Source: Candidatus Omnitrophota bacterium (GTDB lineage Bacteria > Omnitrophota > Gorgyraeia > Gygaellales > Profunditerraquicolaceae). From it: a stretch of DNA of 64,000 bases. Under the pieces are notes generated by a model. The model was given only the letters and a program-made list of their open reading frames with translations. It made no database searches and had not been told where the DNA came from. The position numbers and the translations under genes were made by a program. The DNA lies in contig JACQXK010000032.1 in NCBI GenBank assembly GCA_016208765.1, positions 118,385 through 182,384 of the forward strand. Direction: 5' to 3'. Positions within the stretch are counted from its first letter, which is position 1; each line of letters starts with the position of its first letter. Positions 1 to 64,000 of the stretch are shown here, in pieces.

Positions 1-474
1 AAAAGGCATAGCCCCTGCTTTGGCAAAACAAGCTGCAGCAATCAATAAATACGCCGCCAAACCCAGGCCTGAAGAATTGCCTGTCAAAGAAATATTGATC
101 TCATCCATTTGAATTGAACCGGAGAGAAAATATAAAATACTTATTCCCAATAACATTAACGCATCAGTCCCGCCGACAATCACAAATGTTTTCTTAGCGG
201 CTAAATTCGCTCCTTCCCCCCCAAGGTTTACCAAAAGATACAAAGTTAAACCTAAAATCCCCCAGAAGAATAGCAACAACACAAGATTATTAGTCAAGAC
301 AGCGCCTATAGCGCAAATTGCGGTAATTACCATATAAAGGTAATATTGAACAAGCCCGCGCTTTGCCTGCATAAATTTGGAAGAATAAACAAGGGCTAAC
401 ACCGTAAAAAAACCAATCGCCAGGACTACAAATCCATTAAGGCTGTCTAATTTAAACAACTGGAAAAAGTTCAT
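1..474 (-). CDS. NuoL/MnhA(Mrp)-like antiporter-type membrane subunit of group-4 hydrogenase; 5' part only, 3' end beyond window edge
   Basis: Not in ORF track because it runs off the window. Rev-comp translation from ATG (474..472) reads MNFFQLFKLDSLNGFVVLAIGFFTVLALVYSSKFMQAK..., continuously hydrophobic and multi-TM. The ATG overlaps the TGA of the upstream large-subunit gene (ATGA). Confidence 0.5.
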   Translation of the reverse strand, partial: MNFFQLFKLDSLNGFVVLAIGFFTVLALVYSSKFMQAKRGLVQYYLYMVITAICAIGAVLTNNLVLLLFFWGILGLTLYLLVNLGGEGANLAAKKTFVIVGGTDALMLLGISILYFLSGSIQMDEINISLTGNSSGLGLAAYLLIAAACFAKAGAMPF

Positions 475-1667
475 TTTAATAAATTCTCTTTTATCTTATT
501 GGTTTTTTCCTGAGATAACTTGATCAAATCCCAACCATTGAGGATCTTCTTATTATCAGGTTTATTAATTACCGTCACTCTTTCTGTACAGCAATAGCAT
601 GGATCAACCGCAGCCAATGTAAGAGTGGCGTCAGAAATCGTCCCTCCTACTGCAGAAACCTTATCTGAGGCAACGTTCATAAAACTAGGCGCCCGTATTT
701 TGTGCCGTATCGGGCGGTTTGTTCCGTCGGACCTTATGTAATGAAAACATTCCCCGCGCGGCGCTTCAACCCTGCCAATACCTTCTCCGGCAGGAATATC
801 TTTTATGTCCGCGTCAATAGGGCCTTTTGGCATTTTATCCAAACACTGGCGTATAATACCTACACACTCGTATAACTCTAAAATTCTTACTACGGTCTTT
901 GCAAAAATATCACCTTCTTTTTCAATAATCACGTTCCAGTCTACCTTATCATATGCACCATATGGATCGTCTCTTCTAACGTCAATATTTAAACCTGAAG
1001 CCCTGGCAGTAGGCCCAACAACGCACCAATCAATAACTTGCTGCTTGGTTAAAACACCGACATCTTTAAGGCGCGCCTGAATTACCGGATCATCCATCAC
1101 AGCTCCCTTAAACATATCCACTGCCGGAACCAGTTCGTCTAAAGTTTTCTTAAGGATAGGAATATCTTCATCTTTAATATCTCTACGTACTCCGCCCACT
1201 TTAAACATGGCATAATTATTACGATTTCCGGTAATCATTTCAAACATATCCAGAATCGGCTCGCGATATTTCCAGGCCCACATCCAAACTGTATTATAAC
1301 CAATAAAATGCCCGGCAAGCCCCAACCAAAGAAGGTGGCTATGAATACGCTCCAACTCGTTAGTAATTGTTCTAATATATAGCGCACGCTCTGGCACCAC
1401 CAGAGACTCTCCTCCGAGAATATTCTCAACTGCCAAAACATATGCATAAGGATGGCTTGATGAACAAATACCGCAGATGCGCTCCACAAGAAAAGCTACC
1501 TGATCAAAATGCTTTGATTCAGATAATTTCTCTATCCCGCGGTGGTTATAACCGATAATAATATCAATATCAACGACCTTCTCCCCTTCAACATAAAGCT
1601 GAAAGAACTCTGGCTCTTCCTGCAAAGGATGATACGGGCCTATCGGGACAATTACTTTATGCGACAT
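471..1667 (-). CDS. [NiFe] hydrogenase large subunit, group 4 (NuoD/EchE/MbhL-like)
   Basis: N-terminal RICGICSSSH (RxCGxCxxxH Ni-Fe ligand motif) and C-terminal DPCYCCTER (DPCxxCxxR, the group-4 variant). Length about 398 aa. I chose the start at M14 (MSHKV..., ATG 1667..1665) because it sits 2 nt after the upstream gene's TAA with a purine-rich RBS; the track start at 1706 would overlap by 37 nt. Confidence 0.85.
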   Translation of the reverse strand: MSHKVIVPIGPYHPLQEEPEFFQLYVEGEKVVDIDIIIGYNHRGIEKLSESKHFDQVAFLVERICGICSSSHPYAYVLAVENILGGESLVVPERALYIRTITNELERIHSHLLWLGLAGHFIGYNTVWMWAWKYREPILDMFEMITGNRNNYAMFKVGGVRRDIKDEDIPILKKTLDELVPAVDMFKGAVMDDPVIQARLKDVGVLTKQQVIDWCVVGPTARASGLNIDVRRDDPYGAYDKVDWNVIIEKEGDIFAKTVVRILELYECVGIIRQCLDKMPKGPIDADIKDIPAGEGIGRVEAPRGECFHYIRSDGTNRPIRHKIRAPSFMNVASDKVSAVGGTISDATLTLAAVDPCYCCTERVTVINKPDNKKILNGWDLIKLSQEKTNKIKENLLK

Positions 1668-1669
1668 AT

Positions 1670-2095
1670 TTACTCTCTTCTTAAAGGATATTTGCCTTCC
1701 GGCCACTCATCAGCCAGCAATAGGCGTTTTAAATTTGGATGCCCGACGAACTTAATTCCCAGCATCTCCCACATCTCGCGCTCAATCCACTCAGCTCCGG
1801 GGAAAAGCGGGGTAATTGATTTCACCTGAGGGTCATTTTTATCCTGGATTAAAATCCTGACAGAAAACATTTCTCCTGTCTGATCAAAACTAAAATGATA
1901 AAGTATTTCAAGCCCCTGCAAAGTATCTACTCCGGAGGCCGTAGAAAACCTTAATCCCAAATCCTTAAATAAAAACCTGACCACTTCAAAAATATCTTCT
2001 GGTTTAACTGAAAAATAAATCCTTCTTACAGTCTTCTCTTCCCAGCTAACAATTTTTCCTGCAAGGCCTTCCTTTATCCTATCCTTTGTTTCCAT
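1670..2095 (-). CDS. NuoC/30-kDa-like hydrogenase subunit (EchD/MbhK-like)
   Basis: 141 aa with typical NuoC-family core (...FSFDQTGEMFSVRILI...ITPLFPGAEWIEREMWEMLGIKFVGHP). Sits between the small-subunit and large-subunit genes. Confidence 0.75.
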   Translation of the reverse strand: METKDRIKEGLAGKIVSWEEKTVRRIYFSVKPEDIFEVVRFLFKDLGLRFSTASGVDTLQGLEILYHFSFDQTGEMFSVRILIQDKNDPQVKSITPLFPGAEWIEREMWEMLGIKFVGHPNLKRLLLADEWPEGKYPLRRE

Positions 2096-2098
2096 AAG

Positions 2099-2524
2099 TT
2101 ATTTCTCCCCCCGGATTTTCTTTACCAATTTTACAATCCCGTCAATAATTGCCTCGGGCCTTGGCGGGCAGCCAGGAATATAGACATCAACAGGAAGGAT
2201 AGAATCAAGCGGGCCTTCAACATTGTAACTATCCTTAAACATGTGCTGAGAAAGCGCGCACTGGCCCACAGCCACGACCACACACGGCTTTGGGGCCTGC
2301 TCATAAATCTTTTTCATCTTTGGCACAGACTTTTTGTTCATTGCTCCGGTAATTAACAGCGCATCGGCATGGCGCACAGAACCAACCAACTGGATCCCAA
2401 ACCGCTCTAAATCAAAACGCGGAGTCAGGCAGTCAAGGATCTCAATATCGCAATTATTGCAGCTCCCTGCGCTAACATGAAAAACCCAGATTGATTTAGT
2501 TAAAGCCTTTAGTTTAAGGTTCAT
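2099..2524 (-). CDS. [NiFe] hydrogenase small subunit, group 4 (NuoB/EchC/MbhJ-like)
   Basis: 141 aa with Cys ligands for the proximal 4Fe-4S cluster (SAGSCNNC...C...GCPP) in NuoB-family spacing. Confidence 0.8.
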   Translation of the reverse strand: MNLKLKALTKSIWVFHVSAGSCNNCDIEILDCLTPRFDLERFGIQLVGSVRHADALLITGAMNKKSVPKMKKIYEQAPKPCVVVAVGQCALSQHMFKDSYNVEGPLDSILPVDVYIPGCPPRPEAIIDGIVKLVKKIRGEK

Positions 2525-3441
2525 TTTCCGAATATAGCCAGCACCACCGCGATTACCGACAGAACAGTTGGAACCCTCCAGAAAAACCTCATTGCCTGGT
2601 CAATGCGTAAGCGCGGGTTAGTGTTTTTAATCAAAATAATTATTACTAAAATCCCCACAAACTTTAAGATCACAAATAACGGGCTTAAGTCCCTTCCTAT
2701 AAATAAAATAATCACAAACAGGGGCATTGTATAAAGCATGACTGCCTTTGTCAATTTAAATAAGGCCAATCCTAATCCTGAATATTCAATTAAAGCCCCG
2801 CCCATAATCTCCTGTTCAGCTTCTGAGGCATCAAAAGGAACAAGCCCAAGTTTTGCCTGCATGCAAAAAATAATGGACACAAATGCCAAGAATCCTGAAA
2901 AAGAAAAAACGTTTGAACCAAAGAACAACTGATGGTTAATAACTTTTCCTAATTGGATTGCGCCGGAACTTTTGATGATCATCGCAATAACCGCTAAAAT
3001 AAAAGGCAGCTCATAAGCTAAAACCATCTTCATTTCACGCGATGCCCCTACCGAAGCCAGGGGGTTGCGCGACGCAGAAGCCCCTAAAATAATTGCCACA
3101 GCCGGCACAAGCAAAAGATACAGAACAACGATTAGATCAGAAGAAAAACTTTTATCAGGATTCAAAATACTCCAACCTAAAATTGCCGCCACTAAACTTG
3201 CGCTTAAAAAGCCTAAAAAAGGAGATAGTAAGAAGGTAAATTTACCGCCTTGAGGGAAAATTGTTTCTTTCCCTGATAATTTAATAATATCCGTAAAGTT
3301 CTGGTGCCACGGAGGGCCAACCCTCCACTGCAGGCGCGCAGAAACCTTCCTGTCTATCCATCCGGCCATTAATCCGGCAAAAACACTAAACAGCAACCCC
3401 GGAAAAACCAAATAGTTAAATACAGATTTAAGTATTTCCAT
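2521..3441 (-). CDS. NuoH-like membrane subunit (EchB/MbhM/HycD-like)
   Basis: Polytopic membrane protein with an RLQWRVGPPW-like motif of NuoH/HycD. Start moved to M26 (ATG 3441..3439) to give the usual 4-nt spacing after the ferredoxin stop (3445..3443); the track start at 3516 would overlap by 74 nt. Confidence 0.7.
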   Translation of the reverse strand: MEILKSVFNYLVFPGLLFSVFAGLMAGWIDRKVSARLQWRVGPPWHQNFTDIIKLSGKETIFPQGGKFTFLLSPFLGFLSASLVAAILGWSILNPDKSFSSDLIVVLYLLLVPAVAIILGASASRNPLASVGASREMKMVLAYELPFILAVIAMIIKSSGAIQLGKVINHQLFFGSNVFSFSGFLAFVSIIFCMQAKLGLVPFDASEAEQEIMGGALIEYSGLGLALFKLTKAVMLYTMPLFVIILFIGRDLSPLFVILKFVGILVIIILIKNTNPRLRIDQAMRFFWRVPTVLSVIAVVLAIFGK

Positions 3442-3442
3442 A

Positions 3443-3937
3443 TTATCTTTTCTTCGGCGGCTGAACATCCTCGCGAGACCACTTGATGCTATGTACCGCC
3501 AGATGCTCACCGACAAAATAAATATTCTTTTCTAAATCTTCGCTTACTTCTTTAACCTCTATTGCCTTCTCCGGGCAGCTAACTGCGCATTTGGGCAATT
3601 CTTTTCCAGCGCCAAGGCAATAATCGCACTTAGAATCAAGATACGGAATAAAATCCTGAAAGATAATCCCAAAGGGACAGGCAACTGTGCAGGATTTGCA
3701 ACTCGTGCAGCGCATTTTATAACGTTTTAGATGCCCGTCTGTTGCGCGCTCCAAAGCCTTATGATAGCAGGCATTGACGCAAGGAGCGTCTTCACAATGC
3801 CGGCAGATTGTGGCAAATGTTGCATACTCCCGCAAAGAAGAAATCCCATTATTCTGCGGGTGATAAAAATAATCACAGGCAACTTTACATTCTTCACAAC
3901 TATTGCATTTGTCTAAATCTATGAACAATCTTTTCAT
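3443..3937 (-). CDS. poly-ferredoxin (multiple 4Fe-4S clusters), electron-transfer subunit
   Basis: 164 aa with about 16 Cys arranged as repeated CxxCxxCxxxC(P) motifs (CNSCEECKVAC, CRHCEDAPCVNAC, CTSCKSCTVACP, CDYC...CAVSCP). Confidence 0.8.
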   Translation of the reverse strand: MKRLFIDLDKCNSCEECKVACDYFYHPQNNGISSLREYATFATICRHCEDAPCVNACYHKALERATDGHLKRYKMRCTSCKSCTVACPFGIIFQDFIPYLDSKCDYCLGAGKELPKCAVSCPEKAIEVKEVSEDLEKNIYFVGEHLAVHSIKWSREDVQPPKKR

Positions 3938-3974
3938 TTTTCGTTTATCGCTTTGGCTTTAAGTTTTTCGCTTT

Positions 3975-4793
3975 CTAATCCCAGATATCGTGATTATCCT
4001 TTAACTCTTCAAATGTAAACACCGGGCCGTCTTTACAGGCATAAAATTTACCAACCCTGCAATGCCCGCATTTACCCAAACCGCAAGACATGCTTTTTTC
4101 CATAGACAAATAAATATCCTTAGGCTTGAATCCCAATTCCAGCAACTTTAAAGTAACAAACTTCATCATAATTGGCGGGCCGCAAACCACTCCCACGGCC
4201 TTATTTAAATCTATAGACAAATCTTTTAAAATTGTAGTAACCAGCCCCACATTCCCCTGCCAGCTGGAATCCCCGACATCTACAGTAAACATGATATCCG
4301 TCTTCTTGTTCTTAGACCATGCCGGAACAAGATTTTTGTAAATAATATCGGCGGATGTTCTCGCCCCATAACGTAAAACTACTCTATTATAATTATCCAT
4401 GTCCCCAAATAAACTATACAGCAAAGAACGCAAGGGCGCCAATCCCACGCCTCCACCGACGATTAAAACATCCTTGCCCTTAAATTTATCCAGTGGATAC
4501 CCTTTGCCATAAGGCCCGCGAATCCCGAGAGAATCGCCTTTTTTTAAAGAATGCAATTTCTCTGTTACGCAACCGGCTTTAACAATAGTAACTTCAAATT
4601 TATCTTTAATTCCCGGGTCGGATGAAGGCGTAAAAGGCGCTTCCCCAATCCCAGGCACAGTTAATTCAACAAACTGCCCGGTACAAAAAGAAAATTCTTG
4701 TTTCGGCCGCAGCACAAAAGTCTTGATCAGGGCAGTTTCCTGAATAACGTCCTCAATTATTGCCTCAAACGGCTGATAAATATTTTTCTTCAT
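3975..4793 (-). CDS. FAD/NAD(P)-binding oxidoreductase with C-terminal 2Fe-2S (sulfhydrogenase gamma HydG / AsrB / PyrK-like)
   Basis: 272 aa with an FNR-like fold (GxxxE/T..P, LIVGGGVGLAPL NAD-binding loop) and a C-terminal CGLGKCGHC...C cluster motif typical of the PyrK/AsrB/HydG family. Confidence 0.75.
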   Translation of the reverse strand: MKKNIYQPFEAIIEDVIQETALIKTFVLRPKQEFSFCTGQFVELTVPGIGEAPFTPSSDPGIKDKFEVTIVKAGCVTEKLHSLKKGDSLGIRGPYGKGYPLDKFKGKDVLIVGGGVGLAPLRSLLYSLFGDMDNYNRVVLRYGARTSADIIYKNLVPAWSKNKKTDIMFTVDVGDSSWQGNVGLVTTILKDLSIDLNKAVGVVCGPPIMMKFVTLKLLELGFKPKDIYLSMEKSMSCGLGKCGHCRVGKFYACKDGPVFTFEELKDNHDIWD

Positions 4794-5859
4794 ATAATTT
4801 TCTCAAAATATAACGGATATCAATCTTTCCCGGACAAACATCAATACACCTACCGCACCCGCAGCAGCCTTGTATGCCTAAATTATCAACAAAAAAATCA
4901 AACTTTTTTAAATAACGGTTGCGTAAACGCATATAACGCATCTTTAAAGGATTCGCCCCTCCGGCTACCCGTGAGAAATTCTTAAACATACATCCATCCC
5001 AAAGCCGCAACCTCTTGGCATTATCACCTGCAGGCTCGTCTGAAAGTAAAAAACAATGGCAGGTATCGCACATGAACACGCACCCGCCGCATTCAACACA
5101 GGTCTGCATCTGTTCATCCCAGACCTTGGAATTCAATCCGGAAAGCACAATCTCCTTTAGGACATCTTTCTTGGGAATCTTGTGGCAGGAAAGATGCTCA
5201 TCCATTTTCTTGATTACATTTTCCCTTTTCGCCGCCCTGCCCGAGGTTTGCCCCAAGCCAGCCGCAACAAAAATGTCTTTTAAAGAATCCGTAATGCGCC
5301 TTGCTTTATCCGAGGCAACATCTACAAGAAAACCTCCGGTAAGCGGAGAAAGATTAAAATCAAAACCCTCAGAAGCGTGAGGATTAATATCAAATGCCCG
5401 GCAAAAACAGGCTTCCTTAAAATTAGGACAATCACTGGAAATAATCAGGGCGTTTGATCTTCTTTCCTGGTATAGAGGATCTATTTCATTACCACCTAAA
5501 AAAACAAAATCCTGGATTTTTAATGAAAAAATATCACAATTCTTAACTCCGCAGATAGCCGGAGGTTTTTCCTGATTGTTTTGCGGTTGGTCCTTAAAAT
5601 AAGTGCAGGTTTCTTCCTTTATATAGGTAAGAAATGTGCGGATTGGCTCAATGCAACGGTAATCGTTATAAACTATATCTTCTTTATTTACTTCTGAAAA
5701 CTTCCTGAGGGCATAGTCATCGCTGGGCAGATTAAACCCGTAATCACATTTAATGCGGGAAGATGTTTCTACTCTCACAGGCACAAAGAGCTCGTATTCT
5801 TGTGCTATACGGTTGTAGAATTTAAAGACATCCTCGTCTTTTAGAAAATACGTTTCCAT
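4765..5859 (-). CDS. Fe-S subunit of the sulfhydrogenase beta (HydB) / anaerobic sulfite reductase AsrA family
   Basis: 364 aa with many Cys, including CVECGGCVFMCDTCHC and CCGCGRCIDVCP ferredoxin-like motifs. Size and Cys pattern match HydB/AsrA-type proteins that pair with the gamma/AsrB subunit; it is the first gene of the operon. Confidence 0.6.
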   Translation of the reverse strand: METYFLKDEDVFKFYNRIAQEYELFVPVRVETSSRIKCDYGFNLPSDDYALRKFSEVNKEDIVYNDYRCIEPIRTFLTYIKEETCTYFKDQPQNNQEKPPAICGVKNCDIFSLKIQDFVFLGGNEIDPLYQERRSNALIISSDCPNFKEACFCRAFDINPHASEGFDFNLSPLTGGFLVDVASDKARRITDSLKDIFVAAGLGQTSGRAAKRENVIKKMDEHLSCHKIPKKDVLKEIVLSGLNSKVWDEQMQTCVECGGCVFMCDTCHCFLLSDEPAGDNAKRLRLWDGCMFKNFSRVAGGANPLKMRYMRLRNRYLKKFDFFVDNLGIQGCCGCGRCIDVCPGKIDIRYILRKLYEEKYLSAV

Positions 5860-5934
5860 GCAGCAAAAACCTATATTTAGAGATTTTAGGAATGAAAATT
5901 ACAAAGACTGCTCGGCAATCTTTAAGAAGCTATT

Positions 5935-5964
5935 AAAATACCACACAAAAAAACAATTGTCTAC
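5935..5964 (-). promoter_or_regulatory. candidate sigma70-type promoter for the hydrogenase operon
   Basis: On the minus strand, TAGACA-N18-TATTTT lies about 75-105 nt upstream of the ATG at 5859. The -35 is a weak match. Confidence 0.2.
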
Positions 5965-5971
5965 TAAAATT

Positions 5972-6421
5972 TCAGGATTTTTGCAGCCTTTCCCTGACTA
6001 AGTCGCTTACAAGCTTGCCATCAGCCTGGCCACTGACCTTGGCATTGACCTCTTTCATTACCTTGCCCATATCTTTCATGCCGCAAGCAGAAGTAGCAAC
6101 TACAACTTCTTCAATGATCTTCTTAATTTCATCCGCAGAGATCTCCGGCGGCAGATACGATTTTAAAACTTCCATCTCTTTCTTTTCTTTTTCTGCCATC
6201 TCAAGGCGGTTTCCTTTAGTAAATTGCTCAATAGAATCCTGCCTTTGCTTTATCTGCTTCTTAATCACAGAGACCACCTCTGGGTCATCAAGTTTATCTT
6301 TCTTTTTGGCAACCGCAACATTAAGCATATCCGCGCGCAAAAAACTCAACACAGAACTCTTAACCGCATCTCTTGATTTCATTGCCTCTTTATAATCACT
6401 TAAAATCTTCTCCTCAAACAT
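5972..6421 (-). CDS. yqeY: GatB/YqeY domain protein
   Basis: 149 aa, Lys/Glu-rich helical protein with the YqeY-family layout (N-terminal ...DYKEAMKSRD..., C-terminal ...GKVMKEVNAKVSGQADGKLVSDLVRE). Confidence 0.7.
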   Translation of the reverse strand: MFEEKILSDYKEAMKSRDAVKSSVLSFLRADMLNVAVAKKKDKLDDPEVVSVIKKQIKQRQDSIEQFTKGNRLEMAEKEKKEMEVLKSYLPPEISADEIKKIIEEVVVATSACGMKDMGKVMKEVNAKVSGQADGKLVSDLVRERLQKS

Positions 6422-6493
6422 TTTTATCTCCTTCCCGCTTCCTCATATTCTCAATTTTTAACAAATTTTAAATTTGGTATTTTTATCTTTTCT

Positions 6494-7393
6494 TTAAAAA
6501 TGAAAGCATTTTTTGAATTGTCCAAGGCGCTCCTCCAGATCTCTAAGTTTCAATTTACCTGTCTTTTCAACACCAAACCCTTCAACATTAAGCGATGCAG
6601 CCACTGTCCCGTAGGCGAGTGCACGTTTTAAAGATAGTTGATCCAACTTTTGTACCTTTGCCAGATAACCCATAAACCCGCCTGCAAAAGTATCCCCTGC
6701 CCCTGTTGGGTCAATTACTTTATCCGTCGGATAAGCAGGCAGAGACAAAATAAATTTATCCGAATAAAACAAAACCCCATGCTCGCCTTTTTTAATTAAA
6801 ACCATCTTTGGCCCCATGGCATGCAAGGCTTTGGCTGCCTTAATTAAATGCGTTTCCTGGGAAAGCGAACGCGCCTCCTGGTCGTTGGCAACATATATAT
6901 CTACATATTTTAAAAGCCGGATAAGCTGGGCCTTTTTGTGATGAATCCAGAAATTCATACTATCTACACCCAAAAGACGCGGCTTAGACATGCTTTCTAA
7001 AACGTGCATTTGAATTTCAGGGTCAAGGTTAGCCAAGAAAACATATTTAGTCTTTCTTTGCTCAGGCGTAAGCTCGGGGCGAAAAGCTGCTAATACCCCT
7101 AATTCAGTACGCAAGGTGTTAGCGCTGTTTAAATCCCCCACATATTCGCCTTCCCATTTAAAACACGGCCCTTCTTCACAGACAACAGAAGCGGTATTAA
7201 TTCCCCTTTGTTCCAAAAATTTAATGTGCTTTTGGGGAAAATCTTTTCCCACAACCGCAACCAGGCTTACTTTTGTAAAAAGGCGCGCTGACATGGAAAA
7301 ATGAACAGCTGAACCGCCAAGCATAAGCTCGCGTTTTCCAAAAGGGGTCTTTACGGTATCTAATGCCACAGTCCCTAATACAATAATACTCAT
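6494..7393 (-). CDS. PfkB-family carbohydrate/nucleoside kinase (ribokinase-like)
   Basis: C-terminal DPTGAGDTFAGGF motif (PfkB signature 2) and an N-terminal GG-type motif. 299 aa. Confidence 0.8.
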   Translation of the reverse strand: MSIIVLGTVALDTVKTPFGKRELMLGGSAVHFSMSARLFTKVSLVAVVGKDFPQKHIKFLEQRGINTASVVCEEGPCFKWEGEYVGDLNSANTLRTELGVLAAFRPELTPEQRKTKYVFLANLDPEIQMHVLESMSKPRLLGVDSMNFWIHHKKAQLIRLLKYVDIYVANDQEARSLSQETHLIKAAKALHAMGPKMVLIKKGEHGVLFYSDKFILSLPAYPTDKVIDPTGAGDTFAGGFMGYLAKVQKLDQLSLKRALAYGTVAASLNVEGFGVEKTGKLKLRDLEERLGQFKKCFHF

Positions 7394-7417
7394 GACTCAC
7401 CTTTCTTTATTCTACGG

Positions 7418-8158
7418 TTAAACAAATAACAAGGTAATTATCGCTAATATAATACAATAATACGCAAAATACTGCAACTTTGCTTTCTTTAACGCCTGCC
7501 TGAAGAGCCAAAGCGCAAATAATCCGAATACAAAACTTGCCAGAAAGCCTGCTGCGACATTTCCAAACTGATTAGCCGCAACACAACTGATATCTTTTAA
7601 CTCTAACAGCGCCGCCCCCATGATCGCAGGAATTGCCGCTAAAAAAGAAAAGCGGAAACTCTCCTCTTTAGAGATACCGCGAAACAAAAGCGTAGAAACC
7701 GTGATCCCTGAACGGGATATTCCCGGCACAATAGCAATACCCTGCGTAATACCCAAAATAAAAGCATCTTTGAAACTTACCTTTTCGCGCTTAGCCTGCA
7801 TAAATCTCGCTGCAAAGAACAATACTCCCGCCGTAATAAACCATGAAAACGCTACAAGTTTAGGCGAAGAGAATAATTTTTCAAAAAAGTCCTTCCCTGA
7901 AAGGCCGATAACTCCGGTAATAAGAGTTATCAAACCAATTAGCATGACGGATTTTAAATCACGGAACAATTTTAAGATATCCCTAAAAAAGAAAACTAAC
8001 AAAGACAAAACTGTTCCTAAATGCAAAACAACCGAAACAGCTATAGTCCCGGTTTGCATACCAAATAATTTCTGCGCCACCACCAAATGCCCGGAACTGC
8101 TCACCGGAAGAAACTCTGTCAAGCCCTGAATAATACCTAATAATATGAATTTAATCAT
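7418..8158 (-). CDS. uppP: undecaprenyl-diphosphate phosphatase
   Basis: N-terminal GLTEFLPVSSSGHL is the UppP/BacA signature. 246-aa polytopic membrane protein. Confidence 0.9.
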   Translation of the reverse strand: MIKFILLGIIQGLTEFLPVSSSGHLVVAQKLFGMQTGTIAVSVVLHLGTVLSLLVFFFRDILKLFRDLKSVMLIGLITLITGVIGLSGKDFFEKLFSSPKLVAFSWFITAGVLFFAARFMQAKREKVSFKDAFILGITQGIAIVPGISRSGITVSTLLFRGISKEESFRFSFLAAIPAIMGAALLELKDISCVAANQFGNVAAGFLASFVFGLFALWLFRQALKKAKLQYFAYYCIILAIITLLFV

Positions 8159-8208
8159 GACAAGAATAACTGCTCCTTTCTTAGGACAATAAATGTTTTG
8201 GGCATAAA

Positions 8209-8850
8209 TTAAACACTGCCTTCTGCAGGTTTTTTATCTACCAATTTCTTCATATCCTCGGGCAAATCTAACGACAACTGAATAAACTTGCCTGAAACCG
8301 GATGTTTAAATTCCAGCTTTTTTGCCTGCAAACAAAGGCGTTTAGACCTTAATTTAAAATCACGACGGAAGGAAAATTTATCCTCCCCCACAACAGGATG
8401 TCCAATCTGAGAAAAGTGGATCCTGATCTGATTCGTGCGCCCGGTAATCGGTTCTACTTCTAAAACGCTAAAATTATTTTTCTCCTTAATCAACTTGTAT
8501 CTTGTCTGGGCAGGTTTTCTTTCAATAGGAATATTTATTTCACCTGCTGCTTTAGCAATATGCCCCTGTACAAAAGCAATATATGTTTTTTTTATTTTTC
8601 TTTGATGGAACAAATCCATCATCTTTTTTTGGACCGATTTACCCTTGGCGTAAATAATTAAACCGGAGGTCTGGCGGTCAAGACGATGGCAGGGGTGCAA
8701 ACGATAAGAAATATTTCTTTCTATTAAATCTTGATTGAGAATGCTCGTGAGGGTTCGTGGCTCATTTTTGGGAGAGGGGATAGTTAACAGCCCTTGTGGT
8801 TTATCTAAAACCACAAGCCATTCGTCCTCGTAAATAACGGGGATATTCAT
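8209..8850 (-). CDS. RluA-family pseudouridine synthase
   Basis: HRLDRQTSGLIIYAKG catalytic motif (HRLD...SG) and VLDKPQGLLT. 213 aa, lacks an S4 domain. Confidence 0.8.
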   Translation of the reverse strand: MNIPVIYEDEWLVVLDKPQGLLTIPSPKNEPRTLTSILNQDLIERNISYRLHPCHRLDRQTSGLIIYAKGKSVQKKMMDLFHQRKIKKTYIAFVQGHIAKAAGEINIPIERKPAQTRYKLIKEKNNFSVLEVEPITGRTNQIRIHFSQIGHPVVGEDKFSFRRDFKLRSKRLCLQAKKLEFKHPVSGKFIQLSLDLPEDMKKLVDKKPAEGSV

Positions 8851-8851
8851 C

Positions 8852-9769
8852 CTAAATGACTTCTAACATCCTGTCTATTGCCTTTTTTGCACGCTGGCGT
8901 ATTTCATCAGAGACCCTGACTTCTTCTTTCAATTCTTCCAGCGCCCAAAGTATCTTTTCCTGTGTGGTCCGCTTCATGTTAGGGCAGGCCGCCCTTTCAG
9001 AAGCAGGATAAAATTCTTTTGCAGGGTTATCTTTTTTAAGCCTGTAGATCAGGCCAACCTCTGTACCGATGATCATTTCTTTTGCCTCAGTTTCCTTGGC
9101 ATATTTAGACATCTGGCTTGTAGATAATACTGCGTCTGCCATGGATACAACAGCAGGCAGGCACTCCGGATGTACAATCACCTTGGCAAAAGGATGGAAT
9201 TTTCTTTCTCTTTTAATATCTTCAGGTAAAATCTTGATATGAGTCGGGCAAAAACCGTTCCAGCTGATCAGCTTACGGCCGGTATTCTTAGAGACATAAT
9301 CCGCCAGATATTTATCCGGAACAAAAATAATCTCCTCATAATCGCGCAAGGCATTTACTACCGCAATGGCATTGGTAGAAGTGCAGCAATAATCTAATTC
9401 CGCTTTTACCTCTGCCGATGTATTCACATAACCAACAGCCACAGCCTTGGGATGCTCTTCTTTTAGTTTTCTTAATTCCTGCGCAGTGATCATATTTGCC
9501 ATCGGACAGGCAGCATGAACATCAGGCATGATCACCAACTTGTCCGGAGAAAGGATGGAAGCAGTCTCAGCCATAAAATGCACGCCGCAAAAAACAATCA
9601 CCTTGGCATTGGTAGTAGCTGCAATACGGCTCAATTCCAGGGAATCCCCGCGGTAATCTGCCACATCCTGCACCTCGGGAAGCTGATAATTATGCGCCAG
9701 GATTATGGCGTTACGTTTTTTCTTCAGCTCTTTAATTTTTGTTTCTACTTCTGAAATTTCTTTTTTCAT
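8852..9769 (-). CDS. nadA: quinolinate synthase
   Basis: 305 aa with NadA hallmarks (ILAHNYQ, VHFMAETA, HPEC..., Cys ligands). Confidence 0.85.
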   Translation of the reverse strand: MKKEISEVETKIKELKKKRNAIILAHNYQLPEVQDVADYRGDSLELSRIAATTNAKVIVFCGVHFMAETASILSPDKLVIMPDVHAACPMANMITAQELRKLKEEHPKAVAVGYVNTSAEVKAELDYCCTSTNAIAVVNALRDYEEIIFVPDKYLADYVSKNTGRKLISWNGFCPTHIKILPEDIKRERKFHPFAKVIVHPECLPAVVSMADAVLSTSQMSKYAKETEAKEMIIGTEVGLIYRLKKDNPAKEFYPASERAACPNMKRTTQEKILWALEELKEEVRVSDEIRQRAKKAIDRMLEVI

Positions 9770-9773
9770 TGCC

Positions 9774-10841
9774 TTAACTTATTACCCTTTCAATAAAACC
9801 TCCCCCCACAACAGTATCTTTATCATAAAATACAGCTGACTGCCCGGGGGTAATGGCAAATTGCGCTTTACGAAAAACTACTTTGCATCTTCCTCTTAAA
9901 GGCAGGATGTCTGCCAAAGCTTCTTTGTGATTATACCTTATCCGCACTTTAAGAGCAACTTTCTTTTTTATCGGCCCTAAGATAAAATGCGCCTTTTTGA
10001 TTAAAAAAGATTTCTTGCAGGCTTGCTCTCTTGTGCCGACAACTAATTGGTTCTTTTTGACATCAATCCGGTTAATATACAAAGGATATCCCCTGGAAAC
10101 ACCAAGCCCCTGCCGCTGGCCAATTGTATAAAAAGCAATACCATTGTGCTGTCCCAGCACATTTGCTTTTTCATCTGTTATCAAACCTTTTTTTAGTGCC
10201 TGCGGAATATGCTTTTTAAGAAAATCACGGTAATCACTGTTTGCCAAAAAACAGATTTCCTGGCTGTCAGCTTTTTTAGCTACCGGAAGCTTAAATTTCA
10301 CAGCCAATTCCCGCACCTGTTGCTTTGTAAAGCCTGCTAAAGGAAAAATTATATTTTTGAGCTGCGCCTGAGAAAGCCGGTACAAGAAATATGATTGATC
10401 CTTGCTCAAATCCCCGGCTTTTTTTAAAAGATATTCCTGCTGTCTTGTTTTACTCCCGGATAGATGCACTATTCTTGCGTAGTGGCCGGTAGCAATCTTA
10501 TCAGCACCCAGGGCCTTAGCGTTATTTATCAAAATTCCAAATTTGATATACTGGTTACATTTTACGCAAGGATTTGGAGTTTTCCCGGAAAGGTATTCAT
10601 TCAAAAAGTCTTTAATCACAATGCCTTTAAAACTGTCTTTCAAATTTACAACATAATGTTTTATTCCTAATTTTGCGCAGACCCTCTTGGCATCTATGAT
10701 ATTTTTATTTGGCGCAGATCCTTTCCGTATCCCAAAATCCATGGTGATCCCGAATATATCAAAACCCTGTTGCTTAAGTAAACACGCTGCCACCGAGGAA
10801 TCAACCCCTCCGCTCATTGCCACTGCCACGCGTAATGCCAT
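9774..10841 (-). CDS. mnmA: tRNA-specific 2-thiouridylase
   Basis: N-terminal AMSGGVDSSVAA PP-loop, catalytic Cys region (CVKCNQYIKF) and C-terminal barrel domain. 355 aa. Confidence 0.85.
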   Translation of the reverse strand: MALRVAVAMSGGVDSSVAACLLKQQGFDIFGITMDFGIRKGSAPNKNIIDAKRVCAKLGIKHYVVNLKDSFKGIVIKDFLNEYLSGKTPNPCVKCNQYIKFGILINNAKALGADKIATGHYARIVHLSGSKTRQQEYLLKKAGDLSKDQSYFLYRLSQAQLKNIIFPLAGFTKQQVRELAVKFKLPVAKKADSQEICFLANSDYRDFLKKHIPQALKKGLITDEKANVLGQHNGIAFYTIGQRQGLGVSRGYPLYINRIDVKKNQLVVGTREQACKKSFLIKKAHFILGPIKKKVALKVRIRYNHKEALADILPLRGRCKVVFRKAQFAITPGQSAVFYDKDTVVGGGFIERVIS

Positions 10842-10845
10842 AAGC

Positions 10846-11136
10846 CTATTTCACCCTGTCAATTTTCTTTAAATTAAAATACCCTAACACCTTAACTTTT
10901 GCCGAGGACTTCTCTACCAGCCAATCATGGTATTTATTCATAAAACTGTCATGCTCGGCTTTACTTTTCCATTCATAAACAGAGGCATATTGATTCTTGA
11001 AATCATATCTCTTCACGGTATGATACGAAATAAAACCTTTCGCCTTTCGGGCATAACCTGCCCACATCTTGCTGTCCTTGCGGTATTTTCCAACTTCTTT
11101 AGGCTGGATCTCAAATAAAGCTACATGTATAAACAT
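10846..11136 (-). CDS. small alpha+beta-barrel protein, possibly ABM/antibiotic-biosynthesis-monooxygenase-like
   Basis: 96 aa with no strong motif. The fold guess rests on size and composition only. Confidence 0.3.
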   Translation of the reverse strand: MFIHVALFEIQPKEVGKYRKDSKMWAGYARKAKGFISYHTVKRYDFKNQYASVYEWKSKAEHDSFMNKYHDWLVEKSSAKVKVLGYFNLKKIDRVK

Positions 11137-11163
11137 AGATGGGCCCCTTCTTTTTTTTAACTT

Positions 11164-12954
11164 CTACCATTCAAATTTTAATCCCGATTGGATCCAGCGC
11201 CCGGGCTGCAAAACTCCGGAAATCTCAGTATATTTCGCATTGCTGAAGTTGTCAATCTTTACAAACGGCTCAAAGATATAATCCCGGTAGTGGATTTTTT
11301 TGCCTAAATATAAGTTACCCACAAAATAAGTTTCCCCATAATACCTCTGGTTATAAGATAACTGAAAATTAGCCTCCAGCCCTAAAAAACCGGAGAAAAT
11401 CTCCAAAAGATACCGGTGTTTAAGAATATCCAGTGCATATTTTGAAAGAAAACCCCCTGTATTTTTATCTGCCAACATATAGTTATATGAAAAAGCGGCT
11501 TTATCAAATGAGGCATATTTAAATTTCAAATTTGTCTTTAGCTTTGATTTAAACTCAACTCCCCAGAAATCCACCTTGCCTAAATTTGTTGCCTGCCAGG
11601 GGTCAGCTGTGGTTGCGCGCGTCCAATCAATCAAATTATGCCCTTTGCGCAAGAATCCATCAAGCCCAAGTTCAAGGATATTCTGAGCATAATCAAAGCC
11701 TATCCTAAAATTATCAGATTTCTCCGGTTTTAATTCAGGATTTCCCTTATTTGCCGCATCAGAATAATAAAGTTCCGTAAAAGTGGGTATCCTGAAGGAA
11801 TGGCCAAATGAACCGTTAACTTTTAACCGCTCTTTGATCAGATCATACCCTAAGCCTGCGCTATATGTCTCTTCGTCTCCCCATTGCTGATAATTATCAG
11901 CGCGAAAACGCAGATCCGCAGTAAACTTGTCTCCAAGCTTAGGAACTATTCCAAATGAGCCTGCCTGATGAAAACGAGAGTGTTTTCCTAAATTAGTAGA
12001 ATTAATCTGATCCTCTGCGATATTTACTCCAAAAACAAAATCTGCTAAACGCGCAGGAATTTCCAACTCTGAATCAATGCCGGAAAGATACGTTGTGTGA
12101 TAATTTACAGAAGTAGGATTATTTCTTCTTAAAATAAACTTGTCGCGGTGTTTCCTGAAAAATAAATTATCCTTAAGCTTGCCAAGGGAAAAATCTGAGG
12201 TATGCCCAAGTTTTGTAAAAACTGTTTCAGTATGCTCTTCTTCTTCCGGAAATAAATTAGAATAAAAACTATCTGCTCCAAAATCTTTCTTCTGATAACC
12301 AAACAAGGCATTGATATTTGTCTGGGCGAGGTCTTTATCTATGTAAAAAGAAGCTGTTTTATATTCAAAATCTGTGTTTGGGCGCGCAGCCTTTGCAATT
12401 TTGTGGTCAAATGAGACGCGCGTAGAAAAACTCTCCTGCGGCAGGCTTAAAGAAAATGACTGTCCGAATAAAGCATGCTCGCCGAAAAGCGTATCAATAT
12501 TTAATGATTTCTTAACAGGTTTCTTAACGATAAAATTTACGCTCCCTGCAAAGGCACCGTTTCCATAAAGAGACCCCACCCCGGTCTTATCAATTTCTAT
12601 TTTTTCCAAATCATACTGAGTAAGAGGAATATCCAAATTATGATGGCCGGTCTGAGGGTCATTAACATTTACCCCATCTATCAAGATTCCCACCTGCTCA
12701 TAGGTAGAGCCGTTTAAAGAAAGATCAGATTGAATACCAAATGGGCCGCGGTTACGTAAATCAACCCCTGCCACCCTATCAAGCACTTCAACCGGAGAAT
12801 TAACATTTTCTTTGCGTATTTGAGATCCGCTAAGGCTCTCAAAAGAATAATTAACAGGCCTGATCACAATATCATCAAGCTTGTATTTATCTTCTGCCCC
12901 CGCTAAAGAAAAGACTGCAAAGATTATTAAAATAACAGAAATAATTATTTTCAT
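11164..12954 (-). CDS. TonB-dependent outer-membrane receptor (short, BtuB-like size)
   Basis: N-terminal signal peptide; plug-domain motifs (DDIVIR...VLDRVAGV, NGS...ILIDGV), a beta-strand-rich body and an aromatic C-terminal residue (...KFEW). 596 aa. Confidence 0.8.
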   Translation of the reverse strand: MKIIISVILIIFAVFSLAGAEDKYKLDDIVIRPVNYSFESLSGSQIRKENVNSPVEVLDRVAGVDLRNRGPFGIQSDLSLNGSTYEQVGILIDGVNVNDPQTGHHNLDIPLTQYDLEKIEIDKTGVGSLYGNGAFAGSVNFIVKKPVKKSLNIDTLFGEHALFGQSFSLSLPQESFSTRVSFDHKIAKAARPNTDFEYKTASFYIDKDLAQTNINALFGYQKKDFGADSFYSNLFPEEEEHTETVFTKLGHTSDFSLGKLKDNLFFRKHRDKFILRRNNPTSVNYHTTYLSGIDSELEIPARLADFVFGVNIAEDQINSTNLGKHSRFHQAGSFGIVPKLGDKFTADLRFRADNYQQWGDEETYSAGLGYDLIKERLKVNGSFGHSFRIPTFTELYYSDAANKGNPELKPEKSDNFRIGFDYAQNILELGLDGFLRKGHNLIDWTRATTADPWQATNLGKVDFWGVEFKSKLKTNLKFKYASFDKAAFSYNYMLADKNTGGFLSKYALDILKHRYLLEIFSGFLGLEANFQLSYNQRYYGETYFVGNLYLGKKIHYRDYIFEPFVKIDNFSNAKYTEISGVLQPGRWIQSGLKFEW

Positions 12955-13033
12955 TACTTATAAACTCCGCATCTTACTTCAGATTCTTCCCCTTCGCCTT
13001 CGGCTCAGGGTCAGAATGACGCGTTCCGTAATT

Positions 13034-13078
13034 GTACAAAAAAATAAACCGGCTTTTATTATATAAAGGCCGGTTCAA
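13034..13078 (-). terminator. rho-independent terminator downstream of birA
   Basis: Minus-strand hairpin AACCGGCC-loop-GCCGGTT (forward 13049..13077) followed by a U-run (forward A-run 13036..13047), 30-60 nt after the birA stop. Confidence 0.6.
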
Positions 13079-13110
13079 CTGTCAACTAATTTTATTTTTT
13101 CAGTTTACAA

Positions 13111-14067
13111 TTACCTGCAATGCACAACATCCCCAGATAAGACCCTTTCAATTACCCCGGTGTCTCTTCTTACAAGAAGGCCCCCGTCAGTATCAATGTC
13201 AACCGCATCGCCTTCAATATGCTGCTTCTGGCAATAAACTTTTATGCGCCTTCCCAGAGTAATATTATAATGCCGCCATTTCTCAAGGATTTTCCCCCGG
13301 CCCTTATCCTGAAGAAGCAAATAATTCTCCTCCATTTTCAATAATATCTCCTGCAGTAATTTAACACGGTTAACTTCCTCTTTTTTCTCTTCCTTTAAAG
13401 AAGTTGCCTGGCTGACCAGGGCCTTTAAATCATTATTCACATTCAGCCCCAGGCCAATAACAACAAAATTAACCTTGTCAATCTCTGCATTAAGTTCCGT
13501 CAATATTCCGCCTATTTTCTTATTGCCAATTAACAAATCATTTGGCCATTTGATCTGCAGATCTAAATTACAGGCATCTTTTACTGCTTCACAGATACTT
13601 ACTGCCGCAAGAAGCGTTAGCAAAGAGGCCTGATTAGGTAAAATCTTCGGCCTTAAGATTATTGATAAATAAATCCCTTTATGTTTAGGTGAAAACCAAA
13701 TACGCCCGAGCCTGCCACGGCCCTTTGTCTGTGTCTCAGCAATAATTAATGCCCCATCAGCAGCTGATTTCATTCCTAACTCTACGGCTACATCCATTGT
13801 TGAAGAAAGCGCATCGTAATAGTATATCTTTCTTCCGAAAAATTTGGTTTTTAAGCCTGAAAGTACTTCGGCAGCAAACAAGCGGTCAGGCGCACTATCC
13901 AAACGATACCCCAAATGAGGCACGGCTACAATTTCGTAACCGGCATCACGCAACTCCTGAATATGCTTCCAAAGCGCCTGGCGAGTTATTCCAAGTTTAT
14001 GGCTCAACTGGTCCCCGGAAAAATACCCGTCTTCCTTTCTTAAGAAATCTAAGATTTTTTCCTGCAT
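13111..14067 (-). CDS. birA: bifunctional biotin operon repressor / biotin-protein ligase
   Basis: N-terminal HTH (LSHKLGITRQALWKHIQELR), central ligase motif GRGRLGRIWFSP (GRGRxGR) and a C-terminal SH3-like domain. 318 aa. Confidence 0.85.
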   Translation of the reverse strand: MQEKILDFLRKEDGYFSGDQLSHKLGITRQALWKHIQELRDAGYEIVAVPHLGYRLDSAPDRLFAAEVLSGLKTKFFGRKIYYYDALSSTMDVAVELGMKSAADGALIIAETQTKGRGRLGRIWFSPKHKGIYLSIILRPKILPNQASLLTLLAAVSICEAVKDACNLDLQIKWPNDLLIGNKKIGGILTELNAEIDKVNFVVIGLGLNVNNDLKALVSQATSLKEEKKEEVNRVKLLQEILLKMEENYLLLQDKGRGKILEKWRHYNITLGRRIKVYCQKQHIEGDAVDIDTDGGLLVRRDTGVIERVLSGDVVHCR

Positions 14068-14873
14068 AAATAATCCTTTAAGTTCTCATTTAAGCTGCCG
14101 GTACGATAACCTGCCAAATCTAAAGTTACATAATTATAGCCGGCCTCTTTTAAACCCTTAAGCACTCTTAAACGTTTACTCACTAACAGAGGAACATATT
14201 TCTTCTCCACTTCAATCCGGCATAACTCGCGATAATCCCTTACCCTTACCTGTCTAAACCCGATTTTCTTTAAAAAAGATTCTGCCTTTTGAATCCGGCT
14301 AAGCACATCAGCAGTAATTTTTATACCATAAGGCACTCTTGAAGCAAGGCAGGCCATGCTTGGCTTATCCCAAGTATCAAGTTTCATCTTTTTGCTTAAC
14401 TTACGAATATCTTTTTTAGTAAAACCAGCATCTACAAGCGGAGAAAAAACCCCTAATTCTTTTAAAGCAGTTCTCCCGGGCCTAAAGTCTTTCTCATCGG
14501 AAATATTACTGGCGTCAATAACACAACTAAGCCCATATTTACGCGCCAGACCTTTAAGCCGTAAAAACAAATCCTTCTTGCAAAAATAACAACGCTGATA
14601 AGAATTCCGCACAAATTTTTTGTTTTCTAACTCAGCTGTATTAATTATTTTATGCCTTACGCCTATTTTTCTAGCAAATTTCTTTGCAGATAATAGTTCC
14701 TCCTGCGGATATGTCTTGGAATTTGCTGTTATAGCAAGCAAGTTATTCTTTGGGAGGACCCCGGCGCAAAGGCTCAAAAGAAATGAGCTGTCCAAGCCTC
14801 CTGAAAAAGCTATCAGGCAAGAGCCGCAATCTCTAATAATTTGTTTTAATTTGTTTAATTTTCTCTCAAAGGC
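14049..14873 (-). CDS. LarE-like PP-loop ATP pyrophosphatase / sulfur transferase (TIGR00268 family)
   Basis: LIAFSGGLDSSFLL PP-loop close to the N-terminus and an ACLASR motif like the sacrificial-Cys motif of LarE. Start taken at MAFERKLNKL (ATG 14873), which abuts the upstream gene's end (14876); the track ORF starts at 14939. Confidence 0.6.
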   Translation of the reverse strand, partial: AFERKLNKLKQIIRDCGSCLIAFSGGLDSSFLLSLCAGVLPKNNLLAITANSKTYPQEELLSAKKFARKIGVRHKIINTAELENKKFVRNSYQRCYFCKKDLFLRLKGLARKYGLSCVIDASNISDEKDFRPGRTALKELGVFSPLVDAGFTKKDIRKLSKKMKLDTWDKPSMACLASRVPYGIKITADVLSRIQKAESFLKKIGFRQVRVRDYRELCRIEVEKKYVPLLVSKRLRVLKGLKEAGYNYVTLDLAGYRTGSLNENLKDYLCRKKS

Positions 14874-14875
14874 CA

Positions 14876-15283
14876 TCAAAAACGCACTTCCATCGCTCTC
14901 GTCGGGCAGATCCTTACGCACAACTCGCAGGCAATACACTTTTTATCATGGAAAATTATTTTGCGGGATTCCTGGTCAACCGTCAAAGCGCCGGCAGGAC
15001 AAATCGGAACACACACTCCGCAATGGGTGCATTTTTCTTCATTGCGAATAACATCCTGGCTCAAAGGCTGGATCTTGACACCGCAGGAGTTTAAATATTC
15101 AATCCCTTTGTCAAAATTCTCCTTTTTACCGGTAAGTTCAAGGACCATCAAGCCCTCTTCCTGCGGAGTAACAGAGGCTTTAAGGATGTTGAATTTTAAA
15201 TCAAATTCCTTGACCAGTTTATAAACAATCGGCTGATCCACCAAGCGATGAGGAAAATGTAAAACTATTCGTTTGGAAGTCAT
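14876..15283 (-). CDS. NIL-domain / 2x[4Fe-4S] ferredoxin fusion protein (homocysteine-synthesis partner, MA1822-like)
   Basis: 135 aa. The N-terminal half resembles the MetN C-terminal NIL domain. The C-terminal half has CTHCGVCVPICP and CIACELCVRICP ferredoxin motifs. It sits next to the DUF39 gene. Confidence 0.7.
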   Translation of the reverse strand: MTSKRIVLHFPHRLVDQPIVYKLVKEFDLKFNILKASVTPQEEGLMVLELTGKKENFDKGIEYLNSCGVKIQPLSQDVIRNEEKCTHCGVCVPICPAGALTVDQESRKIIFHDKKCIACELCVRICPTRAMEVRF

Positions 15284-15293
15284 ATATCTCTCC

Positions 15294-16499
15294 TTAGCTT
15301 AACGATGGATTTTGTTTTAAAGGCTTAAATGCATACCCGGATTCAGCTCCCGGGATGTTTGCCACCGGCTCGCTCAAAGTAAAATCGCCTTTTTTGATCC
15401 ATGACTTAAGTGTTTCTGCGATTTCGCGCGCTTTGGAATAACTGGATAAATTACCCGTCGGTATTTCTTTATTCTGCACAACGATCTTACCTGTCTTAAG
15501 CTGCGCATAACTCACCTGAGCAAGCGAGCCTGGAATACAATTAGGATAATTGTTGCTATAATCAATTACCTGCGTAAATATTTCCTCATCTCTTGCTGCG
15601 GCATATTTAACAACATCTTCATCTAAAACAGGTATCGGCACGCCGATCCCGACAATCATGGTTACCCCATAACCAACCATACTTGTCCCCACCAGCCACT
15701 CCGGCTTCATTTGCTTTAAATCCCCGATGACTGCCAATGTGCCTGCAGGGACCTTTGGAATGCCATTATCAGACCTTGGCACACCGGGGTTATGCTGAGT
15801 GCCGTGCCAGGCGACAAAACCAATGCCTCCTCCAAGGAATATCTTTGTTCCCACACCTATGGTTTTATAGCAGGGGTCTTTTAAAAGCGGAGAAAGCTGT
15901 CCTGCCGAGCAATAATTAGCATTGCCTAAATTCGGCTTCAATACACCCATATAGGTATAGACCATTTTATCCGACAAGTTAACAGCCACATTATAATTCT
16001 GATAGCAGTTGCGTATATTAAATAAAACTGCTTCATTTAGGTCTTTAAGATTAATTGCAGTTTCTAATTTTTTTAAAGGATAACAATCCGTGCCATAAGC
16101 CGTTGCCTCCAAAGATACATTTTTGCCTTCCAAAAGTTCATGAATAACATGCCCTCCGCCATATTTAAATTCACCCGGATAAACCTTGTTACGCGGGTCA
16201 TCGTCGGGGATAGCAGTTGCACCCAGAAAAATATCAACCGCAGCAAGCCCTGTATAGGCAGGGACATCGTTTAGCTTACACACTCCTCCGCCTAATTTAA
16301 TTCGCGGCTTGGAGTGGCCAATATTAAAATAAGCGCCTGATGAACACATCGGGCCGAAAGTGCCGGTAGTAACCACATCTACTTCCTGCGCAACCTTCTT
16401 TAAGCCTTTTTTCTCAACCAAATCAGCCACTTCCTCAGCGGTAACAACCACTGCCTCGCCCTTCCTGATCTTTTCATTGATTTCTTTTATTGTCTTCAT
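15294..16499 (-). CDS. DUF39/COG1900 family protein (sulfide-dependent homocysteine biosynthesis, MA1821-like)
   Basis: 401 aa. Length, the conserved TGTFGPMCSSGA block and pairing with a NIL-ferredoxin gene match the COG1900 homocysteine-synthesis family. Confidence 0.6.
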   Translation of the reverse strand: MKTIKEINEKIRKGEAVVVTAEEVADLVEKKGLKKVAQEVDVVTTGTFGPMCSSGAYFNIGHSKPRIKLGGGVCKLNDVPAYTGLAAVDIFLGATAIPDDDPRNKVYPGEFKYGGGHVIHELLEGKNVSLEATAYGTDCYPLKKLETAINLKDLNEAVLFNIRNCYQNYNVAVNLSDKMVYTYMGVLKPNLGNANYCSAGQLSPLLKDPCYKTIGVGTKIFLGGGIGFVAWHGTQHNPGVPRSDNGIPKVPAGTLAVIGDLKQMKPEWLVGTSMVGYGVTMIVGIGVPIPVLDEDVVKYAAARDEEIFTQVIDYSNNYPNCIPGSLAQVSYAQLKTGKIVVQNKEIPTGNLSSYSKAREIAETLKSWIKKGDFTLSEPVANIPGAESGYAFKPLKQNPSLS

Positions 16500-16510
16500 T
16501 GTGCTTGCCC

Positions 16511-16732
16511 CTAAACAGAGATAACCTCTTTTACCTCTGGAACTTCTTGTTTAAGTATTCTCTCAATCCCCATCTTTAATGTCATCTGGCTCATCGGGCA
16601 GCATCCACAAGCGCCCTTTAATTTTAATTTTACTACACCATCTGCGCTTACCTCTACTAATTCCACATTTCCACCGTCTGCCATAAGCATCGGCCTGATT
16701 TTTTCTAACGCCTTTTCTACTTTATCTTTCAT
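16511..16732 (-). CDS. NifU-like (Nfu) Fe-S cluster carrier domain protein
   Basis: 73 aa with a GACGCCPMS motif (CxxC of the NifU C-terminal domain). Confidence 0.7.
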
Positions 16733-16745
16733 AACTCTCTCCTTG

Positions 16746-17675
16746 TTATTTATACAATATCGTGCTTAAATATCTTTCTCCTGAATCAGGCAATATTACC
16801 ACAATAAGTTTTCCTTTATTTTCTTTTCTCTGTGCTATCTTTAAAGCTGCCCAAGCCGCGGCTCCGGAAGAAATACCGCACAAAATACCTTCCTGGCGAG
16901 CAAGTTTATTAGCAACCTGAACTGCATCTTCATCTGAAACAGCAATTACCTCATCAAGAATATCCCTATTTAAAACTTCAGGTATAAAACCTGCGCCTAT
17001 TCCCTGGATCATGTGCGGCCCGGGTTTTCCTCCGGACAAAACTGCAGAAGCTAAAGGCTCAACCGCAAATACTTGAAGCTTTGGGTTCTTCTTTTTTAAC
17101 ACTTCTGCAACCCCTGTTATTGTACCGCCGGTTCCCACGCCTGCAATCAAGATGTCAATCTTTCCGTCGGTATCACGCCAAATCTCAAGGGCAGTAGTCA
17201 GGCGATGCGCCTGCGGATTAGCTGGATTCTTAAATTGCTGCGGCAGGAAACATCTTTCACTGCTCTTTGCCAACTCTTCAGCTTTTTTAACCGCTCCATT
17301 CATACCCTCTTTTCCTGGAGTAAGCACAATTTCCGCACCAAAAGCAGATAACAGCTGCCTGCGCTCAATACTCATTGTATCCGGCATAGTTAAAACCAGC
17401 TTGTAGCCTTTCACTGCGCAAACAAAAGCCAAAGCAATCCCGGTATTCCCCGAGGTTGGTTCAATGATAATGGTATCAGGAGTAATTTTGCCTTCTTTTT
17501 CAGCCTGTTCAATCATGCTTAAACCAATACGATCCTTTAACGAAGAACAAGGATTAAAAGATTCCAATTTTGCCACAATTTCAGCGCTGCATCCTTGGGC
17601 AATCTTATTAAGGCGCACTAAAGGCGTGTTTCCAATCAACTCTGTAATATCTTTTGCGATTTTCATTTTATGCAC
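16746..17675 (-). CDS. cysK: cysteine synthase (O-acetylserine sulfhydrylase)
   Basis: GNTPLVRL, the PLP-binding Lys region (SSLKDR), [12 protein letters not shown] and GTGGT motifs. 309 aa. Confidence 0.85.
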
Positions 17676-17678
17676 CTC

Positions 17679-18119
17679 TTAAATTTGATAAACAAAATTT
17701 CCCTGAGATTTTCTGGATTTCTTTACTAAATCTTCAAAGGTAACTTCTTCAAGAATCTTCTCAGTAGCATTTGTTATTTTCTGCCAGATATCGCGAAAAA
17801 CACATTTATCAATGTCGCGGCACCTGCGGTATTTCTTATCAACGCAGGCAATCGGCTCAACCGGCCCTGCAACAAAACGCACAACCTCTAATAACCCAAT
17901 TTTAGAAGGATGCTTGGCCAATAGATACCCTCCGACTTTACCACGCCTGCTCTCTACAAAACCTCCGCGTTTTAAATCAAGAAGTATCTGCTCCAAAAAC
18001 TTGATGGGTATGTCAGAACGTTTAGCCAGCTCATGAATAGTTACCGGCTCCTCTCCATAATGTATGGCAAGGTTCAAAATTGTCTTTAAAGAATAATCGC
18101 TTTTATAAGTTATTCTCAT
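17679..18119 (-). CDS. Rrf2-family transcriptional regulator (IscR/CymR-like), likely Fe-S liganding
   Basis: N-terminal wHTH typical of Rrf2 (YSLKTILNLA...) with three clustered Cys (CVDKKYRRCRDIDKC). It is the first gene of the cysK / NifU / DUF39 operon. Confidence 0.75.
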   Translation of the reverse strand: MRITYKSDYSLKTILNLAIHYGEEPVTIHELAKRSDIPIKFLEQILLDLKRGGFVESRRGKVGGYLLAKHPSKIGLLEVVRFVAGPVEPIACVDKKYRRCRDIDKCVFRDIWQKITNATEKILEEVTFEDLVKKSRKSQGNFVYQI

Positions 18120-18131
18120 CGTCCTTCTCTA

Positions 18132-18148
18132 TAATGTCTATTACATTA
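18132..18148. promoter_or_regulatory. 17-bp perfect palindrome (TAATGT-CTATT-ACATTA), candidate Rrf2 operator
   Basis: Seen directly in the sequence, 13-29 nt upstream of the Rrf2 ATG and just downstream of the predicted -10. Confidence 0.35.
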
Positions 18149-18152
18149 GTAG

Positions 18153-18180
18153 AGTTTACACGATAATTCAGCTTTGTCAA
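18153..18180 (-). promoter_or_regulatory. candidate sigma70 promoter of the Rrf2-cysK operon
   Basis: Minus strand TTGACA (18180..18175) - N16 - TAAACT (18158..18153). Confidence 0.35.
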
Positions 18181-18252
18181 GTATTTTGTTAGGATTTTCA
18201 AAATGCTGCACAATTGATTTTATGTATTATACTGACAGCACAAGATAATTTA

Positions 18253-18433
18253 GCAATAAAAGTTTCTCTTCGCACACGAGATAATTTGGCGTCTTCTGCG
18301 GTTTATGACTCGCTTTCGTAACGGCTTACGCAAAAAACTCTATACTCTCGCTCGTCATAAATCCTTGAAGACTATAAATAATAACGCGTTGCCAAAAAAT
18401 CTCTGATTGTGTGCTAACAGAAACTTTTATTGC
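18253..18433. repeat. about 181-bp MITE-like element with about 40-bp imperfect terminal inverted repeats (copy A)
   Basis: The left end GCAATAAAAGTTTCTCTTCGCACACGAGAT pairs with the rev-comp of the right end (GCAATAAAAGTTTCTGTTAGCACACAATCAGAGAT). The internal part has its own 8+ bp inverted repeat (TTTATGAC...GTCATAAA). The rev-comp of the whole element aligns at about 85% identity with 27076..27254. Confidence 0.7.
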
Positions 18434-18459
18434 TTTGTGCTTTGGATTTTATTTTGCGG

Positions 18460-18614
18460 GTGACAAGGCATGTTTCGAGCAGCATGTTAGAAAGCTCTTG
18501 CGGGCATGGTTCGCCTGCTATCACATAGTTGGCGAGAGCAAGAGCTTTCTACCGAGCGAAGATTTTCCACGCTGGGGAAAATCAAGCGGTGCTGCGAGAA
18601 ATATGCCTTGGCAC
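18460..18614. other. GC-rich 155-bp structured element (24-bp inverted-repeat arms enclosing two hairpins); candidate ncRNA or second MITE-like element
   Basis: GTGACAAGGCATGTTTCGAGCAGC (18460..18483) pairs with GCTGCGAGAAATATGCCTTGGCAC (18591..18614). Inside are an 11-bp perfect hairpin (AAAGCTCTTGC...GCAAGAGCTTT, 18491..18548) and an 8-bp hairpin (GATTTTCC...GGAAAATC). GC content is much higher than the flanks. Confidence 0.5.
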
Positions 18615-18656
18615 CTGAATACTTAAAATACAAGACTTGGCTAAATTTATAATTTT

Positions 18657-18947
18657 CTACGCGATTATTTTTAAAACTTCTTTGATAGGCTGGCCCTTAA
18701 AGATCCCCATCTTGCGGGCAGAAGAAGTGCAGGAATGAACACCTGTATTAATGGTTTGTTTAATTGAAGACACGCCTGTAACCTTTATAGCAACATCTTT
18801 AAATTTATCGGCGACTTTTAAATTTAAATATCCGCACATAACATAACCTTTGCTTCCTCTCAATAAAATCAAATTTTTACTAGCAAGCTTTATTAGATAC
18901 GCTTCAATATGTTTATTACCAATTTTTATCTTCTTTTGCTTTATCAC
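18657..18947 (-). CDS. DUF1805 (YunC-like) domain protein
   Basis: 96 aa. A central LILLRGSKGYVMCGYLN block resembles the conserved GYIMCG core of the YunC/DUF1805 family. Confidence 0.5.
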   Translation of the reverse strand: MIKQKKIKIGNKHIEAYLIKLASKNLILLRGSKGYVMCGYLNLKVADKFKDVAIKVTGVSSIKQTINTGVHSCTSSARKMGIFKGQPIKEVLKIIA

Positions 18948-19333
18948 AACGCCCCCTTCTTCTCCAATTTCTTAATCTTATTCCAATTCCTGATAATTTC
19001 GTGGCTGGATTTAACTTTAACCTTGCCAAACACATGCGGGTGACGGCGTTTCAGCTTCTTAATTAATCCATCAATTACATCTTCAATATCAAATTTATTT
19101 TCCTTAGAGGCAATTTGCGCATGAAACATAACCTGCAACAAAATATCCCCCAATTCCTCCTTCATGTGGTTAAGATTTCCACCATTTACAGCAGAGATAA
19201 ATTCTCCACTCTCCTCTTTAAGATACTTCAACAGGCTTTTATGCGTCTGCTTTTTATCCCAGAGGCAACCAACTGGCCCATGCAGAATTTGGAAAATTTC
19301 TCTTAGTTGAATAAATTTTGTTGTTTTAGACAT
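18944..19333 (-). CDS. MazG-type nucleotide pyrophosphohydrolase domain protein
   Basis: 129 aa with EExxE..ELGDxL metal-binding helices (EESGEF...EELGDILLQV) and a RRHPHVF motif. Confidence 0.7.
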   Translation of the reverse strand: MSKTTKFIQLREIFQILHGPVGCLWDKKQTHKSLLKYLKEESGEFISAVNGGNLNHMKEELGDILLQVMFHAQIASKENKFDIEDVIDGLIKKLKRRHPHVFGKVKVKSSHEIIRNWNKIKKLEKKGAL

Positions 19334-19355
19334 ACGTGGATGATTGGAAAGAAAA

Positions 19356-20318
19356 TCAAGCCTTAAAATCTTTAATTATTTCTCCGAGCATTTCTTCAAG
19401 CCCCACTTTAGGAATATAGCCTGTATATTTCTTTATCTTAGACAAATCAGGGATCCTGCGCTGCATATCCTCAAAGCCATCCCCATAGGCATCCTTATAA
19501 GAAATATAATGAATTACAGATTTACTATTGGTAAGTTTCTTGATTTTGTGCGCGAGTTCCTCAACGCTGATCTCTTCATCGTTGCCAATATTAAAAACCT
19601 CGCCAAAACATTTAGAAGTTTCTAATAATTTAATTATCCCATTTACAATATCCCCGACATAGGAAAAGCACCTTCTCTGTTTTCCATCGCCGTAGATTGT
19701 AATCGGCTGGTTTAAAATAGCCTGTTTAATAAAACGCGGCACCACCATCCCGTATTCTCCGGTTTGACGCGGGCCGCAGGTGTTAAAAAATCTCGTAATT
19801 ACAACCGGGATTTTATGCTCTTTAAAATACGCAAATGCCAAAAACTCATCAAGTTTTTTTGTGCAGGCATAGCTCCAGCGGTAAAGCTTGGTGTAGCCGA
19901 TTATGCTATCATCCTCTTCTTTAAAGGGGACCTTATTATTTTTTCCGTAAACCTCAGAAGTTGAAGCAATCAAAACCGGCGTATTAGACCTGCTTGCCTC
20001 TTCAAGAATAATTTCTGTGCCGCGCACATTTGTAGTGATGGATTTTAAAGGATTATCAATAATATATTTAACTCCCACAGCAGCAGCCAAATGATAAACG
20101 CAATCAACATCTTTAATCAGGCGCGACATCAGTTTTTCATTCATGATACTTTCAAGATGAAACTTAAAATGCTCATGATGCTTAAGATGCGCGATATTAT
20201 CAAGCTTTCCGGTGGACAGGTCATCCACAGCTACTACGCTGTTATTTTGCGAAAGCAGCTTATCTGCAAGATGCGACCCAATAAAACCCGCTCCTCCGGT
20301 AATCAATACTTTCTTCAC
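19356..20318 (-). CDS. NAD-dependent sugar-nucleotide epimerase/dehydratase, UDP-glucuronate decarboxylase (UXS/ArnA-C)-like
   Basis: N-terminal ITGGAGFIGSHL Rossmann motif, a YxxxK catalytic pair (SYACTKK) and a GDGKQRRCFSYVGD block resembling the UXS/ArnA decarboxylase subfamily. 320 aa. Confidence 0.7.
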   Translation of the reverse strand: MKKVLITGGAGFIGSHLADKLLSQNNSVVAVDDLSTGKLDNIAHLKHHEHFKFHLESIMNEKLMSRLIKDVDCVYHLAAAVGVKYIIDNPLKSITTNVRGTEIILEEASRSNTPVLIASTSEVYGKNNKVPFKEEDDSIIGYTKLYRWSYACTKKLDEFLAFAYFKEHKIPVVITRFFNTCGPRQTGEYGMVVPRFIKQAILNQPITIYGDGKQRRCFSYVGDIVNGIIKLLETSKCFGEVFNIGNDEEISVEELAHKIKKLTNSKSVIHYISYKDAYGDGFEDMQRRIPDLSKIKKYTGYIPKVGLEEMLGEIIKDFKA

Positions 20319-20320
20319 TT

Positions 20321-21358
20321 TTATTTCCTTTGTTTTGCCATATGATGCTGGCGCATTTTTACTTGATGTAATTTCCAGATACCCCAGATAAAAAATAAAA
20401 TAAAACCGGATGATACCAATATAGCGCTCTTTATTCCGTCTTTAGGTATTGAAATTGCGATACAAACCAGGACAAAATTAATAATATAAATAAACATCAC
20501 TGTTTCCCTCTGGCTCAGGCCCATGTGTGTAAGTCTATGCGATAAATGATCTGTATCCGCGTGTTCAAGCCACTGCCTGAACGTGCGTACCTTTCCTTCA
20601 GCTATCCTTAAAACAGTGATCATGGATGTATCAAAAATCATCACCCCGAGCATTAAGACAGGGATTGTTACGGCGATTAACTTACTTTCCGACCAAGAAG
20701 CCATTATTGCCATAGATGAAATAACAAATCCAAGAAACGTACTTCCGGAATCTCCCATAAATACTTTAGCAGGATTAAAATTATAGCGTAAAAATCCCAA
20801 AGTACTACCTAATAAACTAATGCTCAGAAAAACCAGCCACCTCTGGCCGGTTTTATAAGCAATTGCAGCTATACCGAAACAACAGATTGCCGCAATTCCC
20901 CCGGCAAGACCGTCCATATTGTCTAAGAAATTCAAAGCATTAGTAATACCGACGATACCGGCAACAGTAAAGAATACATTAGCAGCATCCCAAGGAAAAA
21001 CTTTAATTACTACGCCATGCGCTACCACCACAATACATGCCACCAACTGAAAAAAAAGCCTTAACGACGCGCGTAAATGCCGCATATCATCAATCACGCC
21101 AATAAACATAATAATGCTTGCGCCTATCAATATCCCGCGCAGCTGAGTATTATAATCAAAACTGGAAAGCGTTCCGATGACAAACGCCATATACATTGCC
21201 ATGCCTCCTAATTTAGGCATTGGCTGTTTATGAATTTTGCGGCTCTTAGGATGGTCCAAAATATCAAATTTAAAAGCAAGCCTCATACATAAAGGCACCA
21301 GAAACAATGAAGCGATTAAGGAAATAATTGCTACTCTTATATATTGGCTGACAATCAT
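20321..21358 (-). CDS. polyprenyl-phosphate HexNAc-1-phosphate transferase (WecA/MraY family), initiating transferase
   Basis: About 10 TM segments and an ITNALNFLDNMDGLAGG motif (NxxNxxDGxDGL of the MraY/WecA family). 345 aa. Confidence 0.8.
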   Translation of the reverse strand: MIVSQYIRVAIISLIASLFLVPLCMRLAFKFDILDHPKSRKIHKQPMPKLGGMAMYMAFVIGTLSSFDYNTQLRGILIGASIIMFIGVIDDMRHLRASLRLFFQLVACIVVVAHGVVIKVFPWDAANVFFTVAGIVGITNALNFLDNMDGLAGGIAAICCFGIAAIAYKTGQRWLVFLSISLLGSTLGFLRYNFNPAKVFMGDSGSTFLGFVISSMAIMASWSESKLIAVTIPVLMLGVMIFDTSMITVLRIAEGKVRTFRQWLEHADTDHLSHRLTHMGLSQRETVMFIYIINFVLVCIAISIPKDGIKSAILVSSGFILFFIWGIWKLHQVKMRQHHMAKQRK

Positions 21359-21361
21359 CGG

Positions 21362-22411
21362 TTAATCTACTATCGCCTTAAGCGTTTTAGTAATAATATG
21401 CCTGGCCTTTTGGCTACTTAACTCTGGATATATGGGCAAAGAAATGGTGTTTTTAAAAACTTCATTGGTAGAAGGGAAATCACTGCTTTTAAATCTTAGA
21501 TATTGATGCAAGGGCCTAAAAACCGGCTTCTTTGCTTCAATGCCTGACTTTTGCAATTTTTCAACTAAAACATCAGCGCTATTCTTGCTTCTTATAACAT
21601 AACGAAAATAAACATGCTCTTTATTCTGGACAGGTAAAGGTAAAATCAACCCAGAATCAGCGAAAGATTTATTATACATCTTGGCAATCCTTTGTCTACG
21701 GGAAATAAACTCAGGGATTTTCTTTAACTGCTCTAAGCCCATTGCCGCAGCCAGATCATTCATTTTGTAATTAAAACGCAGGTGATAATCAGGCTTATTA
21801 TCATAATCTTTTAAATCTCTGACAAAATCAGAAACCTTTTTGTCGTTGGTAAGGATCATCCCGCCTTCTGCAGTCGTAAGCATTTTTGTAGCATAGAAAG
21901 AAAATACAGAGATCACGCCAAAACTTCCTATATTTTGCCCCTTATAAGTTGCTCCCACTGCCATGGCACAATCCTCAATAACCGGTACGCCAAGCTTTAG
22001 CAATTCTCTTAAATCTGCAGCCAGTCCGAACATATGCGGCACGATTATCGCCTTAGTTTTATTAGTAAGCGCTTCTTTTACTGCAAAACGGCAAATATTA
22101 AAAGACTCCGGGTCAATATCCACAATCTTTACTGTTGCACCGGTATAATTAACGGCATTTAAAACCGCAGTACAAACATAACTGGGGATGATTACTTCAT
22201 CTCCTTTTCTTATTTTTAATGCCAATAAAGCAAGGTGCAAACCTGATGTGCCTGAATTAACCGCTGTTGCAAAACGCATACCGATAAAATCAGCTAACCC
22301 CTGTTCAAACTTACCAGTTAACTTACCCTCGGCAATAAAACCGCTTTTTAAAACAGAATTCAGGAATTTTATTTCCCTAAAATTAATGGATGGTTTTGAG
22401 TGTGGGATCAT
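21362..22411 (-). CDS. DegT/DnrJ/EryC1/StrS-family PLP-dependent sugar aminotransferase (ArnB-like)
   Basis: 349 aa with typical N-terminal blocks (VNSGTSGLHLAL..., ...DIDPE...) and a Lys-containing SFYATK region. Confidence 0.8.
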   Translation of the reverse strand: MIPHSKPSINFREIKFLNSVLKSGFIAEGKLTGKFEQGLADFIGMRFATAVNSGTSGLHLALLALKIRKGDEVIIPSYVCTAVLNAVNYTGATVKIVDIDPESFNICRFAVKEALTNKTKAIIVPHMFGLAADLRELLKLGVPVIEDCAMAVGATYKGQNIGSFGVISVFSFYATKMLTTAEGGMILTNDKKVSDFVRDLKDYDNKPDYHLRFNYKMNDLAAAMGLEQLKKIPEFISRRQRIAKMYNKSFADSGLILPLPVQNKEHVYFRYVIRSKNSADVLVEKLQKSGIEAKKPVFRPLHQYLRFKSSDFPSTNEVFKNTISLPIYPELSSQKARHIITKTLKAIVD

Positions 22412-23093
22412 TCTTTAAAATAATTTCTAAGGATTTCGGCCCATAATTAAACAATAAATCAGCAATTGCCAAATCCGGAACAAAACCCGCTTTCATATAT
22501 TGCTGTTTGTATTCAGGGCAATGCCAATCTTGCAAAGAAACTTTTATACCTGCATCATTAAATACTTTTTCATCAAGATAAACTTCCAAAGCATACGCAC
22601 CGGACAGATATGTATCAGCGCCTAATTCTTTGCAAATATTCACCAAACGAAGCGATTCTATTCCGGGAACGCTTAATTCAGAAGACTTGACTATCTTTTG
22701 CTTAAGGCCCAGGCATTCAAGATAGAAAAAAAACATTTCATAATTAATATCATTTAAATTCTCCCAGTCTTTTTGATAAATATTCTCAAAAAAACTCTTA
22801 TATTCCTTAAAATAGGGAGCCTTGCTGTAATTAAAGCACAAAGAATTCCAGTGCTTTTTGCGCCAATTTTGTGAATTATCAATTTTAACTTCGTTAATAT
22901 TCTGCTGAAACTTATTATAAACCGGGACAGTTAAATATGACCAACCCTGGGCAGTTTTAATTTTATTGCGATTCTGCCAGCCGTTTTTATTAAACTGAAT
23001 ATCATCCATGACTACAAATATATCTGAATGATAAATTTTATGAAAATAACGCAACCAGGGAAAGTAATGCAGCTGGTGAGCAGAAAGAATCAT
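22383..23093 (-). CDS. WbqC-like family protein
   Basis: 236 aa. The N-terminal MILSAHQLHYFPWLRYFHKI matches the conserved (Q/H)P.YFPW..YF start of the WbqC family (PF08889) found in O-antigen clusters. Confidence 0.55.
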   Translation of the reverse strand: MILSAHQLHYFPWLRYFHKIYHSDIFVVMDDIQFNKNGWQNRNKIKTAQGWSYLTVPVYNKFQQNINEVKIDNSQNWRKKHWNSLCFNYSKAPYFKEYKSFFENIYQKDWENLNDINYEMFFFYLECLGLKQKIVKSSELSVPGIESLRLVNICKELGADTYLSGAYALEVYLDEKVFNDAGIKVSLQDWHCPEYKQQYMKAGFVPDLAIADLLFNYGPKSLEIILKNDPTLKTIH

Positions 23094-23096
23094 TTC

Positions 23097-23816
23097 TTAA
23101 ACTACAAACCTGTGGCACATAAATGCCTCTGCAGCCTCTACTGAAATTTCACGGCCGCGCACCTTGGCAAGGTTCTCAATATTCTCAAGGCTGGCATGAT
23201 GAATTGAAGGCTTCATCTGTGACTTATGAAATGACACAGCTTTTAATTTTTTATCAAGATATTTAGAAATATCCACATAAAAAGTAGGATGAAATTTCTC
23301 ACGCTCAAGGCTCCAGGAGATTGCCGGATTATCACAGGATAAAACAATTTTCTGAAATGGCTTAACATCCGGTAAATGCGGCCTGCAAGCGGTAAAGCCG
23401 GCACGAAATACAGCTTCATGATCCTGGTTATATGAGGCTGCCGGTAAAATCATCATTGTCGGCTTAATCCGGTCAATAGACAGCTTGCATTCTCTTTCAA
23501 AACAATTTACCAGGTCCTTGCGCGGGATGGCATCTAAACGTAAATGCACTTTTGTATCATTAAAAACAACTTCATAGTCATCAACTTTTAAATATTTCAT
23601 TGCCCCTTCAAATTCTTCATTACGGGTATTTCCATTAACAACCATATCATTGCTTTTTGGCCCGTAATGCACAACCTCTCCCACAGAAACTACAATCACA
23701 TAAACTTCAGCCCCAAGGTCTTTCATCTTGGCAATTGTCCCGCCGCAACCAAAGACCTCGTCATCAGCATGCGGAGCCAAAACCAAACATTTTTGTTTCT
23801 TTAAGAATGCATCCAT
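23097..23816 (-). CDS. PIG-L/LmbE-family N-deacetylase
   Basis: LVLAPHADDEVFGCGGT (HxDDE...GCGG zinc-site signature) and an HxDH region (NQDHEAV). 239 aa. GGAGGA RBS 5 nt upstream. Confidence 0.8.
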   Translation of the reverse strand: MDAFLKKQKCLVLAPHADDEVFGCGGTIAKMKDLGAEVYVIVVSVGEVVHYGPKSNDMVVNGNTRNEEFEGAMKYLKVDDYEVVFNDTKVHLRLDAIPRKDLVNCFERECKLSIDRIKPTMMILPAASYNQDHEAVFRAGFTACRPHLPDVKPFQKIVLSCDNPAISWSLEREKFHPTFYVDISKYLDKKLKAVSFHKSQMKPSIHHASLENIENLAKVRGREISVEAAEAFMCHRFVV

Positions 23817-23850
23817 ATTATTAATCCTCCACTGTAATTAATTGTCGGCT

Positions 23851-23932
23851 GACGTCATTGCGAGCCCGAAGGGCGAAGCAATCTCTGTTTTAGGATTGCT
23901 TCGTCGCGCTTCGCGCTCCTCGCAATGACGAT
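23851..23932. repeat. 82-bp composite palindromic (REP-like) element overlapping the 3' end of the 668-aa CDS
   Basis: GTCATTGCGAG-(X)-GAAGCAATC / loop TCTGTTTTAG / GATTGCTTC-(X')-CTCGCAATGAC. The X and X' bulges each form a small GC hairpin with GAA/TTC loops (GCCC-gaa-GGGC and GCGC-ttc-GCGC). The stop codon of the upstream gene (23892..23890) lies in the central loop. Confidence 0.6.
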
Positions 23933-25896
23933 TTCTTAATTTTCAATAATTCACAATACAAATTATCTATTCTATTCACCATTTCTTTAGCGCTGAAATT
24001 CTCATTCATTATTTTCCTGGCGTTTTCTCCGAATAACTTTGCCTTATCTGGATAAGACAGTAACTGAATAATTCCCTTTGCTAATTCACTACTACTTGCA
24101 GGTTCAACTAAGACACCACTCTCGCCATCTTTCACTAATTCCGGAATACCGCTTACCTTTGTGGCAACGCTTGGCTTTCCCATAACCCCTGCTTCAACAA
24201 GCACCCTGCCCATACCTTCGTTAAGGGAACAAAGCACAAAAATGTCCATTATTGAAATCATGCGCGCCACATCCTGCCTGATACCGGAAAAAATTACTTT
24301 TTGCGATATTCCCAGCTCTTCAACCCTGTTTTGCAGAAATTTACGCTGACTGCCGTCGCCAACCAAGAGAAAATGTGAATTTGGAAATTTCTCCAAGACT
24401 TGCGGCATGGCCTCTACAAAGAAACTTATTCCTTTAATCGGCTCAATTCTGGCAACTGTACCAATAACTTTTCTATCTAAAGGAATCCCTAATTCACCCT
24501 TCGTCTTTTTATTATCAAAAGAACCATTAAAATCCTCTACCTTGACCCCGCTTGGGATAGTGATAAATTTATCCGCTGTGGCAATCTTAAGTTTTAGATG
24601 TTCATTCTTGCAATTATCCGTCAGGGTAATTATCTTATCACAAAAACAGGAGAAAATCATCTCTAAAAACCTGTATAGCATGCTTTCAAAACGGCCAAAA
24701 TAACTATGAAAAACATGCCCATGCGGCGTGTGCACCACTACCTGCACTCCTGCAAGCTTAGCCGCAAGCCTACCCACAATCCCAGCCTTTGAGGTATGAG
24801 TATGCACAATATCAAAACGATATCTTTTGATTAGAAAATATAATTTAACCAAACTAATCAAATCTTTTACAGGATTAACTTGGCGAACTAACTCTGGAAT
24901 TACCGCTAAATCAATATTTTGCCTACGCACAACTGATTCAATCTCGCCTTCTGGCCCTGATGTTGGGCCGCTTGCCAACATCACCTGATAACCTTTTTCT
25001 CTTAAACCCAAAACTGTTAAAAGAGTATTCTCCTGCGCACCGCCCTTGATTAAACGAGTAATAATATGCAGCACCCTTATTGGACGATTACTATCTTTGA
25101 GTCTTTCCTTAATCATCTTGGACAATAACTTTCTCTGTATCTTAGTTGGCCAGCTAAATTTAGTAGCCAGGCCTAAATCTTGCTTAACCGGCATTGCCCG
25201 GTTATTTTCAATCTGAGTAACTACTTCCACCACCATCTTGCTGCCCAAGGCTAAACCCCGCAGATAAAGCGTTTTTTCATTATCAAAAGGCCAAATTGTA
25301 ATTTTCTTTTGAATCAGGATATCTCCCCTATCTAACTCTTCATTTACAAAATGCACAGTTACGCCGGTTTCATTTTCTTTATTAAATAATGCCCAAAAGT
25401 TAGAATCTAATCCTGCATATTTAGGTAAAAGCGATCCGTGCAGGTTAAGGCAACCGGATTTTGGGATTTGGAAAATATTTTTCTTAATTAAACGCGTATT
25501 GGTGAGAACAACTAAATCCGGATTAAACTTGCGAATTATATTCTCGCTATCCACGCCATTATGATCCTTAACCAAGAAAAATGGAATTTTATAATCTAAT
25601 ACCAGCTCCTCTATTGAAAGATAATGTTTGCTGCGAAAAATATTGCTTCCAAATATTTTTCGTAAAATATAATGCAATTTAATATTAATAAATTCAAGTA
25701 GCCTGTCCTTTGTAAACGAAAAACCATGTTTCTTAAAAGAATCCGACAGTAAAGAAAGGTTGCTGCCATTCTTCTTTAATAACTGTCCCCGCTCCTCGGC
25801 AACAATAGCCACTAAATTTTTCCCAGCATCAAGCAAGCATTTAGCAATTAATGCGCCTGACGGCCTACCAGTCCTGGTTAAAAATACTATTCTCAT
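23890..25896 (-). CDS. bifunctional formyltransferase-domain / GT4 glycosyltransferase fusion protein
   Basis: The N-terminal roughly 250 aa has a formyl-transferase fold (Fmt/ArnA-N/PurN type) with SGCLNLHGSLLPKYAG (HxSLLPxxxG catalytic motif). The C-terminal roughly 380 aa is a GT-B/GT4 domain (GMGRVLVEAGVMGKPSVATKVSGIPELV, EX7E region). The last 11 codons are encoded by the palindromic element. Confidence 0.75.
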   Translation of the reverse strand: MRIVFLTRTGRPSGALIAKCLLDAGKNLVAIVAEERGQLLKKNGSNLSLLSDSFKKHGFSFTKDRLLEFINIKLHYILRKIFGSNIFRSKHYLSIEELVLDYKIPFFLVKDHNGVDSENIIRKFNPDLVVLTNTRLIKKNIFQIPKSGCLNLHGSLLPKYAGLDSNFWALFNKENETGVTVHFVNEELDRGDILIQKKITIWPFDNEKTLYLRGLALGSKMVVEVVTQIENNRAMPVKQDLGLATKFSWPTKIQRKLLSKMIKERLKDSNRPIRVLHIITRLIKGGAQENTLLTVLGLREKGYQVMLASGPTSGPEGEIESVVRRQNIDLAVIPELVRQVNPVKDLISLVKLYFLIKRYRFDIVHTHTSKAGIVGRLAAKLAGVQVVVHTPHGHVFHSYFGRFESMLYRFLEMIFSCFCDKIITLTDNCKNEHLKLKIATADKFITIPSGVKVEDFNGSFDNKKTKGELGIPLDRKVIGTVARIEPIKGISFFVEAMPQVLEKFPNSHFLLVGDGSQRKFLQNRVEELGISQKVIFSGIRQDVARMISIMDIFVLCSLNEGMGRVLVEAGVMGKPSVATKVSGIPELVKDGESGVLVEPASSSELAKGIIQLLSYPDKAKLFGENARKIMNENFSAKEMVNRIDNLYCELLKIKKSSLRGARSATKQS

Positions 25897-27062
25897 CTAA
25901 CTCTTTCGTCATTGCGAACCTTATTTAGCTTTTCTCTAAATATCTCAACCGCCCTCTGCCAATTCAATTCTTCAACTACCCTTTTTCTTCCGTTCTCGCC
26001 TAATCTCTTAGCAAGCTCTCTATCCAAAAGCAGTTTTAAAATTGCTTGGGTAACATCGTCTTTGCTAAAAGGGTCCACCAATAAACCGGTTTTACCATCT
26101 TCTATCGCTTCATTTACTCCTCCGGATTTACCACCGACAACCGGCTTTTCACAGGCATTTGCCTCCAAATAAACAATTCCAAAACCCTCAATATCTCCTC
26201 TCTCTTCTAGAGTGCGGCTGGGCATAACAAAAATATCACAAAGATTATAGAATTTAAGCAACTCTTCATCCGGCACTCTTCCGGCAAAACGAAGATATCT
26301 TTCTACGCCCAACACATTAGTAAGGTTCTCTAAATTCTGACGAAACGATCCTCCACCAACCAAAACATAGACAACATCAGGATGAGCTTTAATTATTTCA
26401 GGCATAGAGCGAATAACCATATCAAAACCTTTTCTTTCCACCAGTCTGCCCACAGAAAGAATTACTTTTTTACCTAAAAGATTATACTTAGACCTAAAAT
26501 CATCTGTTACTTTTAAAGGATAATATTTTTGATGGTCGGTTCCCGGTTTAATTAAGATGATCTTTTCTTTAATAACGCCGAATTTTATCAGGCGCTCTTT
26601 TACAAACTCTGTGATTGCTGCCACAAACAGAGCATTATTGTAGATTTTTAAATATAATTTGTGCATAAACTTATTTCTCTCAAATTTACCAAATTCATAT
26701 CCATAAGCCCACATAGCATACTTAAAACCTAATATTTTAGAAAATAAATACGCGATAACTCCGCCATAAGCAATATTCATTGGGATTACAATCTTAATCC
26801 GGTATCTTAAAATTACCCACGGCATTACAAAAAGAATAGGGATAAGCCTCAAATAACCTAATTCATACCAGGGAGTGCGAATTACTTTAAATTTCTGCAA
26901 GCTATCATACTCCTTAGCACCTTTTGCCTGGGGGCCGATAACAATAATTTGCTCTCCGGCACCAGACAAGCGCGAAGCTAATTCATGCGCCACTGTGCTA
27001 ACGCCATCAGTGTGCGGGGGAAAATCTACCGAAACAATAAGAATCTTGGTTTTTATTTGCAT
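25893..27062 (-). CDS. GT4-family glycosyltransferase
   Basis: C-terminal EGFGIVYLEANACEKPVVGGKSGGVNEAIEDGKTGLLVDP (EX7E GT4 motif). 389 aa. Confidence 0.8.
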   Translation of the reverse strand: MQIKTKILIVSVDFPPHTDGVSTVAHELASRLSGAGEQIIVIGPQAKGAKEYDSLQKFKVIRTPWYELGYLRLIPILFVMPWVILRYRIKIVIPMNIAYGGVIAYLFSKILGFKYAMWAYGYEFGKFERNKFMHKLYLKIYNNALFVAAITEFVKERLIKFGVIKEKIILIKPGTDHQKYYPLKVTDDFRSKYNLLGKKVILSVGRLVERKGFDMVIRSMPEIIKAHPDVVYVLVGGGSFRQNLENLTNVLGVERYLRFAGRVPDEELLKFYNLCDIFVMPSRTLEERGDIEGFGIVYLEANACEKPVVGGKSGGVNEAIEDGKTGLLVDPFSKDDVTQAILKLLLDRELAKRLGENGRKRVVEELNWQRAVEIFREKLNKVRNDERVR

Positions 27063-27075
27063 AATATACTATTTG

Positions 27076-27254
27076 GCAATAAAGGTTTCTGTGAGCGCAC
27101 AATTAGAGATTTTTTGGCATAGCATTCTTATTTACAGTCTTCAAGGCTTTATGACGAGCGAGAGTACACCTAAATGCGTAAGCCGTTACGAAAGCGAGTC
27201 ATAAACCGCAGAAGACGGCAAAAAATCTCGTGCGCGAACAGAAACTTTTGTTGC
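27076..27254. repeat. about 179-bp MITE-like element (copy B), in the opposite orientation to the copy at 18253..18433
   Basis: Matches the rev-comp of 18253..18433 block by block, including the shared core AAAGCGAGTCATAAACCGCAGAAGACG (27 of 27) and TIR-specific substitutions. It lies in the 214-bp intergenic region upstream of the GT4 gene at 25893..27062. Confidence 0.7.
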
Positions 27255-27276
27255 TGAATAATGATCCAGCAACAAA

Positions 27277-28149
27277 TTATACTTTCATCAACCTATTAAA
27301 AACCCGTAATATTTTGTTTAAAAAAATACAGTTCTTGATTTCTAACAAATCTAGCTCCCCATTAAGTTTGGCCAGAAATGTAAACATATTATCCGAAGAC
27401 TCTATCCCTATGCGCCTTAACTCAAACAAATCAGTGCTAACATCATTTACCCCGTTCATCGCAGTAAACCCAAAAATATAACCTGCCTCCTCGGCAACCT
27501 TTTTTACATCCTGGTTAAAATCAATCACTAAACCAAACGGATACGAAATCATATCAATCTTACTTCCAAGCTCTTTTTCTATAATTTCCTTTGAATCTGT
27601 AATTTCCTTCTTAAAATCTGTGACTTTACCCAAATTAGCATGATTAATTGTATGCGACCCAAAATCAATCCCATACCTTGACATTTCTCTTACTTGATCC
27701 CAGGCAAGGAAATGATTATAAATAGGATTATCGTTAATATCATGCGGCAATATTTTCTCTGTACCGATGTATCCTGCGGTTAAAAATATTGTTGCCGGGA
27801 CTCCTAAATTTCTTAAGATAGGATACGCATTAGTGTAGTTATCCGAGTAGCCGTCATCAAAAGTAACTGCCACTGCCTTTTTAGGCAAGCATCTTTTTTG
27901 TTTTAACAAACCACAGGCATCTTTTAATGAAAGTAAAGAATAATTCTTTGCCAAAAACTGCATTTGTTTCCTGAATTTATTTATCTTTACATTTACCTCG
28001 TGCTTTCTAAAATCGCCTACACTGTGATACCTTATAATTACCAGCTTATTCTTTCTACGGCCAAGCCAGAGAGGTAAAAAAATACAATAACCAATAACAG
28101 CAAGAAAGATCAAGATTAACTTTTTAATAAAAATCTTTAAAGCAATCAT
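27277..28149 (-). CDS. polysaccharide deacetylase (NodB homology; ArnD-like deformylase/deacetylase candidate)
   Basis: N-terminal TM helix, then a VAVTFDDGYSDNY...H motif set (the TFDDG NodB signature). 290 aa. Confidence 0.8.
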   Translation of the reverse strand: MIALKIFIKKLILIFLAVIGYCIFLPLWLGRRKNKLVIIRYHSVGDFRKHEVNVKINKFRKQMQFLAKNYSLLSLKDACGLLKQKRCLPKKAVAVTFDDGYSDNYTNAYPILRNLGVPATIFLTAGYIGTEKILPHDINDNPIYNHFLAWDQVREMSRYGIDFGSHTINHANLGKVTDFKKEITDSKEIIEKELGSKIDMISYPFGLVIDFNQDVKKVAEEAGYIFGFTAMNGVNDVSTDLFELRRIGIESSDNMFTFLAKLNGELDLLEIKNCIFLNKILRVFNRLMKV

Positions 28150-29897
28150 TTAGAACTACCTTTGTTAAAAGAATATTTTACAATCCCATACCCAAACCCT
28201 AAGGCATAAACAAAATATGCTAATGCACGCAGAAACTTAAACTCAAAAATAGCTTTTACTATCCTTAAAGGAAACCTGAATATGCGGACAAAAAATGGCA
28301 CTTTTGGCTTAAATGAATTAAGTTCCAGTGCTTCGTCTGTATCATAGATAAGTTGTGGCTGGTATTTCAGGCAGTAAGCAGAGCCCAGCCCATTTCTGAA
28401 AAATGTTTTGGCTAATTTACCGATACTACCCGGTAACGGATGATACACCCATGTATTGGGTGCAAGCACTGTCTTATAGCCTTTTTGGCGCATGCGAAAT
28501 CTTAGATCCGGGTCAAGCCCGCGCAAGATATTCTCCCTTTCTCCTCCAACTTCATCAAATACTTTCCTAGGGATAGCACAACAACCGTGGCAAGCCATAT
28601 CGCTTTCTGTTACTTCTTCCACAACCTTCATCCCAAACCGCGGGAATTCTTCTCCGGCTTTCTTTTGCAGCCAATTCGCATCCGGGGGAACTAAGATTGA
28701 CGCACCTGCCATGCCAATATCCTTATTTTCTTTAAGCGTTCTAAGAAGATTTTCAATTACATAAATGTTATCAACCCGTGAATCATCGTCTATAATAACC
28801 AAAGTATCTCCTCCAGCGGCAGAAACACCCATATTAATTGCCTTACCCTGGGGAGAAACTTTCTTTACAACCAATACTTCAAAGTTGCGATATGCCTGCC
28901 TGCTTAAATCTGCCAAAAGTTTACTAACATTGCCTCCTCTATCTCCGTCTAAAGAAGGGATAATCACCGAAACATCAGGATTCATACTATAAACAATCTT
29001 TCTAATTTGCCCGTTTTCGGAATCACTAAGAGAATGCCCTTCTTGAGAGTTTTTCTGAATAACACTGACTTCTTTTTTCTCCAGGACAAAAAGTAAACAA
29101 GAACCAGATCCTGAATCATTAACATAATCATCCCTCAATATCCGGCTAAAAACAGAAGCAATGATCTTACGATGAAAATTTATCCCTATAAAACTTAAAA
29201 CATTAGAGATAAATCTAACCATCGAACCAAGATTTACTTTGCTTATTCCAATATACTGCAGGTCCGTCCAAAGAAAAAATGTTCCTTCCACTTTAGGCGA
29301 TAAATAATATTTACTTTCTAATATTTTAAAGTTTGTTTTAGCAAAAATCCGCTTCCAAAAAGCGGCATCTTTAAGGCTATTAAGCGCCAGGCGCTTACTC
29401 AAATACCTCTTCCAGGTCAAACTCAACTTACTCAAGCCGTATTTTTTTAAGAAAACGAAAACCGGATCTTGATCACTAAAGTTTGCGCAATTAATCGTAA
29501 GCACAACTTTGGCTTTATCCTTTAAAACCCTTGAAGATTCAGACAAAACCTCTTCTATCCCTCCCTCAGGAACATGCTCTAAGAATGAATTAATTAACAA
29601 GCTTGAGAAAGAATTGTTCTTAAAAGACATGGCTCTGGCATCACAAACTACTAATCCGGAATAAACTTTCTTTCTTTTTGCTAAGAATAGATTTGCAGCC
29701 TTATAATCCAGCCCCACAGCGGAATTTCTTTCTAAAAGCACAGAAGTAAATGTGCCATCGCCGCAACCCATATCCAATATCGGCGGTTTTAATTCAACAG
29801 GAGAAATAATTCTCGCCTCAATAGCCCTCAATAAAGCCTTTGCAGGATCCCAGTGGTAGTTATATAAAAATTCGCTTAAATAATCCTTCATAGCCAT
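28146..29897 (-). CDS. SAM-methyltransferase / GT2 glycosyltransferase fusion
   Basis: N-terminal class-I MTase motif I (ILDMGCGDGTFT) and a C-terminal GT2 domain (VSVIIPSL...NFEVLVV...IDDDS DxD). 583 aa. Confidence 0.75.
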   Translation of the reverse strand: MAMKDYLSEFLYNYHWDPAKALLRAIEARIISPVELKPPILDMGCGDGTFTSVLLERNSAVGLDYKAANLFLAKRKKVYSGLVVCDARAMSFKNNSFSSLLINSFLEHVPEGGIEEVLSESSRVLKDKAKVVLTINCANFSDQDPVFVFLKKYGLSKLSLTWKRYLSKRLALNSLKDAAFWKRIFAKTNFKILESKYYLSPKVEGTFFLWTDLQYIGISKVNLGSMVRFISNVLSFIGINFHRKIIASVFSRILRDDYVNDSGSGSCLLFVLEKKEVSVIQKNSQEGHSLSDSENGQIRKIVYSMNPDVSVIIPSLDGDRGGNVSKLLADLSRQAYRNFEVLVVKKVSPQGKAINMGVSAAGGDTLVIIDDDSRVDNIYVIENLLRTLKENKDIGMAGASILVPPDANWLQKKAGEEFPRFGMKVVEEVTESDMACHGCCAIPRKVFDEVGGERENILRGLDPDLRFRMRQKGYKTVLAPNTWVYHPLPGSIGKLAKTFFRNGLGSAYCLKYQPQLIYDTDEALELNSFKPKVPFFVRIFRFPLRIVKAIFEFKFLRALAYFVYALGFGYGIVKYSFNKGSSK

Positions 29898-31468
29898 TCA
29901 CCTATTTGAGTAGATGTGGTTTTAATTCCAAATAAAGATTTCAGCAATTTGAGTTCCTTTAATTTAAACAAGACTGACAGAAGTAAATAAACAATTCCTG
30001 CTATTAACGAAATAAACAGCAAACTGAAAATTCTCCTGCTAAAACCATTGAATAAACCCAGGTATTCAAAATAATATCGTAAGAGAAAAACACAAAATCC
30101 GGAAATTAAAGTAATGATAGCCACCTTGAACAAGTAAAAGAAAAACTCAGTATTAAATTTATAATCAATGACTTTCCCTAGAAAATAATACGTCAGCAGG
30201 ACTGTATTCAATAACAATGCAATTGAGAAAGACACTGATAAAGCAACAACCGGAGTCAAATACTTCAATAAAATAAACATCAGGATACAATTAACAAATA
30301 GCCTAAAAATAAGAAAACACAAATACATGGCTGTTCTCTTTAAAACAATTGCCGTTCTTAAGCTAACTGCCTCAATACCAAGGCCTGTCAGGCCCAAAGA
30401 AAATAAAGCAATCGCTTGTGCGGTCTGGTCAGCCGTTGACCAATCAAACTTCCCATGAAGAAACAAAACTCTTGAGATCAAACCTGATAGTAAGAAAATA
30501 AGAACCGAGACCGGAATCAAAACAAATATCATTATTCGGAAAAACCGAATGATCATTTCCTTGAATCTTCCATTATTGTCCAAGATAGAGTGCTCTACCA
30601 TTATAGGATAGTAAATATAAAATGTTAATCCTTCAATAACCAAAAGAGGAGCCTGGATCACAATATAGCCGTAATTAAGTATTGAAATGGCCCCTGAGTA
30701 ATGAGAAGCAAAAATCCGAGTAATAGCCATAATGCTCTCCATCACCAACAATACTGCGACAATCATAATAAAAGATTTCCAAATTTCCGGCATCTGGCTC
30801 TTGGCTTCAAAATGTTTTTGCGAATGGCTAATTCCTTTAAAATGATCAAATGAAACAAGCTGGCCTGCCATTTTAGAAAAAGCCCCTGCTAATACGCCCA
30901 CCGCAATAGCATAAATCCCCCAGAAATAAGTAAGAAACAACACGAAAAAAAGGACCACAAAGTTATTCAAAGGCTGAGAGCAGGAAGCTATGGTTTTATT
31001 ATTGTGGCTCGTATTAACCGACTGTAAAATCGCAGCCGCCCCTCCAAACAGAATTGCAAAAGACATAACCCTTAACAAGACTACAGCCAAAGATAACGAC
31101 TGATAATCAAACCCGGGAACCAGAAATCTCAGGATAGACTCAGCGCCAAAAACTACAGCAAGACTAACTCCCAAGAGCCACAAAAGAACAACCTTTGAAA
31201 ATGACATAAACAAAATAAGCCCGTCCTCTTTTCTGTATTTTCTTACCGCAATATAAACCGGGACAAATGCAGAATATAATGCCCAGCTCACAATGCTCTC
31301 AATCCTAAGAGGAATAGCCCTGGCTGCGATAAAAGCATCGGTTATACGGGAGGCCCCGAATTTGATGGCAATAAACAGGTCAACAAAGTAACCCAAAAAC
31401 TTTCCCAGAATAATAACCGCGCCAATTAAAACAATCGGCTTCTTAAGAAATTCAAAGATATGCTTCAT
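29888..31468 (-). CDS. MOP-superfamily flippase (MurJ/MviN-like; Wzx-type candidate)
   Basis: 526 aa with about 14 TM segments. The N-terminal FGASRITDAFIAARAIP resembles the MurJ-family start. Confidence 0.65.
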   Translation of the reverse strand: MKHIFEFLKKPIVLIGAVIILGKFLGYFVDLFIAIKFGASRITDAFIAARAIPLRIESIVSWALYSAFVPVYIAVRKYRKEDGLILFMSFSKVVLLWLLGVSLAVVFGAESILRFLVPGFDYQSLSLAVVLLRVMSFAILFGGAAAILQSVNTSHNNKTIASCSQPLNNFVVLFFVLFLTYFWGIYAIAVGVLAGAFSKMAGQLVSFDHFKGISHSQKHFEAKSQMPEIWKSFIMIVAVLLVMESIMAITRIFASHYSGAISILNYGYIVIQAPLLVIEGLTFYIYYPIMVEHSILDNNGRFKEMIIRFFRIMIFVLIPVSVLIFLLSGLISRVLFLHGKFDWSTADQTAQAIALFSLGLTGLGIEAVSLRTAIVLKRTAMYLCFLIFRLFVNCILMFILLKYLTPVVALSVSFSIALLLNTVLLTYYFLGKVIDYKFNTEFFFYLFKVAIITLISGFCVFLLRYYFEYLGLFNGFSRRIFSLLFISLIAGIVYLLLSVLFKLKELKLLKSLFGIKTTSTQIGEWL

Positions 31469-32744
31469 TCTTCTTCTCTTTCTCCCATAGCCATAAGATT
31501 AACGCTGTCATTGCCCAAAAAACAAACATAATGCGCGAAATCATAAAAACCACTAAAGCATTAGAGACAATAAGTAAACCGAGAAAACCACCAAGATATC
31601 CTATGGCAAGCCCCCTGATAAAATTACTCGCTGTTTTTCTTTGTAAAAACCAAACAGTTTTAAAGATTGTAAATATTACCGATATAAAGGCAATGAAACC
31701 AAAAATTCCCATTTCAGCAAGAATCATCAGGTACTGATTTTCATAAAATACCCTTTCTCTGCCTCCTATACCTATGCCAAATAAAGGATACTGCCTTATG
31801 CCTTCCCAGGCATATTTGATTTGTTGAAAACGATAGGCAACTGAAGAATTGTTTGGATCGGAATTCAGAAAAGTTTGCTTAATAGAAACCAGGCGTTCAA
31901 ATATTGCATGGGGAGAAAGAACTGCTATAAATATCATAATAAATATTGTTAAAAATAAAATTTTTTTGCTTCTTAATGCGGAAATAAACAACAGCGAAAC
32001 AAAAAGCGCTATGTAGCTTGCACGAGAGTAAGTCCAGAATAACGGTAAGCACAACAAAATAATCCCAGCTAAAAAAATAACTTTCTTTAATAACGGCTTG
32101 TCCATATAAAGCAATATCCCAAACAATAACGATGAAAAAAACATCAACACTGCAGCAAAATGGCTGGCATCATGATAGAAGAATCCTCTTTCATAAATTC
32201 GGTAATAAAAAGGACAGCTAAAAGGATAATGCGCATAGGGGAAAAAATGTTCAATTATTCCATATCCGGCTATTAGAAAAACAGGAACAAACATCAACTT
32301 CAAGAAGAAACCAGCCTTCAGCTCTTGCTGAAAAATAACCAAGCTAAGATAAAACACAAGAAAATACTGAGCAATTTTAGTTAGATAAAAGAAACCAGCA
32401 AACGGTTCAGAAATTGTATGTCTTAAAATACCAAAGAACACAGACAACAAGCCAATAAAAATAAAAACTATAATTGGTAAATCTAACGGAAGGCTATTGA
32501 CGGCTTTTAATCTGAAGGCTGCCAGAAAAAACAACAAAACAAATACAATATCCTCAAGCTTAACAAACACTACTTCACTGCCAAGTTGAAATAAATTTAT
32601 CTTAAAAGAAAATAGAGAAAAGAAAATTAATAATGCCCAAACTAATTTTACCAGGGCAGAATACTCTTTTGATCTGGGTAGATGCGGAAAAATACTTAGG
32701 AATCTTGAAGTGGTAAAAACTCCAGAAACTTCTGCTTGAGGCAT
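31452..32744 (-). CDS. O-antigen ligase / polymerase family (Wzy_C domain) membrane protein
   Basis: 430 aa, polytopic, with Wzy_C-like blocks (TYSRASYIALFVSLL... and a periplasmic loop FLNSDPNNSSVAYRFQQI...GIGIGG). Confidence 0.6.
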   Translation of the reverse strand: MPQAEVSGVFTTSRFLSIFPHLPRSKEYSALVKLVWALLIFFSLFSFKINLFQLGSEVVFVKLEDIVFVLLFFLAAFRLKAVNSLPLDLPIIVFIFIGLLSVFFGILRHTISEPFAGFFYLTKIAQYFLVFYLSLVIFQQELKAGFFLKLMFVPVFLIAGYGIIEHFFPYAHYPFSCPFYYRIYERGFFYHDASHFAAVLMFFSSLLFGILLYMDKPLLKKVIFLAGIILLCLPLFWTYSRASYIALFVSLLFISALRSKKILFLTIFIMIFIAVLSPHAIFERLVSIKQTFLNSDPNNSSVAYRFQQIKYAWEGIRQYPLFGIGIGGRERVFYENQYLMILAEMGIFGFIAFISVIFTIFKTVWFLQRKTASNFIRGLAIGYLGGFLGLLIVSNALVVFMISRIMFVFWAMTALILWLWEKEKKNEAYL

Positions 32745-33226
32745 TAATATTCCTTCCTTTTGACGCTAAACACCACTCCCCTTAAAACATAATCTTTGTT
32801 CTCAAGAATAAAATCCTGCCCGGGGCGCAAAATATTGCTGCCATATTTAATAAACCCATAACTGTCAACAGAAGCTCTTAATTTCAAAACAACAATCTTT
32901 CCGTAAACTTCCCCGTTTTGTGAATAATCTTTTAGCCCAATTATTTGAGCCATAAAATTATTCTCTAAATCCCTTTGGCCATCGCCTATTTTCACATAAT
33001 CTTTAAGCCATTGTTTTTCTTTATTTAACAATACCTCAACATAAACTTCTTCCTGCTGAGGCATTCTTCTTATTTTCTTTAAAATACTTTTCGGGATAAA
33101 GGTGTGAGCAAAAAAAGCAAAGATTAATAAAAAAATGAAACATAAGACCAATAAATCAGCCAGATTAAAATTTTTTATAAAACTTTTTTTATCCATACCG
33201 TGCCTTTTGTTTATACTCTTAAGCAA
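32744..33226 (-). CDS. hypothetical membrane-anchored protein
   Basis: 160 aa with one N-terminal TM helix and no recognisable motif. Transcriptionally coupled within the glycan locus. Confidence 0.4.
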   Translation of the reverse strand: MLKSINKRHGMDKKSFIKNFNLADLLVLCFIFLLIFAFFAHTFIPKSILKKIRRMPQQEEVYVEVLLNKEKQWLKDYVKIGDGQRDLENNFMAQIIGLKDYSQNGEVYGKIVVLKLRASVDSYGFIKYGSNILRPGQDFILENKDYVLRGVVFSVKRKEY

Positions 33227-34071
33227 AATAAATTAGTAAAATTTTGTTTTTCTTCAGTATAAGTATCCAGTAAAACTTTTGCACTTGTTCTTACCAGTTG
33301 ATCATTAGTTGACCTTATTTCATAAAAATCAAAGCCATAGCCTGAAAGAAGCTCCAGGAATAAATTCGCATTACTCCCGCAATATTTAAGCCCAAATGGC
33401 CAAAACTCAACCAAAAGCTTAATATTGTTATTCTGCAACAAAATACCTTCCATTCCTTTTATAATCCCGGCCTCTGCACCCTGCGCATCAATTTTTACAA
33501 AATCTATTTTTCCTGAATAATCTTTGAAATAATCATCCAGGCTTATTGCGCCCACATCTATAGAATTAGGCATACTACTATCTATCAAGCGATTATCCGC
33601 CTGATTATTCCTGTTAAAACACAACCTCATTCTTTTAGACTTATCTGATACTGCTAAAGGCTCCAAAGTAACATTACGATAATTATTGCACTCAATATTC
33701 TTCTTAAGTAACTTAAAATTATTCGGCTCAGGTTCAAAAGCGAATACGCAACCAGAGTCACCGGCCAATCTCGCGAAAATCAATGTATAATAACCTATAT
33801 TTGCACCAATATCTAAAACCGTATCACCTTTTTCAATCTTCTCTTTAACTAATCTCTTAATTACAGATTCATAATTTTTGTTAATTGACAGCCTGAGTGC
33901 ATCGTATTTATCCAAAATGATCCTATCTCCATCAACTATAATCTCTGCGGGCTTGAGCTTAAATAATACATAATTATTTATAGCCCTGATAAAAGGAAAT
34001 CTTGCAAAACCGCGCCCTCCTGCAAAATTGTAAAATCTTTTGTATATTTCAAGAATCTTGATGTTTGACAT
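33211..34071 (-). CDS. FkbM-family methyltransferase
   Basis: VLDIGANIGYYT motif I, FAFEPEP and KIDAQGAE blocks typical of FkbM MTases. 286 aa. Confidence 0.8.
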   Translation of the reverse strand: MSNIKILEIYKRFYNFAGGRGFARFPFIRAINNYVLFKLKPAEIIVDGDRIILDKYDALRLSINKNYESVIKRLVKEKIEKGDTVLDIGANIGYYTLIFARLAGDSGCVFAFEPEPNNFKLLKKNIECNNYRNVTLEPLAVSDKSKRMRLCFNRNNQADNRLIDSSMPNSIDVGAISLDDYFKDYSGKIDFVKIDAQGAEAGIIKGMEGILLQNNNIKLLVEFWPFGLKYCGSNANLFLELLSGYGFDFYEIRSTNDQLVRTSAKVLLDTYTEEKQNFTNLFCLRV

Positions 34072-34077
34072 TTTTGG

Positions 34078-34992
34078 TTATTTTTTAGCGAAGACTATCA
34101 AAGAAGAAGAAACGAAAACTCTACGGAAAGTAACAAAATAAATTAAATTAGCTATAAAATTAAGGGAAATCTTTAATAACTCTACTATGTTCTCATTAAA
34201 ATTAAATGATTTATAAGGATCCCCTTTTGTAAGAAAAGAGTTTTCTACTCTTACAGAATTAAACCCGGCGCCATAGAGAATCTTTTTTATGGTTTTTGCA
34301 GTAAACCCATAATTTACAATAATTGAAGGATCCTTCGTTTCTTTTGAAAACAGTTTAAACAAATAAAATGCCCGGTGCAAATAAAAATGAAATGTAACAT
34401 TAGGGACACGTATAACGATAATTCCTCCCGGCCTTAGTATCCGGTTAAGCTCTTTAAGCGTGGACATTGGATCGCGTAAATGATCCAACACGTTCCAAAG
34501 TGTGATAACATCAAAACTGTTTTCCCCAAAACGCGCTTCCTCTATGCCTGAATTTAGAACTTCTAACCCAGATTTACTCTTTGCATAGTCACATGCATCT
34601 TTTGACAATTCCACTCCTATCGTCCGCCACCCTGAAGATTTTGCCAAATTAAGAAAAATACCCACACCACAGCCAACATCCAGAATACATCCCTTTGCTC
34701 CGCTACGCAGTAGCTCAATATCTGACAAAAATTTCTTAAAAACTCTTTCCCTGGCTCCGGAAATTCTTTCTTCCAAATCCAGCGAATGATGGCTTTTACT
34801 AAAGAAGTCCCTATTCGCCCGTTCCTTTGGGCGCGGATTGGCATAAACTAACCCGCAACAAATACACTGAACAATATTTGTATTTCCGTAATTATAAAGA
34901 TGCTTGGTATTATTGTTGCCGCACAAATTGCAACTAACAAGCTCCTGTTCATTCAGCAAATCATTCTTCATATTTTTTGTTTCCTCAGCCAC
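34078..34992 (-). CDS. class I SAM-dependent methyltransferase with N-terminal Zn-ribbon
   Basis: N-terminal CxxC...CxxC and a motif I ILDVGCGVGIF. 304 aa. Confidence 0.75.
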   Translation of the reverse strand: MAEETKNMKNDLLNEQELVSCNLCGNNNTKHLYNYGNTNIVQCICCGLVYANPRPKERANRDFFSKSHHSLDLEERISGARERVFKKFLSDIELLRSGAKGCILDVGCGVGIFLNLAKSSGWRTIGVELSKDACDYAKSKSGLEVLNSGIEEARFGENSFDVITLWNVLDHLRDPMSTLKELNRILRPGGIIVIRVPNVTFHFYLHRAFYLFKLFSKETKDPSIIVNYGFTAKTIKKILYGAGFNSVRVENSFLTKGDPYKSFNFNENIVELLKISLNFIANLIYFVTFRRVFVSSSLIVFAKK

Positions 34993-36848
34993 AACTCAAA
35001 AACCAATAAAGCAAAAATTTGCGCTCCAAAATCCTGTTTATTATCAAAATGATCTTTAAGCATCCATTCCACAAACGATACTGAAAAGAAGCGCCTGCTC
35101 TGACAATCGTTGGCCAACAACATCTCTTTTGCGTTATTTTTCAATTGAAATCTAAACCAATTATTTAAAGGCATTGTAAAACCGAGCTTCCTTTGCCTAA
35201 GGACTTGAGCAGGCAATTCTTCCTTCAGGGCTTTCTTAAGGATATATTTACTTATTCTTCCTTTTAACTTAAACTCTAAAGGGATTGAAGACACAAACTC
35301 AACAACCTTATGGTCTAAAAAAGGGACCCTGACTTCAAGAGAATTCTTCATGCTCATCATATCAACCTTACAAAGACAATCATCCGGAAGATATGATTTT
35401 GTATCTACAAACAAGAGCCTTTCAATATCATTATCTATTGACACCCCAGAGAATAATCCTGATAATTTAGAAGCACTTTGATAATTGCCCAAAGGACCTA
35501 CTATTTCTTCCTGAAACAAACGCGTTTTCAATGCCTCCGAAAAACACGTCCTTCTGCGCAGGAATGAATCTTCCAAAGACAACTCTGAATCATAAACAAA
35601 TCTTTCTATTTTATTCAATATTCTGTTTCTTCTGTCTGGCTGGTAATCGCGGCTTAACAAAACATGCTTCATGGCTTGTCTTACAACGCGCGGAATTCTT
35701 CTGTAATCATTAATAAATTTCTGCCTTCTTGTCCAATCGTAACCGGCAAACAGTTCATCTCCCCCGTCACCGGAAAGGCAAACCGTAACTTCTTTACGCG
35801 CAAAACCTGAAATTAAATATGTGGGAATAAGCGAGGAATCCGCAAACGGTTCATCAAAATGCCCCACTAAATCAGGCAACAATTTTATAATATCAGGTTC
35901 CAGGTTTATCTCGTGATGTTCTGTTCCAAACTTCTTAGCTACAAGCCTAGCATACTTTAATTCATCAAAACCCCTGGTATTAAAACCAACAGAAAATGTT
36001 TTTATCGCTTGCCCACTAACCTCGCTCATCAGAGCAACAATAGCGCTTGAGTCCATCCCTCCGCTTAAAAAAGCCCCAAGAGGGACTTCACTCATCAAAT
36101 GCATTTTTATTGTTTCTTTTAATAAAGAACTTAAATTTTCAATATAATAACTCTCATACTGCTTCTCTCTCTTTTTATAACTTATCTCCCAATACTTCTT
36201 TATATTGATTTTATCCTTCTCAAATATGAGTAAACAAGCCGGTGGCAATTTATAAATATCTTCAAAAATTGTATCCGGGCCGGGAATATACAAATATGTC
36301 AAATAATCACTAACTGCTGTTAACGAAATGCCAGTTTGCACACCAGGATACTGCTTTATCGCCTTAATCTCAGAACCAAACAGGAATACTCCATTTTTAG
36401 AATAATAATACAAGGGCTTTATGCCCAGCCTATCCCTAGCCAAAATAAGCCTTTTTTTATCCAAATCATAAATTGCTATAGCAAACATTCCCCTTAAATC
36501 ATCAACAAAATCCTCTCCCTTATCTTCATATAAATGCACTATTACTTCTACATCCGAGCTTGTTTTAAAGATATGGCCAGACTTCATAAGCCGCTCTTTA
36601 AGCTCAATGTAATTATAAATTTCTCCGTTACAAATTACGCAAACATTCTTTCTCTCATTATAAATAGGCTGATGCCCTCCCTTAACGTCAATAATGCTCA
36701 AACGGCGCATTCCCATACCGGCATTTTTAAACAAAAAATGTCCATCCTCATCAGGGCCACGATGAACAAGAGCGTCAGTCATTTCCTTGAGGCACTCTTT
36801 CTCTACGAAACTACCCTCTTTTTTAATAACTCCGCATATGCCGCACAT
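34968..36848 (-). CDS. asnB: asparagine synthase (glutamine-hydrolysing) family amidotransferase
   Basis: N-terminal MCGICG (Ntn Cys2) and a PP-loop SGGMDSS. 626 aa. In a glycan locus it is likely a sugar-amidating paralogue rather than a housekeeping AsnB. Confidence 0.8.
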   Translation of the reverse strand: MCGICGVIKKEGSFVEKECLKEMTDALVHRGPDEDGHFLFKNAGMGMRRLSIIDVKGGHQPIYNERKNVCVICNGEIYNYIELKERLMKSGHIFKTSSDVEVIVHLYEDKGEDFVDDLRGMFAIAIYDLDKKRLILARDRLGIKPLYYYSKNGVFLFGSEIKAIKQYPGVQTGISLTAVSDYLTYLYIPGPDTIFEDIYKLPPACLLIFEKDKINIKKYWEISYKKREKQYESYYIENLSSLLKETIKMHLMSEVPLGAFLSGGMDSSAIVALMSEVSGQAIKTFSVGFNTRGFDELKYARLVAKKFGTEHHEINLEPDIIKLLPDLVGHFDEPFADSSLIPTYLISGFARKEVTVCLSGDGGDELFAGYDWTRRQKFINDYRRIPRVVRQAMKHVLLSRDYQPDRRNRILNKIERFVYDSELSLEDSFLRRRTCFSEALKTRLFQEEIVGPLGNYQSASKLSGLFSGVSIDNDIERLLFVDTKSYLPDDCLCKVDMMSMKNSLEVRVPFLDHKVVEFVSSIPLEFKLKGRISKYILKKALKEELPAQVLRQRKLGFTMPLNNWFRFQLKNNAKEMLLANDCQSRRFFSVSFVEWMLKDHFDNKQDFGAQIFALLVFELWLRKQKI

Positions 36849-36876
36849 AGAATATTAAATAACCCCTGCTTTAACC

Positions 36877-37980
36877 TCAAGAAGTTGCCTTCTTGTAAAA
36901 CTCCTCATAATCAGTAATCATCCGATTAAAAGAAAATTTGCTTTCTATGGTTTGCCTTGCTGTTTTACCCATCTGTTTTCTTATATTTGAATCATTTAAA
37001 AGCTCAATCACGTTTGAAGAAAAATATTTAACAGAAAAACTGTTTACTACAATCCCGTCTTTCCCACTACTAATTACCTCAGAAATTCCTCCGGCATCAA
37101 CAGCAACTACAGGTAACGCACAAGCCATCGCCTCTAAAATAGCGTTTGGTAGACCCTCGGTTTTTGAAGTAAATAAGAAAACGTCTATTAAATTGAGAAC
37201 ATGCTCAACATCGTTTCTTTCACCAGTAAAAATAACATTTTTATTTAATCCCAAGTTGTCAACTTGTTGCTCAAGTTCTCTTCTAAGATAGCCATCTCCT
37301 ACTAAGAGGCATTTAATATCAGGAAAGTGTTTTTTTACTTCTTTAATGACCTCAACCAGAAACTCATGGTTCTTTTCTATTGAAAAATTTGCTACATTTC
37401 CAATAACTAAATCAGTTTCTTTCAATCCAAAGGCACATAAACCTTTTTTTTCCTTCGCTCGCTGAGAATATTTCTCAAGGTCTATACCGTTATAAATCCT
37501 AAGAATCTTTGACTTTGACAAAATTTCTGTTCTCAAAACATAGGTGCTCACAGCTTCTGAACAAGTCACTACCTTATCAACAAACATATTTCCAAAATTC
37601 TCCAGAAGATGATGATGCAGTTTTTTCCAAGTGGCCAATTCTCTGCGAGAGGAAACAGTTAGACAAACACCAGCTATCTTTGCAGGTAGCAAAGCTAAAT
37701 AATGAAAGCCGAATAAATAAGCATGAACAACATCATATTTGTTATTCTTGATTAACACGTAGAGAGAATGCAATATGCTTAAATCATAAATGCTAGTTTT
37801 ATTAAGACAGATTATTTTAAAACCAAACTGTTTACACACGCTGTCGCATATTCCTATTTCAAATAAACAGCAAATGGTAACATCAAATCCCCTCTCACTA
37901 AGGCCCTTGCTTAACAATAAAAGATGCGTCTCAGTACCGGCATTTGCTAATCTTGGAATAACAAAAAGTATTTTCTTCAT
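36877..37980 (-). CDS. GT4-family glycosyltransferase
   Basis: TEGLPNAILEAMACALPVVAVDAGGISEVI EX7E region. 367 aa. Confidence 0.8.
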   Translation of the reverse strand: MKKILFVIPRLANAGTETHLLLLSKGLSERGFDVTICCLFEIGICDSVCKQFGFKIICLNKTSIYDLSILHSLYVLIKNNKYDVVHAYLFGFHYLALLPAKIAGVCLTVSSRRELATWKKLHHHLLENFGNMFVDKVVTCSEAVSTYVLRTEILSKSKILRIYNGIDLEKYSQRAKEKKGLCAFGLKETDLVIGNVANFSIEKNHEFLVEVIKEVKKHFPDIKCLLVGDGYLRRELEQQVDNLGLNKNVIFTGERNDVEHVLNLIDVFLFTSKTEGLPNAILEAMACALPVVAVDAGGISEVISSGKDGIVVNSFSVKYFSSNVIELLNDSNIRKQMGKTARQTIESKFSFNRMITDYEEFYKKATS

Positions 37981-39111
37981 CTAAAACCCGAGCCTTGTTA
38001 TACGGCTTAATAACTTATCCCAAATAATTTTCCTGCCTTTGCCGGGGAGGCTCTTTATCCAGTATCCTTCAACCCTGCTAAGGCCATAAAGATCACATCC
38101 TCTTTTAGGAATATTCCAACCATTCATAAACCTGAACACTGTTTTAAAACCTAATTCTTTAAGCCACAATAAGCTTAAATCTCCGCTAATGTTCCAAGGA
38201 TAAGCAAAATGTTCGCAGGCTTTATCCAACTTCTGCTCAATCAGCAATTTAGAGTTTAAGAGCGAGTCTCTGATATTAATCTCACTTTCCAGATCACTCT
38301 CAAAATAAGTTTTTAATTCATTTGCTTTAGAATAGTCTTTTACAAAATTAATTAGTTTATTTTTCCAGTTCTTTATAGAGAAGAATGCAATGCCCTGATT
38401 TTCTTTAACAAAATCAATACACGCCTGCCTTAATCCTGCGTCATCATAAAAACGCTTTGCAATCATCCTTGAGCTGAATGGATAGACAGGAGCCCCCCAA
38501 ATGGAATCCTCCGAACCAAGATCCATTGCACTAAATAACCATGGATAGACAGAATTTCCATCTTTTCCAGGACGCTGAAAGTCAATAATCTTGTTTTTTG
38601 TAAAACATAATTGGTGAAATAAACTATGCGATTCAATGTCTATTATTCCCGATTTCTGCATCTTTCTTGCTTCTTCCCAATTAATAAACATCTCTTTTTC
38701 TTCAATGATATCAAGCTCAGAATGAGAAATCTTAGATTGCCAAACATCCTCAAGATTATATCTTGCCTGCCCGCTTTCCATGATCTTTTCAGGATTAACA
38801 TAAAAAACCGCTTTCATGCTGAATTTCTTAAGAATAGGATACACCACCGACCAATTATTCCTTAGCCCATCATCAAAGGTAATGATAATCTTCTTATCCT
38901 TATCATGCTTCTTACCGCTTAGGTATTCATAATATTCTTTAATGCCTAGAGTACGGTAGCCATTCCTCTTTAAATAATCAAGCAACTCGGAAAAATCTTC
39001 TGGCTCCACCTTATGCATAATAAAAGAAGGTATGGCCCCTGGTCTTAATCCGGCCCCGGAAAGGGCGAAATATGGAATCTCCATAACTAAAGAAACATGG
39101 ATTTTCTTCAT
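37981..39111 (-). CDS. polysaccharide deacetylase (NodB homology) family protein
   Basis: KIIITFDDGLRNNW NodB motif 1 and downstream His motifs. 376 aa. Confidence 0.7.
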   Translation of the reverse strand: MKKIHVSLVMEIPYFALSGAGLRPGAIPSFIMHKVEPEDFSELLDYLKRNGYRTLGIKEYYEYLSGKKHDKDKKIIITFDDGLRNNWSVVYPILKKFSMKAVFYVNPEKIMESGQARYNLEDVWQSKISHSELDIIEEKEMFINWEEARKMQKSGIIDIESHSLFHQLCFTKNKIIDFQRPGKDGNSVYPWLFSAMDLGSEDSIWGAPVYPFSSRMIAKRFYDDAGLRQACIDFVKENQGIAFFSIKNWKNKLINFVKDYSKANELKTYFESDLESEINIRDSLLNSKLLIEQKLDKACEHFAYPWNISGDLSLLWLKELGFKTVFRFMNGWNIPKRGCDLYGLSRVEGYWIKSLPGKGRKIIWDKLLSRITRLGF

Positions 39112-40208
39112 TTATTTTCCTTAAGAATACCTCCGTTTATAACTTGTTTCCAAAGAAGAGCGTTCTTTATTAGAGAAAAACTATTTTCAACAGTATCTCT
39201 TCCGCTTAAACCGACTGTCTTGCGCAAACTTTCACTCAATATCAATTTTTCTAGTTTATTTTCCCAATCCTGACTAGTGTTCGCAATAAACCCGTTTTCA
39301 CTATCTTTAATAAAAGAAGTAACCACGCCTACGGGAGAAGAAACTACCGGAATGCCGCTTGCCATGTAAAGCAACGCCTTAAAAGCACATTTACGCCTAT
39401 TCCAAAGAGTATCATATACAGGCATAATCCCAATATCGGCATCAAAGAATACTTTCTTTTCTGTTTTTGTATCCCATTTAATAAAATTAAAATCAATCTC
39501 TGGAAGGAACTTTCTTACCATTGAACTGTCACCATCGCTAAGTATTACGATTTTAAAGGAACGCCTTTCTCTCAATTTAAGCAATGCGGGATAACAAATC
39601 TTAAGCAACTCATGCCCACTCTGGTTGCCTGACCAAAGAATATTGATTACATCTTTTTTACGATATTTATCTGCGTTAACCGACCAATATTCAGTGTCAA
39701 CCGGAGTAGGAATAATAAAAATGTTCCGATTAAATTCAGAGATATCGTCACTTAACCTCTGGTTTCCTACAATCACAGCCTTTGCTAAACTTACAATCTT
39801 GTATATTTGCTTCCTGTCCTGGAAAATTACCCACGGGAATAACTTTACTTCTGTAACCGGGCTTATCGTTACTGCATCATCAAAATCTACAATCAAATTC
39901 TTACTAAAAAGAGAAAGCAAACAGTGCAAGCCGCGGTAATTAATTGTTGCAATGCTTTTCTGTAAAAAAACTACATCATACTTGAAAGAAAAAACAATAT
40001 CTTTTAACCTTGTAAAAAATTCAAACAAGTGAAAAACAGCCTTCTCTATAAATGATTTTTTCCCGTAAAATCTCCTAAATACCCATTCCGGGACAACTGG
40101 CCTTATAGCATATTTGGTATCAGGGCCAAGATAAGGTAGAAATTGCAAGATACGAAACCTCGTACTTGGCTGTAAACCCGGGTATAATGTAAGAAACAAT
40201 ATTTTCAT
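39108..40208 (-). CDS. putative GT-B glycosyltransferase (GT4-like, divergent)
   Basis: 366 aa. The C-terminal ...YMASGIPVVSSPVG...ENGFIA resembles a degenerate GT4 C-terminal motif. Confidence 0.5.
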   Translation of the reverse strand: MKILFLTLYPGLQPSTRFRILQFLPYLGPDTKYAIRPVVPEWVFRRFYGKKSFIEKAVFHLFEFFTRLKDIVFSFKYDVVFLQKSIATINYRGLHCLLSLFSKNLIVDFDDAVTISPVTEVKLFPWVIFQDRKQIYKIVSLAKAVIVGNQRLSDDISEFNRNIFIIPTPVDTEYWSVNADKYRKKDVINILWSGNQSGHELLKICYPALLKLRERRSFKIVILSDGDSSMVRKFLPEIDFNFIKWDTKTEKKVFFDADIGIMPVYDTLWNRRKCAFKALLYMASGIPVVSSPVGVVTSFIKDSENGFIANTSQDWENKLEKLILSESLRKTVGLSGRDTVENSFSLIKNALLWKQVINGGILKENK

Positions 40209-41233
40209 GGACGCCTGAGAATGATTTTCTTTCTATTAATATAAAAACTGCAAAACTTCCTCCAGAAAAAATACAACATTGGATTACCAGCTATTTCATA
40301 TTCGCCCGCAAGCTCAAACCGCTCCCCTCCTAAGCCCTGTTTATAAAATTGTATCCCTGGAAGCTCATTTTTATCCGGCGGGACACCACCCAAATCGTAT
40401 ACAAGAAAATCATTTTCTTTCAGCCAATTAATTATTTTCCAGTGAATCAACTGACTAGCCCCTATATCATTATTTAATTTTAAGCTTGCCGCCCACATCT
40501 GCTCTGCTTTCTTGGCGTAAAAGAAAATAAACTCGCATGCCACAGTCCGTCCCTCAAAATCAGCAGTAAAAATCTTGACCTGCTTCTTAGGGCCGAATTC
40601 CTCAACTATTTTCTTAAAGAAGCTAAAAACATGGGTGCTGGTTTTGCCTTCTTCTGATAAAGTTTGATAAACTTTGTAAAACTTATTTAAATCATCAAGC
40701 GTTTCACCTGCGTTAACCACAACTCCAACTCTCTCTGCTTTCCTTATTGCCGTCCTAACATTGCCGCGAAAATTACCCCATATCTTTGATAGCTCCATAC
40801 TGAGGTTAATCCTATAAGTACAAACATGCATATCTCTCATTTTTGATTTTATAAAATTGTTTTTTCTAAACAACTCTTCGCAACTGCTTGATTTTGTAAT
40901 CAATGGATTAATCTTGCAGAAAATTCCCCTCTCTTTAATCATCAATGTCTTAATAGCTTGAACAATAGAAGATAAGCTATCTGAATCACAAAATATTGGC
41001 CCGCGAGGAATATAGAAAATAGAGAAATGGAATTTCTTGCGTTGCAATATCTGTGCAAAGCCGCAAATTTTTCCTTTATTTTCAAACAAAAATCTTAAGG
41101 GCTGCCAACCCAACTCCCGAGACACTTCTCCCCAGGCATAAGTTTGAAAAAGATGTCCACTTGGAGAGCTTAATACAAATTGATCAATGGCCTCTATCTC
41201 TCCCTCTTCTTTGTTTATTTGCTTTAAATTCAT
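40205..41233 (-). CDS. FemAB-family / GNAT-fold (acyl- or aminoacyl-)transferase
   Basis: 342 aa. Overall layout and an N-terminal ...FQTYAWGEV... block resemble FemAB-like (PF13480-type) proteins often found in O-antigen loci. Confidence 0.4.
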   Translation of the reverse strand: MNLKQINKEEGEIEAIDQFVLSSPSGHLFQTYAWGEVSRELGWQPLRFLFENKGKICGFAQILQRKKFHFSIFYIPRGPIFCDSDSLSSIVQAIKTLMIKERGIFCKINPLITKSSSCEELFRKNNFIKSKMRDMHVCTYRINLSMELSKIWGNFRGNVRTAIRKAERVGVVVNAGETLDDLNKFYKVYQTLSEEGKTSTHVFSFFKKIVEEFGPKKQVKIFTADFEGRTVACEFIFFYAKKAEQMWAASLKLNNDIGASQLIHWKIINWLKENDFLVYDLGGVPPDKNELPGIQFYKQGLGGERFELAGEYEIAGNPMLYFFWRKFCSFYINRKKIILRRP

Positions 41234-41265
41234 TTTTAAGATAGCCGTTTTTAATTACAGCTATT

Positions 41266-41964
41266 TTATTTCCGGCCCAGATAAAATATACCAAAAGGCA
41301 TAAGCTCGGCCTGTTTATATTTGGTTAGAAAATAATCAAGTAATTTAATGGGCAAAACAAACCACCCAAAGACATAGTAATATAAGATATGAAACAACTT
41401 ATCGCTATTAAAAGAAAATAGCAATGCTAAATAAGCCCTTAAAATATGGGCAAATGCGGCGCTTGGCCCGGAAATAATACCCGACTTTATCTTTCTAAAT
41501 CCGGCATCGCCGAATGATTTCTCAAGCCCCAACTGGGTAAATCTTTGGAAATCATACGGAGCTGCATGCACAATCTGAAAAAAAGGAGTCTCAACAAAAA
41601 CATACCCTTTGTCCTTTAAGATCCTGTAAATTTCTCTGGCACAAACCCTGGGATTATTTAAATGCTCAACAACCCCTCCCAGCCAAACAAATCCAATTGA
41701 TTTGTCCAAAAAAGGAAGATAGTGCGCATCAGCAGCAACATCAATACCCGGTGCCGGGCCAAAATCCAATTTAATGGCATTCTTTGTAATCGGCCTCTCT
41801 CCACAACCAATATCTAAAACAGGAGAATTATTCTCAAAAAGAGGCAAAACATCCTTTCTTGCCTCTTTTACATCCTTATTTAACATAACGCAGCTGTGCG
41901 CAAGAGCCCCGCGATTTAAACATTTCTTTATCATTTTCAACATACTATTTCTCCAAACAACCAA
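41266..41964 (-). CDS. class I SAM-dependent methyltransferase
   Basis: Motif I VLDIGCGERP and a post-I acidic motif. 232 aa. Confidence 0.65.
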   Translation of the reverse strand: MVVWRNSMLKMIKKCLNRGALAHSCVMLNKDVKEARKDVLPLFENNSPVLDIGCGERPITKNAIKLDFGPAPGIDVAADAHYLPFLDKSIGFVWLGGVVEHLNNPRVCAREIYRILKDKGYVFVETPFFQIVHAAPYDFQRFTQLGLEKSFGDAGFRKIKSGIISGPSAAFAHILRAYLALLFSFNSDKLFHILYYYVFGWFVLPIKLLDYFLTKYKQAELMPFGIFYLGRK

Positions 41965-41968
41965 GGTT

Positions 41969-43486
41969 TTATCTAATTACCCTGAGTTTTCTAACACTCC
42001 TGGTTAACGGTAAAATAAAATAATTCAAGAATACATTTAGTGGCTTCTTAACTAAAACAGGAGAATTATTATAAATAGCATTATATAAAGGATAAAAGAA
42101 AAACTTCTTATTAAAGATATGACGGCCTACCAAAGTAAAACCGATGAAGATCCTTCTTAAGACATATTTTAAAGAAACATTTTCTTCCATGAATTTATCA
42201 TGATAATCAAGAATAGTATTCCCGTCCAGTCCGAACGGGACAAACATTGGATTTTCCGTACTTCTATAATCCTCCCATTTAGTTGATAAAATAACTCCGG
42301 TATCCTTGGCAATATCATTAAATAGTTTCGTGCCGACATACGGGGTCATACATTGGAAAACATACCTAAATGGCTTTAGTTGCCTGATAAGGTTTATAGA
42401 ATCATTTATAGTTTCCTTTGTTTCATAAGGATGCCCTATAATCATAAGCGCTAAAGTAGCGATCCCTGATTCATGCGTTAATAAAAATGCTCTTTTTATC
42501 ATCTCTATTGTAATTCTTTTCTTAGCCCGATCTAATATTTGCTGGTTTCCTGACTCAACCCCATAACAAATTTTAACGCAACCAGCCTGCTTCATCAAAA
42601 CAAGCATTTCCTTATTAACCTGGTCAACTCGTGCCAAACATCTCCACTTAATATCAATTTTCTTGGTAATTAAGCTCTGACAAAATTGATACAAAAATTC
42701 TTTTTTTAAGGTTAACCCGTCATCCAGAAAAATAAAATAGCGAATATTATAAGCCTTTATTAATAACTCAACTTCATTAATTACGCTCTCAACTGACCTG
42801 AATCTTATCTGTCTTTTCCAGTAATCAGGAGAACTGCAAAATATACATTCATATGGGCATCCACGCGAAGCCATTACTTCAATCATGGGATTTCCAAAAA
42901 TTGTCTCACCAGAAAAATACTCCTTCATGGGCAATAGGTTTCTGGAAGGTAAAGGCAATTCATTTAAATCCTCTATAAATTCTCTGTCTTGCGTTACAAA
43001 AATATTCTTATTATATAAGAATGCCAACCCCTTAATCTGTTGAAAATCACTGCGATCATTCTCAAGAGCCCTGACCAACTCCAAAAAGGTCAACTCTCCT
43101 TCTCCCCGAATGATAAAATCAATAAGGCCCGGTTCTTTAATCAATAGCTCCTTATAACAATATGTTGCATGGATCCCCCCAAACATAATAATTAAACCAG
43201 GATTGCTTTCTCTTAACTTCTTTGCTAAATTAAAACCATTTGTTATCTGATGCGTCATTCCGGTTATGCCAACAATGTTAAATTTTCCCTCTTTAACATA
43301 ATCGCCAATCCGATTATCGGCAACATTAGAAGCAGGCATATCAAGGATGTCTATATCATAACCATTCTCCTGCATATAAGCCGCCAAATAAGCAAGACCA
43401 AAAGGAGGATGCTTGTCATTCTTAGTATCAATACCGTCTCCCGGATAAGTCCTGGGATTAATTAATAATATTCTTGGTTTCTTCAT
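41969..43486 (-). CDS. B12-binding-domain radical SAM enzyme (class B radical SAM, candidate C-methyltransferase)
   Basis: N-terminal Rossmann-like B12-binding region (MKKPRILLINP...) and a central CPYECIFCSS (CxxxCxxC) radical SAM motif. 505 aa. Confidence 0.75.
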   Translation of the reverse strand: MKKPRILLINPRTYPGDGIDTKNDKHPPFGLAYLAAYMQENGYDIDILDMPASNVADNRIGDYVKEGKFNIVGITGMTHQITNGFNLAKKLRESNPGLIIMFGGIHATYCYKELLIKEPGLIDFIIRGEGELTFLELVRALENDRSDFQQIKGLAFLYNKNIFVTQDREFIEDLNELPLPSRNLLPMKEYFSGETIFGNPMIEVMASRGCPYECIFCSSPDYWKRQIRFRSVESVINEVELLIKAYNIRYFIFLDDGLTLKKEFLYQFCQSLITKKIDIKWRCLARVDQVNKEMLVLMKQAGCVKICYGVESGNQQILDRAKKRITIEMIKRAFLLTHESGIATLALMIIGHPYETKETINDSINLIRQLKPFRYVFQCMTPYVGTKLFNDIAKDTGVILSTKWEDYRSTENPMFVPFGLDGNTILDYHDKFMEENVSLKYVLRRIFIGFTLVGRHIFNKKFFFYPLYNAIYNNSPVLVKKPLNVFLNYFILPLTRSVRKLRVIR

Positions 43487-43498
43487 TTTTTATAAAAA

Positions 43499-44641
43499 TC
43501 AGGCAGCTACTTTCTTGTAAATATTAACAATTTCACCTGCTGTTTTATTCCAAGAAAACAATTTGGCCCTTTCTATTCCTTTTCTTGATAATTCAATCTT
43601 AAGCTGAGAAGAATCCATTATTTCTCCTATCTGATACGCCAAAGCATTTACATCGTCAGGATCAAACAACACTGCAGCGTCACCAACAACTTCCGGAAGA
43701 GAACACCTGTTTGAACATAAAACAGGGCACCCGCAAGCCATCGCCTCTAAAGGAGGGAATCCAAATCCTTCAAATATAGAAGGAAAAACAAACAAAGAAG
43801 CCAGATTATAAAGCGAAACTAACTGAGGATCATTAATGTTGTTCAAGAAAACAACCGAATCCTTAAGCAACAGGCTCCCTGCCAATTGTTCCAGTGGCAA
43901 ATACATTTTATTATCATATTTCTGAGGGCGTCTGCCAACTATCACTAATTTCAAGTCACTATAATGCGAATCAGCCGAAAGAATGCCGAATGCTTTAATC
44001 AAAGTTGTTAGATTCTTTCTAAAATCAAGCCCTCCGGCATATAAAATAAACCTTCCTGAAAGATTAAACTGATTCAATAAAGACCGTGCTTCTTCCTCAT
44101 TTAACGGCAACTTTCTAAACGCCTGCCCAAGCCCATTATAAACCCTAAAAACCTTTCCGGGGTTAACTCCGAGGACATCTACAATATCCCTCTTTGAAAA
44201 ATCAGAAACTGTTAGAATACAATCCGCGTTTTTTTTAATGCACCTTAACTCTTTAAGATACTGTTTAAAATGGTCAACATCTTTAAAAAACCTTTCAGGG
44301 AAATGATACGGGGCTAAATCGTGCATAGTAACAACTGTTTTACAGTATTTAGAACTCCAGATATCAGAATTAGGAAAATGAAACAAATCCAAATCCTTAT
44401 AAAAATGCTTCCCAATACAACCTAAGCCCGGACGCCTGATAAACCGGAATCTTTTAGCCAAAGGCTCAATAGAAAAATTGGGTCTAAGCCCAAAATCCTT
44501 CACCAACAAAGTATTATCAGAAAAAAGGACAAACTCATCCTCTTTGTCTATCTGGCTAAACGCCTTAATTAAACTACAAGTATATCTATCAATGCCTCGA
44601 CCTTGCGAATTTATTCTTGTTGCCTCAATGCCAATTCTCAA
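43499..44641 (-). CDS. GT4-family glycosyltransferase
   Basis: [41 protein letters not shown]7E region. 380 aa. Confidence 0.8.
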
Positions 44642-44656
44642 TCAGCTACCTCTCTA

Positions 44657-45613
44657 TTAACTACTGAACGTCCTTTGATTATAAAATCTGCCTACAAAAA
44701 AATCACACACACCTGCTAATGAAGCAAAAAAAAGTTTATGTTTTTTTTCTATAAGAAAACCTAAAATGTTGGTTCTTATAAATTCCCACGAAAAATTGAC
44801 AAAAAATGCGGCAAACGTGGTTTTTGAGAAATTCTTCCACATAAAAAGTAGGCGGTTTCTTGTACGGTAATAATAAAAACTGGAAGACTCTCTTCCTAAA
44901 GACGAAGAAACCTTGTGCCAGACTTTTGCATTGCATGCAAATGCTATCTTGAGCCCGTATTTTCTTAAACGTAAACACCAGTCAGGATCCTCATAATAAA
45001 TAAAAAATCTTTCATCCAACATACCAATGAGCTCAATGACCTTTCTTTTTATAAAAGTAAAACCTCCGGGAAGGCTGTCAAACACCCTGCCATCTCTGTC
45101 ATACTGGCCCACATCAAGCTCGCCCTGCCCTGAATTATAGAAGCATCCGCTTCTTAAATCTAATTTGGCTCCTCCGGCAATCCAGAATTTATTTGGCTCA
45201 TTAAAATAATATACTTTCATGCCTACCAATCCTATATCTTCTTTACTTTCAGCTACTTTTACAAGCTCTGTTAGAATATCCACATCAACAACAGCATCGT
45301 TATCCAAAAAGAAAAGGTAATCCGCGTCACTATTATTCATAAAATATCCTATTCCCAGATTCCTGCCTCCGGCACACCCTAAATTCTTCTTTTCCTCAAT
45401 GATCTTTAAAGGATGTTTTTCCATATCCCATTTCACAGGAAAATTTCCGATAGATTCATTATTAACAAGGATGATTTCAAAATCTTCGTATTTAACATTC
45501 TTTAGCGAATTTAAACATTCCAATGTCAATTCATCCTGTCTGTGATTTAAGATTAATATGGCTATTTTTTTCATGTTCAAGAAATGCGCAAGATCGCCTA
45601 AACTACTTCCCAC
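44657..45613 (-). CDS. GT2-family glycosyltransferase
   Basis: N-terminal ILILNHRQ...FEIILVNNES, a DxD (FLDNDAVV) and GCAGGRNLG. 318 aa. Confidence 0.8.
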   Translation of the reverse strand: MGSSLGDLAHFLNMKKIAILILNHRQDELTLECLNSLKNVKYEDFEIILVNNESIGNFPVKWDMEKHPLKIIEEKKNLGCAGGRNLGIGYFMNNSDADYLFFLDNDAVVDVDILTELVKVAESKEDIGLVGMKVYYFNEPNKFWIAGGAKLDLRSGCFYNSGQGELDVGQYDRDGRVFDSLPGGFTFIKRKVIELIGMLDERFFIYYEDPDWCLRLRKYGLKIAFACNAKVWHKVSSSLGRESSSFYYYRTRNRLLFMWKNFSKTTFAAFFVNFSWEFIRTNILGFLIEKKHKLFFASLAGVCDFFVGRFYNQRTFSS

Positions 45614-46854
45614 TTGTAAGGAAAAGAGGCCACGCCCGGACGCCCATCAAATTGCCTGCCGCTTAAGAAGCTATTTCCAATCTCAAAAGAAAGAATGTGC
45701 TCTGACCAATCATAAATTACCTTCAAAGGGCCAAAGATACCGACAGAAACAGTATACCTGCCGGGCATAAGAAAATTAGGGTCAATAATTAATGCGCACT
45801 TGATATTGCTTCCCTGATTCCCCTTGATTTTCTCTGCATTATCGTAATAAAACGATGTCAAAACCGTATCACCAAAACTGTTGTAAATAAAAACCCAGGG
45901 GATAATGGTTAAATCCGATTGGAAAGATTCTATTTCAATTACTATTTTAAAAGGTTCCCATATATCAAATTGCCTGGAAGATTTTTTATCTAAGGCTTCT
46001 ATTGCCGCAGAAATAACTGAAGCGGATTCTGTTTTAACGCGCTTCTTCTCAGCAGGGATCAAGCCGGAATTATTAACGTTTTCATCACTTAAAATATTCT
46101 TCATGTATCTGCCAATTATCTCTCCGGAGCTTCCTATGGCCTCTACCCTGCCATTATCAAGGAATATTGCTTTCTCACACAAATACCTGACCAAGCCCAT
46201 ATTGTGGCTGACAAAAATTACTGTGCGGCCGAGCCTTGCCACATCTTCCATTTTCCCTAAACATTTTTTCTGAAAGGCTAAATCACCAACAGCCAGAACT
46301 TCATCAACCAGTAAAATCTCAGTCTCTAAATAAGCTGCTACTGCAAAGGTAAGGCGGACATACATACCGCTGGAATAACGCTTAACCGGCGTGTCAATAA
46401 ACTTAGTAATCTCTGTAAAAGCGATTATTTCATCAAGCTTACGGTCAATTTCCCGTTTAGACATTCCTAATACAGCTCCGTTCATATAAATATTCTCTCT
46501 TCCGGTAAGCTCAGGATGAAAACCGGTGCCCACCTCAAGAAGGCTGCCTATCCTGCCGCAAATCTCAACCCTGCCCTTTGTCGGCTCGGTAATTCGGGAA
46601 AGTATCTTTAGAAGAGTTGACTTTCCAGCACCATTTCTCCCGATTATTCCTACAACTTCAGACCTTTTCAATTCAAAACTGACATCTTTTAACGCCCAGA
46701 CAAAATCATCATTATCATGAATTTTCTTTTCTTTCTTTCTTAACAAACCATGAAAAGAATCAGTCAATAAATCGCGGAGAGTATCGTGGTGTATCGTCTC
46801 GCCTATTTTGTAAGATTTGGATATTTTCTCAACTTTGATTATTGCTTCGCTCAT
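45598..46854 (-). CDS. polysaccharide/O-antigen ABC exporter ATP-binding protein (Wzt/TagH-like) with C-terminal extension
   Basis: Walker A GRNGAGKST, signature YSSGMYVRLTFA, Walker B LLVDEVLAVGD, followed by a roughly 170-aa C-terminal domain (a possible carbohydrate-binding domain as in Wzt). 418 aa. Confidence 0.85.
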   Translation of the reverse strand: MSEAIIKVEKISKSYKIGETIHHDTLRDLLTDSFHGLLRKKEKKIHDNDDFVWALKDVSFELKRSEVVGIIGRNGAGKSTLLKILSRITEPTKGRVEICGRIGSLLEVGTGFHPELTGRENIYMNGAVLGMSKREIDRKLDEIIAFTEITKFIDTPVKRYSSGMYVRLTFAVAAYLETEILLVDEVLAVGDLAFQKKCLGKMEDVARLGRTVIFVSHNMGLVRYLCEKAIFLDNGRVEAIGSSGEIIGRYMKNILSDENVNNSGLIPAEKKRVKTESASVISAAIEALDKKSSRQFDIWEPFKIVIEIESFQSDLTIIPWVFIYNSFGDTVLTSFYYDNAEKIKGNQGSNIKCALIIDPNFLMPGRYTVSVGIFGPLKVIYDWSEHILSFEIGNSFLSGRQFDGRPGVASFPYKWEVV

Positions 46855-47684
46855 ATAATATCCGCAAACGTCCTTTCCAAGCGCTTAAAATAAAACAGGC
46901 CTGAAACAAAAATAATAACAGAAATTAAAACTTGCAAGAATAGCCAATTCCAACTAAAAGGAATGCCCAAAAAAACCCAGCGTAATCCATCGATTGCCCC
47001 TGCTACCGGATTTAAATAATAAAGCCAGAGATACTTTTGCGGGATGGCGGCTTTAAGATACGCAACCGGAGTAAGAAAGAATATTGTTTGGATAAAATAA
47101 GGCAAAATCTTGCCCACATCACGAAATTTAACACTGATAGCGGCTGCCCATAGCCCAACACCACTTGATATCAAAGTAATTAGAATTATAAAAACCGGCA
47201 AGAAAATAATAGATAAAGATAGCTGCACTCTAAAATAAAATATCATTAAAATAAGCAATACCGAAGCAATCACAAAATCTAACAACGCCCTTAAGACTAC
47301 TGACAATGGAATAATCAAACGCGGAAAATAAATTTTTGAAATCAAGTTTGTATTTGTCAGCATCGCATTTCCTGCCCCATTTACAATCTCAGAAAAATAA
47401 TTCCAGGCGATTGTGCCGCTTAAAGTTATTAGCACATACGGAACCCCGGCTGAAGGGAATTTTGCAATAACCCCAAAAACAAACGCCCAAACAAACATCT
47501 GCATAAGAGGATTAACTAGCGCCCAGGAAACTCCTAAAAATGTCTGCTTATAGCGGACCTTAATATCTCTTAAGGCAAGAAAATAGAACAACTCTCTATA
47601 CTGCCATAATTCTTGCAATTTGAGACACGCCCAGCCTTTCGTAGGCTCAATTATTATCTTATTTACAATAGTAGCTCTTTTCAT
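46851..47684 (-). CDS. ABC-2 type polysaccharide exporter permease (Wzm-like)
   Basis: 277 aa with 6 TM segments and the ABC-2 family layout. Overlaps the ATPase gene by 4 nt. Confidence 0.8.
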   Translation of the reverse strand: MKRATIVNKIIIEPTKGWACLKLQELWQYRELFYFLALRDIKVRYKQTFLGVSWALVNPLMQMFVWAFVFGVIAKFPSAGVPYVLITLSGTIAWNYFSEIVNGAGNAMLTNTNLISKIYFPRLIIPLSVVLRALLDFVIASVLLILMIFYFRVQLSLSIIFLPVFIILITLISSGVGLWAAAISVKFRDVGKILPYFIQTIFFLTPVAYLKAAIPQKYLWLYYLNPVAGAIDGLRWVFLGIPFSWNWLFLQVLISVIIFVSGLFYFKRLERTFADII

Positions 47685-47690
47685 AATTGT

Positions 47691-48281
47691 TTATTGACTG
47701 CCCGATGATCTATCCGTCTCTAACCTGGATTTGATCACCCTAGCAGGAGACCCAACTGCAATGGAATAAGCAGGGATATCCTTATTTACAAAACTATTTG
47801 CTCCAATCACGCTTCCCTTACCAATTTTAACGTTTCCTGCAATCACCACATGCGCTCCCAGCCAGCAATCATCCTCTATTATTACCGCCCCTTCACCACT
47901 AAGCGGCTGCTTAATCATCGGTTGATTTGTATCTAAAACACTGTGTTGTTGAGAAGTAATCACACAGTATGGCCCCAACATTACATTCTCTCCTAAGCTA
48001 ATCTGGGCTTTACCGGTAGCAAAAAGCATACACCCTGTATTTATCCAAGAACCTTGCCCGATAGAAATTAAATTCCAACCTTTAATTATCACCCCTGTAT
48101 GCGTATAAAACCTCCCGCAATTTTTGAGGCGTTTCTTATAAAATCTCCATCTAAATTCAGGGAAAATACCTTCTGACGGAAGATTCCTGATAAAATGCAC
48201 CCACAATGCAGCCCTATTCTCTGAATTAAATACTGAAAAATACAGCCTGATGTTATTTAATACGTTTTTAAATTTATTCAT
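47691..48281 (-). CDS. hexapeptide-repeat (LbH) acetyltransferase (WcaF/maltose O-acetyltransferase-like)
   Basis: Tandem hexapeptide repeats (ISLGENVMLGPYCVITS...IEDDCWLGAHVVIAGNVKIGKGSVIGANSFV). 196 aa. Confidence 0.8.
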   Translation of the reverse strand: MNKFKNVLNNIRLYFSVFNSENRAALWVHFIRNLPSEGIFPEFRWRFYKKRLKNCGRFYTHTGVIIKGWNLISIGQGSWINTGCMLFATGKAQISLGENVMLGPYCVITSQQHSVLDTNQPMIKQPLSGEGAVIIEDDCWLGAHVVIAGNVKIGKGSVIGANSFVNKDIPAYSIAVGSPARVIKSRLETDRSSGSQ

Positions 48282-49806
48282 GTGAGATTAGTTGATGTTG
48301 CATTGAGCGTTTTATGACCTGCTTATTCCAGTAATCATTAAGATAATTATTTACCTCTAAAGAATTTATTGCCTCTGCCTGAGATATATATTCCTGGGCC
48401 TTCTTAACATCATTAAAAACATAATTACATAAGCCTAATCCAAGGTAGGGCCAAAAACTTTGCCCATCTATTGACATAGCCTTTAAAAAATACTCCTTGG
48501 CTTTATTGAGCCTATCTGAATAATCATACCGCCAAGTAGCAAATCTAAGCATCCACAAACCAGTATAATTATATGCTTTAGATAAATTAACCGAACAAAG
48601 CCCGAATAATTTCTTAGCCTCGTCTTCAGATACTAAATTCAGACTCTTCCTTTCTTGGAATATCTCTAAGATTTTATCAGCAATTAACTGCGATATAAGA
48701 ATATAACCTTTAATATTAGGATGGTTGCCATCAATCATTAAGTCATATCCTACAAGACCATCTGCAGAATTATTTGTTAAATGATCCTCAGAATCAACCA
48801 CAAAAACATGCTCTTTGTTTAGCAAGCTTCTTAGAAAATCATTCTGGCCAGAAACAGCCCTCACAGGCATTGCATCAAAATCAACTGCTTTCTTAAAAGC
48901 CTGCTTAGCAACACTAAAATTATTCTGCTTTTGGTAACACTTTCCAAGCTGATAATGCGCTTCAGCAAAGTTGCTGCACAACGAAAGCGCCATAGAATAT
49001 AATTCTGCAGCTTTACTAAAATTATTAAAATCCAATTCTTTCTTGGCCAGTTCCATCAGGTTCTTCAGTTCATCCCTTTGGGCTGATGTTCCAGAGAAAA
49101 CCGAGCGATTCGGCTCAAAATCAGAAATATTTGATGCCAAGGTTGAGAAAATACCTACAACTTTATATTTACGCAACAAACTCTCCGCGCCCGCTACTCC
49201 TAACTTATATCTTGAAATTACCTCTTTATATTTCTTTTGTTCAAACAGCGGCTGATCAAAAAGACTCCTCTCTCCAAGCTCAAACCTGCGGACTTTTGAG
49301 CTTGGCACCAATCTATTAATTATTTTTCTTGCTAAAAAAGAATATTCATATAAAAATGCCAGGAAAATATTATTAAAGATCTCTTTGGCATATTCTTTAG
49401 TGTACCTTAAATACTCGTTGTGGCCCCCATAGAAGATACATAAAGATGGGTAGAAAATATTTTTATTCTTTAACACTACTCTTAGCCTTGTAAGATTATA
49501 GTGAAAATTTATTGCGCATTTACCAAGATTTACATAACAGACAGCCCGATTAAGCATTGAGTCACCTAACATGAAACTGACCAATTTAGGAATTGAAAGA
49601 GCTGGATCATAAGGCACCCCAACCATTGTTGATGAACCGAAATAATAAATATTAAAAGTATTCTCGGAAACTCCGCTTTTATCCGATAATTCTTTTATTT
49701 CTTTCTCCAATAACCAATCCTGCCTTTTTCTTAGAAAGAATTCCATAACAATTATTTCTGTCAAAAAGAAAATAAAAATCACCGGAATAAAATAATTATT
49801 AAACAT
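48274..49806 (-). CDS. membrane-anchored SGNH-hydrolase-like protein with TPR repeats
   Basis: N-terminal TM helix; candidate SGNH blocks (YYFGSSTMVG, YGGHNEY, MIDGNHPN = block V DGxHP) and TPR-like repeats (AEAHYQLGKCYQKQNNFSVAKQAFKKAVDFD). 510 aa. Confidence 0.45.
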   Translation of the reverse strand: MFNNYFIPVIFIFFLTEIIVMEFFLRKRQDWLLEKEIKELSDKSGVSENTFNIYYFGSSTMVGVPYDPALSIPKLVSFMLGDSMLNRAVCYVNLGKCAINFHYNLTRLRVVLKNKNIFYPSLCIFYGGHNEYLRYTKEYAKEIFNNIFLAFLYEYSFLARKIINRLVPSSKVRRFELGERSLFDQPLFEQKKYKEVISRYKLGVAGAESLLRKYKVVGIFSTLASNISDFEPNRSVFSGTSAQRDELKNLMELAKKELDFNNFSKAAELYSMALSLCSNFAEAHYQLGKCYQKQNNFSVAKQAFKKAVDFDAMPVRAVSGQNDFLRSLLNKEHVFVVDSEDHLTNNSADGLVGYDLMIDGNHPNIKGYILISQLIADKILEIFQERKSLNLVSEDEAKKLFGLCSVNLSKAYNYTGLWMLRFATWRYDYSDRLNKAKEYFLKAMSIDGQSFWPYLGLGLCNYVFNDVKKAQEYISQAEAINSLEVNNYLNDYWNKQVIKRSMQHQLISHE

Positions 49807-49842
49807 TTCTAAATTGTGCTCTATTTAATGAACTTTACCCAT

Positions 49843-50916
49843 CTATTTCTTTTTTGCGATAACAACAAAAAATCCGCCGTTTTTACTGCCTCCTGTTGAC
49901 ATGGCTATTTCAGAGAACAAAATCTCTAAGACGTGGCTTGGGGCTTCTGATAAAAAAGCGTTCTTAGAAACACCAGGGCTTCCAAAAAGCTTAAATCTTG
50001 GATAGCTTTTTACAAAAGAAAATCCGTAATCATTCAACCAGCCAAAAACTTCCCTGAGAGTATGCTTTGATTCCCTTGGGTGCTTATATTGATCGTAAAG
50101 CCAAATCTTTTTCTTTAAAGGGCTGATTTTCTTATCACCCAAAATCGGATCCAATGAATAAAAACGCTCACCGGTAAGTTTAAAAATAACCTGCCTAAAA
50201 TTAGTTATAAGCCTACCGTATTTATGATACAGGCCTATGAGAATATAACCTCCTGGTTTCACCAACCTTGATATTGCTCTAAAACCAGCCTTTGGATCTG
50301 CAGTATGATGCAGGACACCCTTAGAAATAACCAAATCAAAGGTATTTTCTTTAAAAGCCGGATAAAACAAATTCATTTGCAGAAAATGTGCGCCATCAAT
50401 TCCCGCCTTCTCTTTAAATTTTTGGCCCAACTTCAAAGAATTTACACAAATATCTGTTCCAATTACGCTTCTTCCTCTTAAAGAAAGAAAGTTAGTCAGC
50501 TGTCCAGTTCCACAACCACACTCAATAATCTTGGCCTCAAGAGGCACTGAAGCGTCTAATAATCTTTCAAACGGCCCTTCATTAAGACGCCTTGTTAAGC
50601 TATTCCCGTCACTTAAATTATCATAATTTGGAAAAGGATTTTCTTCATAGAATGATTTAACTGTATCTGTAGCTACGTCTCCGGCATTCCTGTCTTCTTC
50701 CTTATAGAATAAAGAAGGGATGTCATCAAAAAAACCATAAACATTATTACATGAATTACAAATAAACCCATTGTCCTTAAATATTATATCTTTTTGACAT
50801 TTAGGACAACATAGCAAATCAACATTCTCTTTAAAAAAACCAAAATTTACCATGATTAAGTTATTTCTAGATTTACCATAAGGTATAAATATTATCTTTG
50901 AGCTCATTTTCTTCAA
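49843..50916 (-). CDS. class I SAM-dependent methyltransferase with N-terminal Zn-ribbon
   Basis: CCPKCQKD...CNSCNN Zn-ribbon, motif I IIECGCGTGQL and VLHHT. The real start may be M22 (50853), since the first 21 codons overlap a small upstream ORF with a strong RBS. Confidence 0.7.
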   Translation of the reverse strand: MKKMSSKIIFIPYGKSRNNLIMVNFGFFKENVDLLCCPKCQKDIIFKDNGFICNSCNNVYGFFDDIPSLFYKEEDRNAGDVATDTVKSFYEENPFPNYDNLSDGNSLTRRLNEGPFERLLDASVPLEAKIIECGCGTGQLTNFLSLRGRSVIGTDICVNSLKLGQKFKEKAGIDGAHFLQMNLFYPAFKENTFDLVISKGVLHHTADPKAGFRAISRLVKPGGYILIGLYHKYGRLITNFRQVIFKLTGERFYSLDPILGDKKISPLKKKIWLYDQYKHPRESKHTLREVFGWLNDYGFSFVKSYPRFKLFGSPGVSKNAFLSEAPSHVLEILFSEIAMSTGGSKNGGFFVVIAKKK

Positions 50917-51007
50917 CTTTATCTTTTTTTGAAAGAAAATGAAAAATAATAAGTCCGCTAATTAACAACAATCCCAAAATTACAATTAACAAAGTCCATC
51001 CAGACAT
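50871..51007 (-). CDS. small (45 aa) single-TM protein, unannotated ORF
   Basis: Not in the ORF track. ATG at 51007..51005 preceded by GGAAGGAG 7 nt upstream. The ORF encodes MSGWTLLIVILGLLLISGLIIFHFLSKKDKVEENELKDNIYTLW: a hydrophobic helix followed by a charged tail. Confidence 0.4.
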
Positions 51008-51058
51008 AAATTTACTCCTTCCACTAAAAACTATCCCTCAAATCAATAAAAATAAATA

Positions 51059-53332
51059 TTAAAATATACTACTCAACCCGTTACTATCAATAACCTCAAC
51101 CCTAATTCGGTAGTTTCCCTTCTGCACTCCTCTTTCATCCGAAAGATCATCGTTGACCCAAGAAGAACCATTATAGAAACTTGATTTTGTACCATTACTG
51201 GCAAGCTTCACTTTACCAGAAACCCGATAATCTCCTTTTTCTAAATAATTATAAATGGATGTCTCAAAATCTGTCTTTGCAAAAAGAGGTCCTACAAAAT
51301 ATTCTTGATTATCAAGAATTGGGTAATCACCGTACATCTTTAAAACGCCTGCTTTTGTTTTGACATCCGGTTTATGCTCAAGCTCAATCTTAACATTTCC
51401 GCCTCTTTCTAACAAAGATAAATCTATGGGAATAGAAAACCACCTGCGCATCAAAGAAGAATCTTTTACAACATAATCGTAAGCGAAGAAATTATAACCC
51501 TTACCATCAATAGGCAATTTTCTGTTAAACCTCTTCACCTCCTGAGCGTTAACCGAAACAATCAATTCTCCAAAAGGAATAAAATCTTGTTGAAGATCAA
51601 TTAACAAATTGGCTCTTTTTGCTCCAATCAATTTGTCGCGGCCAATCACTATCTCCTGAGATACCTTTTTGCCTTTATCAAGGGTAATAAACCACTCTTG
51701 CCATGACCGGTTAAATCTAATCCCATCAGTATAAGCCCATGAATTAAAGATAAGAAGATAACATAATGAGCAAGAAATTAATACGGCAATTCTCTTTGCT
51801 TTGGATAAATTAGATAAAAGGATGCTCAGACCAAACAAAAACAAAATTACACTAATATTCTTTATTCCGAGATTAATTAAGAACGCTGTAAATGGCCTAA
51901 ACTTTCTAAAAAAGATCAGCAAAATAGGAACAGTTAAATATTGAGAAACTATATACAGACACAAGGCCGTAAACAACATTAACAAAGTTTTGTTTTTATT
52001 TTTATGGCGGAGCTTACAAAATAACTCCCATAAATAAAAACAAGTAACTATTGAAATTATAAACAACGAAGGAATAATAGGTAAAAGATAGCGCGGGTCT
52101 AAAACAATTAGGCTATTAATCAGCACCAAATAAAGAATAGGAATAGCTAAGAATATAGATAGAGGGGTCAAATAGCAGCTTAAAATCAGGCTCACAGGTA
52201 ATAAAAAGGCCAGAAACCTGAGAAATGAATCAAATAGAAAATTGGCTTGATCCGGCCACCAGAATATAGTTGAATTCCACCAATGATTAGCAATTTTAGA
52301 TAAATAAAGAGTAACAAAACCTGGGATATCTTTAGCAACTGCGCCCAAAAAAGCCTTGTAACAAATTAGATTTGGAGGATTTATCTGTCCACCCCAACTA
52401 AATCCTTGATTCTTTAACCAAGCGATTAATTGTGGGCCAAGATTAGCCCTATCCGCATCACTAAAATAAAACCAACCAACAACATCATTATTCATAGACA
52501 TGGCCAAATCACTTTTAACCAAAGAAAGTGGGCCGGAGAAATTATTTAACGTTGTTCCAAATTTATGCGATTCTAAAGAAGAAAAATAAGTCCAAATAAG
52601 AAATGGAATTAAAAAACCAGCAAAAATTAATATAATCTTGCCAGGCACGACTATCTTTTTCTTACTAAACTTAAAAAGCAAAGTGAGCCCAAGAAACAAG
52701 AAAATGTAAAGATGCATAAATGCCAAACGCCCGGTAGATAGTAAAAAAAGACTTATACCAGATAAAAAGAGGGTCACTCTTGAATTATCAAACAGCCCCC
52801 TAAGTAACAAGTATACCGTAACCACCAAAAGAAAAGTTACTATGGTTTCCTGCATAAGCAAAGACGCAAATTCTATAAAAGGCAGGTATATTACACACAA
52901 AAAAGCAGCAATAATACCGACCTTAAAACTGAATAAACGCCTGCCCAGCAGGAATACGATCACGCAGGTAAGAGAACTTAATAAAGCCTGGAAAATAAAT
53001 ATTGAAAAGAAGTTATTTTCACCGAATAGAATAAATAATAAAGCATAAAGCAAAGGCTGAATCAAACCTGTGCGGAAAACAGTTATTGGCGCAACAATCC
53101 CATATTTACTTAAAACATCCTGCCCGGAGCCGAGATTTCCTTTTAAAAGCTCGCGGAAAAATATCGGAAGCTTTGATAAAACACTATAAACCTCATTGGT
53201 TGAAGAAAGATACAGCTCTGGATCAGAACCAGGAAGTATCGTCTTCTGATAAGTAGAAAGTCCCGAGCCTAACCTAAATGATAACGCCAATAAGAAAATA
53301 ATAATTGGAAATAAAGTTTTTCTAAAACTCAT
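51059..53332 (-). CDS. GT-C superfamily membrane glycosyltransferase (ArnT/PMT-like) with large C-terminal extracytoplasmic domain
   Basis: 757 aa. The N-terminal roughly 500 aa has 12+ TM segments with a polyprenyl-P-sugar-utilising GT-C architecture. The C-terminal roughly 250 aa is a soluble domain. Confidence 0.55.
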   Translation of the reverse strand: MSFRKTLFPIIIFLLALSFRLGSGLSTYQKTILPGSDPELYLSSTNEVYSVLSKLPIFFRELLKGNLGSGQDVLSKYGIVAPITVFRTGLIQPLLYALLFILFGENNFFSIFIFQALLSSLTCVIVFLLGRRLFSFKVGIIAAFLCVIYLPFIEFASLLMQETIVTFLLVVTVYLLLRGLFDNSRVTLFLSGISLFLLSTGRLAFMHLYIFLFLGLTLLFKFSKKKIVVPGKIILIFAGFLIPFLIWTYFSSLESHKFGTTLNNFSGPLSLVKSDLAMSMNNDVVGWFYFSDADRANLGPQLIAWLKNQGFSWGGQINPPNLICYKAFLGAVAKDIPGFVTLYLSKIANHWWNSTIFWWPDQANFLFDSFLRFLAFLLPVSLILSCYLTPLSIFLAIPILYLVLINSLIVLDPRYLLPIIPSLFIISIVTCFYLWELFCKLRHKNKNKTLLMLFTALCLYIVSQYLTVPILLIFFRKFRPFTAFLINLGIKNISVILFLFGLSILLSNLSKAKRIAVLISCSLCYLLIFNSWAYTDGIRFNRSWQEWFITLDKGKKVSQEIVIGRDKLIGAKRANLLIDLQQDFIPFGELIVSVNAQEVKRFNRKLPIDGKGYNFFAYDYVVKDSSLMRRWFSIPIDLSLLERGGNVKIELEHKPDVKTKAGVLKMYGDYPILDNQEYFVGPLFAKTDFETSIYNYLEKGDYRVSGKVKLASNGTKSSFYNGSSWVNDDLSDERGVQKGNYRIRVEVIDSNGLSSIF

Positions 53333-53342
53333 CGCTAATCCT

Positions 53343-56407
<3,065 letters not shown>

Positions 56408-56409
56408 TT

Positions 56410-57150
56410 TTAATATTTTTGCGCATAAATCAATAGCGATCCTGCGATCTCCCTTAAAACCGGGATCTTCTCAATTACCTTTTCTATAAGACAAACAAAA
56501 CTAATTAGTCTTTGCGGAGTCACCGGATGAAGGAAATCAAAAGGAAAAACCGCTATATTAATAAACCCGCTTTTCTTAAGCTTGTTATTCAGATGCCATC
56601 TTACAAAGGCAGACTCACTGTCAACATCCCCACAAATCCGCTTTAAGAAAATAATATTCTTTACCAGGAATATTTGCGGATTAAGCATATTAGGTTCAGA
56701 AAAAACTAACTTTCCATTTTGCTTTAAAAGCATAAATATTCCTTTTAAGGCCGTATCAATGTTTAAATGATGCAGAATTGACACTCCTGTAATAGTATTA
56801 AATGAATTATCTTTAAAAGGCATAGCCTCAGCATCTGCGACAACAAAATATACATTTTTATTCTGAAGTTTACTTTTTGCTTGTTTTATTAAATCCAAAG
56901 AAATATCCATAGATACCAATTTCTTAATTCCTTTTTCCTGAAGACGAACAGTAAATTCACCCGTCCCACAACCTAACTCTAAGGCCACATCGGATAAAAC
57001 AAGCTCTCCTAATTTAAAAAGATAATTTGCCCTTCTTTGCGCTCTTTTTTCTCCGGCAATACCAGCCCATCCCCAAACTATCTCAGCACGATCTTTTATT
57101 TTTGCGCCGTGTGCAATCTCTAGGAATTTCTTATTAGAAATATCTTTCAT
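56410..57150 (-). CDS. class I SAM-dependent methyltransferase
   Basis: Motif I ALELGCGTGEFT and ILHHL. 246 aa. Confidence 0.7.
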   Translation of the reverse strand: MKDISNKKFLEIAHGAKIKDRAEIVWGWAGIAGEKRAQRRANYLFKLGELVLSDVALELGCGTGEFTVRLQEKGIKKLVSMDISLDLIKQAKSKLQNKNVYFVVADAEAMPFKDNSFNTITGVSILHHLNIDTALKGIFMLLKQNGKLVFSEPNMLNPQIFLVKNIIFLKRICGDVDSESAFVRWHLNNKLKKSGFINIAVFPFDFLHPVTPQRLISFVCLIEKVIEKIPVLREIAGSLLIYAQKY

Positions 57151-57172
57151 AGCATCCTTTATGCAGAAAAAA

Positions 57173-58771
57173 TCAAAAAGCCATCAAACATTCTATATTA
57201 TAAATCTTAATAAACCTTGTGCGCGGATCAGAAATTATCTTATTTATTGTCTTATGATTATATAAATCAGTTAAATGCACATACGAATTAGATAATGTAT
57301 TCTCAAAAACTGCTTCGGGCTTCAGAGAATTTGTTATTTCACCAATAAAACCTTGGCCATATTTTGAATAAAGCACATTATAATCTACCACTAATATTTT
57401 TATACCCGCTTGTTTAGTCATCTTCATCAATTCAGCTAAATTAGCCGGCCTTTCATAAGGTTTATAAGCTATCCTTCCGGCATAAGCGCGAAAAACTGCT
57501 TCATTATCTAAAACAAAAATGCTAGTATACCCTCTTTTATTTATATAACTAGCGGCCTCTTTATAACCAGAATATAAATGCGGCTTCTTATAAACATTAA
57601 AGAAGCCGTAACTTAATATGAGTAAAACTAATAAGTAAATAACCCGGATGTTTTTTACATTCATAAACAACCTGGCAATAATAATTGAGCTGAAAAATAA
57701 ACTGATAGAAACAGTCCTGCTTAAATTCTCTCCAGAATATGTCAACAAACTGAAGGCCAAAAAAGGCAAAATAGTTATTAAAAAAATGTAAATGTCTGCT
57801 TCCTTATTCTTCTTAAACACATCTATCGCTAACCTTATTATCCCGTAAAATAAAATTAGCGATAAAATCGGACCTTCAATTATCCAGAAATATTTTAAAA
57901 ATACCCAGCTGTTTTGAAATGAAAAGACCATAGGTTCTCCAGCAGCAAGCCTCTCAGATAGCTGCTGAAAATAAGTCCTGAAAGGAAGATACTTATTAAC
58001 CAAAAGCAGGATTTTATAAGGGGCCTGAAATGATACTATTGGAATAAGGCAAAAACTGATGAAAACAAAATTTCTTTTTACCAGGTTATAAAAATTAATT
58101 TTATGCATAGTAAGCCTTAAAAAATCAAAGAAAACTATGCTAAGCGGAAGGAATACCCACCTCCATTGGTTACAGGTAAAAGCATACCCAACGGCAAATC
58201 CTGAAAGCGCAAGAAAAAGCACACCTCTTCTTTGAATGCTTAGGAGATAACAATAAAAGCCTATAAGAAAAAATACTGCTCCTACCATTTCCGGCAGTGC
58301 TATAGTAGAATAATATATGTGGTAAGAAGATACAGCAGCTAAAGACGCTGAAATTAACCCTAACCATTTATTGTATAGATGTTGGGTAATTAAGAAAATC
58401 AAGAATATATTTATAATACCAAACATAACAGAAACAAGGATCAGCGTACGATCATTAACCCCAGCCGCAAGAGAGAACAAGAATAGCACTAAATTATATC
58501 CGGGCTTGCCGGTTATCAAGGGAATCCCATTAGTTTCTGATTTTAGCCTTCCAAAGTCTATTGCCTTATCAAGCCCGTTAATCATAATATATCTAAAGCC
58601 TTCGTTTAAGAATCTGGTCTCAGAAAAATACAATCCTTCATCATAATGAAACAACCCTCTGTCTTTAGCAGAATAACAACGAAAAAAATAACCGGAAATT
58701 AAGATTAATAATAGAAATATTAATACTACCCCATTACTTCCACTAAATGTTTTCTTATTCATCTGTATCAT
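57173..58771 (-). CDS. GT-C superfamily membrane glycosyltransferase (ArnT/PMT_2-like) with C-terminal periplasmic domain
   Basis: 532 aa. N-terminal polytopic region with an early acidic loop (HYDEGLY); C-terminal roughly 150-aa soluble domain. Confidence 0.5.
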   Translation of the reverse strand: MIQMNKKTFSGSNGVVLIFLLLILISGYFFRCYSAKDRGLFHYDEGLYFSETRFLNEGFRYIMINGLDKAIDFGRLKSETNGIPLITGKPGYNLVLFLFSLAAGVNDRTLILVSVMFGIINIFLIFLITQHLYNKWLGLISASLAAVSSYHIYYSTIALPEMVGAVFFLIGFYCYLLSIQRRGVLFLALSGFAVGYAFTCNQWRWVFLPLSIVFFDFLRLTMHKINFYNLVKRNFVFISFCLIPIVSFQAPYKILLLVNKYLPFRTYFQQLSERLAAGEPMVFSFQNSWVFLKYFWIIEGPILSLILFYGIIRLAIDVFKKNKEADIYIFLITILPFLAFSLLTYSGENLSRTVSISLFFSSIIIARLFMNVKNIRVIYLLVLLILSYGFFNVYKKPHLYSGYKEAASYINKRGYTSIFVLDNEAVFRAYAGRIAYKPYERPANLAELMKMTKQAGIKILVVDYNVLYSKYGQGFIGEITNSLKPEAVFENTLSNSYVHLTDLYNHKTINKIISDPRTRFIKIYNIECLMAF

Positions 58772-58785
58772 TCCATAAACAAATC

Positions 58786-59985
58786 CTAAGACGATTTCCT
58801 GTCTCTACCTATCAGGCTAAATTTCTCGCTGAATAATAATATTATTTTATAAAAAAACCCGTAAGTAATAATTTGCGCTCCTAGTAAAACTAGGAAACCT
58901 CCAACCAAAATATACACCCAATGAGTCAATATTTTACCTGCATGCACATATTCACTTATCGGACCAATATTTATCAAAACTCCAAACATGGACATAATAG
59001 CGCCTATTATCAAAAAACTTCTCGGGCAGAATAATGATTTAAGCCACCTACTTCTTACTTTCCCTAAGAAGATCTTCTGGCTATTCATTACCGCCGCCAT
59101 CTCGCTTCCTAAGAATCCTAATATTATGAAATTAAAGCCTACCAAACAAAAAACAACAATGGAAATTAACCTATAAATGAAATCTTCTTCTATCCTCCCA
59201 TAATATAAATAATAAAATATGGGCTTAAATGAATACATTATTGCAATACAAATTAAGAATATTCCGATACTTGAAAGAAATTTCAATGGTTTATAGAAAA
59301 GTATGGCTTCAAAAATAACCCTTAAGAAACGAATACCATCCTTGCATATACGTAATTTTGATGCCCCCACCCTCTCCTTATATGGCATAGGAATCTCAAT
59401 AATTTTTACTTCTTTATTCATTACTGCCTTACAACTCATGGCAGGAGTAAAATGCAAACCATCAGGCAAAGGATATAATTTTTCTAAGACACCCCTTTTA
59501 AAAACCCTCATACCGCTTGCCGAATCAATGATTTTAGAATTTCCGAAGAAATTAATTATAAAAGCAAATAATTTATTCCCAATCATCCTAATTTTAGGCA
59601 TTTGGCTATCCACGCCTAAACGAGACCCCAAAGCAATATCCGCATCCTGAACATGCAATACTTTAATTAATTCCAGAAAAAACAGCGGATCGCAGGTACC
59701 GTCTGCATCTATAAAACCTAACAAATCACCGCTTGCGTGTAAAAACCCTTCTTTTAAAGCAGTTCCATATCCTTTATTAATAGAATTATCAATTAAAATT
59801 ACTCCTAAATACCTTCGCACTATCTCAGGAGTATTATCCTTAGAACCATCATTAACTATAATTATTTCTACTTCATTGTATTTGGTTAATTTAACAATCC
59901 TGTCTTTAGCAGATAAAGTTCTTTCAATAGTATCTCCTATCGCCTTCTCCTCATTATAAGCTGGGATAATAATTGAAAATTTCAT
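58786..59985 (-). CDS. polyprenyl-phosphate glycosyltransferase, GT2 (ArnC/GtrB/DPM1-like) with C-terminal TM helices
   Basis: FSIIIPAYNEE, VNDGSKD, GYGTALKEGF and FIDADG blocks of DPM1-like GT2, then 4 predicted TM helices. 399 aa. Confidence 0.75.
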   Translation of the reverse strand: MKFSIIIPAYNEEKAIGDTIERTLSAKDRIVKLTKYNEVEIIIVNDGSKDNTPEIVRRYLGVILIDNSINKGYGTALKEGFLHASGDLLGFIDADGTCDPLFFLELIKVLHVQDADIALGSRLGVDSQMPKIRMIGNKLFAFIINFFGNSKIIDSASGMRVFKRGVLEKLYPLPDGLHFTPAMSCKAVMNKEVKIIEIPMPYKERVGASKLRICKDGIRFLRVIFEAILFYKPLKFLSSIGIFLICIAIMYSFKPIFYYLYYGRIEEDFIYRLISIVVFCLVGFNFIILGFLGSEMAAVMNSQKIFLGKVRSRWLKSLFCPRSFLIIGAIMSMFGVLINIGPISEYVHAGKILTHWVYILVGGFLVLLGAQIITYGFFYKIILLFSEKFSLIGRDRKSS

Positions 59986-59989
59986 TTTA

Positions 59990-61198
59990 TTATTTTTTGA
60001 CGAAGACTTTACCTTTCAGATAAACAAGAGCGCTTGCTGCAAATATAATCAAAAACGGCATTATTGGATATCTATATCTTATTGAAGAAATAGTAATTAA
60101 GGAAATTACATTTAAATAAATAATTAAAAAAAACAAAAGACAACTCTTGGCAAGACTATTTGAAAAGGCCAAAAATATACCCAAAACAGCTAAAATCATA
60201 ATTGGAACATATAACAGACTCATAAGCAGCTTATTAAGAAAACGCGCATCAGCATAAAATGGCCTCCACATATTTACCATTTTTCTCCAGCACAACCATA
60301 AAAATCTTTTTGGATTATGAGATATAAATTCAATTGCTTTTTTAGTCAATTCTCTATCCGACTCAACAGTAAAAAGCTTGCCAGAATCTTGTGGAACAAA
60401 CTGATCCTGCCCCCACTTGGTCCAACCGCCTGTTCCCCCTGTTGCTAAATGATTATTGCCTAGATAAAGAAAAAGCCCTGTTTCCAGTGTGCCAGGAATA
60501 AAAGTTTTATAAATAGTATAATTTCTAAAAGCCCAGGGGGAAATAACTAATGAAAACCCAACTAAAACAAACAATAAAGCTTTGATTAATTTATTAATTT
60601 TATTTGTATAGATGATTAACAACCAGATAAAAACAAAAACAATAAAGGGAAAAATGACACTCCTGCATAAAGCAGCAATCCCTAATAATAAAGTAGCTAC
60701 AAACAAATAGTTATTATTTCTAAGATTATAATAACGAAGATAAAAATATACACTACTTAGCAACAAAAAGGTAAAGAAGGATTCAGTAACTAAATAAGCG
60801 GGCATATAGATAAAAGGGTAGTAAATTACGCAAATTATGGCAGCAACTATTCCACACCTCTTATTAAAGGCTTCTAAGCCTATCAGATATACTAAAATAC
60901 AGCTGATAGCGCTAAGAGCGGATTGAATAAATCTTACCGCTACAAAAGAGTGGCCAAAAATAAAGTAAACAACCGCGAGAAAAAAAGGATACACCGGAAC
61001 TCTACGTGCATAAAGGCCATCATCAGTAACCATACCCTTGCCTTCTAAAAAGTTAACTGCTATCTGATCATAACTGCTTTCGTCAGCCGCATAGAAATTA
61101 TCAGATAACATCTGCCCATTATTATAAAAGAGCAAAAAACCCACCCGAAGCAATAAAGCAAAAGTAAATATTAATAACAAAAATCCTCTGCTTTTCAA
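59990..61198 (-). CDS. ArnT-like GT-C glycosyltransferase (PMT_2 family)
   Basis: 402 aa, polytopic. First periplasmic loop with AADESSYDQIA (DE motif) and RRVPVYPFF, typical of the ArnT/GT83-GT39 family. Confidence 0.6.
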   Translation of the reverse strand: MKSRGFLLLIFTFALLLRVGFLLFYNNGQMLSDNFYAADESSYDQIAVNFLEGKGMVTDDGLYARRVPVYPFFLAVVYFIFGHSFVAVRFIQSALSAISCILVYLIGLEAFNKRCGIVAAIICVIYYPFIYMPAYLVTESFFTFLLLSSVYFYLRYYNLRNNNYLFVATLLLGIAALCRSVIFPFIVFVFIWLLIIYTNKINKLIKALLFVLVGFSLVISPWAFRNYTIYKTFIPGTLETGLFLYLGNNHLATGGTGGWTKWGQDQFVPQDSGKLFTVESDRELTKKAIEFISHNPKRFLWLCWRKMVNMWRPFYADARFLNKLLMSLLYVPIMILAVLGIFLAFSNSLAKSCLLFFLIIYLNVISLITISSIRYRYPIMPFLIIFAASALVYLKGKVFVKK

Positions 61199-62558
61199 CT
61201 TTGCCTCAACACTGCTTCTTGATTATTTAACTGTGATTGATTGTATAAGAATAAATATGCAACTAATGCCGCTAGTGCCCAAAATGGCTCGGCAATTCTT
61301 ACAATATAGAAAGTAATATTACCGAATGAATGTATTAATAATCCTATAACCACAACTAAAAAACCAAGGCCCATGCCCTTCATCCAATCAGCTGATTCCT
61401 TGAATATTGCAATTCCCATTTTAAAAAGCCTAACAATCAACCAGAAAAATAGAGATAAACCGATTAAGCCTGTTTCTATCATAATTCTTGCATACTGACT
61501 ATCAAGCACTCCGCCTGCTGCAGTAATCCCGCCCCCAAAAATTGGATAAGCTTTAACATATCCCCAAGCTTTTTTAAAAGCAAAGAACCTTTCCCATATA
61601 ACGTTCTTTCAATTACTGCTCTTGACAGTATAAAAAGGCTCAAGATAGCAAAGATTACAAGTGTAGCAATTAACCACTTCTTTCTGCTTATGATAGCAAC
61701 TGCCACGAGAATCGCTAAAGTGGCGTAATATGCTGAACGCGCAAAAGAAAACATAATAGGAAAAGGAAGGAGCAATAATAAAACACCAGAGAGCTTTCTT
61801 AATACGCCTGCCTTAGAATAAATAAATAAACTGAGTGCAATCCCGAAGAAAATAGCAAGATAGGCCCCTAAGGTATTAGGCTCAGGCTTTCCCTCAAATG
61901 GTGCTGTAAGACGATTTGAAGTAAAGATTTCTGTTTTAGGAATCTGCAAAGTTGCATATATTCCCACAATAAGAGCAGTAATTAATAAAACATGCAAAAC
62001 AAATTTTACCTCACTAATATTGTTCAAGTTATTTACAATTAAGAAATAAATCGCAAAAAACTCAATTATCTTAAGATTTGTAAAAATACAAAAACTTACA
62101 TCAACCCAGCCTGAGGAGATCGCCCTAAATGAACAAATAATGTTCCAAATTATTATTGAAAAAATCGGCAGGTTCAAAGGAGTCTTAATAAAGAAATTCT
62201 TTTGAACACCCATAGCCAGCCTGCCAAGCCAAGCCAGCATTAAGATTATAATCAAAGTATCTTCAGTTCTTATGGTAAAACCCCTGTACTGCGAAAATGG
62301 CAAGTCAATCTCCGGAGATAACAAAAAAGCGAATATAATCAAAACAAAACCAATGCGAATATTAATAAAAGAAAGTAAGAAAAACCCCAAAAGGAATATT
62401 ATTCCAACTGTATAAGCTGGAGAAAGGTCACGCAATGAAATAAAAAACGCCCCGATAAAAACGATTGCAAGGCCAGCAATCATAATAACATTGCGTTTAT
62501 GCTGTATCTGATTAACTTCAGTTACCGATAATTCTCTTACTGGAACAACTGGCGGCAT
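61195..62558 (-). pseudogene. Wzy_C/O-antigen-ligase-like gene split in two frames (candidate frameshift or sequencing error)
   Basis: Track ORFs 61479..62558 (Wzy_C core: ...SFARSAYYATLAIL...) and 61195..61509 (MLDSQYARIMIETGLIGL..., equivalent to the HNxYLxxLAETGxxG C-terminal motif) overlap by 31 nt in different frames. The downstream frame stays open upstream to about 61597 (...KAYPIFGGGITAAGGVLDSQYARIMIETG). Homopolymer runs (CCCCCAAAAA, TTTTTAAAA) lie in the switch region. Confidence 0.5.
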
Positions 62559-62560
62559 AT

Positions 62561-64000
62561 TTATTCTTTCTTAGGCTCTAATCCTTTTTCTTTTGCAAAC
62601 TTATCAAAAACTAAACCAATATCAATATTATTCACGTTACTATCAGGGACAGCCATTCTTAGTTCTTCATAATTCTGAGTATATTTATAGATTTCCTCAA
62701 AAACACCCTGAATATCGCCATAACGACTGGTAAAAATCCCGTCATCACTAATAAACAGGCTCAACGACTTATGATAAGCCTTCAATGCTTCATCCAATAA
62801 ATAATGTTCCAAGCAATAATCTGCGTAAGGATAATAATATGCCCCAACGCTGGGATTTACTCCAACTGCCTTCCTAAAACATAATAAAGCATCTTTCAGC
62901 TGATTTCTCTGCGCGTAAACCTGCGCAAGCCTAAGCCAATAATCAGCCTGATAACTGTTTAATCCAATCGCCTGCTTTAGGTTCTCAATCTCTTCTTCCT
63001 GGAATTTAAATCTATCCTGCCCAAAACCTGATTTCAATTCATAAGCTTTTGCAATGCCAGCATGGGTCTCTGCCCTTAATGGCATTATTTCTCTGGACTT
63101 ACTAAAATCAATCAGTGCTTCAACAAGCTGCATGCGCGCTAACTTATTTTCTGCCAACAAATAATACTTATTTGAAAAGTAAATAGCAGTAAATAATCCG
63201 CCGCAAATTAGCGCTGCTATTAAAGACCAAATAAATGCGCGCCTGCCAGGCTTTATATGGCTGCATTCTCCAAAACAAGTTAAGCTCGCCAACATTCCCG
63301 TAATAACAAAAAACAAAACTGCATTTGCAGGCACCTGTAAAGGAAAGTCAACTAAAGCCTGCAACAAAAATGAACAAAAAGCACAAAATATACCTAATCC
63401 AAGAACAACTTGCTCTTTATTCTCCGGCTGGCTAAGAAATCTTAGAGATCTCAGAATTACAAGAATAACAAACCAAAGCAATAAGCCAAAACCGATAATC
63501 CCTGTTTCTGCAAATACTTGCAGAAAATCACTATGCGCTGCTTCAACAAAAAACCTGTCAGAATGGATCCTAAAACTTGGATAAATATACGAAAACGCAC
63601 CCAACCCGGCCCCAAAAGGATGCGCAATAATAAGCTTTATCGTACCCACCCAGATATCCATCCTTTGAAACAAACTCTGGAAATTTGTAATTGAGGCTAC
63701 TTGAAGCCTATGCAAAAAAGGAACCCTAAGATAATAAAGAGCACAACATAATATTATAACAAATCCCAAGACAGAAATAAAACCCTTTGTTTTAGAAATA
63801 GTTACATTCTTAAGCATCAAAACTAACCATAAAATAGCAATTAACAAAAACACGATCCAAGATATACGACTATTACTCAAAATTAGAGTAACAAAAAAAA
63901 TTGCCGGAAAAATAAAACATAAAACCCTGGAAATTGCCCTCTTTGAAGACATGGCCAATCCTAAACTAAGGAACAAATTTATGTTAATATAAGCCCCGAA
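62561..64000 (-). CDS. Wzy_C/O-antigen-ligase domain protein fused to C-terminal TPR repeats; 5' end beyond window
   Basis: Wzy_C blocks (SNSRISW..., GAGLGAF..., AHSDFLQVFAETGIIG), then TM helices and TPR-like repeats (YQADYWLRLAQVYAQRNQLKDALLCFRKAV). The reading frame stays open to the window edge; the track start at 63976 is a TTG. Confidence 0.6.
   Translation of the reverse strand, partial: FGAYININLFLSLGLAMSSKRAISRVLCFIFPAIFFVTLILSNSRISWIVFLLIAILWLVLMLKNVTISKTKGFISVLGFVIILCCALYYLRVPFLHRLQVASITNFQSLFQRMDIWVGTIKLIIAHPFGAGLGAFSYIYPSFRIHSDRFFVEAAHSDFLQVFAETGIIGFGLLLWFVILVILRSLRFLSQPENKEQVVLGLGIFCAFCSFLLQALVDFPLQVPANAVLFFVITGMLASLTCFGECSHIKPGRRAFIWSLIAALICGGLFTAIYFSNKYYLLAENKLARMQLVEALIDFSKSREIMPLRAETHAGIAKAYELKSGFGQDRFKFQEEEIENLKQAIGLNSYQADYWLRLAQVYAQRNQLKDALLCFRKAVGVNPSVGAYYYPYADYCLEHYLLDEALKAYHKSLSLFISDDGIFTSRYGDIQGVFEEIYKYTQNYEELRMAVPDSNVNNIDIGLVFDKFAKEKGLEPKKE

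Follow-up and report, generated by a model that had tools for sequence, protein, structure and literature searches.

A formyltransferase-GT4 glycosyltransferase fusion in uncultured Omnitrophota whose relatives associate with sugar de-N-acetylases

Introduction

Among described systems, heparan N-deacetylase/N-sulfotransferase and NodB-NodS-NodA editing follow a logic similar to that of the exchange of acetyl for formyl considered here, and ArnA exemplifies the principle that domains joined in one protein are not obliged to catalyse consecutive steps. We know of no glycan with a 2-formamido sugar tied to genes such as those described below, and literature searches for such glycans tied to such genes returned nothing relevant. 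The genes lie in a window of 64,000 nucleotides from a Candidatus Omnitrophota bacterium (contig JACQXK010000032.1, positions 118,385 to 182,384), in which an ORF check placed all listed ORFs at the coordinates given here, on the minus strand.

Results and discussion

A conserved formyltransferase-GT4 fusion

A 668-aa protein encoded by one ORF (23890-25896, minus strand) joins a formyltransferase (FT) domain (residues 1-268; 25093-25896, minus strand) to a GT4 domain, here GT4c (residues 272-655; 23932-25083, minus strand). As the original prediction had proposed, the fusion is a single gene: translation revealed no internal stops, an NCBI Candidatus Omnitrophica MAG and, as an independent record, a Logan assembly contig encode a protein with 100% identity, and the fusion is likewise one ORF in the single-cell genome Omnitrophus fodinae (L009). 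Pfam bore out all of the earlier domain calls, placing PF00551 at residues 119-226 (9e-28) and PF13439 (1.8e-21) and PF00534 (1.7e-40) over residues 285-628; PF02911, the Fmt/ArnA C-terminal domain that had also been named as a candidate, was not found by Pfam in the 668-aa protein. A search for the same architecture returned 83 full-length homologues at 37-83% identity, and the protein appears to be a genuine bifunctional enzyme of uncultured Omnitrophota with a conserved architecture.

The FT domain carries the anticipated catalytic motif, N151-L-H153-G-S-L-L-P-K-Y-A-G162 (25411-25446, minus strand), with the third triad residue, D189, at 25330-25332 (minus strand), and is closed by a conserved F-S-W-P motif (residues 247-250). 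The Asn151/His153/Asp189 triad is retained in 80 of the 83 fusion homologues, and N151, H153, P158, G162, W168, D189 and G191 are invariant in an alignment of 71 diverse clade members, consistent with a catalytically intact N10-formyl-tetrahydrofolate-type formyltransferase. Two homologues (P0088 and P0089) have lost the triad Asn and Asp and retain the domain. In the GT4 domain, E560 is conserved in 83/83 and E568 in 76/83 homologues, and Foldseek comparison with HepE, PglA, BshA, MshA and PimB' gave TM scores to target of 0.82-0.89. The AF2 model of the fusion has a pLDDT of 87.5 and a pTM of 0.66, with no confident interface between the two domains.

The lack of a confident interface and the degenerate triads of P0088 and P0089 would suit a fusion without mechanistic meaning, in which neighbouring operon genes merged by stop-codon loss, each domain works on an intermediate of its own, independently of the other, and FT is perhaps a non-catalytic scaffold in some lineages; that relatives carry the two domains fused, in reversed order (L033) or split (L034) points the same way. 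We consider this very unlikely, given that at least 83 sequence clusters spanning 37-83% identity keep the fusion, the triad being strongly conserved, and that the FT clade repeatedly and independently fuses with enzymes of the same process.

The FT clade and its basic insertion

The best solved relatives of the FT domain are Fmt, a GDP-perosamine formyltransferase and ArnA-N. A profile search recovered 730 clade representatives (E<=1e-30), most of them 245-290 aa long and not part of a fusion. Clade members score 187-307 bits against a clade HMM vs 76-174 against an Fmt HMM (292 vs 164 for the window FT) and true Fmt proteins show the reverse, which sets this clade of short (~260 aa) enzymes apart from Fmt. 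Their shared motif, HxSLLPKYRG...W, is one that we take to be ArnA-like and not Fmt-like.

A basic amphipathic helical insertion occupies residues 40-92 (25621-25779, minus strand; modelled helices 46-57 and 59-86), at what is presumably the position of the Fmt acceptor-recognition loop. It has a net charge of +8 (family mean +9.4), includes the most amphipathic stretch of the domain (residues 64-81, muH 0.56), and is strongly basic and amphipathic family-wide. These properties point to an acceptor that is membrane-bound or otherwise anionic.

Organisation of the locus

Ordered by coordinate, the block reads SDR, WecA-like transferase, DegT, WbqC, PIG-L, fusion, GT4, NodB, which differs from the order first described. 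A second GT4 gene, GT4b (25893-27062, minus strand; Pfam), lies upstream of the fusion, and its orthologue is the FT-fused GT4 of another lineage (L033). Next comes a NodB/CE4 de-N-acetylase (27277-28149, minus strand; PF01522, 1.5e-28); it has the motifs TFDD and HTINH, and the topology of its hydrophobic N-terminal helix is ambiguous. ArnD-like NodB deacetylases, in the plural, had been described here; one lies within 19356-28149 and a second at 37981-39111, outside that range, and the former matched PgaB/IcaB models (poly-GlcNAc de-N-acetylases, which act on glycan residues) with no ArnD hit. A strong stem-loop (23853-23930, minus strand; -46.6 kcal/mol, z -5.5), present as a single copy in the window, spans the fusion gene's stop codon and the gap that separates this gene from PIG-L.

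Pfam further identified a methyltransferase:GT2 fusion (28146-29897, minus strand), kept in L004, L005 and L006 and with its GT2 half also in L033, as well as a MurJ-family flippase (29888-31468, minus strand) and a Wzy_C ligase/polymerase-like membrane protein (31452-32744, minus strand), the latter two conserved upstream of the block in related loci. These are accompanied by a SAM methyltransferase, MT2 (34078-34992, minus strand), whose orthologue is part of an MT:NodB:GT4b fusion in related genomes, and an AsnB-type glutamine amidotransferase (34968-36848, minus strand; closest to TIGR03108, 626 bits vs a cut-off of 817) that is conserved in related loci. At the other end lies a polyprenyl-phosphate HexNAc-1-phosphate transferase of WecA/WbpL type (20321-21358, minus strand; PF00953, WecA/MraY-type in Pfam, 6e-36), likely the initiating enzyme. 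We propose to read the block, with its PF00953 initiating transferase, several GT4 and GT2 enzymes, MurJ-type flippase and Wzy_C-type ligase or polymerase, as a conserved Omnitrophota operon building a lipid-linked surface glycan. The window also holds FemAB-like genes and, at 51-60 kb, a PMT_2 protein along with a polyprenyl-phosphate GT2.

FT partners across lineages

Members of the FT clade have a sugar de-N-acetylase and GT4s, rather than an aminotransferase, as their constant partners. In unrelated lineages FT is joined to, or lies next to, GT4s and de-N-acetylases, the latter of two unrelated folds (NodB and YdjC), and an aminotransferase is usually not close by. Fusions include FT:NodB (P0410, P0485, P0491, P0493, P0502) and FT:YdjC (P0370). 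FT is followed by YdjC in L014, L017 and L021 and by an overlapping or abutting NodB in L008, L009 and L024, as well as in 6/6 new metagenome clade loci (L050, L061, L064, L079, L087, L093), the latter comprising all those having downstream sequence. The order NodB-GT4b-FT is found in the window, in all related Omnitrophota loci and in L034. Triple MT:NodB:GT4b fusions (989-1055 aa) in related genomes and an FT:MT fusion repeat the same pattern of modifier, deacetylase and GT4. No aminotransferase was found within 10 kb of FT in L014, L017, L021 and L033, nor anywhere on the shorter contigs L031, L050, L061, L064, L079 and L093, which leaves deacetylation as the sole visible amine source in those loci. 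Elsewhere, L020 has the order FT, ATP-grasp, NodB, a CapK_C protein is close to FT:NodB in L031, and a FemAB-like gene adjoins FT in L039.

The GT4 partner varies. In Omnitrophota FT is fused to GT4c and in L033 to GT4b, the GT4 half of the L033 protein scoring 291 bits (39%) with GT4b and 75 bits with GT4c; in L034 FT is unfused. Since FT is joined to the upstream GT4 in one relative and to none in another, the fusion partner is no fixed receiver of the FT product, and the original suggestion that an N-formyl sugar is handed directly to the fused GT4 was not supported.

A proposed second module for amino-sugar tailoring

We interpret four further genes of the block as a second module, separable from the rest, for the tailoring of an amino sugar: a PIG-L/LmbE-type deacetylase with an AHADDE motif (23097-23816, minus strand; Pfam 3.4e-17), a WbqC-family protein of unknown function (22383-23093, minus strand; Pfam 2.7e-73), a DegT-family sugar aminotransferase (21362-22411, minus strand; Pfam 3.5e-95) with perosamine synthetase and ArnB as its best relatives of solved structure, and, as an accessory member, an extended SDR of the UDP-uronate decarboxylase type (19356-20318, minus strand; PF16363 1e-59, UXS1 1e-58). 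PIG-L is the most conserved protein of the block (61-99% identity over related loci) and forms a conserved pair with WbqC both there and on Bacillus plasmids, where PIG-L, WbqC, DegT and a more distant SDR occur together with a GNAT and without FT or GT4. Among ~16 related loci, the window, L009 and L034 are the only ones with the UXS-like SDR in or adjoining the block; another orthologue is found 3 kb away from the FT:YdjC fusion of L029. Orthologues of the window SDR (50-56% identity) occur in L009, L034 and L029 only.

The SDR and DegT invite an Arn-like reading, in which the SDR decarboxylates UDP-uronate to a 4-keto-pentose, DegT aminates it, FT formylates the resulting 4-amino sugar while it is still nucleotide-linked, the fused GT4 transfers the product directly, and NodB or PIG-L later deformylates it. 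Several features would fit: the SDR carries STSEVYG, presumably a decarboxylase-type signature, and near its C-terminus AYGDGFEDMQRRIPD, which we take to resemble an ArnA/UAXS motif; DegT matches a solved ArnB structure at 185 bits and always accompanies FT, two to three genes away, in the Omnitrophota block; PMT_2 (ArnT-type) GT-C genes occur inside the block in L002 and L003, and the window has its own PMT_2 protein and GT2; and the clade motif is presumably ArnA-like. Genes for a nucleotide-sugar dehydrogenase, DegT and an SDR are neighbours on Bacillus plasmids, which makes decarboxylation followed by transamination plausible for part of the locus, as had been predicted; the further step of feeding FT found no support, with the SDR in few loci and the module standing apart from FT on the plasmids. 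The UXS-type assignment of the SDR held (202 bits vs UXS1), the likeness to ArnA-C being much weaker (115 bits). NCBIfam scores lie below the cut-offs for ArnA (88.7 vs 777), ArnB (217.7 vs 631) and ArnC (67.8 vs 529), the window NodB gave no ArnD hit, the FT-fused transferase belongs to GT4 and is no ArnC-like GT2, clade FTs of several lineages have deacetylases and no aminotransferase as neighbours, and WbqC is left without a role. Overall, we judge an Arn-like pathway through FT to be unlikely.

WbqC bears on another scheme, in which the formyl group goes onto an aminoacyl or another acyl substituent. It is modelled on the logic of the mycothiol pathway (MshA-MshB-MshC-MshD) plus the Fmt reaction: an ATP-dependent ligase would place an amino acid on the sugar amine after deacetylation and FT would formylate the alpha-amine. 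The ligase might be WbqC here, in Aliifodinibius an ATP-grasp enzyme, and elsewhere a CapK-like or FemAB protein, in line with the neighbours noted above in the window, L020, L031 and L039. In WbqC, strand 1 ends in an invariant H6-Q-x-H9, and the best solved fold match of its AF2 model (pLDDT 93) is BshC (probability 0.97, E 4e-3); BshA/MshA (GT4) and BshB/MshB (PIG-L) are among the better matches in the locus, and WbqC pairs with PIG-L. The BshC likeness is, however, a weak, fold-level one (TMq 0.43), with no sequence-level link found by hhalign or HMM searches, and to our knowledge the activity of BshC itself is unproven. Direct FT:deacetylase fusions, minimal loci without a ligase (L033, L014, L017) and Bsh/Msh model scores far below cut-offs further make this scheme highly improbable.

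A proposed acetyl-to-formyl exchange

The explanation that we favour, and to which we would give about an even chance, is that a de-N-acetylase and FT together swap acetyl for formyl on a glycan residue, which the fused GT4 then extends. At the cytoplasmic membrane face, a GT4, most likely the upstream GT4b, would add an N-acetyl-hexosamine to an undecaprenyl-diphosphate-linked glycan, and the NodB-type deacetylase would take off the N-acetyl group. FT, which its basic amphipathic insertion would anchor at the membrane, would formylate the freed 2-amino group, on which the adjacent methyltransferase may act too. The fused GT4 domain would then extend the chain by one sugar, ahead of flipping, with a formyl in place of an acetyl group on a glycan residue as the net outcome. 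The proposal builds on the architecture, intact catalytic residues, conservation, gene fusions and neighbourhoods observed; what the substrates (donor and acceptor) are, in which order the steps run, that they take place at the membrane, and with which GT4 and deacetylase FT works are inferred from gene context.

A variant places the exchange at the nucleotide level: a deacetylase would make UDP-HexN from UDP-HexNAc or a derivative, FT would convert it to UDP-HexNFo, and the fused GT4 would transfer it. It keeps the idea of direct hand-off, with an amine from deacetylation instead, and draws on the same association of FT, deacetylase and GT4 as the lipid-linked exchange. Characterised sugar N-formyltransferases, as far as we know, all use nucleotide sugars, and an FT-GT fusion would be sensible as channelling of an unusual donor. 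Against this, the NodB, YdjC and PIG-L enzymes known to us act on glycosides, oligosaccharides and lipid-linked sugars, not nucleotide sugars; the window NodB fits polymer deacetylase models; FT is fused to differing GT4s by lineage and mostly unfused; and the insertion suits a membrane-bound or anionic acceptor. We thus regard exchange at the nucleotide level as quite unlikely.

Some observations count against the exchange on a lipid-linked glycan as well. DegT near FT in the Omnitrophota block makes an aminotransferase-derived amine possible for this protein, the GNAT on Bacillus plasmids has an amine-capping role that FT could fill here, and the NodB catalytic domain, if facing outward, cannot feed a cytoplasmic FT. 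The degenerate triads of P0088 and P0089, and a stand-alone GT4c homologue in a locus without FT and without a deacetylase (L038), also weigh against it. If true, the proposed exchange suggests a way of replacing acetyl by formyl on cell-surface sugars that has not been described before.

Architecture of the fusion protein

The open reading frame at 23890–25896, on the minus strand like every gene in the window, encodes a 668-aa protein free of internal stops, in which an N-terminal formyltransferase domain (FT) is joined to a GT4 glycosyltransferase domain (GT4c), as the original prediction had proposed. Pfam places PF00551 at residues 119–226 (9e-28; 97.7 bits against a cut-off of 26.1) and PF13439/PF00534 at residues 285–628, with the GT4 domain beginning approximately 20 residues past the FT core. 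PF02911 (Formyl_trans_C), expected as in Fmt and the N-terminal part of ArnA, has no Pfam match in the protein. The reading frame runs unbroken between the two halves, with no hidden stop or frameshift, and database searching recovered 83 clusters of full-length homologues with the same architecture at 37–83% identity. A 100% identical protein is encoded on a 186-kb contig of an NCBI Candidatus Omnitrophica MAG and also on an independent Logan contig, and the fusion is a single ORF in the Omnitrophus fodinae single-cell genome. The continuous ORF, the identical protein in an independent assembly, the single-cell genome and the 83 homologues together rule out a frameshift or assembly artefact.

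The N-terminal half of FT is divergent, although its AF2 model still has the expected strand-helix pattern. The domain has the catalytic Asn-x-His and Asp with the H-G-S-L-L-P loop; N151, H153 and D189 are all present, and this triad is retained in 80 of the 83 fusion homologues (P0088 and P0089 are degenerate, and Asp is replaced by Glu in P0069). An inactive FT domain is thus ruled out for the 668-aa protein, as far as the intact triad can tell, and holds for P0088 and P0089. These two full-length proteins (37% identity) have lost the triad Asn and Asp (G-H-N, G-H-T) and have no PF00551 match; because they keep the whole domain despite this loss, their sequences suggest a retained, non-catalytic role. 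In the AF2 model, a 53-residue helical insertion contains the most amphipathic helix of FT and carries a net charge of +8 (family mean +9.4). It sits at what we take to be the position of the Fmt acceptor-recognition loop, and its basic, amphipathic character fits a membrane-bound or otherwise anionic acceptor.

GT4c consists of two Rossmann-like domains (PF13439 and PF00534) with an E-x7-E motif (E560 and E568 present) and aligns with HepE, PglA, BshA, MshA and PimB' at TM scores of 0.82–0.89 to the target, a similarity that does not identify the donor. Searching structures with the complete fusion model gave generic GT4 and ArnA matches only, which likewise do not reveal donor specificity. 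The AF2 model of the fusion has a pLDDT of 87.5 and a pTM of 0.66, so the relative orientation of FT and GT4c is uncertain.

Gene content and conservation of the locus

Pfam annotation of the minus strand around the fusion gives, in the order of transcription, a methyltransferase:GT2 fusion (28146–29897), a NodB/CE4 deacetylase (27277–28149), a second, separate GT4 (GT4b, 25893–27062), FT:GT4c itself, a PIG-L deacetylase (23097–23816), a WbqC-family protein (22383–23093), a DegT aminotransferase (21362–22411), a PF00953 WecA/MraY-type transferase (20321–21358) and an extended SDR (19356–20318). Genes on the upstream side encode a MurJ-type flippase, a Wzy_C protein, DUF4330, two methyltransferases, an amidotransferase of the AsnB type, further GT4s, a second NodB enzyme and a FemAB-like protein. 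Past the SDR, on the downstream side, the gene content is unrelated (MazG, Rrf2, a pyridoxal-phosphate-dependent enzyme of the PALP family and homocysteine synthesis), and we therefore place the end of the glycan locus at 19356. A highly stable stem-loop (−46.6 kcal/mol, z −5.5), present in one copy within the window, extends over the fusion gene's stop codon and the gap that precedes PIG-L (23853–23930, minus strand); its 5' arm codes for the disordered last ~12 residues of the fusion protein (pLDDT <50).

Farther upstream, a second glycan system occupies 41969–61198 of the same strand, with a B12-binding radical SAM enzyme (41969–43486), a Wzm/Wzt-type ABC transporter (45598–47684), a 757-aa PMT_2 GT-C enzyme (51059–53332), a further methyltransferase:GT2 fusion (53343–54809), a polyprenyl-phosphate-sugar-synthase-like GT2 (58786–59985) and a hexapeptide acyltransferase. 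The AsnB-type amidotransferase, stp2-like GT4s, second NodB and FemAB-like protein (34968–41233, minus strand) form a gene set resembling PEP-CTERM loci. The likeness to XrtA/PEP-CTERM exopolysaccharide loci extends to an amidotransferase closest to TIGR03108, GT4s closest to stp2/stp3, the FemAB-like protein, NodB deacetylases and an O-antigen-ligase-like protein, as well as to an FT:NodB fusion beside EpsI in a related locus (L031; related loci and contigs carry L-numbers and homologous proteins P-numbers). We reject this assignment because all model scores fall below their cut-offs (TIGR03108 626 against 817; stp2 186–208 against 409; TIGR03019 59 against 260). No exosortase was found among the annotated window ORFs, a set covering those beyond 9769 apart from several at 54802–62558.

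Look-ups and a scan of species-representative genomes recovered the same gene order in ~16 loci, almost all from Omnitrophota: AsnB, a small protein, Wzy_C, MurJ, (methyltransferase/GT2), NodB, GT4b, FT:GT4c, PIG-L, WbqC, DegT and PF00953. No protein of this block is more conserved than PIG-L (61–99% identity). Several related genomes encode the methyltransferase, NodB and GT4b as one protein of 989–1055 aa (L002 5312–8323; L003 6837–10004; L009 7029–9998), the window counterparts of which are three separate genes (34078–34992, 27277–28149 and 25893–27062), while in L034 FT (272 aa) and GT4c (399 aa) are separate, adjoining genes. Set beside both the divided genes of L034 and the 83 clusters of intact fusions, a reading in which the fusion carries no mechanistic meaning seems very unlikely to us. 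Also in L034, the PF00953 initiating transferase as called (9925–11050, extending past the locus end) additionally matches a Response_reg (receiver) domain, a combination that would be unusual in a WecA-type enzyme. Omnitrophus fodinae contains, between its FT:GT4 fusion and its UXS-like SDR, a 348-aa ORF that matches nothing in Pfam (L009 11952–12998).

A formyltransferase clade coupled to de-N-acetylases

Searching an FT-domain profile against 1.84 billion representative proteins returned 730 representatives at E<=1e-30, mostly stand-alone proteins of 245–290 aa, from Omnitrophota, Elusimicrobiota, Bacillota, Deltaproteobacteria, Balneolales and others. Members score 187–307 bits against the clade HMM and 76–174 bits against the Fmt HMM, and true Fmt proteins show the reverse; by these scores the clade is distinct from Fmt. 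Seven residues (N151, H153, P158, G162, W168, D189 and G191) are invariant in 71 diverse members. Aminoacyl-formylation by FT appears the least probable of the readings considered. When the FT domain alone was used in a word-indexed search, Fmt proteins dominated the output, and a metagenome scan with the generic pattern Hx[SA]LLPKYRG, most matches to which were true Fmt or ArnA-like genes, recovered clade members in only 8 of 80 loci.

Where the clade occurs in multi-domain proteins, its partners are glycosyltransferases, deacetylases or a methyltransferase: FT:GT4, GT4:FT (P0367), FT:YdjC (P0370), FT:NodB (P0410, P0485, P0491, P0493 and P0502) and FT:methyltransferase (P0436). A further protein of 1052 aa (P0488) has an N-terminal clade FT followed by ~800 residues without a Pfam match. 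Gene neighbourhoods repeat the deacetylase association, with FT followed by YdjC in deltaproteobacterial, Bacillota and Elusimicrobia MAGs (L014, L017 and L021). In L008, L009 and L024 the gene after FT is instead a NodB that overlaps or abuts it, as it is in all six new metagenome clade loci with downstream sequence (L050, L061, L064, L079, L087 and L093). In L031 the order is EpsI, GT4, [FT:NodB], GT4, GT4, and in L033 it is GT2, NodB, [GT4b:FT], the GT4 half of the latter being orthologous to window GT4b (291 bits) and not to GT4c (75 bits). From these fusions and neighbourhoods we conclude that two unrelated deacetylase folds, NodB and YdjC, interchange beside or fused to the same FT, and that either flanking GT4 can be its fusion partner. 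The cultured Aliifodinibius salipaludis WN023 has the order FT, ATP-grasp, NodB (L020 5720–8620), with a stand-alone FT and a NodB that carries DUF3473; around them are three GT4s, a Bac_transf initiating enzyme and another ATP-grasp, labelled 'sugar-transfer associated'.

Comparison with the Arn pathway

The locus had initially been read by Arn pathway logic, in which a sugar is decarboxylated, transaminated, N-formylated, transferred by GT4 and deformylated. The locus does combine an SDR of the decarboxylase type with a DegT aminotransferase and a NodB-fold enzyme, but their link to FT is unsupported. The SDR is of the UDP-uronate decarboxylase type, in agreement with its description as UXS-like: among solved structures human UXS1 is its best relative (1e-58, 202 bits, versus 115 bits for ArnA-C), and it carries STSEVYG, which we take to be a decarboxylase signature. 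Against NF008872 the SDR scores 153.9 bits (cut-off 294). The folate-type FT also resembles ArnA in its Asn-His-Asp triad, its HxSLLPKY(R/A)G motif and its fusion to an enzyme of the same pathway, and GT-C (PMT_2) enzymes are found in some related loci. The PMT_2 protein of the window (51059–53332) is 25 kb from the fusion; L002 and L003 have PMT_2 genes within the block itself.

No protein, however, reaches an Arn equivalog cut-off. FT is fused to GT4 instead of a decarboxylase and lacks Formyl_trans_C; FT and the SDR are separate genes 3.5 kb apart, unlike the FT-decarboxylase architecture of ArnA, and score 88.7 and 136.3 bits, respectively, against NF005998 (cut-off 777). DegT scores 217.7 bits against ArnB (cut-off 631), below its scores against the PseC and LegC models, and its best solved relative is perosamine synthetase. 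The adjoining GT2 (28146–29897) has no ArnC match, and the distant GT2 (58786–59985) scores 67.8 against a cut-off of 529. The proposal of an ArnD-like deformylase did not hold, since the NodB protein at 27277–28149 matches PgaB, IcaB, PdaA/PdaB, PgdA and NodB models only, with no match to ArnD, and is PgaB/IcaB-like. The SDR itself is often missing: orthologues (50–56% identity) accompany the block, inside it or adjacent to it, in the window, L009 and L034 only, with a further one 3 kb from an FT:YdjC fusion in L029.

An Arn-like route, in which FT would formylate the amine derived from the SDR and DegT, draws support, for this particular protein, from the constant company of DegT and FT within the Omnitrophota block. 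The clade, however, tracks deacetylases and GT4s even without an aminotransferase, none being detected within 10 kb of FT in L014, L017, L021 and L033 or in the shorter contigs L031, L050, L061, L064, L079 and L093, and we consider this route unlikely. 'Decarboxylate and transaminate' may well be right for the DegT/SDR/WbqC/PIG-L module; a feed from that module into FT is not supported.

The PIG-L, WbqC, DegT and SDR module

Plasmids of the Bacillus cereus group carry nucleotide-sugar dehydrogenase, DegT, SDR, class V aminotransferase, GNAT, WbqC, PIG-L, isomerase and MFS genes, in this order, and lack FT and GT4 there; we read DegT, SDR, WbqC and PIG-L as a separable amino-sugar module. Its adjacency to FT and its resemblance to BshB had suggested PIG-L as the deacetylase partner of FT; this idea is downgraded because the module exists on these plasmids without FT and because clade FTs elsewhere pair with NodB or YdjC. 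WbqC and PIG-L adjoin in all Omnitrophota loci, as they do on the plasmids (window 22383–23816, minus strand; L037 8001–9374). No solved sequence relative of WbqC was found, and the literature describes the family only as uncharacterised. Its model (pLDDT 93) best matches BshC among solved structures (Foldseek probability 0.97, E 4e-3, TMq 0.43), with class I tRNA synthetases and cytidylyltransferases as the next matches, and an invariant H6-Q-x-H9 lies at the end of the first strand, presumably the HIGH motif position in such folds. No WbqC–BshC link was found at the sequence level (hhalign probability 0.1; no HMM match; the BshC sequence compared is 100% identical to 4wbd).

The module and its neighbouring GT4 recall bacillithiol and mycothiol synthesis (BshA-BshB-BshC; MshA-MshB-MshC-MshD), in that BshA and MshA are among the closest solved relatives of the GT4 and PIG-L is closest to BshB/MshB. 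Every score is nonetheless far under the family cut-offs (BshA 121 against 274; MshA 111 against 462; BshB1 and BshB2 53 against 182–195), WbqC and BshC share no detectable sequence similarity, and the window context is a membrane glycan assembly locus, not one for thiol synthesis. As the fold match stands without sequence support, a correspondence of GT4, PIG-L and WbqC to BshA-BshB-BshC is a lead and not a finding, and a BshB/BshC-like deacetylase-ligase pair is one possibility for PIG-L and WbqC.

A proposed role in glycan editing

We posit that GT4 would place a HexNAc on a lipid-linked glycan, that de-N-acetylation would expose its amine, and that FT would then formylate this amine; the substrates and step order are inferred. 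Known NodB, YdjC and PIG-L enzymes act on glycosides and not on nucleotide sugars, which favours action of FT after transfer, and on gene content we regard deacetylation followed by formylation on the lipid-linked glycan as evenly balanced between right and wrong. Solved nucleotide-sugar N-formyltransferases are significant sequence matches to FT, and WbkC, VioF, WlaRD, QdtF, FdtF, WbtJ and PseJ share its catalytic fold and residues and its surface-glycan setting. These enzymes formylate aminotransferase-derived 3- or 4-amino groups on dTDP-, GDP- and UDP-sugars. What sets the clade apart is a helical insertion of basic character, an FSWP motif at the C-terminus and constant partnership with a deacetylase. 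An acetyl-to-formyl exchange at the nucleotide level would sit well with this kinship and less well with the glycoside preference of the deacetylases, and we think it quite unlikely.

Editing after transfer has precedents in logic, though not in ancestry. In heparan sulfate NDST and in NodB-NodS-NodA, a GlcNAc residue within a glycan loses its acetyl group and a partner enzyme, in some cases fused to the deacetylase, modifies the exposed amine; for Nod factors, an N-methyltransferase (NodS) acts on that amine as well. By analogy, the recurrent fused and adjoining methyltransferases may parallel NodS, and the FT:deacetylase fusions recall NDST. The modifying domains of those systems are unrelated (a sulfotransferase and the NodA acyltransferase), whereas here a folate donor would supply a formyl group and the intermediate acted upon would presumably be linked to a polyprenyl carrier.

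The FT:GT4c observation is confirmed at the level of sequence, and its Arn-like interpretation is partly supported. Domain by domain the fusion consists of already known enzyme types; the FT:GT4 architecture, the clade and its coupling to de-N-acetylases appear undescribed in the literature searched, which yielded no paper pairing 'formyltransferase domain' with 'glycosyltransferase domain' and nothing relevant on formyltransferase together with PIG-L, 2-formamido sugars, deacetylase or GalNAcA. To our knowledge, the formylated amine of all characterised N-formyl sugars was introduced by an aminotransferase on the nucleotide sugar, and we know of no established origin for 2-formamido hexosamines. 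We tentatively propose, at somewhat less than an even chance, that FT represents an unrecognised family of glycan-editing N-formyltransferases that, with a de-N-acetylase (sometimes fused, as in NDST), swaps acetyl for formyl on a HexNAc already on a lipid-linked glycan, the amine perhaps being N-methylated first. The family would then supply the missing biosynthetic route to 2-formamido sugars and be the first sugar formyltransferase to act post-transfer instead of on a nucleotide sugar.

A clade with a de-N-acetylase as its constant partner points to a simple, testable route of deacetylation followed by formylation, and experiments are feasible since the cultured Aliifodinibius salipaludis, with its stand-alone clade FT near NodB, offers a tractable system. 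The proposal gives a working hypothesis for a widespread, unannotated family now labelled only 'glycosyltransferase' or 'formyl transferase', and distinguishes this family from another conserved module (PIG-L, WbqC, DegT and SDR), which includes a family of unknown function. It also describes a core cell-surface glycan locus for Omnitrophota, a phylum known mainly from uncultured genomes, in which, if the reaction occurs on the lipid-linked glycan, FT would exemplify a new class of post-transfer glycan editing.

Follow-up and report, generated by a model that had tools for sequence, protein, structure and literature searches.

Cultivated Proteobacteria, Firmicutes, and cyanobacteria are well known to carry small palindromic repeats. 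One of them, YPAL, is an enterobacterial MITE, a small, non-coding, imperfect palindrome that folds as one long hairpin. Inverted repeats also characterize the invertons of Bacteroides capsular polysaccharide loci, in which they surround a short segment upstream of glycan genes and recur at several loci. The properties of ERIC-type MITEs, which act on mRNA stability when co-transcribed, have been reviewed (PMC3184786), as have those of the Correia elements (CREE) of Neisseria, which are 100-160 bp in length and have TIRs of ~26 bp, outward promoters, an IHF site, and a TA duplication (PMC3184786). REPINs are inverted REP doublets that form hairpins, with singlets representing defunct remnants (PMC3116915), and REP units carry a conserved GTAG or CGTC tag at their 5' end (PMC3733652).

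The element described in the present study lies in a 64,000-nt stretch of Candidatus Omnitrophota DNA, which was analysed as a whole and is referred to below as the window. Its size, terminal inverted repeats (TIRs), and non-coding nature fit the definition of a bacterial MITE (PMC3184786). Similar to the ERIC/IRU and YPAL MITEs (~127-168 bp), it is a small, non-coding, imperfect palindrome forming one hairpin, is intergenic, often lies at gene 3' ends or inside operons in either orientation, and shows filled and empty orthologous sites; however, it has no sequence similarity to these elements, belongs to Omnitrophota, shows no recognizable TA or other flanking duplication, and has an apparently low copy number. 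It shares with Correia elements the character of a MITE with TIRs next to genes and a co-transcribed hairpin, but has no predicted promoter-like site and no recognizable TA duplication. The parallels with the REPIN/RAYT system include a hairpin doublet as the unit, single-arm remnants, no recognizable target duplication, vertical persistence in a narrow lineage, and the maintenance of pairing (PMC3116915), whereas the element is approximately twice as long as a REPIN, has no REP-like core of 20-40 bp with a GTAG/CGTC tag and no identified RAYT, and was seen in few copies. Unlike the Bacteroides invertons, it has no predicted promoter and no recombinase among the window ORFs scanned, its interior is palindromic, it is also present at non-glycan sites, and it is found in one orientation in the contig from the organism's sample.

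Copies of the element in the window

Positions 27076-27254 (+) hold an inverted second copy (copy 2) of the element at 18253-18433 (-, copy 1), the two being ~90% identical. A repeat search of the window paired 27076-27166 with 18343-18433 (91 nt, 89%) and 27175-27262 with 18245-18332 (88 nt, 91%), both inverted, and similarity in the pairwise alignment began at GCAATAAAGG (27076) and stopped at TTGTTGC (27254), the flanks of the two copies being unrelated. The family profile matched the window at these two places only (E 2e-60 for copy 2 and 7.5e-62 for copy 1). The TIR GCAMYAAARGTTTCTNTKMGCRCAC had four matches in the window, which were the four copy ends, with 0.00 expected from shuffles, and a core 24-mer occurred twice against 0.00 expected. 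The profile, the alignment, and the TIR counts all agree with the preliminary description, which had recognized a second copy of a TIR repeat at this position. The "+" orientation of the element is defined by copy 2 and is antisense to the surrounding operon, which is transcribed on the - strand.

Copy 1 has a structured non-coding unit (18452-18635) on one side and the promoter of an Rrf2 gene on the other, and there are orthologous copies in L007/L025, L021, and L024. The two window copies are inverted repeats 8.6 kb apart that bracket the 3' end of a surface-glycan cluster, and the block between them runs from the GT4 gene through epimerase, MazG, and DUF1805 genes to the structured unit. 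Homologous recombination between the copies would invert this block; no evidence of such an inversion was found. We also considered a composite transposon formed by the two inverted copies around the 8.6 kb, which was rejected because the gene order persists without the element or with a remnant: the order GT4, formyltransferase-GT4, PIG-L, WbqC, and DegT is also present in L013 and L015, which have no element, and in L012, which has a remnant only.

Full copies are 177-181 bp in length (n = 7) and hold no conserved ORF. The only small ORF, of 17 codons in copy 2, is frame-shifted in copy 1 by a 2-nt indel, and the coding potential of the element was rejected on this ground. A known RNA family was rejected as well: Rfam 15 gave no match in the window at gathering scores, and at E<=10 both copies gave only chance-level miRNA and snoRNA matches (E 1.6-10). 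No tRNA or tmRNA was found in the window. The integron attC consensus is RYYYAAC/GTTRRRY, and an attC site was rejected since the ends of the element are unlike it and there is neither an array nor an integrase.

Predicted fold and compensated changes

The whole element is one long imperfect palindrome with TIRs of ~40 bp, 56-58 paired positions, and a small apical hairpin. In the predicted fold of copy 2, the left arm (27076-27118, +) consists of an outer helix (27076-27100) and a second helix (27106-27118) separated by a 5-nt bulge (AATTA), and is followed by an 18-nt unpaired stretch (27119-27136) that is present in the left arm only. The right arm (27217-27254, +) pairs through 27217-27229 with 27106-27118 and through 27230-27254 with 27076-27100. 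The region in between (27137-27216, +) is predicted to form the inner stems, in which 27137-27142 pairs with 27211-27216 and 27145-27159 with 27194-27207, and an apical region that includes CGTAA-GCCG-TTACG (27177-27190), a mini-hairpin invariant among the copies. Both termini read GCAAYAAARGTTTCT..GCRCAC..GAGATTTT, and the outer helix has 23-25 pairs.

Folded as RNA, the "+" strand of copy 2 reached -76.7 kcal/mol (z -8.9) and the complement strand -58.6 kcal/mol (z -5.4). In each of the five copies tested, one strand had the more stable fold, with a margin of 11-21 kcal/mol; this asymmetry is due to G.U-compatible positions, of which 10 cells were on one strand versus 1 on the other among seven copies. 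In the alignment of five full copies, 97.2% of the cells were paired, and both sides had changed in 8 of the 58 pairs, against 2.0 +/- 1.2 double-change pairs in shuffles, none of 500 of which reached 8. Controls in which the partner was slid by 1-3 columns yielded 0-1 double-change pairs, and the result was the same with seven copies.

Two subfamilies were distinguished among the seven copies by five inner-stem pairs, each of which is fully compensated. Subfamily A (GTCTTC..TTATGACGAGCG) comprises the window copies, L001, and L002, and subfamily B (GTGTGC..TTACGGCGAACG) comprises L006, L021, and L024 together with the partial copies L007, L008, and L011. Private compensated pairs were also present, from A-U to G-C in copy 2 and from U-A to C-G in L001. 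At the Rrf2 site, the centre of the orthologous copy is of the A type in the window and of the B type in L024 and L021, and the right-arm signature CCAAATTATCTCG is common to the window Rrf2 copy, L002, and L024/L007. Since the right arm is shared despite the different centres, the copies are mosaics, which points to gene conversion between copies as a probable source. The compensated arm changes, taken together with this exchange, indicate that the hairpin is maintained; judging from the alignment, its upkeep is attributable to selection on master copies, to exchange between copies, or to both.

The deacetylase-GT4 junction

The gene upstream of copy 2 in the operon encodes a polysaccharide deacetylase (27277-28149, -; Pfam Polysacc_deac_1), and those downstream encode a GT4 glycosyltransferase (25893-27062, -; Pfam GT4) and a protein with Formyl_trans_N and GT4 domains (23890-25896, -; Pfam). 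These Pfam domains confirm the neighbours named in the preliminary description, and all three genes are on the - strand. The gap is likewise as described there: it measures 214 bp from the GT4 start (27062) to the deacetylase stop (27277), and the element occupies 179 bp of it. The right end of the element is 22 nt from the deacetylase stop codon, and its left end 13 nt from the GT4 ATG.

The genes on either side of the gap overlap their own neighbours by 4-10 nt. All 58 non-overlapping ORFs of at least 100 aa in the window are encoded by the - strand, with a negative GC skew throughout positions 1-64000 (-0.12 to -0.29). The surface-glycan cluster extends from ~19.3 kb to the end of the window with 40 consecutive genes that overlap or are closely spaced, and its contents include GT2 and GT4 transferases, methyltransferases, Wzy-like proteins, MurJ, Wzm/Wzt, PMT_2, asparagine synthase, FemAB, and radical SAM enzymes. 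The 214-bp gap is the largest within this cluster. Elsewhere in the window, two other long non-coding gaps were observed, at 3517-3974 (458 bp, between the genes for NADH dehydrogenase subunit H and an FAD/NAD oxidoreductase) and at 10842-11163 (322 bp, between those for MnmA and a TonB-dependent receptor); both lie between - strand genes, and neither had an Rfam match at gathering scores.

The comparison with relatives showed three states of the junction. In L012 (GCA_020063045.1), the GT4 protein of which is 87% identical, and in L010, the gene order is the same as in the window, and ~60-75 nt between the deacetylase stop and the GT4 ATG hold a single arm of ~40-55 nt. Similar to the proximal arm of the window copy, this arm ends 9-16 nt before the ATG, the corresponding distance in the window being 13 nt. 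The element is missing beside more distant GT4 orthologues (66 and 65% identity): there is no space (gap of 0) between the deacetylase stop and the GT4 start in L013 and L014, and a GDSL gene lies between the two genes in L015 and L016. In some organisms, the deacetylase and GT4 are fused in proteins of 639-680 aa (P0023 and P0024, homologues of the product of 25893-27062), which supports functional coupling of the two genes. The absence of a gap in relatives lacking the element and the short gap with a remnant indicate that the 214-bp gap exists only through insertion, and the orthologue comparison together with the fusions indicates that the ancestral state was therefore a tight operon junction. 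The gap is accordingly not an ancestral promoter region.

The single arm upstream of GT4 was of the right-arm type in L012 (3978-4022) and of the left-arm type in L010 (910-949). The region is orthologous in both to window positions 27063-27120, and the two share the junction TAATTTGTATAAG after the deacetylase stop. This difference in arm type suggests gene conversion from another copy or a flip that may have preceded the deletion.

A terminator-like 13-bp hairpin with the tail AGTTTCTGTT was observed at 27247-27276 (-), immediately after the deacetylase stop (-15.3 kcal/mol, z -5.7; followed by AGUUUCUGUU). The outermost 8-10 nt at the right end of the element supply its 3' half; the arrangement resembles a short inverted copy of this end (TTTGTTGC) placed 15 nt beyond it. 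Other copies have no hairpin of this type, and the stretch is missing from L010 and L012.

The preliminary description had placed a promoter for the downstream genes at this point and had raised the possibility of phase or expression variation. A sigma-70 scan of 26900-27450 on both strands detected no promoter-like site against 1.2 expected, although canonical promoters exist elsewhere in the lineage, namely, TTGACA-16-TAAACT upstream of Rrf2 and TTGACT-17-TATAAT upstream of rpsO. With this result, the origin of the gap by insertion, and the overlap of the neighbouring genes in an operon, the promoter claim was not upheld. The same was true of phase variation: no simple repeat tract is present, the 59 window ORFs scanned against Pfam include neither an invertase nor a transposase, and a Logan contig from the organism's own sample (L003), which extends from GT4 across the proximal arm and all of the interior, shows a single orientation and ends only where a 43-nt stretch identical to copy 1 ends. 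The proposed comparison of orthologous loci showed that the state of the site differs (full element, single arm, or none), with a single arm kept in the close relatives L010 and L012. This variation between relatives could translate into differences in downstream expression between lineages. Loss of a Shine-Dalgarno sequence was considered as an effect of the insertion and set aside as uninformative, with an SD-like motif being present at only 25 of the 59 window ORF starts; the relatives with a single arm also have no SD-like motif at GT4.

Distribution of the family and traces of mobility

Besides the two window copies, at least 12 full, partial, or single-arm copies were found at other sites in MAGs and metagenomes of related Omnitrophota, and they occur in both orientations. 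Genomes and metagenomes were scanned by exact-pattern searches. The core 24-mer was present in two copies in one GTDB representative genome, the groundwater Candidatus Omnitrophota MAG JACROS01 (L001 and L002), and the TIR pattern was present in five contigs of the JGI metagenome Ga0208371, of which L006 holds a full copy, L007, L008, and L011 end inside a copy, and L010 holds a single arm. Protein-anchored look-ups added L021, L022, and L024. The copy count is 2 per 64 kb in the window and at least 3 in MAG JACROS01 (L001, L002, and L021).

The contexts of these copies are diverse. In MAG JACROS01, L001 lies upstream of rpsO-pnp and L002 beside a thioredoxin-like ORF; L006 is upstream of queH, between this gene and a structured RNA-like unit, L008 is 3' of an hcp-like gene, and L011 is 3' of an ABC ATPase gene. 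Copies upstream of Rrf2 are copy 1 of the window, L007, L021, and L024. With respect to local transcription, some copies lie in one direction and some in the other. Logan contigs assembled for the sample that yielded the organism were 100% identical to the window and stopped inside both copies, as expected of a multi-copy repeat.

The exact core 21-mer had no match in JGI metagenomes or viral contigs, the TIR pattern had none in viral contigs, and blastn of the element against a plasmid collection gave none. A single 25-nt TIR match in L009 (SDBS01003820.1) lies inside a 450-aa ORF; it was treated as a chance match and not as a family member. The literature search returned no paper pairing Omnitrophota with MITEs. 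The family is confined to a narrow group of related Candidatus Omnitrophota genomes.

The rpsO site is filled in L001, in which the element lies between a large ORF and the rpsO promoter, and empty in L017, L020, and L018, in which gaps of 73-79 nt show no trace of it; the promoter-side flanks are identical to those of L001 in L017 and L020 and nearly so in L018. Presence/absence polymorphism at two independent sites, rpsO and GT4, supports mobility. The filled site (L001 4193-4504) has 28 + 34 extra nt beside the element relative to L017 (2428-2500) and L020 (2096-2168), and is by this alignment not a clean cut-and-paste footprint. No consistent direct repeat indicative of a target-site duplication was found at the seven full copies or in the filled/empty rpsO pair, and the flanks of the seven full copies are AT-rich, loosely T-R-A-A-T-W-A-T. 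Outward from the left end, 10 nt (TTTAGMTAAT) were observed to be common to L001, L002, L021, L024, and the L011 solo arm, and absent from both window copies; the mobile unit may be longer in this lineage, or may have spread in a one-sided manner. The scan for an autonomous element with the same TIRs in JGI metagenomes returned only copies, remnants, and the one probable chance match, and the Pfam scan of 59 window ORFs detected no transposase, integrase, or invertase domain.

A structured unit next to the element

Beside copy 1, a structured non-coding unit of ~175 nt was observed at 18452-18635, with the + strand slightly favoured. Further copies lie at L006 778-952, L021 1721-1879, L024 1-152, L002 686-742, and L023 1-98. 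In its predicted structure, GGTGACAAGGCAT...ATGCCTTGGCACC form the closing stem, the apical stem is 14 bp long, and there is one side hairpin. Among only three sequences, 19-20 of the pairs were compensated, and the unit had no Rfam match at three loci. It accompanies the element in different contexts (between DUF1805 and Rrf2, between RuvB and QueH, and next to a Trx-like gene), and at least two are present in MAG JACROS01, with a divergent paralog at L011 2305-2496 between cbiQ and cbiO. It may represent a 6S-like RNA or else another structured repeat that is mobile.

Two arrangements of the unit and the element were observed in addition. At L011 2158-2268, an inverted 47-nt fragment of the structured unit is followed by a solo element arm and then by the 12-nt spacer TTTAGATAATCA, which also joins arm and unit in L002, L021, and L024; this stretch is a rearranged remnant between cbiQ and cbiO. 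At L023 1-272 (Ga0394678_19850), the structured unit lies upstream of Rrf2 in reversed orientation and without the element, and the Rrf2 protein belongs to the same 90%-identity cluster as that of the window (MBI4707523.1). This locus appears to be an inversion or rearrangement breakpoint at the place where the window holds the element.

Discussion

The element at 27076-27254 is probably a mobile palindromic repeat of the MITE type, non-autonomous and non-coding, rather than a promoter. It fits a MITE because of its size, which is within ~100-400 bp, its non-coding nature without a conserved ORF, its TIRs, its dispersed copies, and its filled and empty orthologous sites; a cognate autonomous IS was not found in the JGI TIR scan, the viral contigs, or the window ORFs. 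It represents a new family of a known kind of element (MITE/REPIN-like) in Omnitrophota. As a mobile repeat, it would have inserted into the tight deacetylase-GT4 junction in the common ancestor of the group that includes the window organism, L010, and L012, and a later deletion in L010 and L012 would have left one arm. Movement, present or past, would have depended on a transposase supplied in trans, possibly acting on a single-strand hairpin. In the operon mRNA, the hairpin is expected to be the one formed by the weaker strand, with its end 13 nt before the GT4 AUG, and to be accompanied by the small hairpin after the deacetylase stop; the insertion would at most dampen or uncouple the expression of GT4 and the genes downstream; some polarity or a loss of translational coupling could be the consequence.

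Both the compensated changes, which extend over the whole length, and the 10:1 strand bias in G.U-compatible cells exceed what is predicted for a simple MITE conserved in its TIRs only. The whole-length hairpin kept by compensated changes, the better folding of one strand in five of five copies with the 10:1 bias in G.U cells, the lack of a recognizable target duplication, and the single-arm remnants in L010 and L012 and as the L011 solo arm would all be compatible with a REPIN-like variant of the mobile repeat that differs in mechanism, in which a single-strand DNA hairpin is moved by a single-copy Y1 transposase (RAYT / IS200-IS605-type) and the single arms are decayed remnants. We nevertheless regard this variant as unlikely, considering that arms of ~80 nt and a unit of 181 nt compare with 20-60 bp for REP and ~70-110 bp for REPIN, that the arm ends read GCAAT.../...ATTGC with no GTAG/CGTC tag, and that no RAYT gene was seen in the window or beside the retrieved copies. 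Moreover, a handful of copies was seen instead of hundreds, and the window copies lie on opposite strands of one replichore; in addition, the arms are not themselves palindromic cores of the REP kind. A further reading, to which we give little credence, is that the hairpin itself is the selected unit, vertically persistent and strand-specific (as single-strand DNA or as RNA), similar to REPIN-RAYT. At twice the length of a REPIN and in a phylum from which no such system has been described, this unit would perhaps work with the 175-nt covarying structured unit, and the insertion in the glycan operon would, with an equally small likelihood, be a regulatory hairpin or attenuator and not neutral junk.

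The occurrence of copies in both orientations is difficult to reconcile with a functional structured RNA module selected by the host, such as a terminator, an attenuator, an RNase III target, an mRNA stabilizer, or a multi-copy small RNA, and copy 2 is antisense, with the mRNA corresponding to the weaker strand (-58.6 vs -76.7 kcal/mol). There is no promoter-like site in or beside either window copy from which a full-length element RNA may be transcribed and no Rfam family match, and at the GT4 and rpsO sites, close relatives do without the hairpin and the element, respectively. Such a module is quite improbable in our judgment, despite the strong covariation, the favoured strand, ends that read AAAGG-stem...stem-CTTTT as in a bidirectional terminator, the position of most copies at gene 3' ends or between transcription units, and the terminator-like mini-hairpin after the deacetylase stop. 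An invertible promoter switch, in which a recombinase flips the segment and renders the glycan genes phase-variable, is very improbable indeed. Inverted repeats do flank ~100 bp directly upstream of surface-glycan genes, and the retained arm, left-type in L010 and right-type in L012, allows for an ancient flip; however, neither strand has a promoter-like site, a flip of the palindromic interior would change little, and no recombinase is present among the 59 ORFs scanned in the 64-kb window. The element is also found at the non-glycan sites rpsO, Rrf2, and hcp, L003 reads the interior in one orientation, and relatives lack the site, which is within an operon. On present evidence, the element is of an ordinary kind, neither a promoter nor a demonstrated switch.

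Omnitrophota is a phylum known almost only from metagenomes, and palindromic repeats had not been reported from it according to our literature search. Assembly breaks at such points in these genomes are explained by the family, which also marks hot spots of rearrangement and gene conversion. The GT4 site provides a natural series of no element, a single arm, and a full hairpin 13 nt upstream of the start codon, by which the effect of a hairpin inside an operon may be tested. If the hairpin is under strand-specific selection, REPIN-like biology would extend to a new phylum.

Follow-up and report, generated by a model that had tools for sequence, protein, structure and literature searches.

An envelope-glycan super-locus that spans at least 45 kb was found in the window, the whole 64,000-nt stretch of DNA that was analysed, with all of its genes on the minus strand from position 19356 to beyond 63976. 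It is likely a mosaic of three modules, with the roles proposed below, in an uncultured Omnitrophota bacterium that is taken to be diderm because a TonB-dependent receptor is encoded upstream of the locus. Pfam identified three assembly/export routes (WecA with a MurJ-like flippase and Wzy; a Wzm/Wzt ABC transporter; and a polyprenyl-phosphate-sugar synthase with three GT-C enzymes), and more than one glycan, or decoration after export, is likely instead of one hypermethylated polymer. Pfam and NCBIfam assignments were made for all 39 ORFs of the locus, only two intergenic gaps in its 44.6 kb exceed 100 nt, and no promoter or terminator signals above chance level were found in it. The initial annotation had placed a methylation-rich glycan locus at 28146-57150; the locus is real, but this range cuts it, the true span being 19356 to past the window end. 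The module limits used here are an interpretation of gene order.

Module I (19356 to approximately 39111) was gene-for-gene syntenic in locus L087 (GCA_020063045.1) and contains the following genes:

19356-20318, minus: NDP-sugar 4,6-dehydratase/decarboxylase-type SDR, with which the locus ends on this strand (GDP_Man_Dehyd 203 bits, Epimerase 174 bits; NCBIfam LegB-like 176 bits, under cut-off); position also kept in L087
20321-21358, minus: WecA/MraY-family polyprenyl-phosphate HexNAc-1-phosphate transferase, the initiating enzyme (Glycos_transf_4 124 bits; TIGR02380 WecA 120 bits, under cut-off; 8 hydrophobic segments)
21362-22411, minus: DegT aminotransferase, amino-sugar tailoring (Pfam 320 bits)
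22383-23093, minus: WbqC-like protein, amino-sugar tailoring (Pfam 247 bits)
23097-23816, minus: PIG-L de-N-acetylase, amino-sugar tailoring (Pfam 64 bits)
23890-25896, minus: formyltransferase-GT4 fusion, 668 aa (Formyl_trans_N 97.7 bits, residues 119-226; Glyco_transf_4 and Glycos_transf_1, 285-628); also present in L087
25893-27062, minus: GT4 (Pfam)
27277-28149, minus: CE4 polysaccharide deacetylase (Pfam; PgaB-like N-deacetylase domain 116 bits)
28146-29897, minus: fusion A, methyltransferase (about residues 3-275; Methyltransf_25 48.9 bits, residues 40-127), short low-complexity linker and GT2 (about 300-580)
29888-31468, minus: MurJ-family flippase (MurJ 147 bits; 15 hydrophobic segments)
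31452-32744, minus: Wzy_C polymerase/ligase-like membrane protein (Wzy_C 63 bits; 12 hydrophobic segments)
32744-33226, minus: DUF4330 protein (Pfam 35.4 bits) with a single hydrophobic segment at the N-terminus; place kept in L087
33211-34071, minus: FkbM-family methyltransferase (Methyltransf_21 69.4 bits; TIGR01444 103 bits, above its cut-off of 37.7)
34078-34992, minus: class-I methyltransferase (Methyltransf_23 83.1 bits) with a hydrophobic C-terminal tail at residues 269-301 (hydrophobicity scan)
34968-36848, minus: AsnB-like glutamine amidotransferase (Asn_synthase 330 bits and GATase_7; TIGR01536 498 bits, cut-off passed)
36877-37980, minus: GT4 (Pfam)
37981-39111, minus: CE4 deacetylase (Pfam)

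Module I is predicted to make a WecA-initiated, flippase/Wzy-type repeat unit from amino sugars. This unit may be N-formylated, de-N-acetylated, amidated and O-methylated, the last through fusion A, the FkbM methyltransferase and the membrane-tailed methyltransferase.

Module II (approximately 39108-50916) is centred on a radical-SAM block and an ABC transporter:

39108-40208, minus: GT4-like protein (Pfam)
40205-41233, minus: FemAB/GNAT (Acetyltransf_6) aminoacyl-/acyl-transferase (FemAB 106 bits, Acetyltransf_6 57 bits; FemX-like and pepcterm_femAB models both under cut-off)
41266-41964, minus: small class-I methyltransferase (Methyltransf_11 41.8 bits, C-terminal half only)
41969-43486, minus: B12-binding radical-SAM enzyme of class B architecture (B12-binding 80.5 bits, Radical_SAM 72.7 bits)
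43499-44641, minus: GT4 (Pfam)
44657-45613, minus: rhamnosyltransferase-like GT2 (Pfam)
45598-46854, minus: Wzt with C-terminal carbohydrate-binding domain (ABC_tran 80.5 bits, Wzt_C 40.7 bits)
46851-47684, minus: Wzm (ABC2_membrane 69 bits)
47691-48281, minus: hexapeptide O-acetyltransferase (Hexapep 54.9 bits; WcaF/WbbJ-like, under cut-off)
48274-49806, minus: membrane-anchored TPR protein (Pfam TPR matches)
49843-50916, minus: class-I methyltransferase (Methyltransf_11 75.7 bits, residues 132-227) with an N-terminal extension of approximately 120 aa

The module II glycan would be built in the cytoplasm by the GT2-GT4-radical-SAM-methyltransferase-GT4 block together with the FemAB-type and hexapeptide acyltransferases, and would leave the cell via Wzm/Wzt. 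Wzt matches the full-length Aquifex WzmWzt (7k2t/8dku) with 237 bits over residues 50-396, carbohydrate-binding domain included. Since Wzt has this domain, a terminal cap, probably methyl, is predicted to be required for export, and the methyltransferase at 49843-50916 is a candidate for adding it.

Module III (51059 to beyond 63976) carries the second methyltransferase-GT2 fusion:

51059-53332, minus: GT-C (PMT_2/ArnT-like) glycosyltransferase, 757 aa (PMT_2 33 bits; at least 16 hydrophobic segments); missing from the close relative L088
53343-54809, minus: fusion B, class-I methyltransferase (Pfam, 47.8 bits) and ArnC/DPMS/GtrB-type GT2 (Pfam, NCBIfam)
54802-55758, minus: GDP-L-fucose-synthase-like (Fcl/WcaG family) 3,5-epimerase/4-reductase (GDPFucSynFcl 294 bits, under the cut-off of 500; PDB GDP-fucose synthases 226-202 bits), sharing 8 nt with the start of fusion B
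55769-56407, minus: small class-I methyltransferase (Methyltransf_11 69.3 bits)
56410-57150, minus: small class-I methyltransferase (Methyltransf_11 73.3 bits)
57173-58771, minus: GT-C (PMT_2 35 bits; hydrophobic segments)
58786-59985, minus: membrane-anchored ArnC/AglJ-like GT2 (Glycos_transf_2 123 bits; AglJ 111 and ArnC 68 bits, both under cut-off)
59990-61198, minus: GT-C (PMT_2 57 bits; hydrophobic segments)
61195-62558, minus: frameshifted Wzy_C-like gene (tblastn with the intact 470-aa L088 orthologue: two frames, 87-91% identity)
62561-63976, minus: Wzy_C and TPR protein (Pfam), which may run past the window end

These genes are proposed to form lipid-carrier glycosylation cassettes, with the Fcl-like enzyme providing a GDP-6-deoxyhexose. 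Fusion B, as a putative polyprenyl-phosphate-sugar synthase with its own methyltransferase, and the two adjoining methyltransferases would load and O-methylate the deoxyhexose on polyprenyl phosphate, and after flipping the GT-C enzymes would pass the methylated sugar to a glycan outside the cytoplasm.

Methyltransferases are concentrated in this locus. The claim of at least eight SAM-methyltransferase domains was borne out, as all eight named ORFs contain a class-I SAM-methyltransferase domain above the Pfam gathering score; no further such domains were found in the remaining 31 ORFs of the locus. Methyltransferase genes make up 8 of the 25 genes at 28146-57150 versus none of the 21 scanned at 1-19333 (one-sided hypergeometric p = 0.004). 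In alignment A2 the methyltransferase at 41266-41964 shows VLDIGCGE as motif I as well as the acidic residue closing beta-2. The L087 orthologue of the membrane-tailed methyltransferase is preceded by an additional B12-radical-SAM gene. There is an even chance that some of the eight domains serve in uronic-acid methyl-esterification, amino-sugar N-methylation or lipid/phosphate methylation and not in sugar O-methylation. The seven non-FkbM domains all stay below every NCBIfam equivalog cut-off, their best matches being generic UbiE/UbiG/BioC-like models; amino sugars, and probably uronic acids, are also among the products of the locus (DegT, AsnB-like), and in E. coli O9a the methylation target of WbdD is phosphate. 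No specific argument speaks against this reading, which refines the main explanation and does not replace it.

The B12-radical-SAM gene of the initial annotation is real. The enzyme has the motif C210-x3-C214-x2-C217, its CxxxCxxC being invariant in alignment A3, and its AF2 model (pLDDT 91) has TsrM, AprD4, MgmA, OxsB, CysS and TokK as fold neighbours; no characterised member exceeds 21% identity, and no NCBIfam equivalog or curated family cut-off was reached. The order of the GT2-GT4-radical-SAM-methyltransferase-GT4 block is kept in loci from two other metagenomes (L083 and L084, radical-SAM identity 65%), which suggests that the enzyme acts on a glycan. Its adjacency to a methyltransferase, here the one at 41266-41964, recurs in L083, L084, L086 and L087; in P0145 a single fused protein contains both. 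Other homologues are fused to GT2 (P0130, P0131) or to an NDP-sugar SDR (P0244), and distant ones sit among GT4, methyltransferase and heptosyltransferase genes.

The C-methylation proposed in the initial annotation stands as one option only, AprD4 being structurally as close as TsrM, MgmA, CysS and TokK, and that the enzyme C-methylates a sugar is about evenly poised. A different sugar radical reaction (AprD4-like 1,2-diol dehydration, epimerisation, or an OxsB/HpnJ-like rearrangement), with the adjacent class-I methyltransferase as the sole methyl source of that step, is a credible reading that falls somewhat short of probable. AprD4 ranks first both as PDB sequence match (92 bits) and by TM-score (0.71 and 0.78), and the top NCBIfam matches are the cyclase BchE and HpnJ, both under cut-off; a class-I methyltransferase accompanies the enzyme in nearly every case, next to it or fused to it, and would be superfluous if both did nothing but methylate. 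However, the AprD4 sequence match is restricted to the radical-SAM core (residues 172-399), whereas the N-terminal domain gives the strong B12-binding match listed above, and the enzyme aligns with the cobalamin-dependent PhpK, BzaD, HpnR and ApyD from approximately residue 5-30 on. Of the six families of structural neighbours, four are cobalamin-dependent methylases, and in P0130 and P0131 the radical-SAM domain fills the slot before GT2 that the methyltransferase occupies in fusion A. GenK, GenD1, Fms7, MoeK5 and AprD4 share the architecture of an N-terminal Rossmann-type B12-binding domain and a CxxxCxxC radical-SAM core, and act on carbohydrates, the sugars of natural products. Unlike these, the gene described here lies in a cell-surface polysaccharide locus and not in an antibiotic cluster, and its family is also fused to GT2, class-I methyltransferase and NDP-sugar SDR domains. 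A 2022 review lists no polysaccharide example.

Both methyltransferase-GT2 fusions were found to be single uninterrupted ORFs and not separate genes, and a search for homologous fusions showed that both architectures recur in independent assemblies, so that neither can be put down to a frameshift or an assembly error. They are unrelated to each other. Fusion B (methyltransferase 25-181, wider 1-222; GT2 234-476, wider 233-487) belongs to a conserved family that extends over at least 593 species genomes, with methyltransferase motif I and the DxD motif conserved across phyla (alignment A1). Its AF2 model (pLDDT 82, pTM 0.83) shows two packed globular domains, and ArnC, DPMS and GtrB are the nearest relatives of its GT2 half in both PDB sequence profiles and fold (Foldseek 1e-13 for ArnC). 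Unlike ArnC, GtrB and archaeal DPMS, it has no transmembrane helix in the hydrophobicity scan or the model. The Fcl-like gene adjoins fusion B in 17-23 of 80 loci, and an extra methyltransferase lies within 1.5 kb in 36 of the 80. Gmd/Fcl genes often precede it and further methyltransferases often come after; one CPR bacterium and one Methanosarcinales archaeon have an operon of bona fide Gmd (573, 536 bits), the Fcl-like gene and fusion B, in this order, and no Gmd gene was found in the window. Orthologues of the methyltransferases at 55769-57150 flank fusion B in L012, L034, L037, L052, L057, L063, L065, L070, L079 and L088.

The initial annotation had coupled both fusions to polyprenyl-phosphate-sugar synthesis, and for fusion B this is supported by its type of GT2 and the adjoining GT-C gene; its product is predicted to be a methylated polyprenyl-phosphate 6-deoxyhexose. 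It is rather unlikely that its GT2 is an ordinary Leloir transferase that extends a growing acceptor, lipid-linked or soluble, by a 6-deoxyhexose, with the methyltransferase half capping that residue in a WsaE/WbdD-type termination and with neither a polyprenyl-monophosphate sugar nor a GT-C step. WsaE and O7 ORF6, with an N-terminal methyltransferase joined to GT2 modules, are terminator precedents for this. The missing transmembrane helices would also fit it, as would the family neighbourhoods, most of which are without GT-C genes, and the 91%-identical relative L088, where the fusion B cassette lies directly upstream of Wzm/Wzt with its carbohydrate-binding domain. Yet the closest relatives in sequence and structure (AglJ, Dol-P-hexose transferase, ArnC, DPMS and GtrB) are all polyprenyl-phosphate glycosyltransferases, the model has no coiled-coil ruler, the gene directly after fusion B in the window encodes a GT-C, and a conserved aromatic-rich helix (377-397) and a C-terminal amphipathic helix fit an acceptor site at the membrane interface. 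With a recognisable GT-C near fusion B in only 10 of 80 loci, and with fusion B and one methyltransferase among housekeeping genes in Nitrospira, the lipid-carrier/GT-C route is not constant in the family.

The proposed synthase role resembles ArnC/ArnT, GtrA/GtrB/GtrC and the Citrobacter PPRS, MATE and GT136 systems, in which a GT2 at the cytoplasmic face charges polyprenyl phosphate with a sugar, a GT-C carries out the transfer of this sugar outside the cytoplasm, and auxiliary nucleotide-sugar enzymes diversify the sugar. Fusion B differs in its fused SAM-methyltransferase, with up to two more alongside, in its lack of transmembrane helices and in its donor, which is probably a GDP-6-deoxyhexose; a dedicated small flippase, unlike in those systems, was not recognised in the window. 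To our knowledge, methylation of a carrier-linked monosaccharide has not been described so far.

Fusion A was rejected as a polyprenyl-phosphate-sugar synthase, since its GT2 is EpsD/rhamnosyltransferase-like (NCBIfam) and unrelated to that of fusion B, and its neighbours are a flippase and Wzy. Its domain matches cover residues 35-194 and 298-506, the wider module boundaries being taken from stand-alone and otherwise-fused homologues, and the GT2 module contains a DDD motif and is hydrophobic in its C-terminal tail. The fusion is rare, with a full-length match in only one other 50%-identity cluster of 1.84 billion representatives; elsewhere the fusion partner of the GT2 module is a B12-radical-SAM, deacetylase, GT4 or CDP-alcohol-transferase domain. 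The formyltransferase-GT4 protein is the third fusion of a tailoring enzyme to a glycosyltransferase in the locus. Like fusions A and B, the ABC-transporter-dependent polymerase-terminators WsaE (Geobacillus stearothermophilus S-layer glycan), K. pneumoniae O7 ORF6 and WbdD (E. coli O8/O9a) join an N-terminal class-I methyltransferase to GT2 module(s), and it is established that their methyl or methyl-phosphate cap is read by a Wzt carbohydrate-binding domain such as the window also encodes. In contrast to these, both fusions lack a coiled-coil ruler, the linker of fusion A being approximately 25 aa; fusion A has its place next to the flippase and Wzy and 16 kb from Wzm/Wzt, and the GT2 of fusion B is not a polymerising rhamnosyl- or mannosyltransferase.

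Pfam also confirmed the AsnB-like, FemAB/GNAT and hexapeptide acetyltransferase genes. XrtA/PEP-CTERM exopolysaccharide loci contain a TIGR03108 amidotransferase, a TIGR03019 FemAB, stp1-3 GT4s and the TPR protein PrsT, and models of this system are among the top NCBIfam matches of the AsnB-like (626 bits, cut-off 817), FemAB-like, several GT4 and TPR proteins, all under cut-off; the window has no exosortase or PEP-CTERM protein gene. The locus also resembles that of the O antigen of R. tropici CIAT 899, which combines ABC-transporter export, gmd/fcl, fucose/6-deoxytalose and methyl and acetyl decorations, which make the glycan hydrophobic. The R. etli CE3 O antigen is also methylated and rich in 6-deoxyhexoses. 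Rhizobial O-antigen fucosyltransferases (WrtF), unlike the fusions described here, are stand-alone Leloir GT-A enzymes, and a methyltransferase-glycosyltransferase fusion, GT-C step or radical-SAM enzyme is not known for these O antigens.

A single O- and C-methylated, amidated and acetylated polymer, with all eight methyltransferases acting on one repeat unit and both fusions making methylated polyprenyl-phosphate sugars, is improbable: the genes are co-directional and nearly gapless and those for methyltransferases are distributed along the entire cluster, but the locus holds three alternative assembly/export systems, close relatives keep modules I and III while swapping the genes between fusion B and Wzm/Wzt, and the fusion A GT2 is not of the synthase type. 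This pattern of retention and swapping indicates that the parts evolve as separate cassettes. All methylation would need cytoplasmic SAM and so would have to precede flipping or export, and a methyltransferase-glycosyltransferase fusion would ensure that the very sugar just transferred is methylated. The type of locus is familiar, and several of its fused enzymes are members of uncharacterised families. Because the three assembly/export routes differ, the methyl groups probably belong to two or more glycans, or are shared among the backbone, cap and post-export side branches.

The interval initially annotated (28146-57150) cuts a larger unit that runs from 19356 to the end of the window. This unit comprises 39 ORFs, all in one direction and separated by more than 100 nt at only two places, and our Pfam scan took in every ORF of 100 aa or more from 19356 to 63976, all of which are on the minus strand. 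It is a recognisable type of surface-glycan cluster, unusually rich in SAM chemistry and with three fusions between a tailoring enzyme and a glycosyltransferase (GT). Its genes fall into three modules, listed here with MT denoting a class-I SAM methyltransferase and fusions A and B denoting two MT-GT2 proteins.

Modules of the glycan locus (window positions)
19356 to ~39111, minus strand: module I; SDR, WecA-like initiating transferase, DegT aminotransferase, WbqC-like protein, PIG-L de-N-acetylase, formyltransferase-GT4 fusion, GT4s, CE4 deacetylases, fusion A, MurJ-family flippase, Wzy_C, DUF4330, FkbM MT, membrane-tailed MT, AsnB-like amidotransferase
~39108-50916, minus strand: module II; GT4-like protein, FemAB/GNAT, small MT, B12-radical-SAM enzyme, GT4, GT2, Wzt with C-terminal carbohydrate-binding domain, Wzm, hexapeptide acetyltransferase, TPR protein, 357-aa MT
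51059 to beyond 63976, minus strand: module III; GT-C, fusion B, Fcl-like epimerase/reductase, two MTs, GT-C, membrane-anchored ArnC/AglJ-like GT2, GT-C, two or three Wzy_C-type proteins

All listed ORFs in the window (1-64000) that match a Pfam or NCBIfam domain are on the minus strand, plus-strand GC skew is uniformly negative, and the glycan locus has a G+C content of 33-37%, down from approximately 41% in the housekeeping part. A complex-I/membrane-bound-hydrogenase-like cluster at 471-5859 (minus strand), with 49 kDa/NiFe, 30 kDa, 20 kDa and NuoH-like subunits as well as ferredoxin and FAD/NAD-binding proteins, is unrelated to the glycan genes. Scans for tRNA genes and Rfam families gave no match anywhere in the window. 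A promoter and terminator scan of 44500-64000 returned 68 and 15 sites, where 68.4 and 14.3 were expected, and so did not delimit operons.

Eight methyltransferase domains had been called in the locus by eye, and a profile scan of every locus ORF placed all eight above the Pfam gathering scores.

Methyltransferase ORFs with a Pfam match
28146-29897, minus strand: fusion A, 583 aa
33211-34071, minus strand: FkbM MT
34078-34992, minus strand: MT
41266-41964, minus strand: small MT beside the B12-radical-SAM gene
49843-50916, minus strand: MT
53343-54809, minus strand: fusion B, 488 aa
55769-56407, minus strand: small MT
56410-57150, minus strand: small MT

The FkbM domain additionally exceeded the TIGR01444 cut-off. 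The weakest match was that of 41266-41964, which covers only the C-terminal half of Methyltransf_11 (41.8 bits); aligned with its homologues, this protein has VLDIGCGE as motif I and an acidic residue (KLD) ending beta-2. Residue-level inspection of motifs covered this protein and the two fusions. Alignment gave a glycine-rich motif I (LDMGCGDG) in fusion A, and in fusion B invariant G49, T52, G53 and D68, with G, A or S at the middle position. None of the seven non-FkbM methyltransferases matched an NCBIfam equivalog, and sugars are the putative substrates of all eight domains. The enrichment itself is real, with a methyltransferase domain in 8 of the 25 genes of 28146-57150 and, upstream of the locus, in none of 21 genes scanned (p = 0.004). 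Both proteins in which the methyltransferase was said to lie N-terminal to a GT2 domain proved to be single uninterrupted ORFs, and since a search for homologous fusions recovered both architectures in many independent assemblies, they are not frameshift artefacts. Profile matches also agreed with the AsnB-like, FemAB/GNAT and hexapeptide transferase calls.

The initial annotation went on to propose a single methylated, amidated and acetylated polymer. A glycan cluster with unusual SAM chemistry is indeed present, but the one-polymer picture is not supported, as the gene content of modules I-III encodes three different assembly and export routes side by side. The Wzx/Wzy-type set is represented by Glycos_transf_4, MurJ and Wzy_C matches, all above Pfam cut-offs, the MurJ-family protein being a putative repeat-unit flippase. 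The ABC-exporter set (ABC2_membrane, ABC_tran and Wzt_C) likewise exceeds the cut-offs and includes a 237-bit match to 7k2t/8dku. No NCBIfam equivalog was matched by the three GT-C proteins or by the 359-aa membrane protein at 61479.

Comparison with two relatives indicates that the modules evolve as cassettes. In L087, a related locus in GCA_020063045.1, module I is kept gene for gene with one extra B12-radical-SAM gene (3497-4903) between AsnB and the methyltransferase corresponding to window 34078-34992; the window lacks this gene, and its AsnB and methyltransferase genes overlap by 25 nt. In L088, a locus from a close relative with a 91%-identical fusion B, module III is kept. Between fusion B and Wzm/Wzt, however, L088 (11560-15134) carries only an FkbM methyltransferase and an HTH protein, where the window (45598-53332) has a GT-C, a methyltransferase, a TPR protein and an acetyltransferase, which is a cassette replacement inside conserved flanks.

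Other features of the locus were also noted. The formyltransferase-GT4 fusion at 23890-25896 (minus strand, 668 aa), the third tailoring-enzyme/GT fusion, is conserved in L087 (13830-15794). A Wzy_C-type gene at 61195-62558 (minus strand) has a frameshift near 61590, and the intact 470-aa orthologue from L088 aligns to it in two frames at 87-91% identity; the split reflects either an error of assembly or a pseudogene that may be phase-variable. The ArnC/AglJ-like GT2 at 58786-59985 (minus strand) has four to six C-terminal hydrophobic segments compared with two in ArnC/GtrB, and these may be a fused GtrA-like flippase part that lacks a supporting Pfam match. Co-occurrence of SDR, DegT, formyltransferase, CE4, GT2 and GT-C genes suggested an Arn (L-Ara4N) pathway, which was dropped because no ArnA, ArnB or ArnC model came near its cut-off and the formyltransferase forms a single protein with a GT4. 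The gene at 19356 was also dropped as a missing Gmd, its Gmd score being only 44 bits.

The gene at 41969-43486 had been called a B12-radical-SAM enzyme, and its Pfam matches bear this out (B12-binding, 80.5 bits against a cut-off of 32.1; Radical_SAM, 72.7 bits), as does a CxxxCxxC motif whose three cysteines (C210, C214, C217) are kept without exception across 25 homologues. Judged by sequence and model, the architecture is that of class B (cobalamin-dependent) enzymes, with cobalamin binding predicted. The family is large and was seen in Omnitrophota, CPR bacteria, Bathyarchaeia and Nanoarchaeota. Three kinds of evidence tie the enzyme to glycans. The window block GT2-GT4-radical-SAM-MT-GT4 recurs with unchanged gene order, at 65% identity, in other metagenomes; more distant members lie among GT4, methyltransferase and LPS heptosyltransferase genes; and elsewhere the domain is fused to GT2, to a methyltransferase or to an NDP-sugar epimerase/dehydratase, the last followed by DegT, nucleotidyltransferase, GT2, methyltransferase and a second radical-SAM gene. 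These fusions were found in proteins P0130, P0131, P0145 and P0244 from other metagenomes and also in locus L086 (145-2730). Such pairwise fusions suggest a link between radical-SAM, methyltransferase and glycosyltransferase activities. A literature search for B12-radical-SAM enzymes in O-antigen clusters returned nothing relevant.

For the reaction of this enzyme, C-methylation at an unactivated carbon had been put forward as a candidate. No NCBIfam equivalog cut-off was reached (best BchE, 263 against 481 bits), and in sequence and fold the enzyme lies no further from AprD4, which dehydrates sugar 1,2-diols, than from the methylases. The radical-SAM core of AprD4 is the best match among solved sequences, and a high-confidence AF2 model of the enzyme (pLDDT 91) is about equally close to TsrM, AprD4, MgmA, OxsB, CysS and TokK, with fold matches over both domains to TsrM, OxsB, TokK, CysS and MgmA. 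A methylase is favoured by the strong B12-binding domain and by the exchange of a B12-radical-SAM domain for a methyltransferase before the same GT2 module. On balance we give C-methylation an even chance. With regard to the organism's cobalamin supply, a TonB-dependent receptor at 11164-12954 (minus strand) has the vitamin B12 receptor model as its best NCBIfam match (120 bits against a cut-off of 600), and no cobalamin riboswitch was found in the window.

Fusion B belongs to a widespread and strongly conserved family, with full-length identities of 45-58% and members in at least 593 GTDB species genomes, among them Hydrogenedentota, Nitrospira, Myxococcota, Bacteroidota, Planctomycetota, cyanobacteria, Elusimicrobiota, CPR lineages and one Methanosarcinales archaeon. 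NCBI names its members bifunctional class I SAM-dependent methyltransferase/glycosyltransferase family 2 protein; a literature search, including by this name, found no functional study of the family. In alignment, D339-x-D341 (the DxD motif) of the GT2 half is invariant. A PDB profile search with this half gave DPMS (5mlz, 2.8e-16) followed by ArnC and GtrB, the top NCBIfam glycosyltransferase matches were AglJ and Dol-P-hexose transferase, then ArnC, and Foldseek with the AF2 model (pLDDT 82, pTM 0.83) gave ArnC (1.2e-13), then DPMS and GtrB. By these sequence and model comparisons the GT2 half has a GT-A fold and is closest to polyprenyl-phosphate glycosyltransferases of the DPMS/GtrB/ArnC/AglJ type. 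Enzymes of this group carry C-terminal transmembrane helices as anchor and as binding site for the polyprenyl chain. Fusion B, judged from a hydrophobicity scan and the model together, has no transmembrane helix, and its C-terminus is modelled as a single helix (467-487). Transmembrane helices are also absent from some members of the DPMS group, such as human DPM1 and the catalytic domain of M. tuberculosis Ppm1. The only hydrophobic stretch of fusion B, residues 202-220, was considered as a transmembrane helix on its Kyte-Doolittle profile, which would leave the membrane lying between its two domains; this was rejected because the model makes it the last beta strand of the methyltransferase fold.

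Gene neighbourhoods were counted at 80 loci of this family. Directly upstream of fusion B, 17-23 of them have an Fcl-like gene that closely resembles window 54802-55758, and in a CPR bacterium and the Methanosarcinales archaeon a bona fide Gmd (573 and 536 bits; cut-off 415) comes before the Fcl-like gene. At least one separate small methyltransferase, orthologous to window 56410, 55769 or 41266, is found within 1.5 kb at 36 of the 80 loci; B12-radical-SAM, AsnB-like and GT-C genes recur less often. A GT-C gene (51059-53332) adjoins fusion B in the window and a recognisable GT-C lies within 8 kb at 10/80 loci; by a crude measure, a protein with at least eight predicted transmembrane segments lies within 6 kb at 48/80. 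In the archaeal metagenome-assembled genome (locus L017, 6056-9413), Gmd, Fcl-like and fusion B genes form an operon at 50% identity to the bacterial protein, which suggests either transfer of a cassette between domains or a binning error. At eight Nitrospira loci (L032, L036, L040, L041, L045, L046, L059 and L073) fusion B and one small methyltransferase form a two-gene cassette among housekeeping genes (NDK, GcvH, TyrRS), and no other glycan gene was found within 8 kb.

Our best reading of the fusion B chain, which we infer as a whole from donor to loading, methylation and GT-C transfer, is that a GDP-6-deoxyhexose (GDP-L-fucose-like) would be loaded on polyprenyl phosphate and O-methylated by fusion B. 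The extra small methyltransferases would add further methyl groups to this sugar; counting that of fusion B, the window holds three methyltransferase domains here, and a 1-linked 6-deoxyhexose has three free hydroxyls. A GT-C protein would then transfer the methylated sugar outside the cytoplasm.

Fusion A is a rare protein: when 1.84 billion representatives were searched exhaustively with HMMER, only one other 50%-identity cluster (P0124) matched over the full length, and P0135 matched in two separate stretches. Its two halves, both also known as stand-alone proteins, are joined by a low-complexity linker of approximately 25 aa that is not a coiled coil, the bounds being set by the stand-alone homologues. 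The GT2 module (approximately residues 280-580) is mobile and occurs at 41-68% identity with other fusion partners: a B12-radical-SAM domain (P0130, P0131), a CDP-alcohol phosphatidyltransferase (P0129), a CE4 deacetylase (P0142), a GT4 (P0143, P0144) and a second copy of itself (P0128). In P0145, a homologue of the fusion A methyltransferase is linked to a B12-radical-SAM domain. Fusions A and B were rejected as paralogues, as BLASTP gave no meaningful similarity between them.

None of five precedents fits the locus fully. Like the terminator-polymerases WbdD, WsaE and O7 ORF6, the window has methyltransferases joined to glycosyltransferase modules and a Wzt with a carbohydrate-binding domain, but the coiled-coil ruler, characteristic of that family according to the published account, is absent both from fusion A, given its short linker, and from fusion B, whose AF2 model has no long coiled coil. 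Compared with ArnC/ArnT, Gtr and three-component systems, the fused methyltransferase and the missing transmembrane helices are new, and compared with the Cbl-radical-SAM sugar methylases of antibiotic pathways, so are the polysaccharide context and the glycosyltransferase fusions. XrtA/PEP-CTERM exopolysaccharide models are among the top NCBIfam matches of the AsnB-like, FemAB-like, GT4 and TPR proteins (34968-41233, 23890-25896, 48274-49806), all below cut-off (626 against 817, 59 against 260, 208 against 409), and no exosortase was found in the window. The methylated, fucose-rich O antigens of rhizobia are a further close precedent with an incomplete fit; a literature search on R. etli O-antigen methyltransferases returned nothing relevant. 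A 2026 preprint on Omnitrophota describes glycosyltransferase and radical-SAM domains co-occurring in long proteins and hypervariable regions populated by LPS/capsule genes, and the window agrees with both points.

As SAM is cytoplasmic, all nine SAM-dependent steps must precede flipping or export. The TonB-dependent receptor upstream indicates a diderm envelope. Module I probably makes a formylated, partly de-N-acetylated, amidated and O-methylated repeat unit, which would be flipped and then polymerised or ligated by the Wzy_C proteins. Module II probably makes a glycan exported via Wzm/Wzt. The window Wzt can be matched to the full-length Aquifex transporter, carbohydrate-binding domain included. 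In the systems characterised so far, the domain lets through capped chains only, with methyl or methyl-phosphate caps made by WbdD, WsaE and O7 ORF6, and by analogy one of the module II methyltransferases is the obvious candidate for making a cap. Module III may add the methylated deoxyhexose and other sugars after export.

Fusions of radical-SAM domains to GT2, methyltransferase and SDR partners suggest that the enzyme is physically coupled to glycosyltransferases. We tentatively propose, at somewhat less than an even chance, a joint reading with two parts: that B12-radical-SAM enzymes are a widespread, unrecognised class of surface-polysaccharide tailoring enzyme in Omnitrophota, CPR bacteria, Elusimicrobiota and some archaea, methylating unactivated sugar carbons or performing other radical chemistry on them; and that the fusion B family represents a new variant of lipid-carrier glycosylation, in which a monosaccharide is O-methylated on polyprenyl phosphate, up to per-methylation by three methyltransferase domains, before GT-C transfer. 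Should these inferences fail, the locus is a large but ordinary cluster of the O-antigen/EPS type. Two components merit follow-up, namely the family of fusion B and that of the glycan-associated B12-radical-SAM enzymes.

Methyl ethers and C-methyl branches give surface glycans a hydrophobic character, block glycosidases and alter how phages, predators and hosts recognise the glycans. Cells of Omnitrophota and CPR bacteria are ultra-small, and attachment to a host is frequent among them. The locus supplies concrete cross-phylum enzyme families for testing, with fusion B identities staying at 45-58% from Nitrospira to cyanobacteria and Methanosarcinales, and the mobile GT2 of fusion A, with its five kinds of tailoring partner, amounts to a naturally assembled set of transfer-and-modify enzymes of use in glycoengineering. 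If the inferences hold, two enzymologies would be new for polysaccharides, namely B12-radical chemistry on surface sugars and the methylation of carrier-linked monosaccharides.
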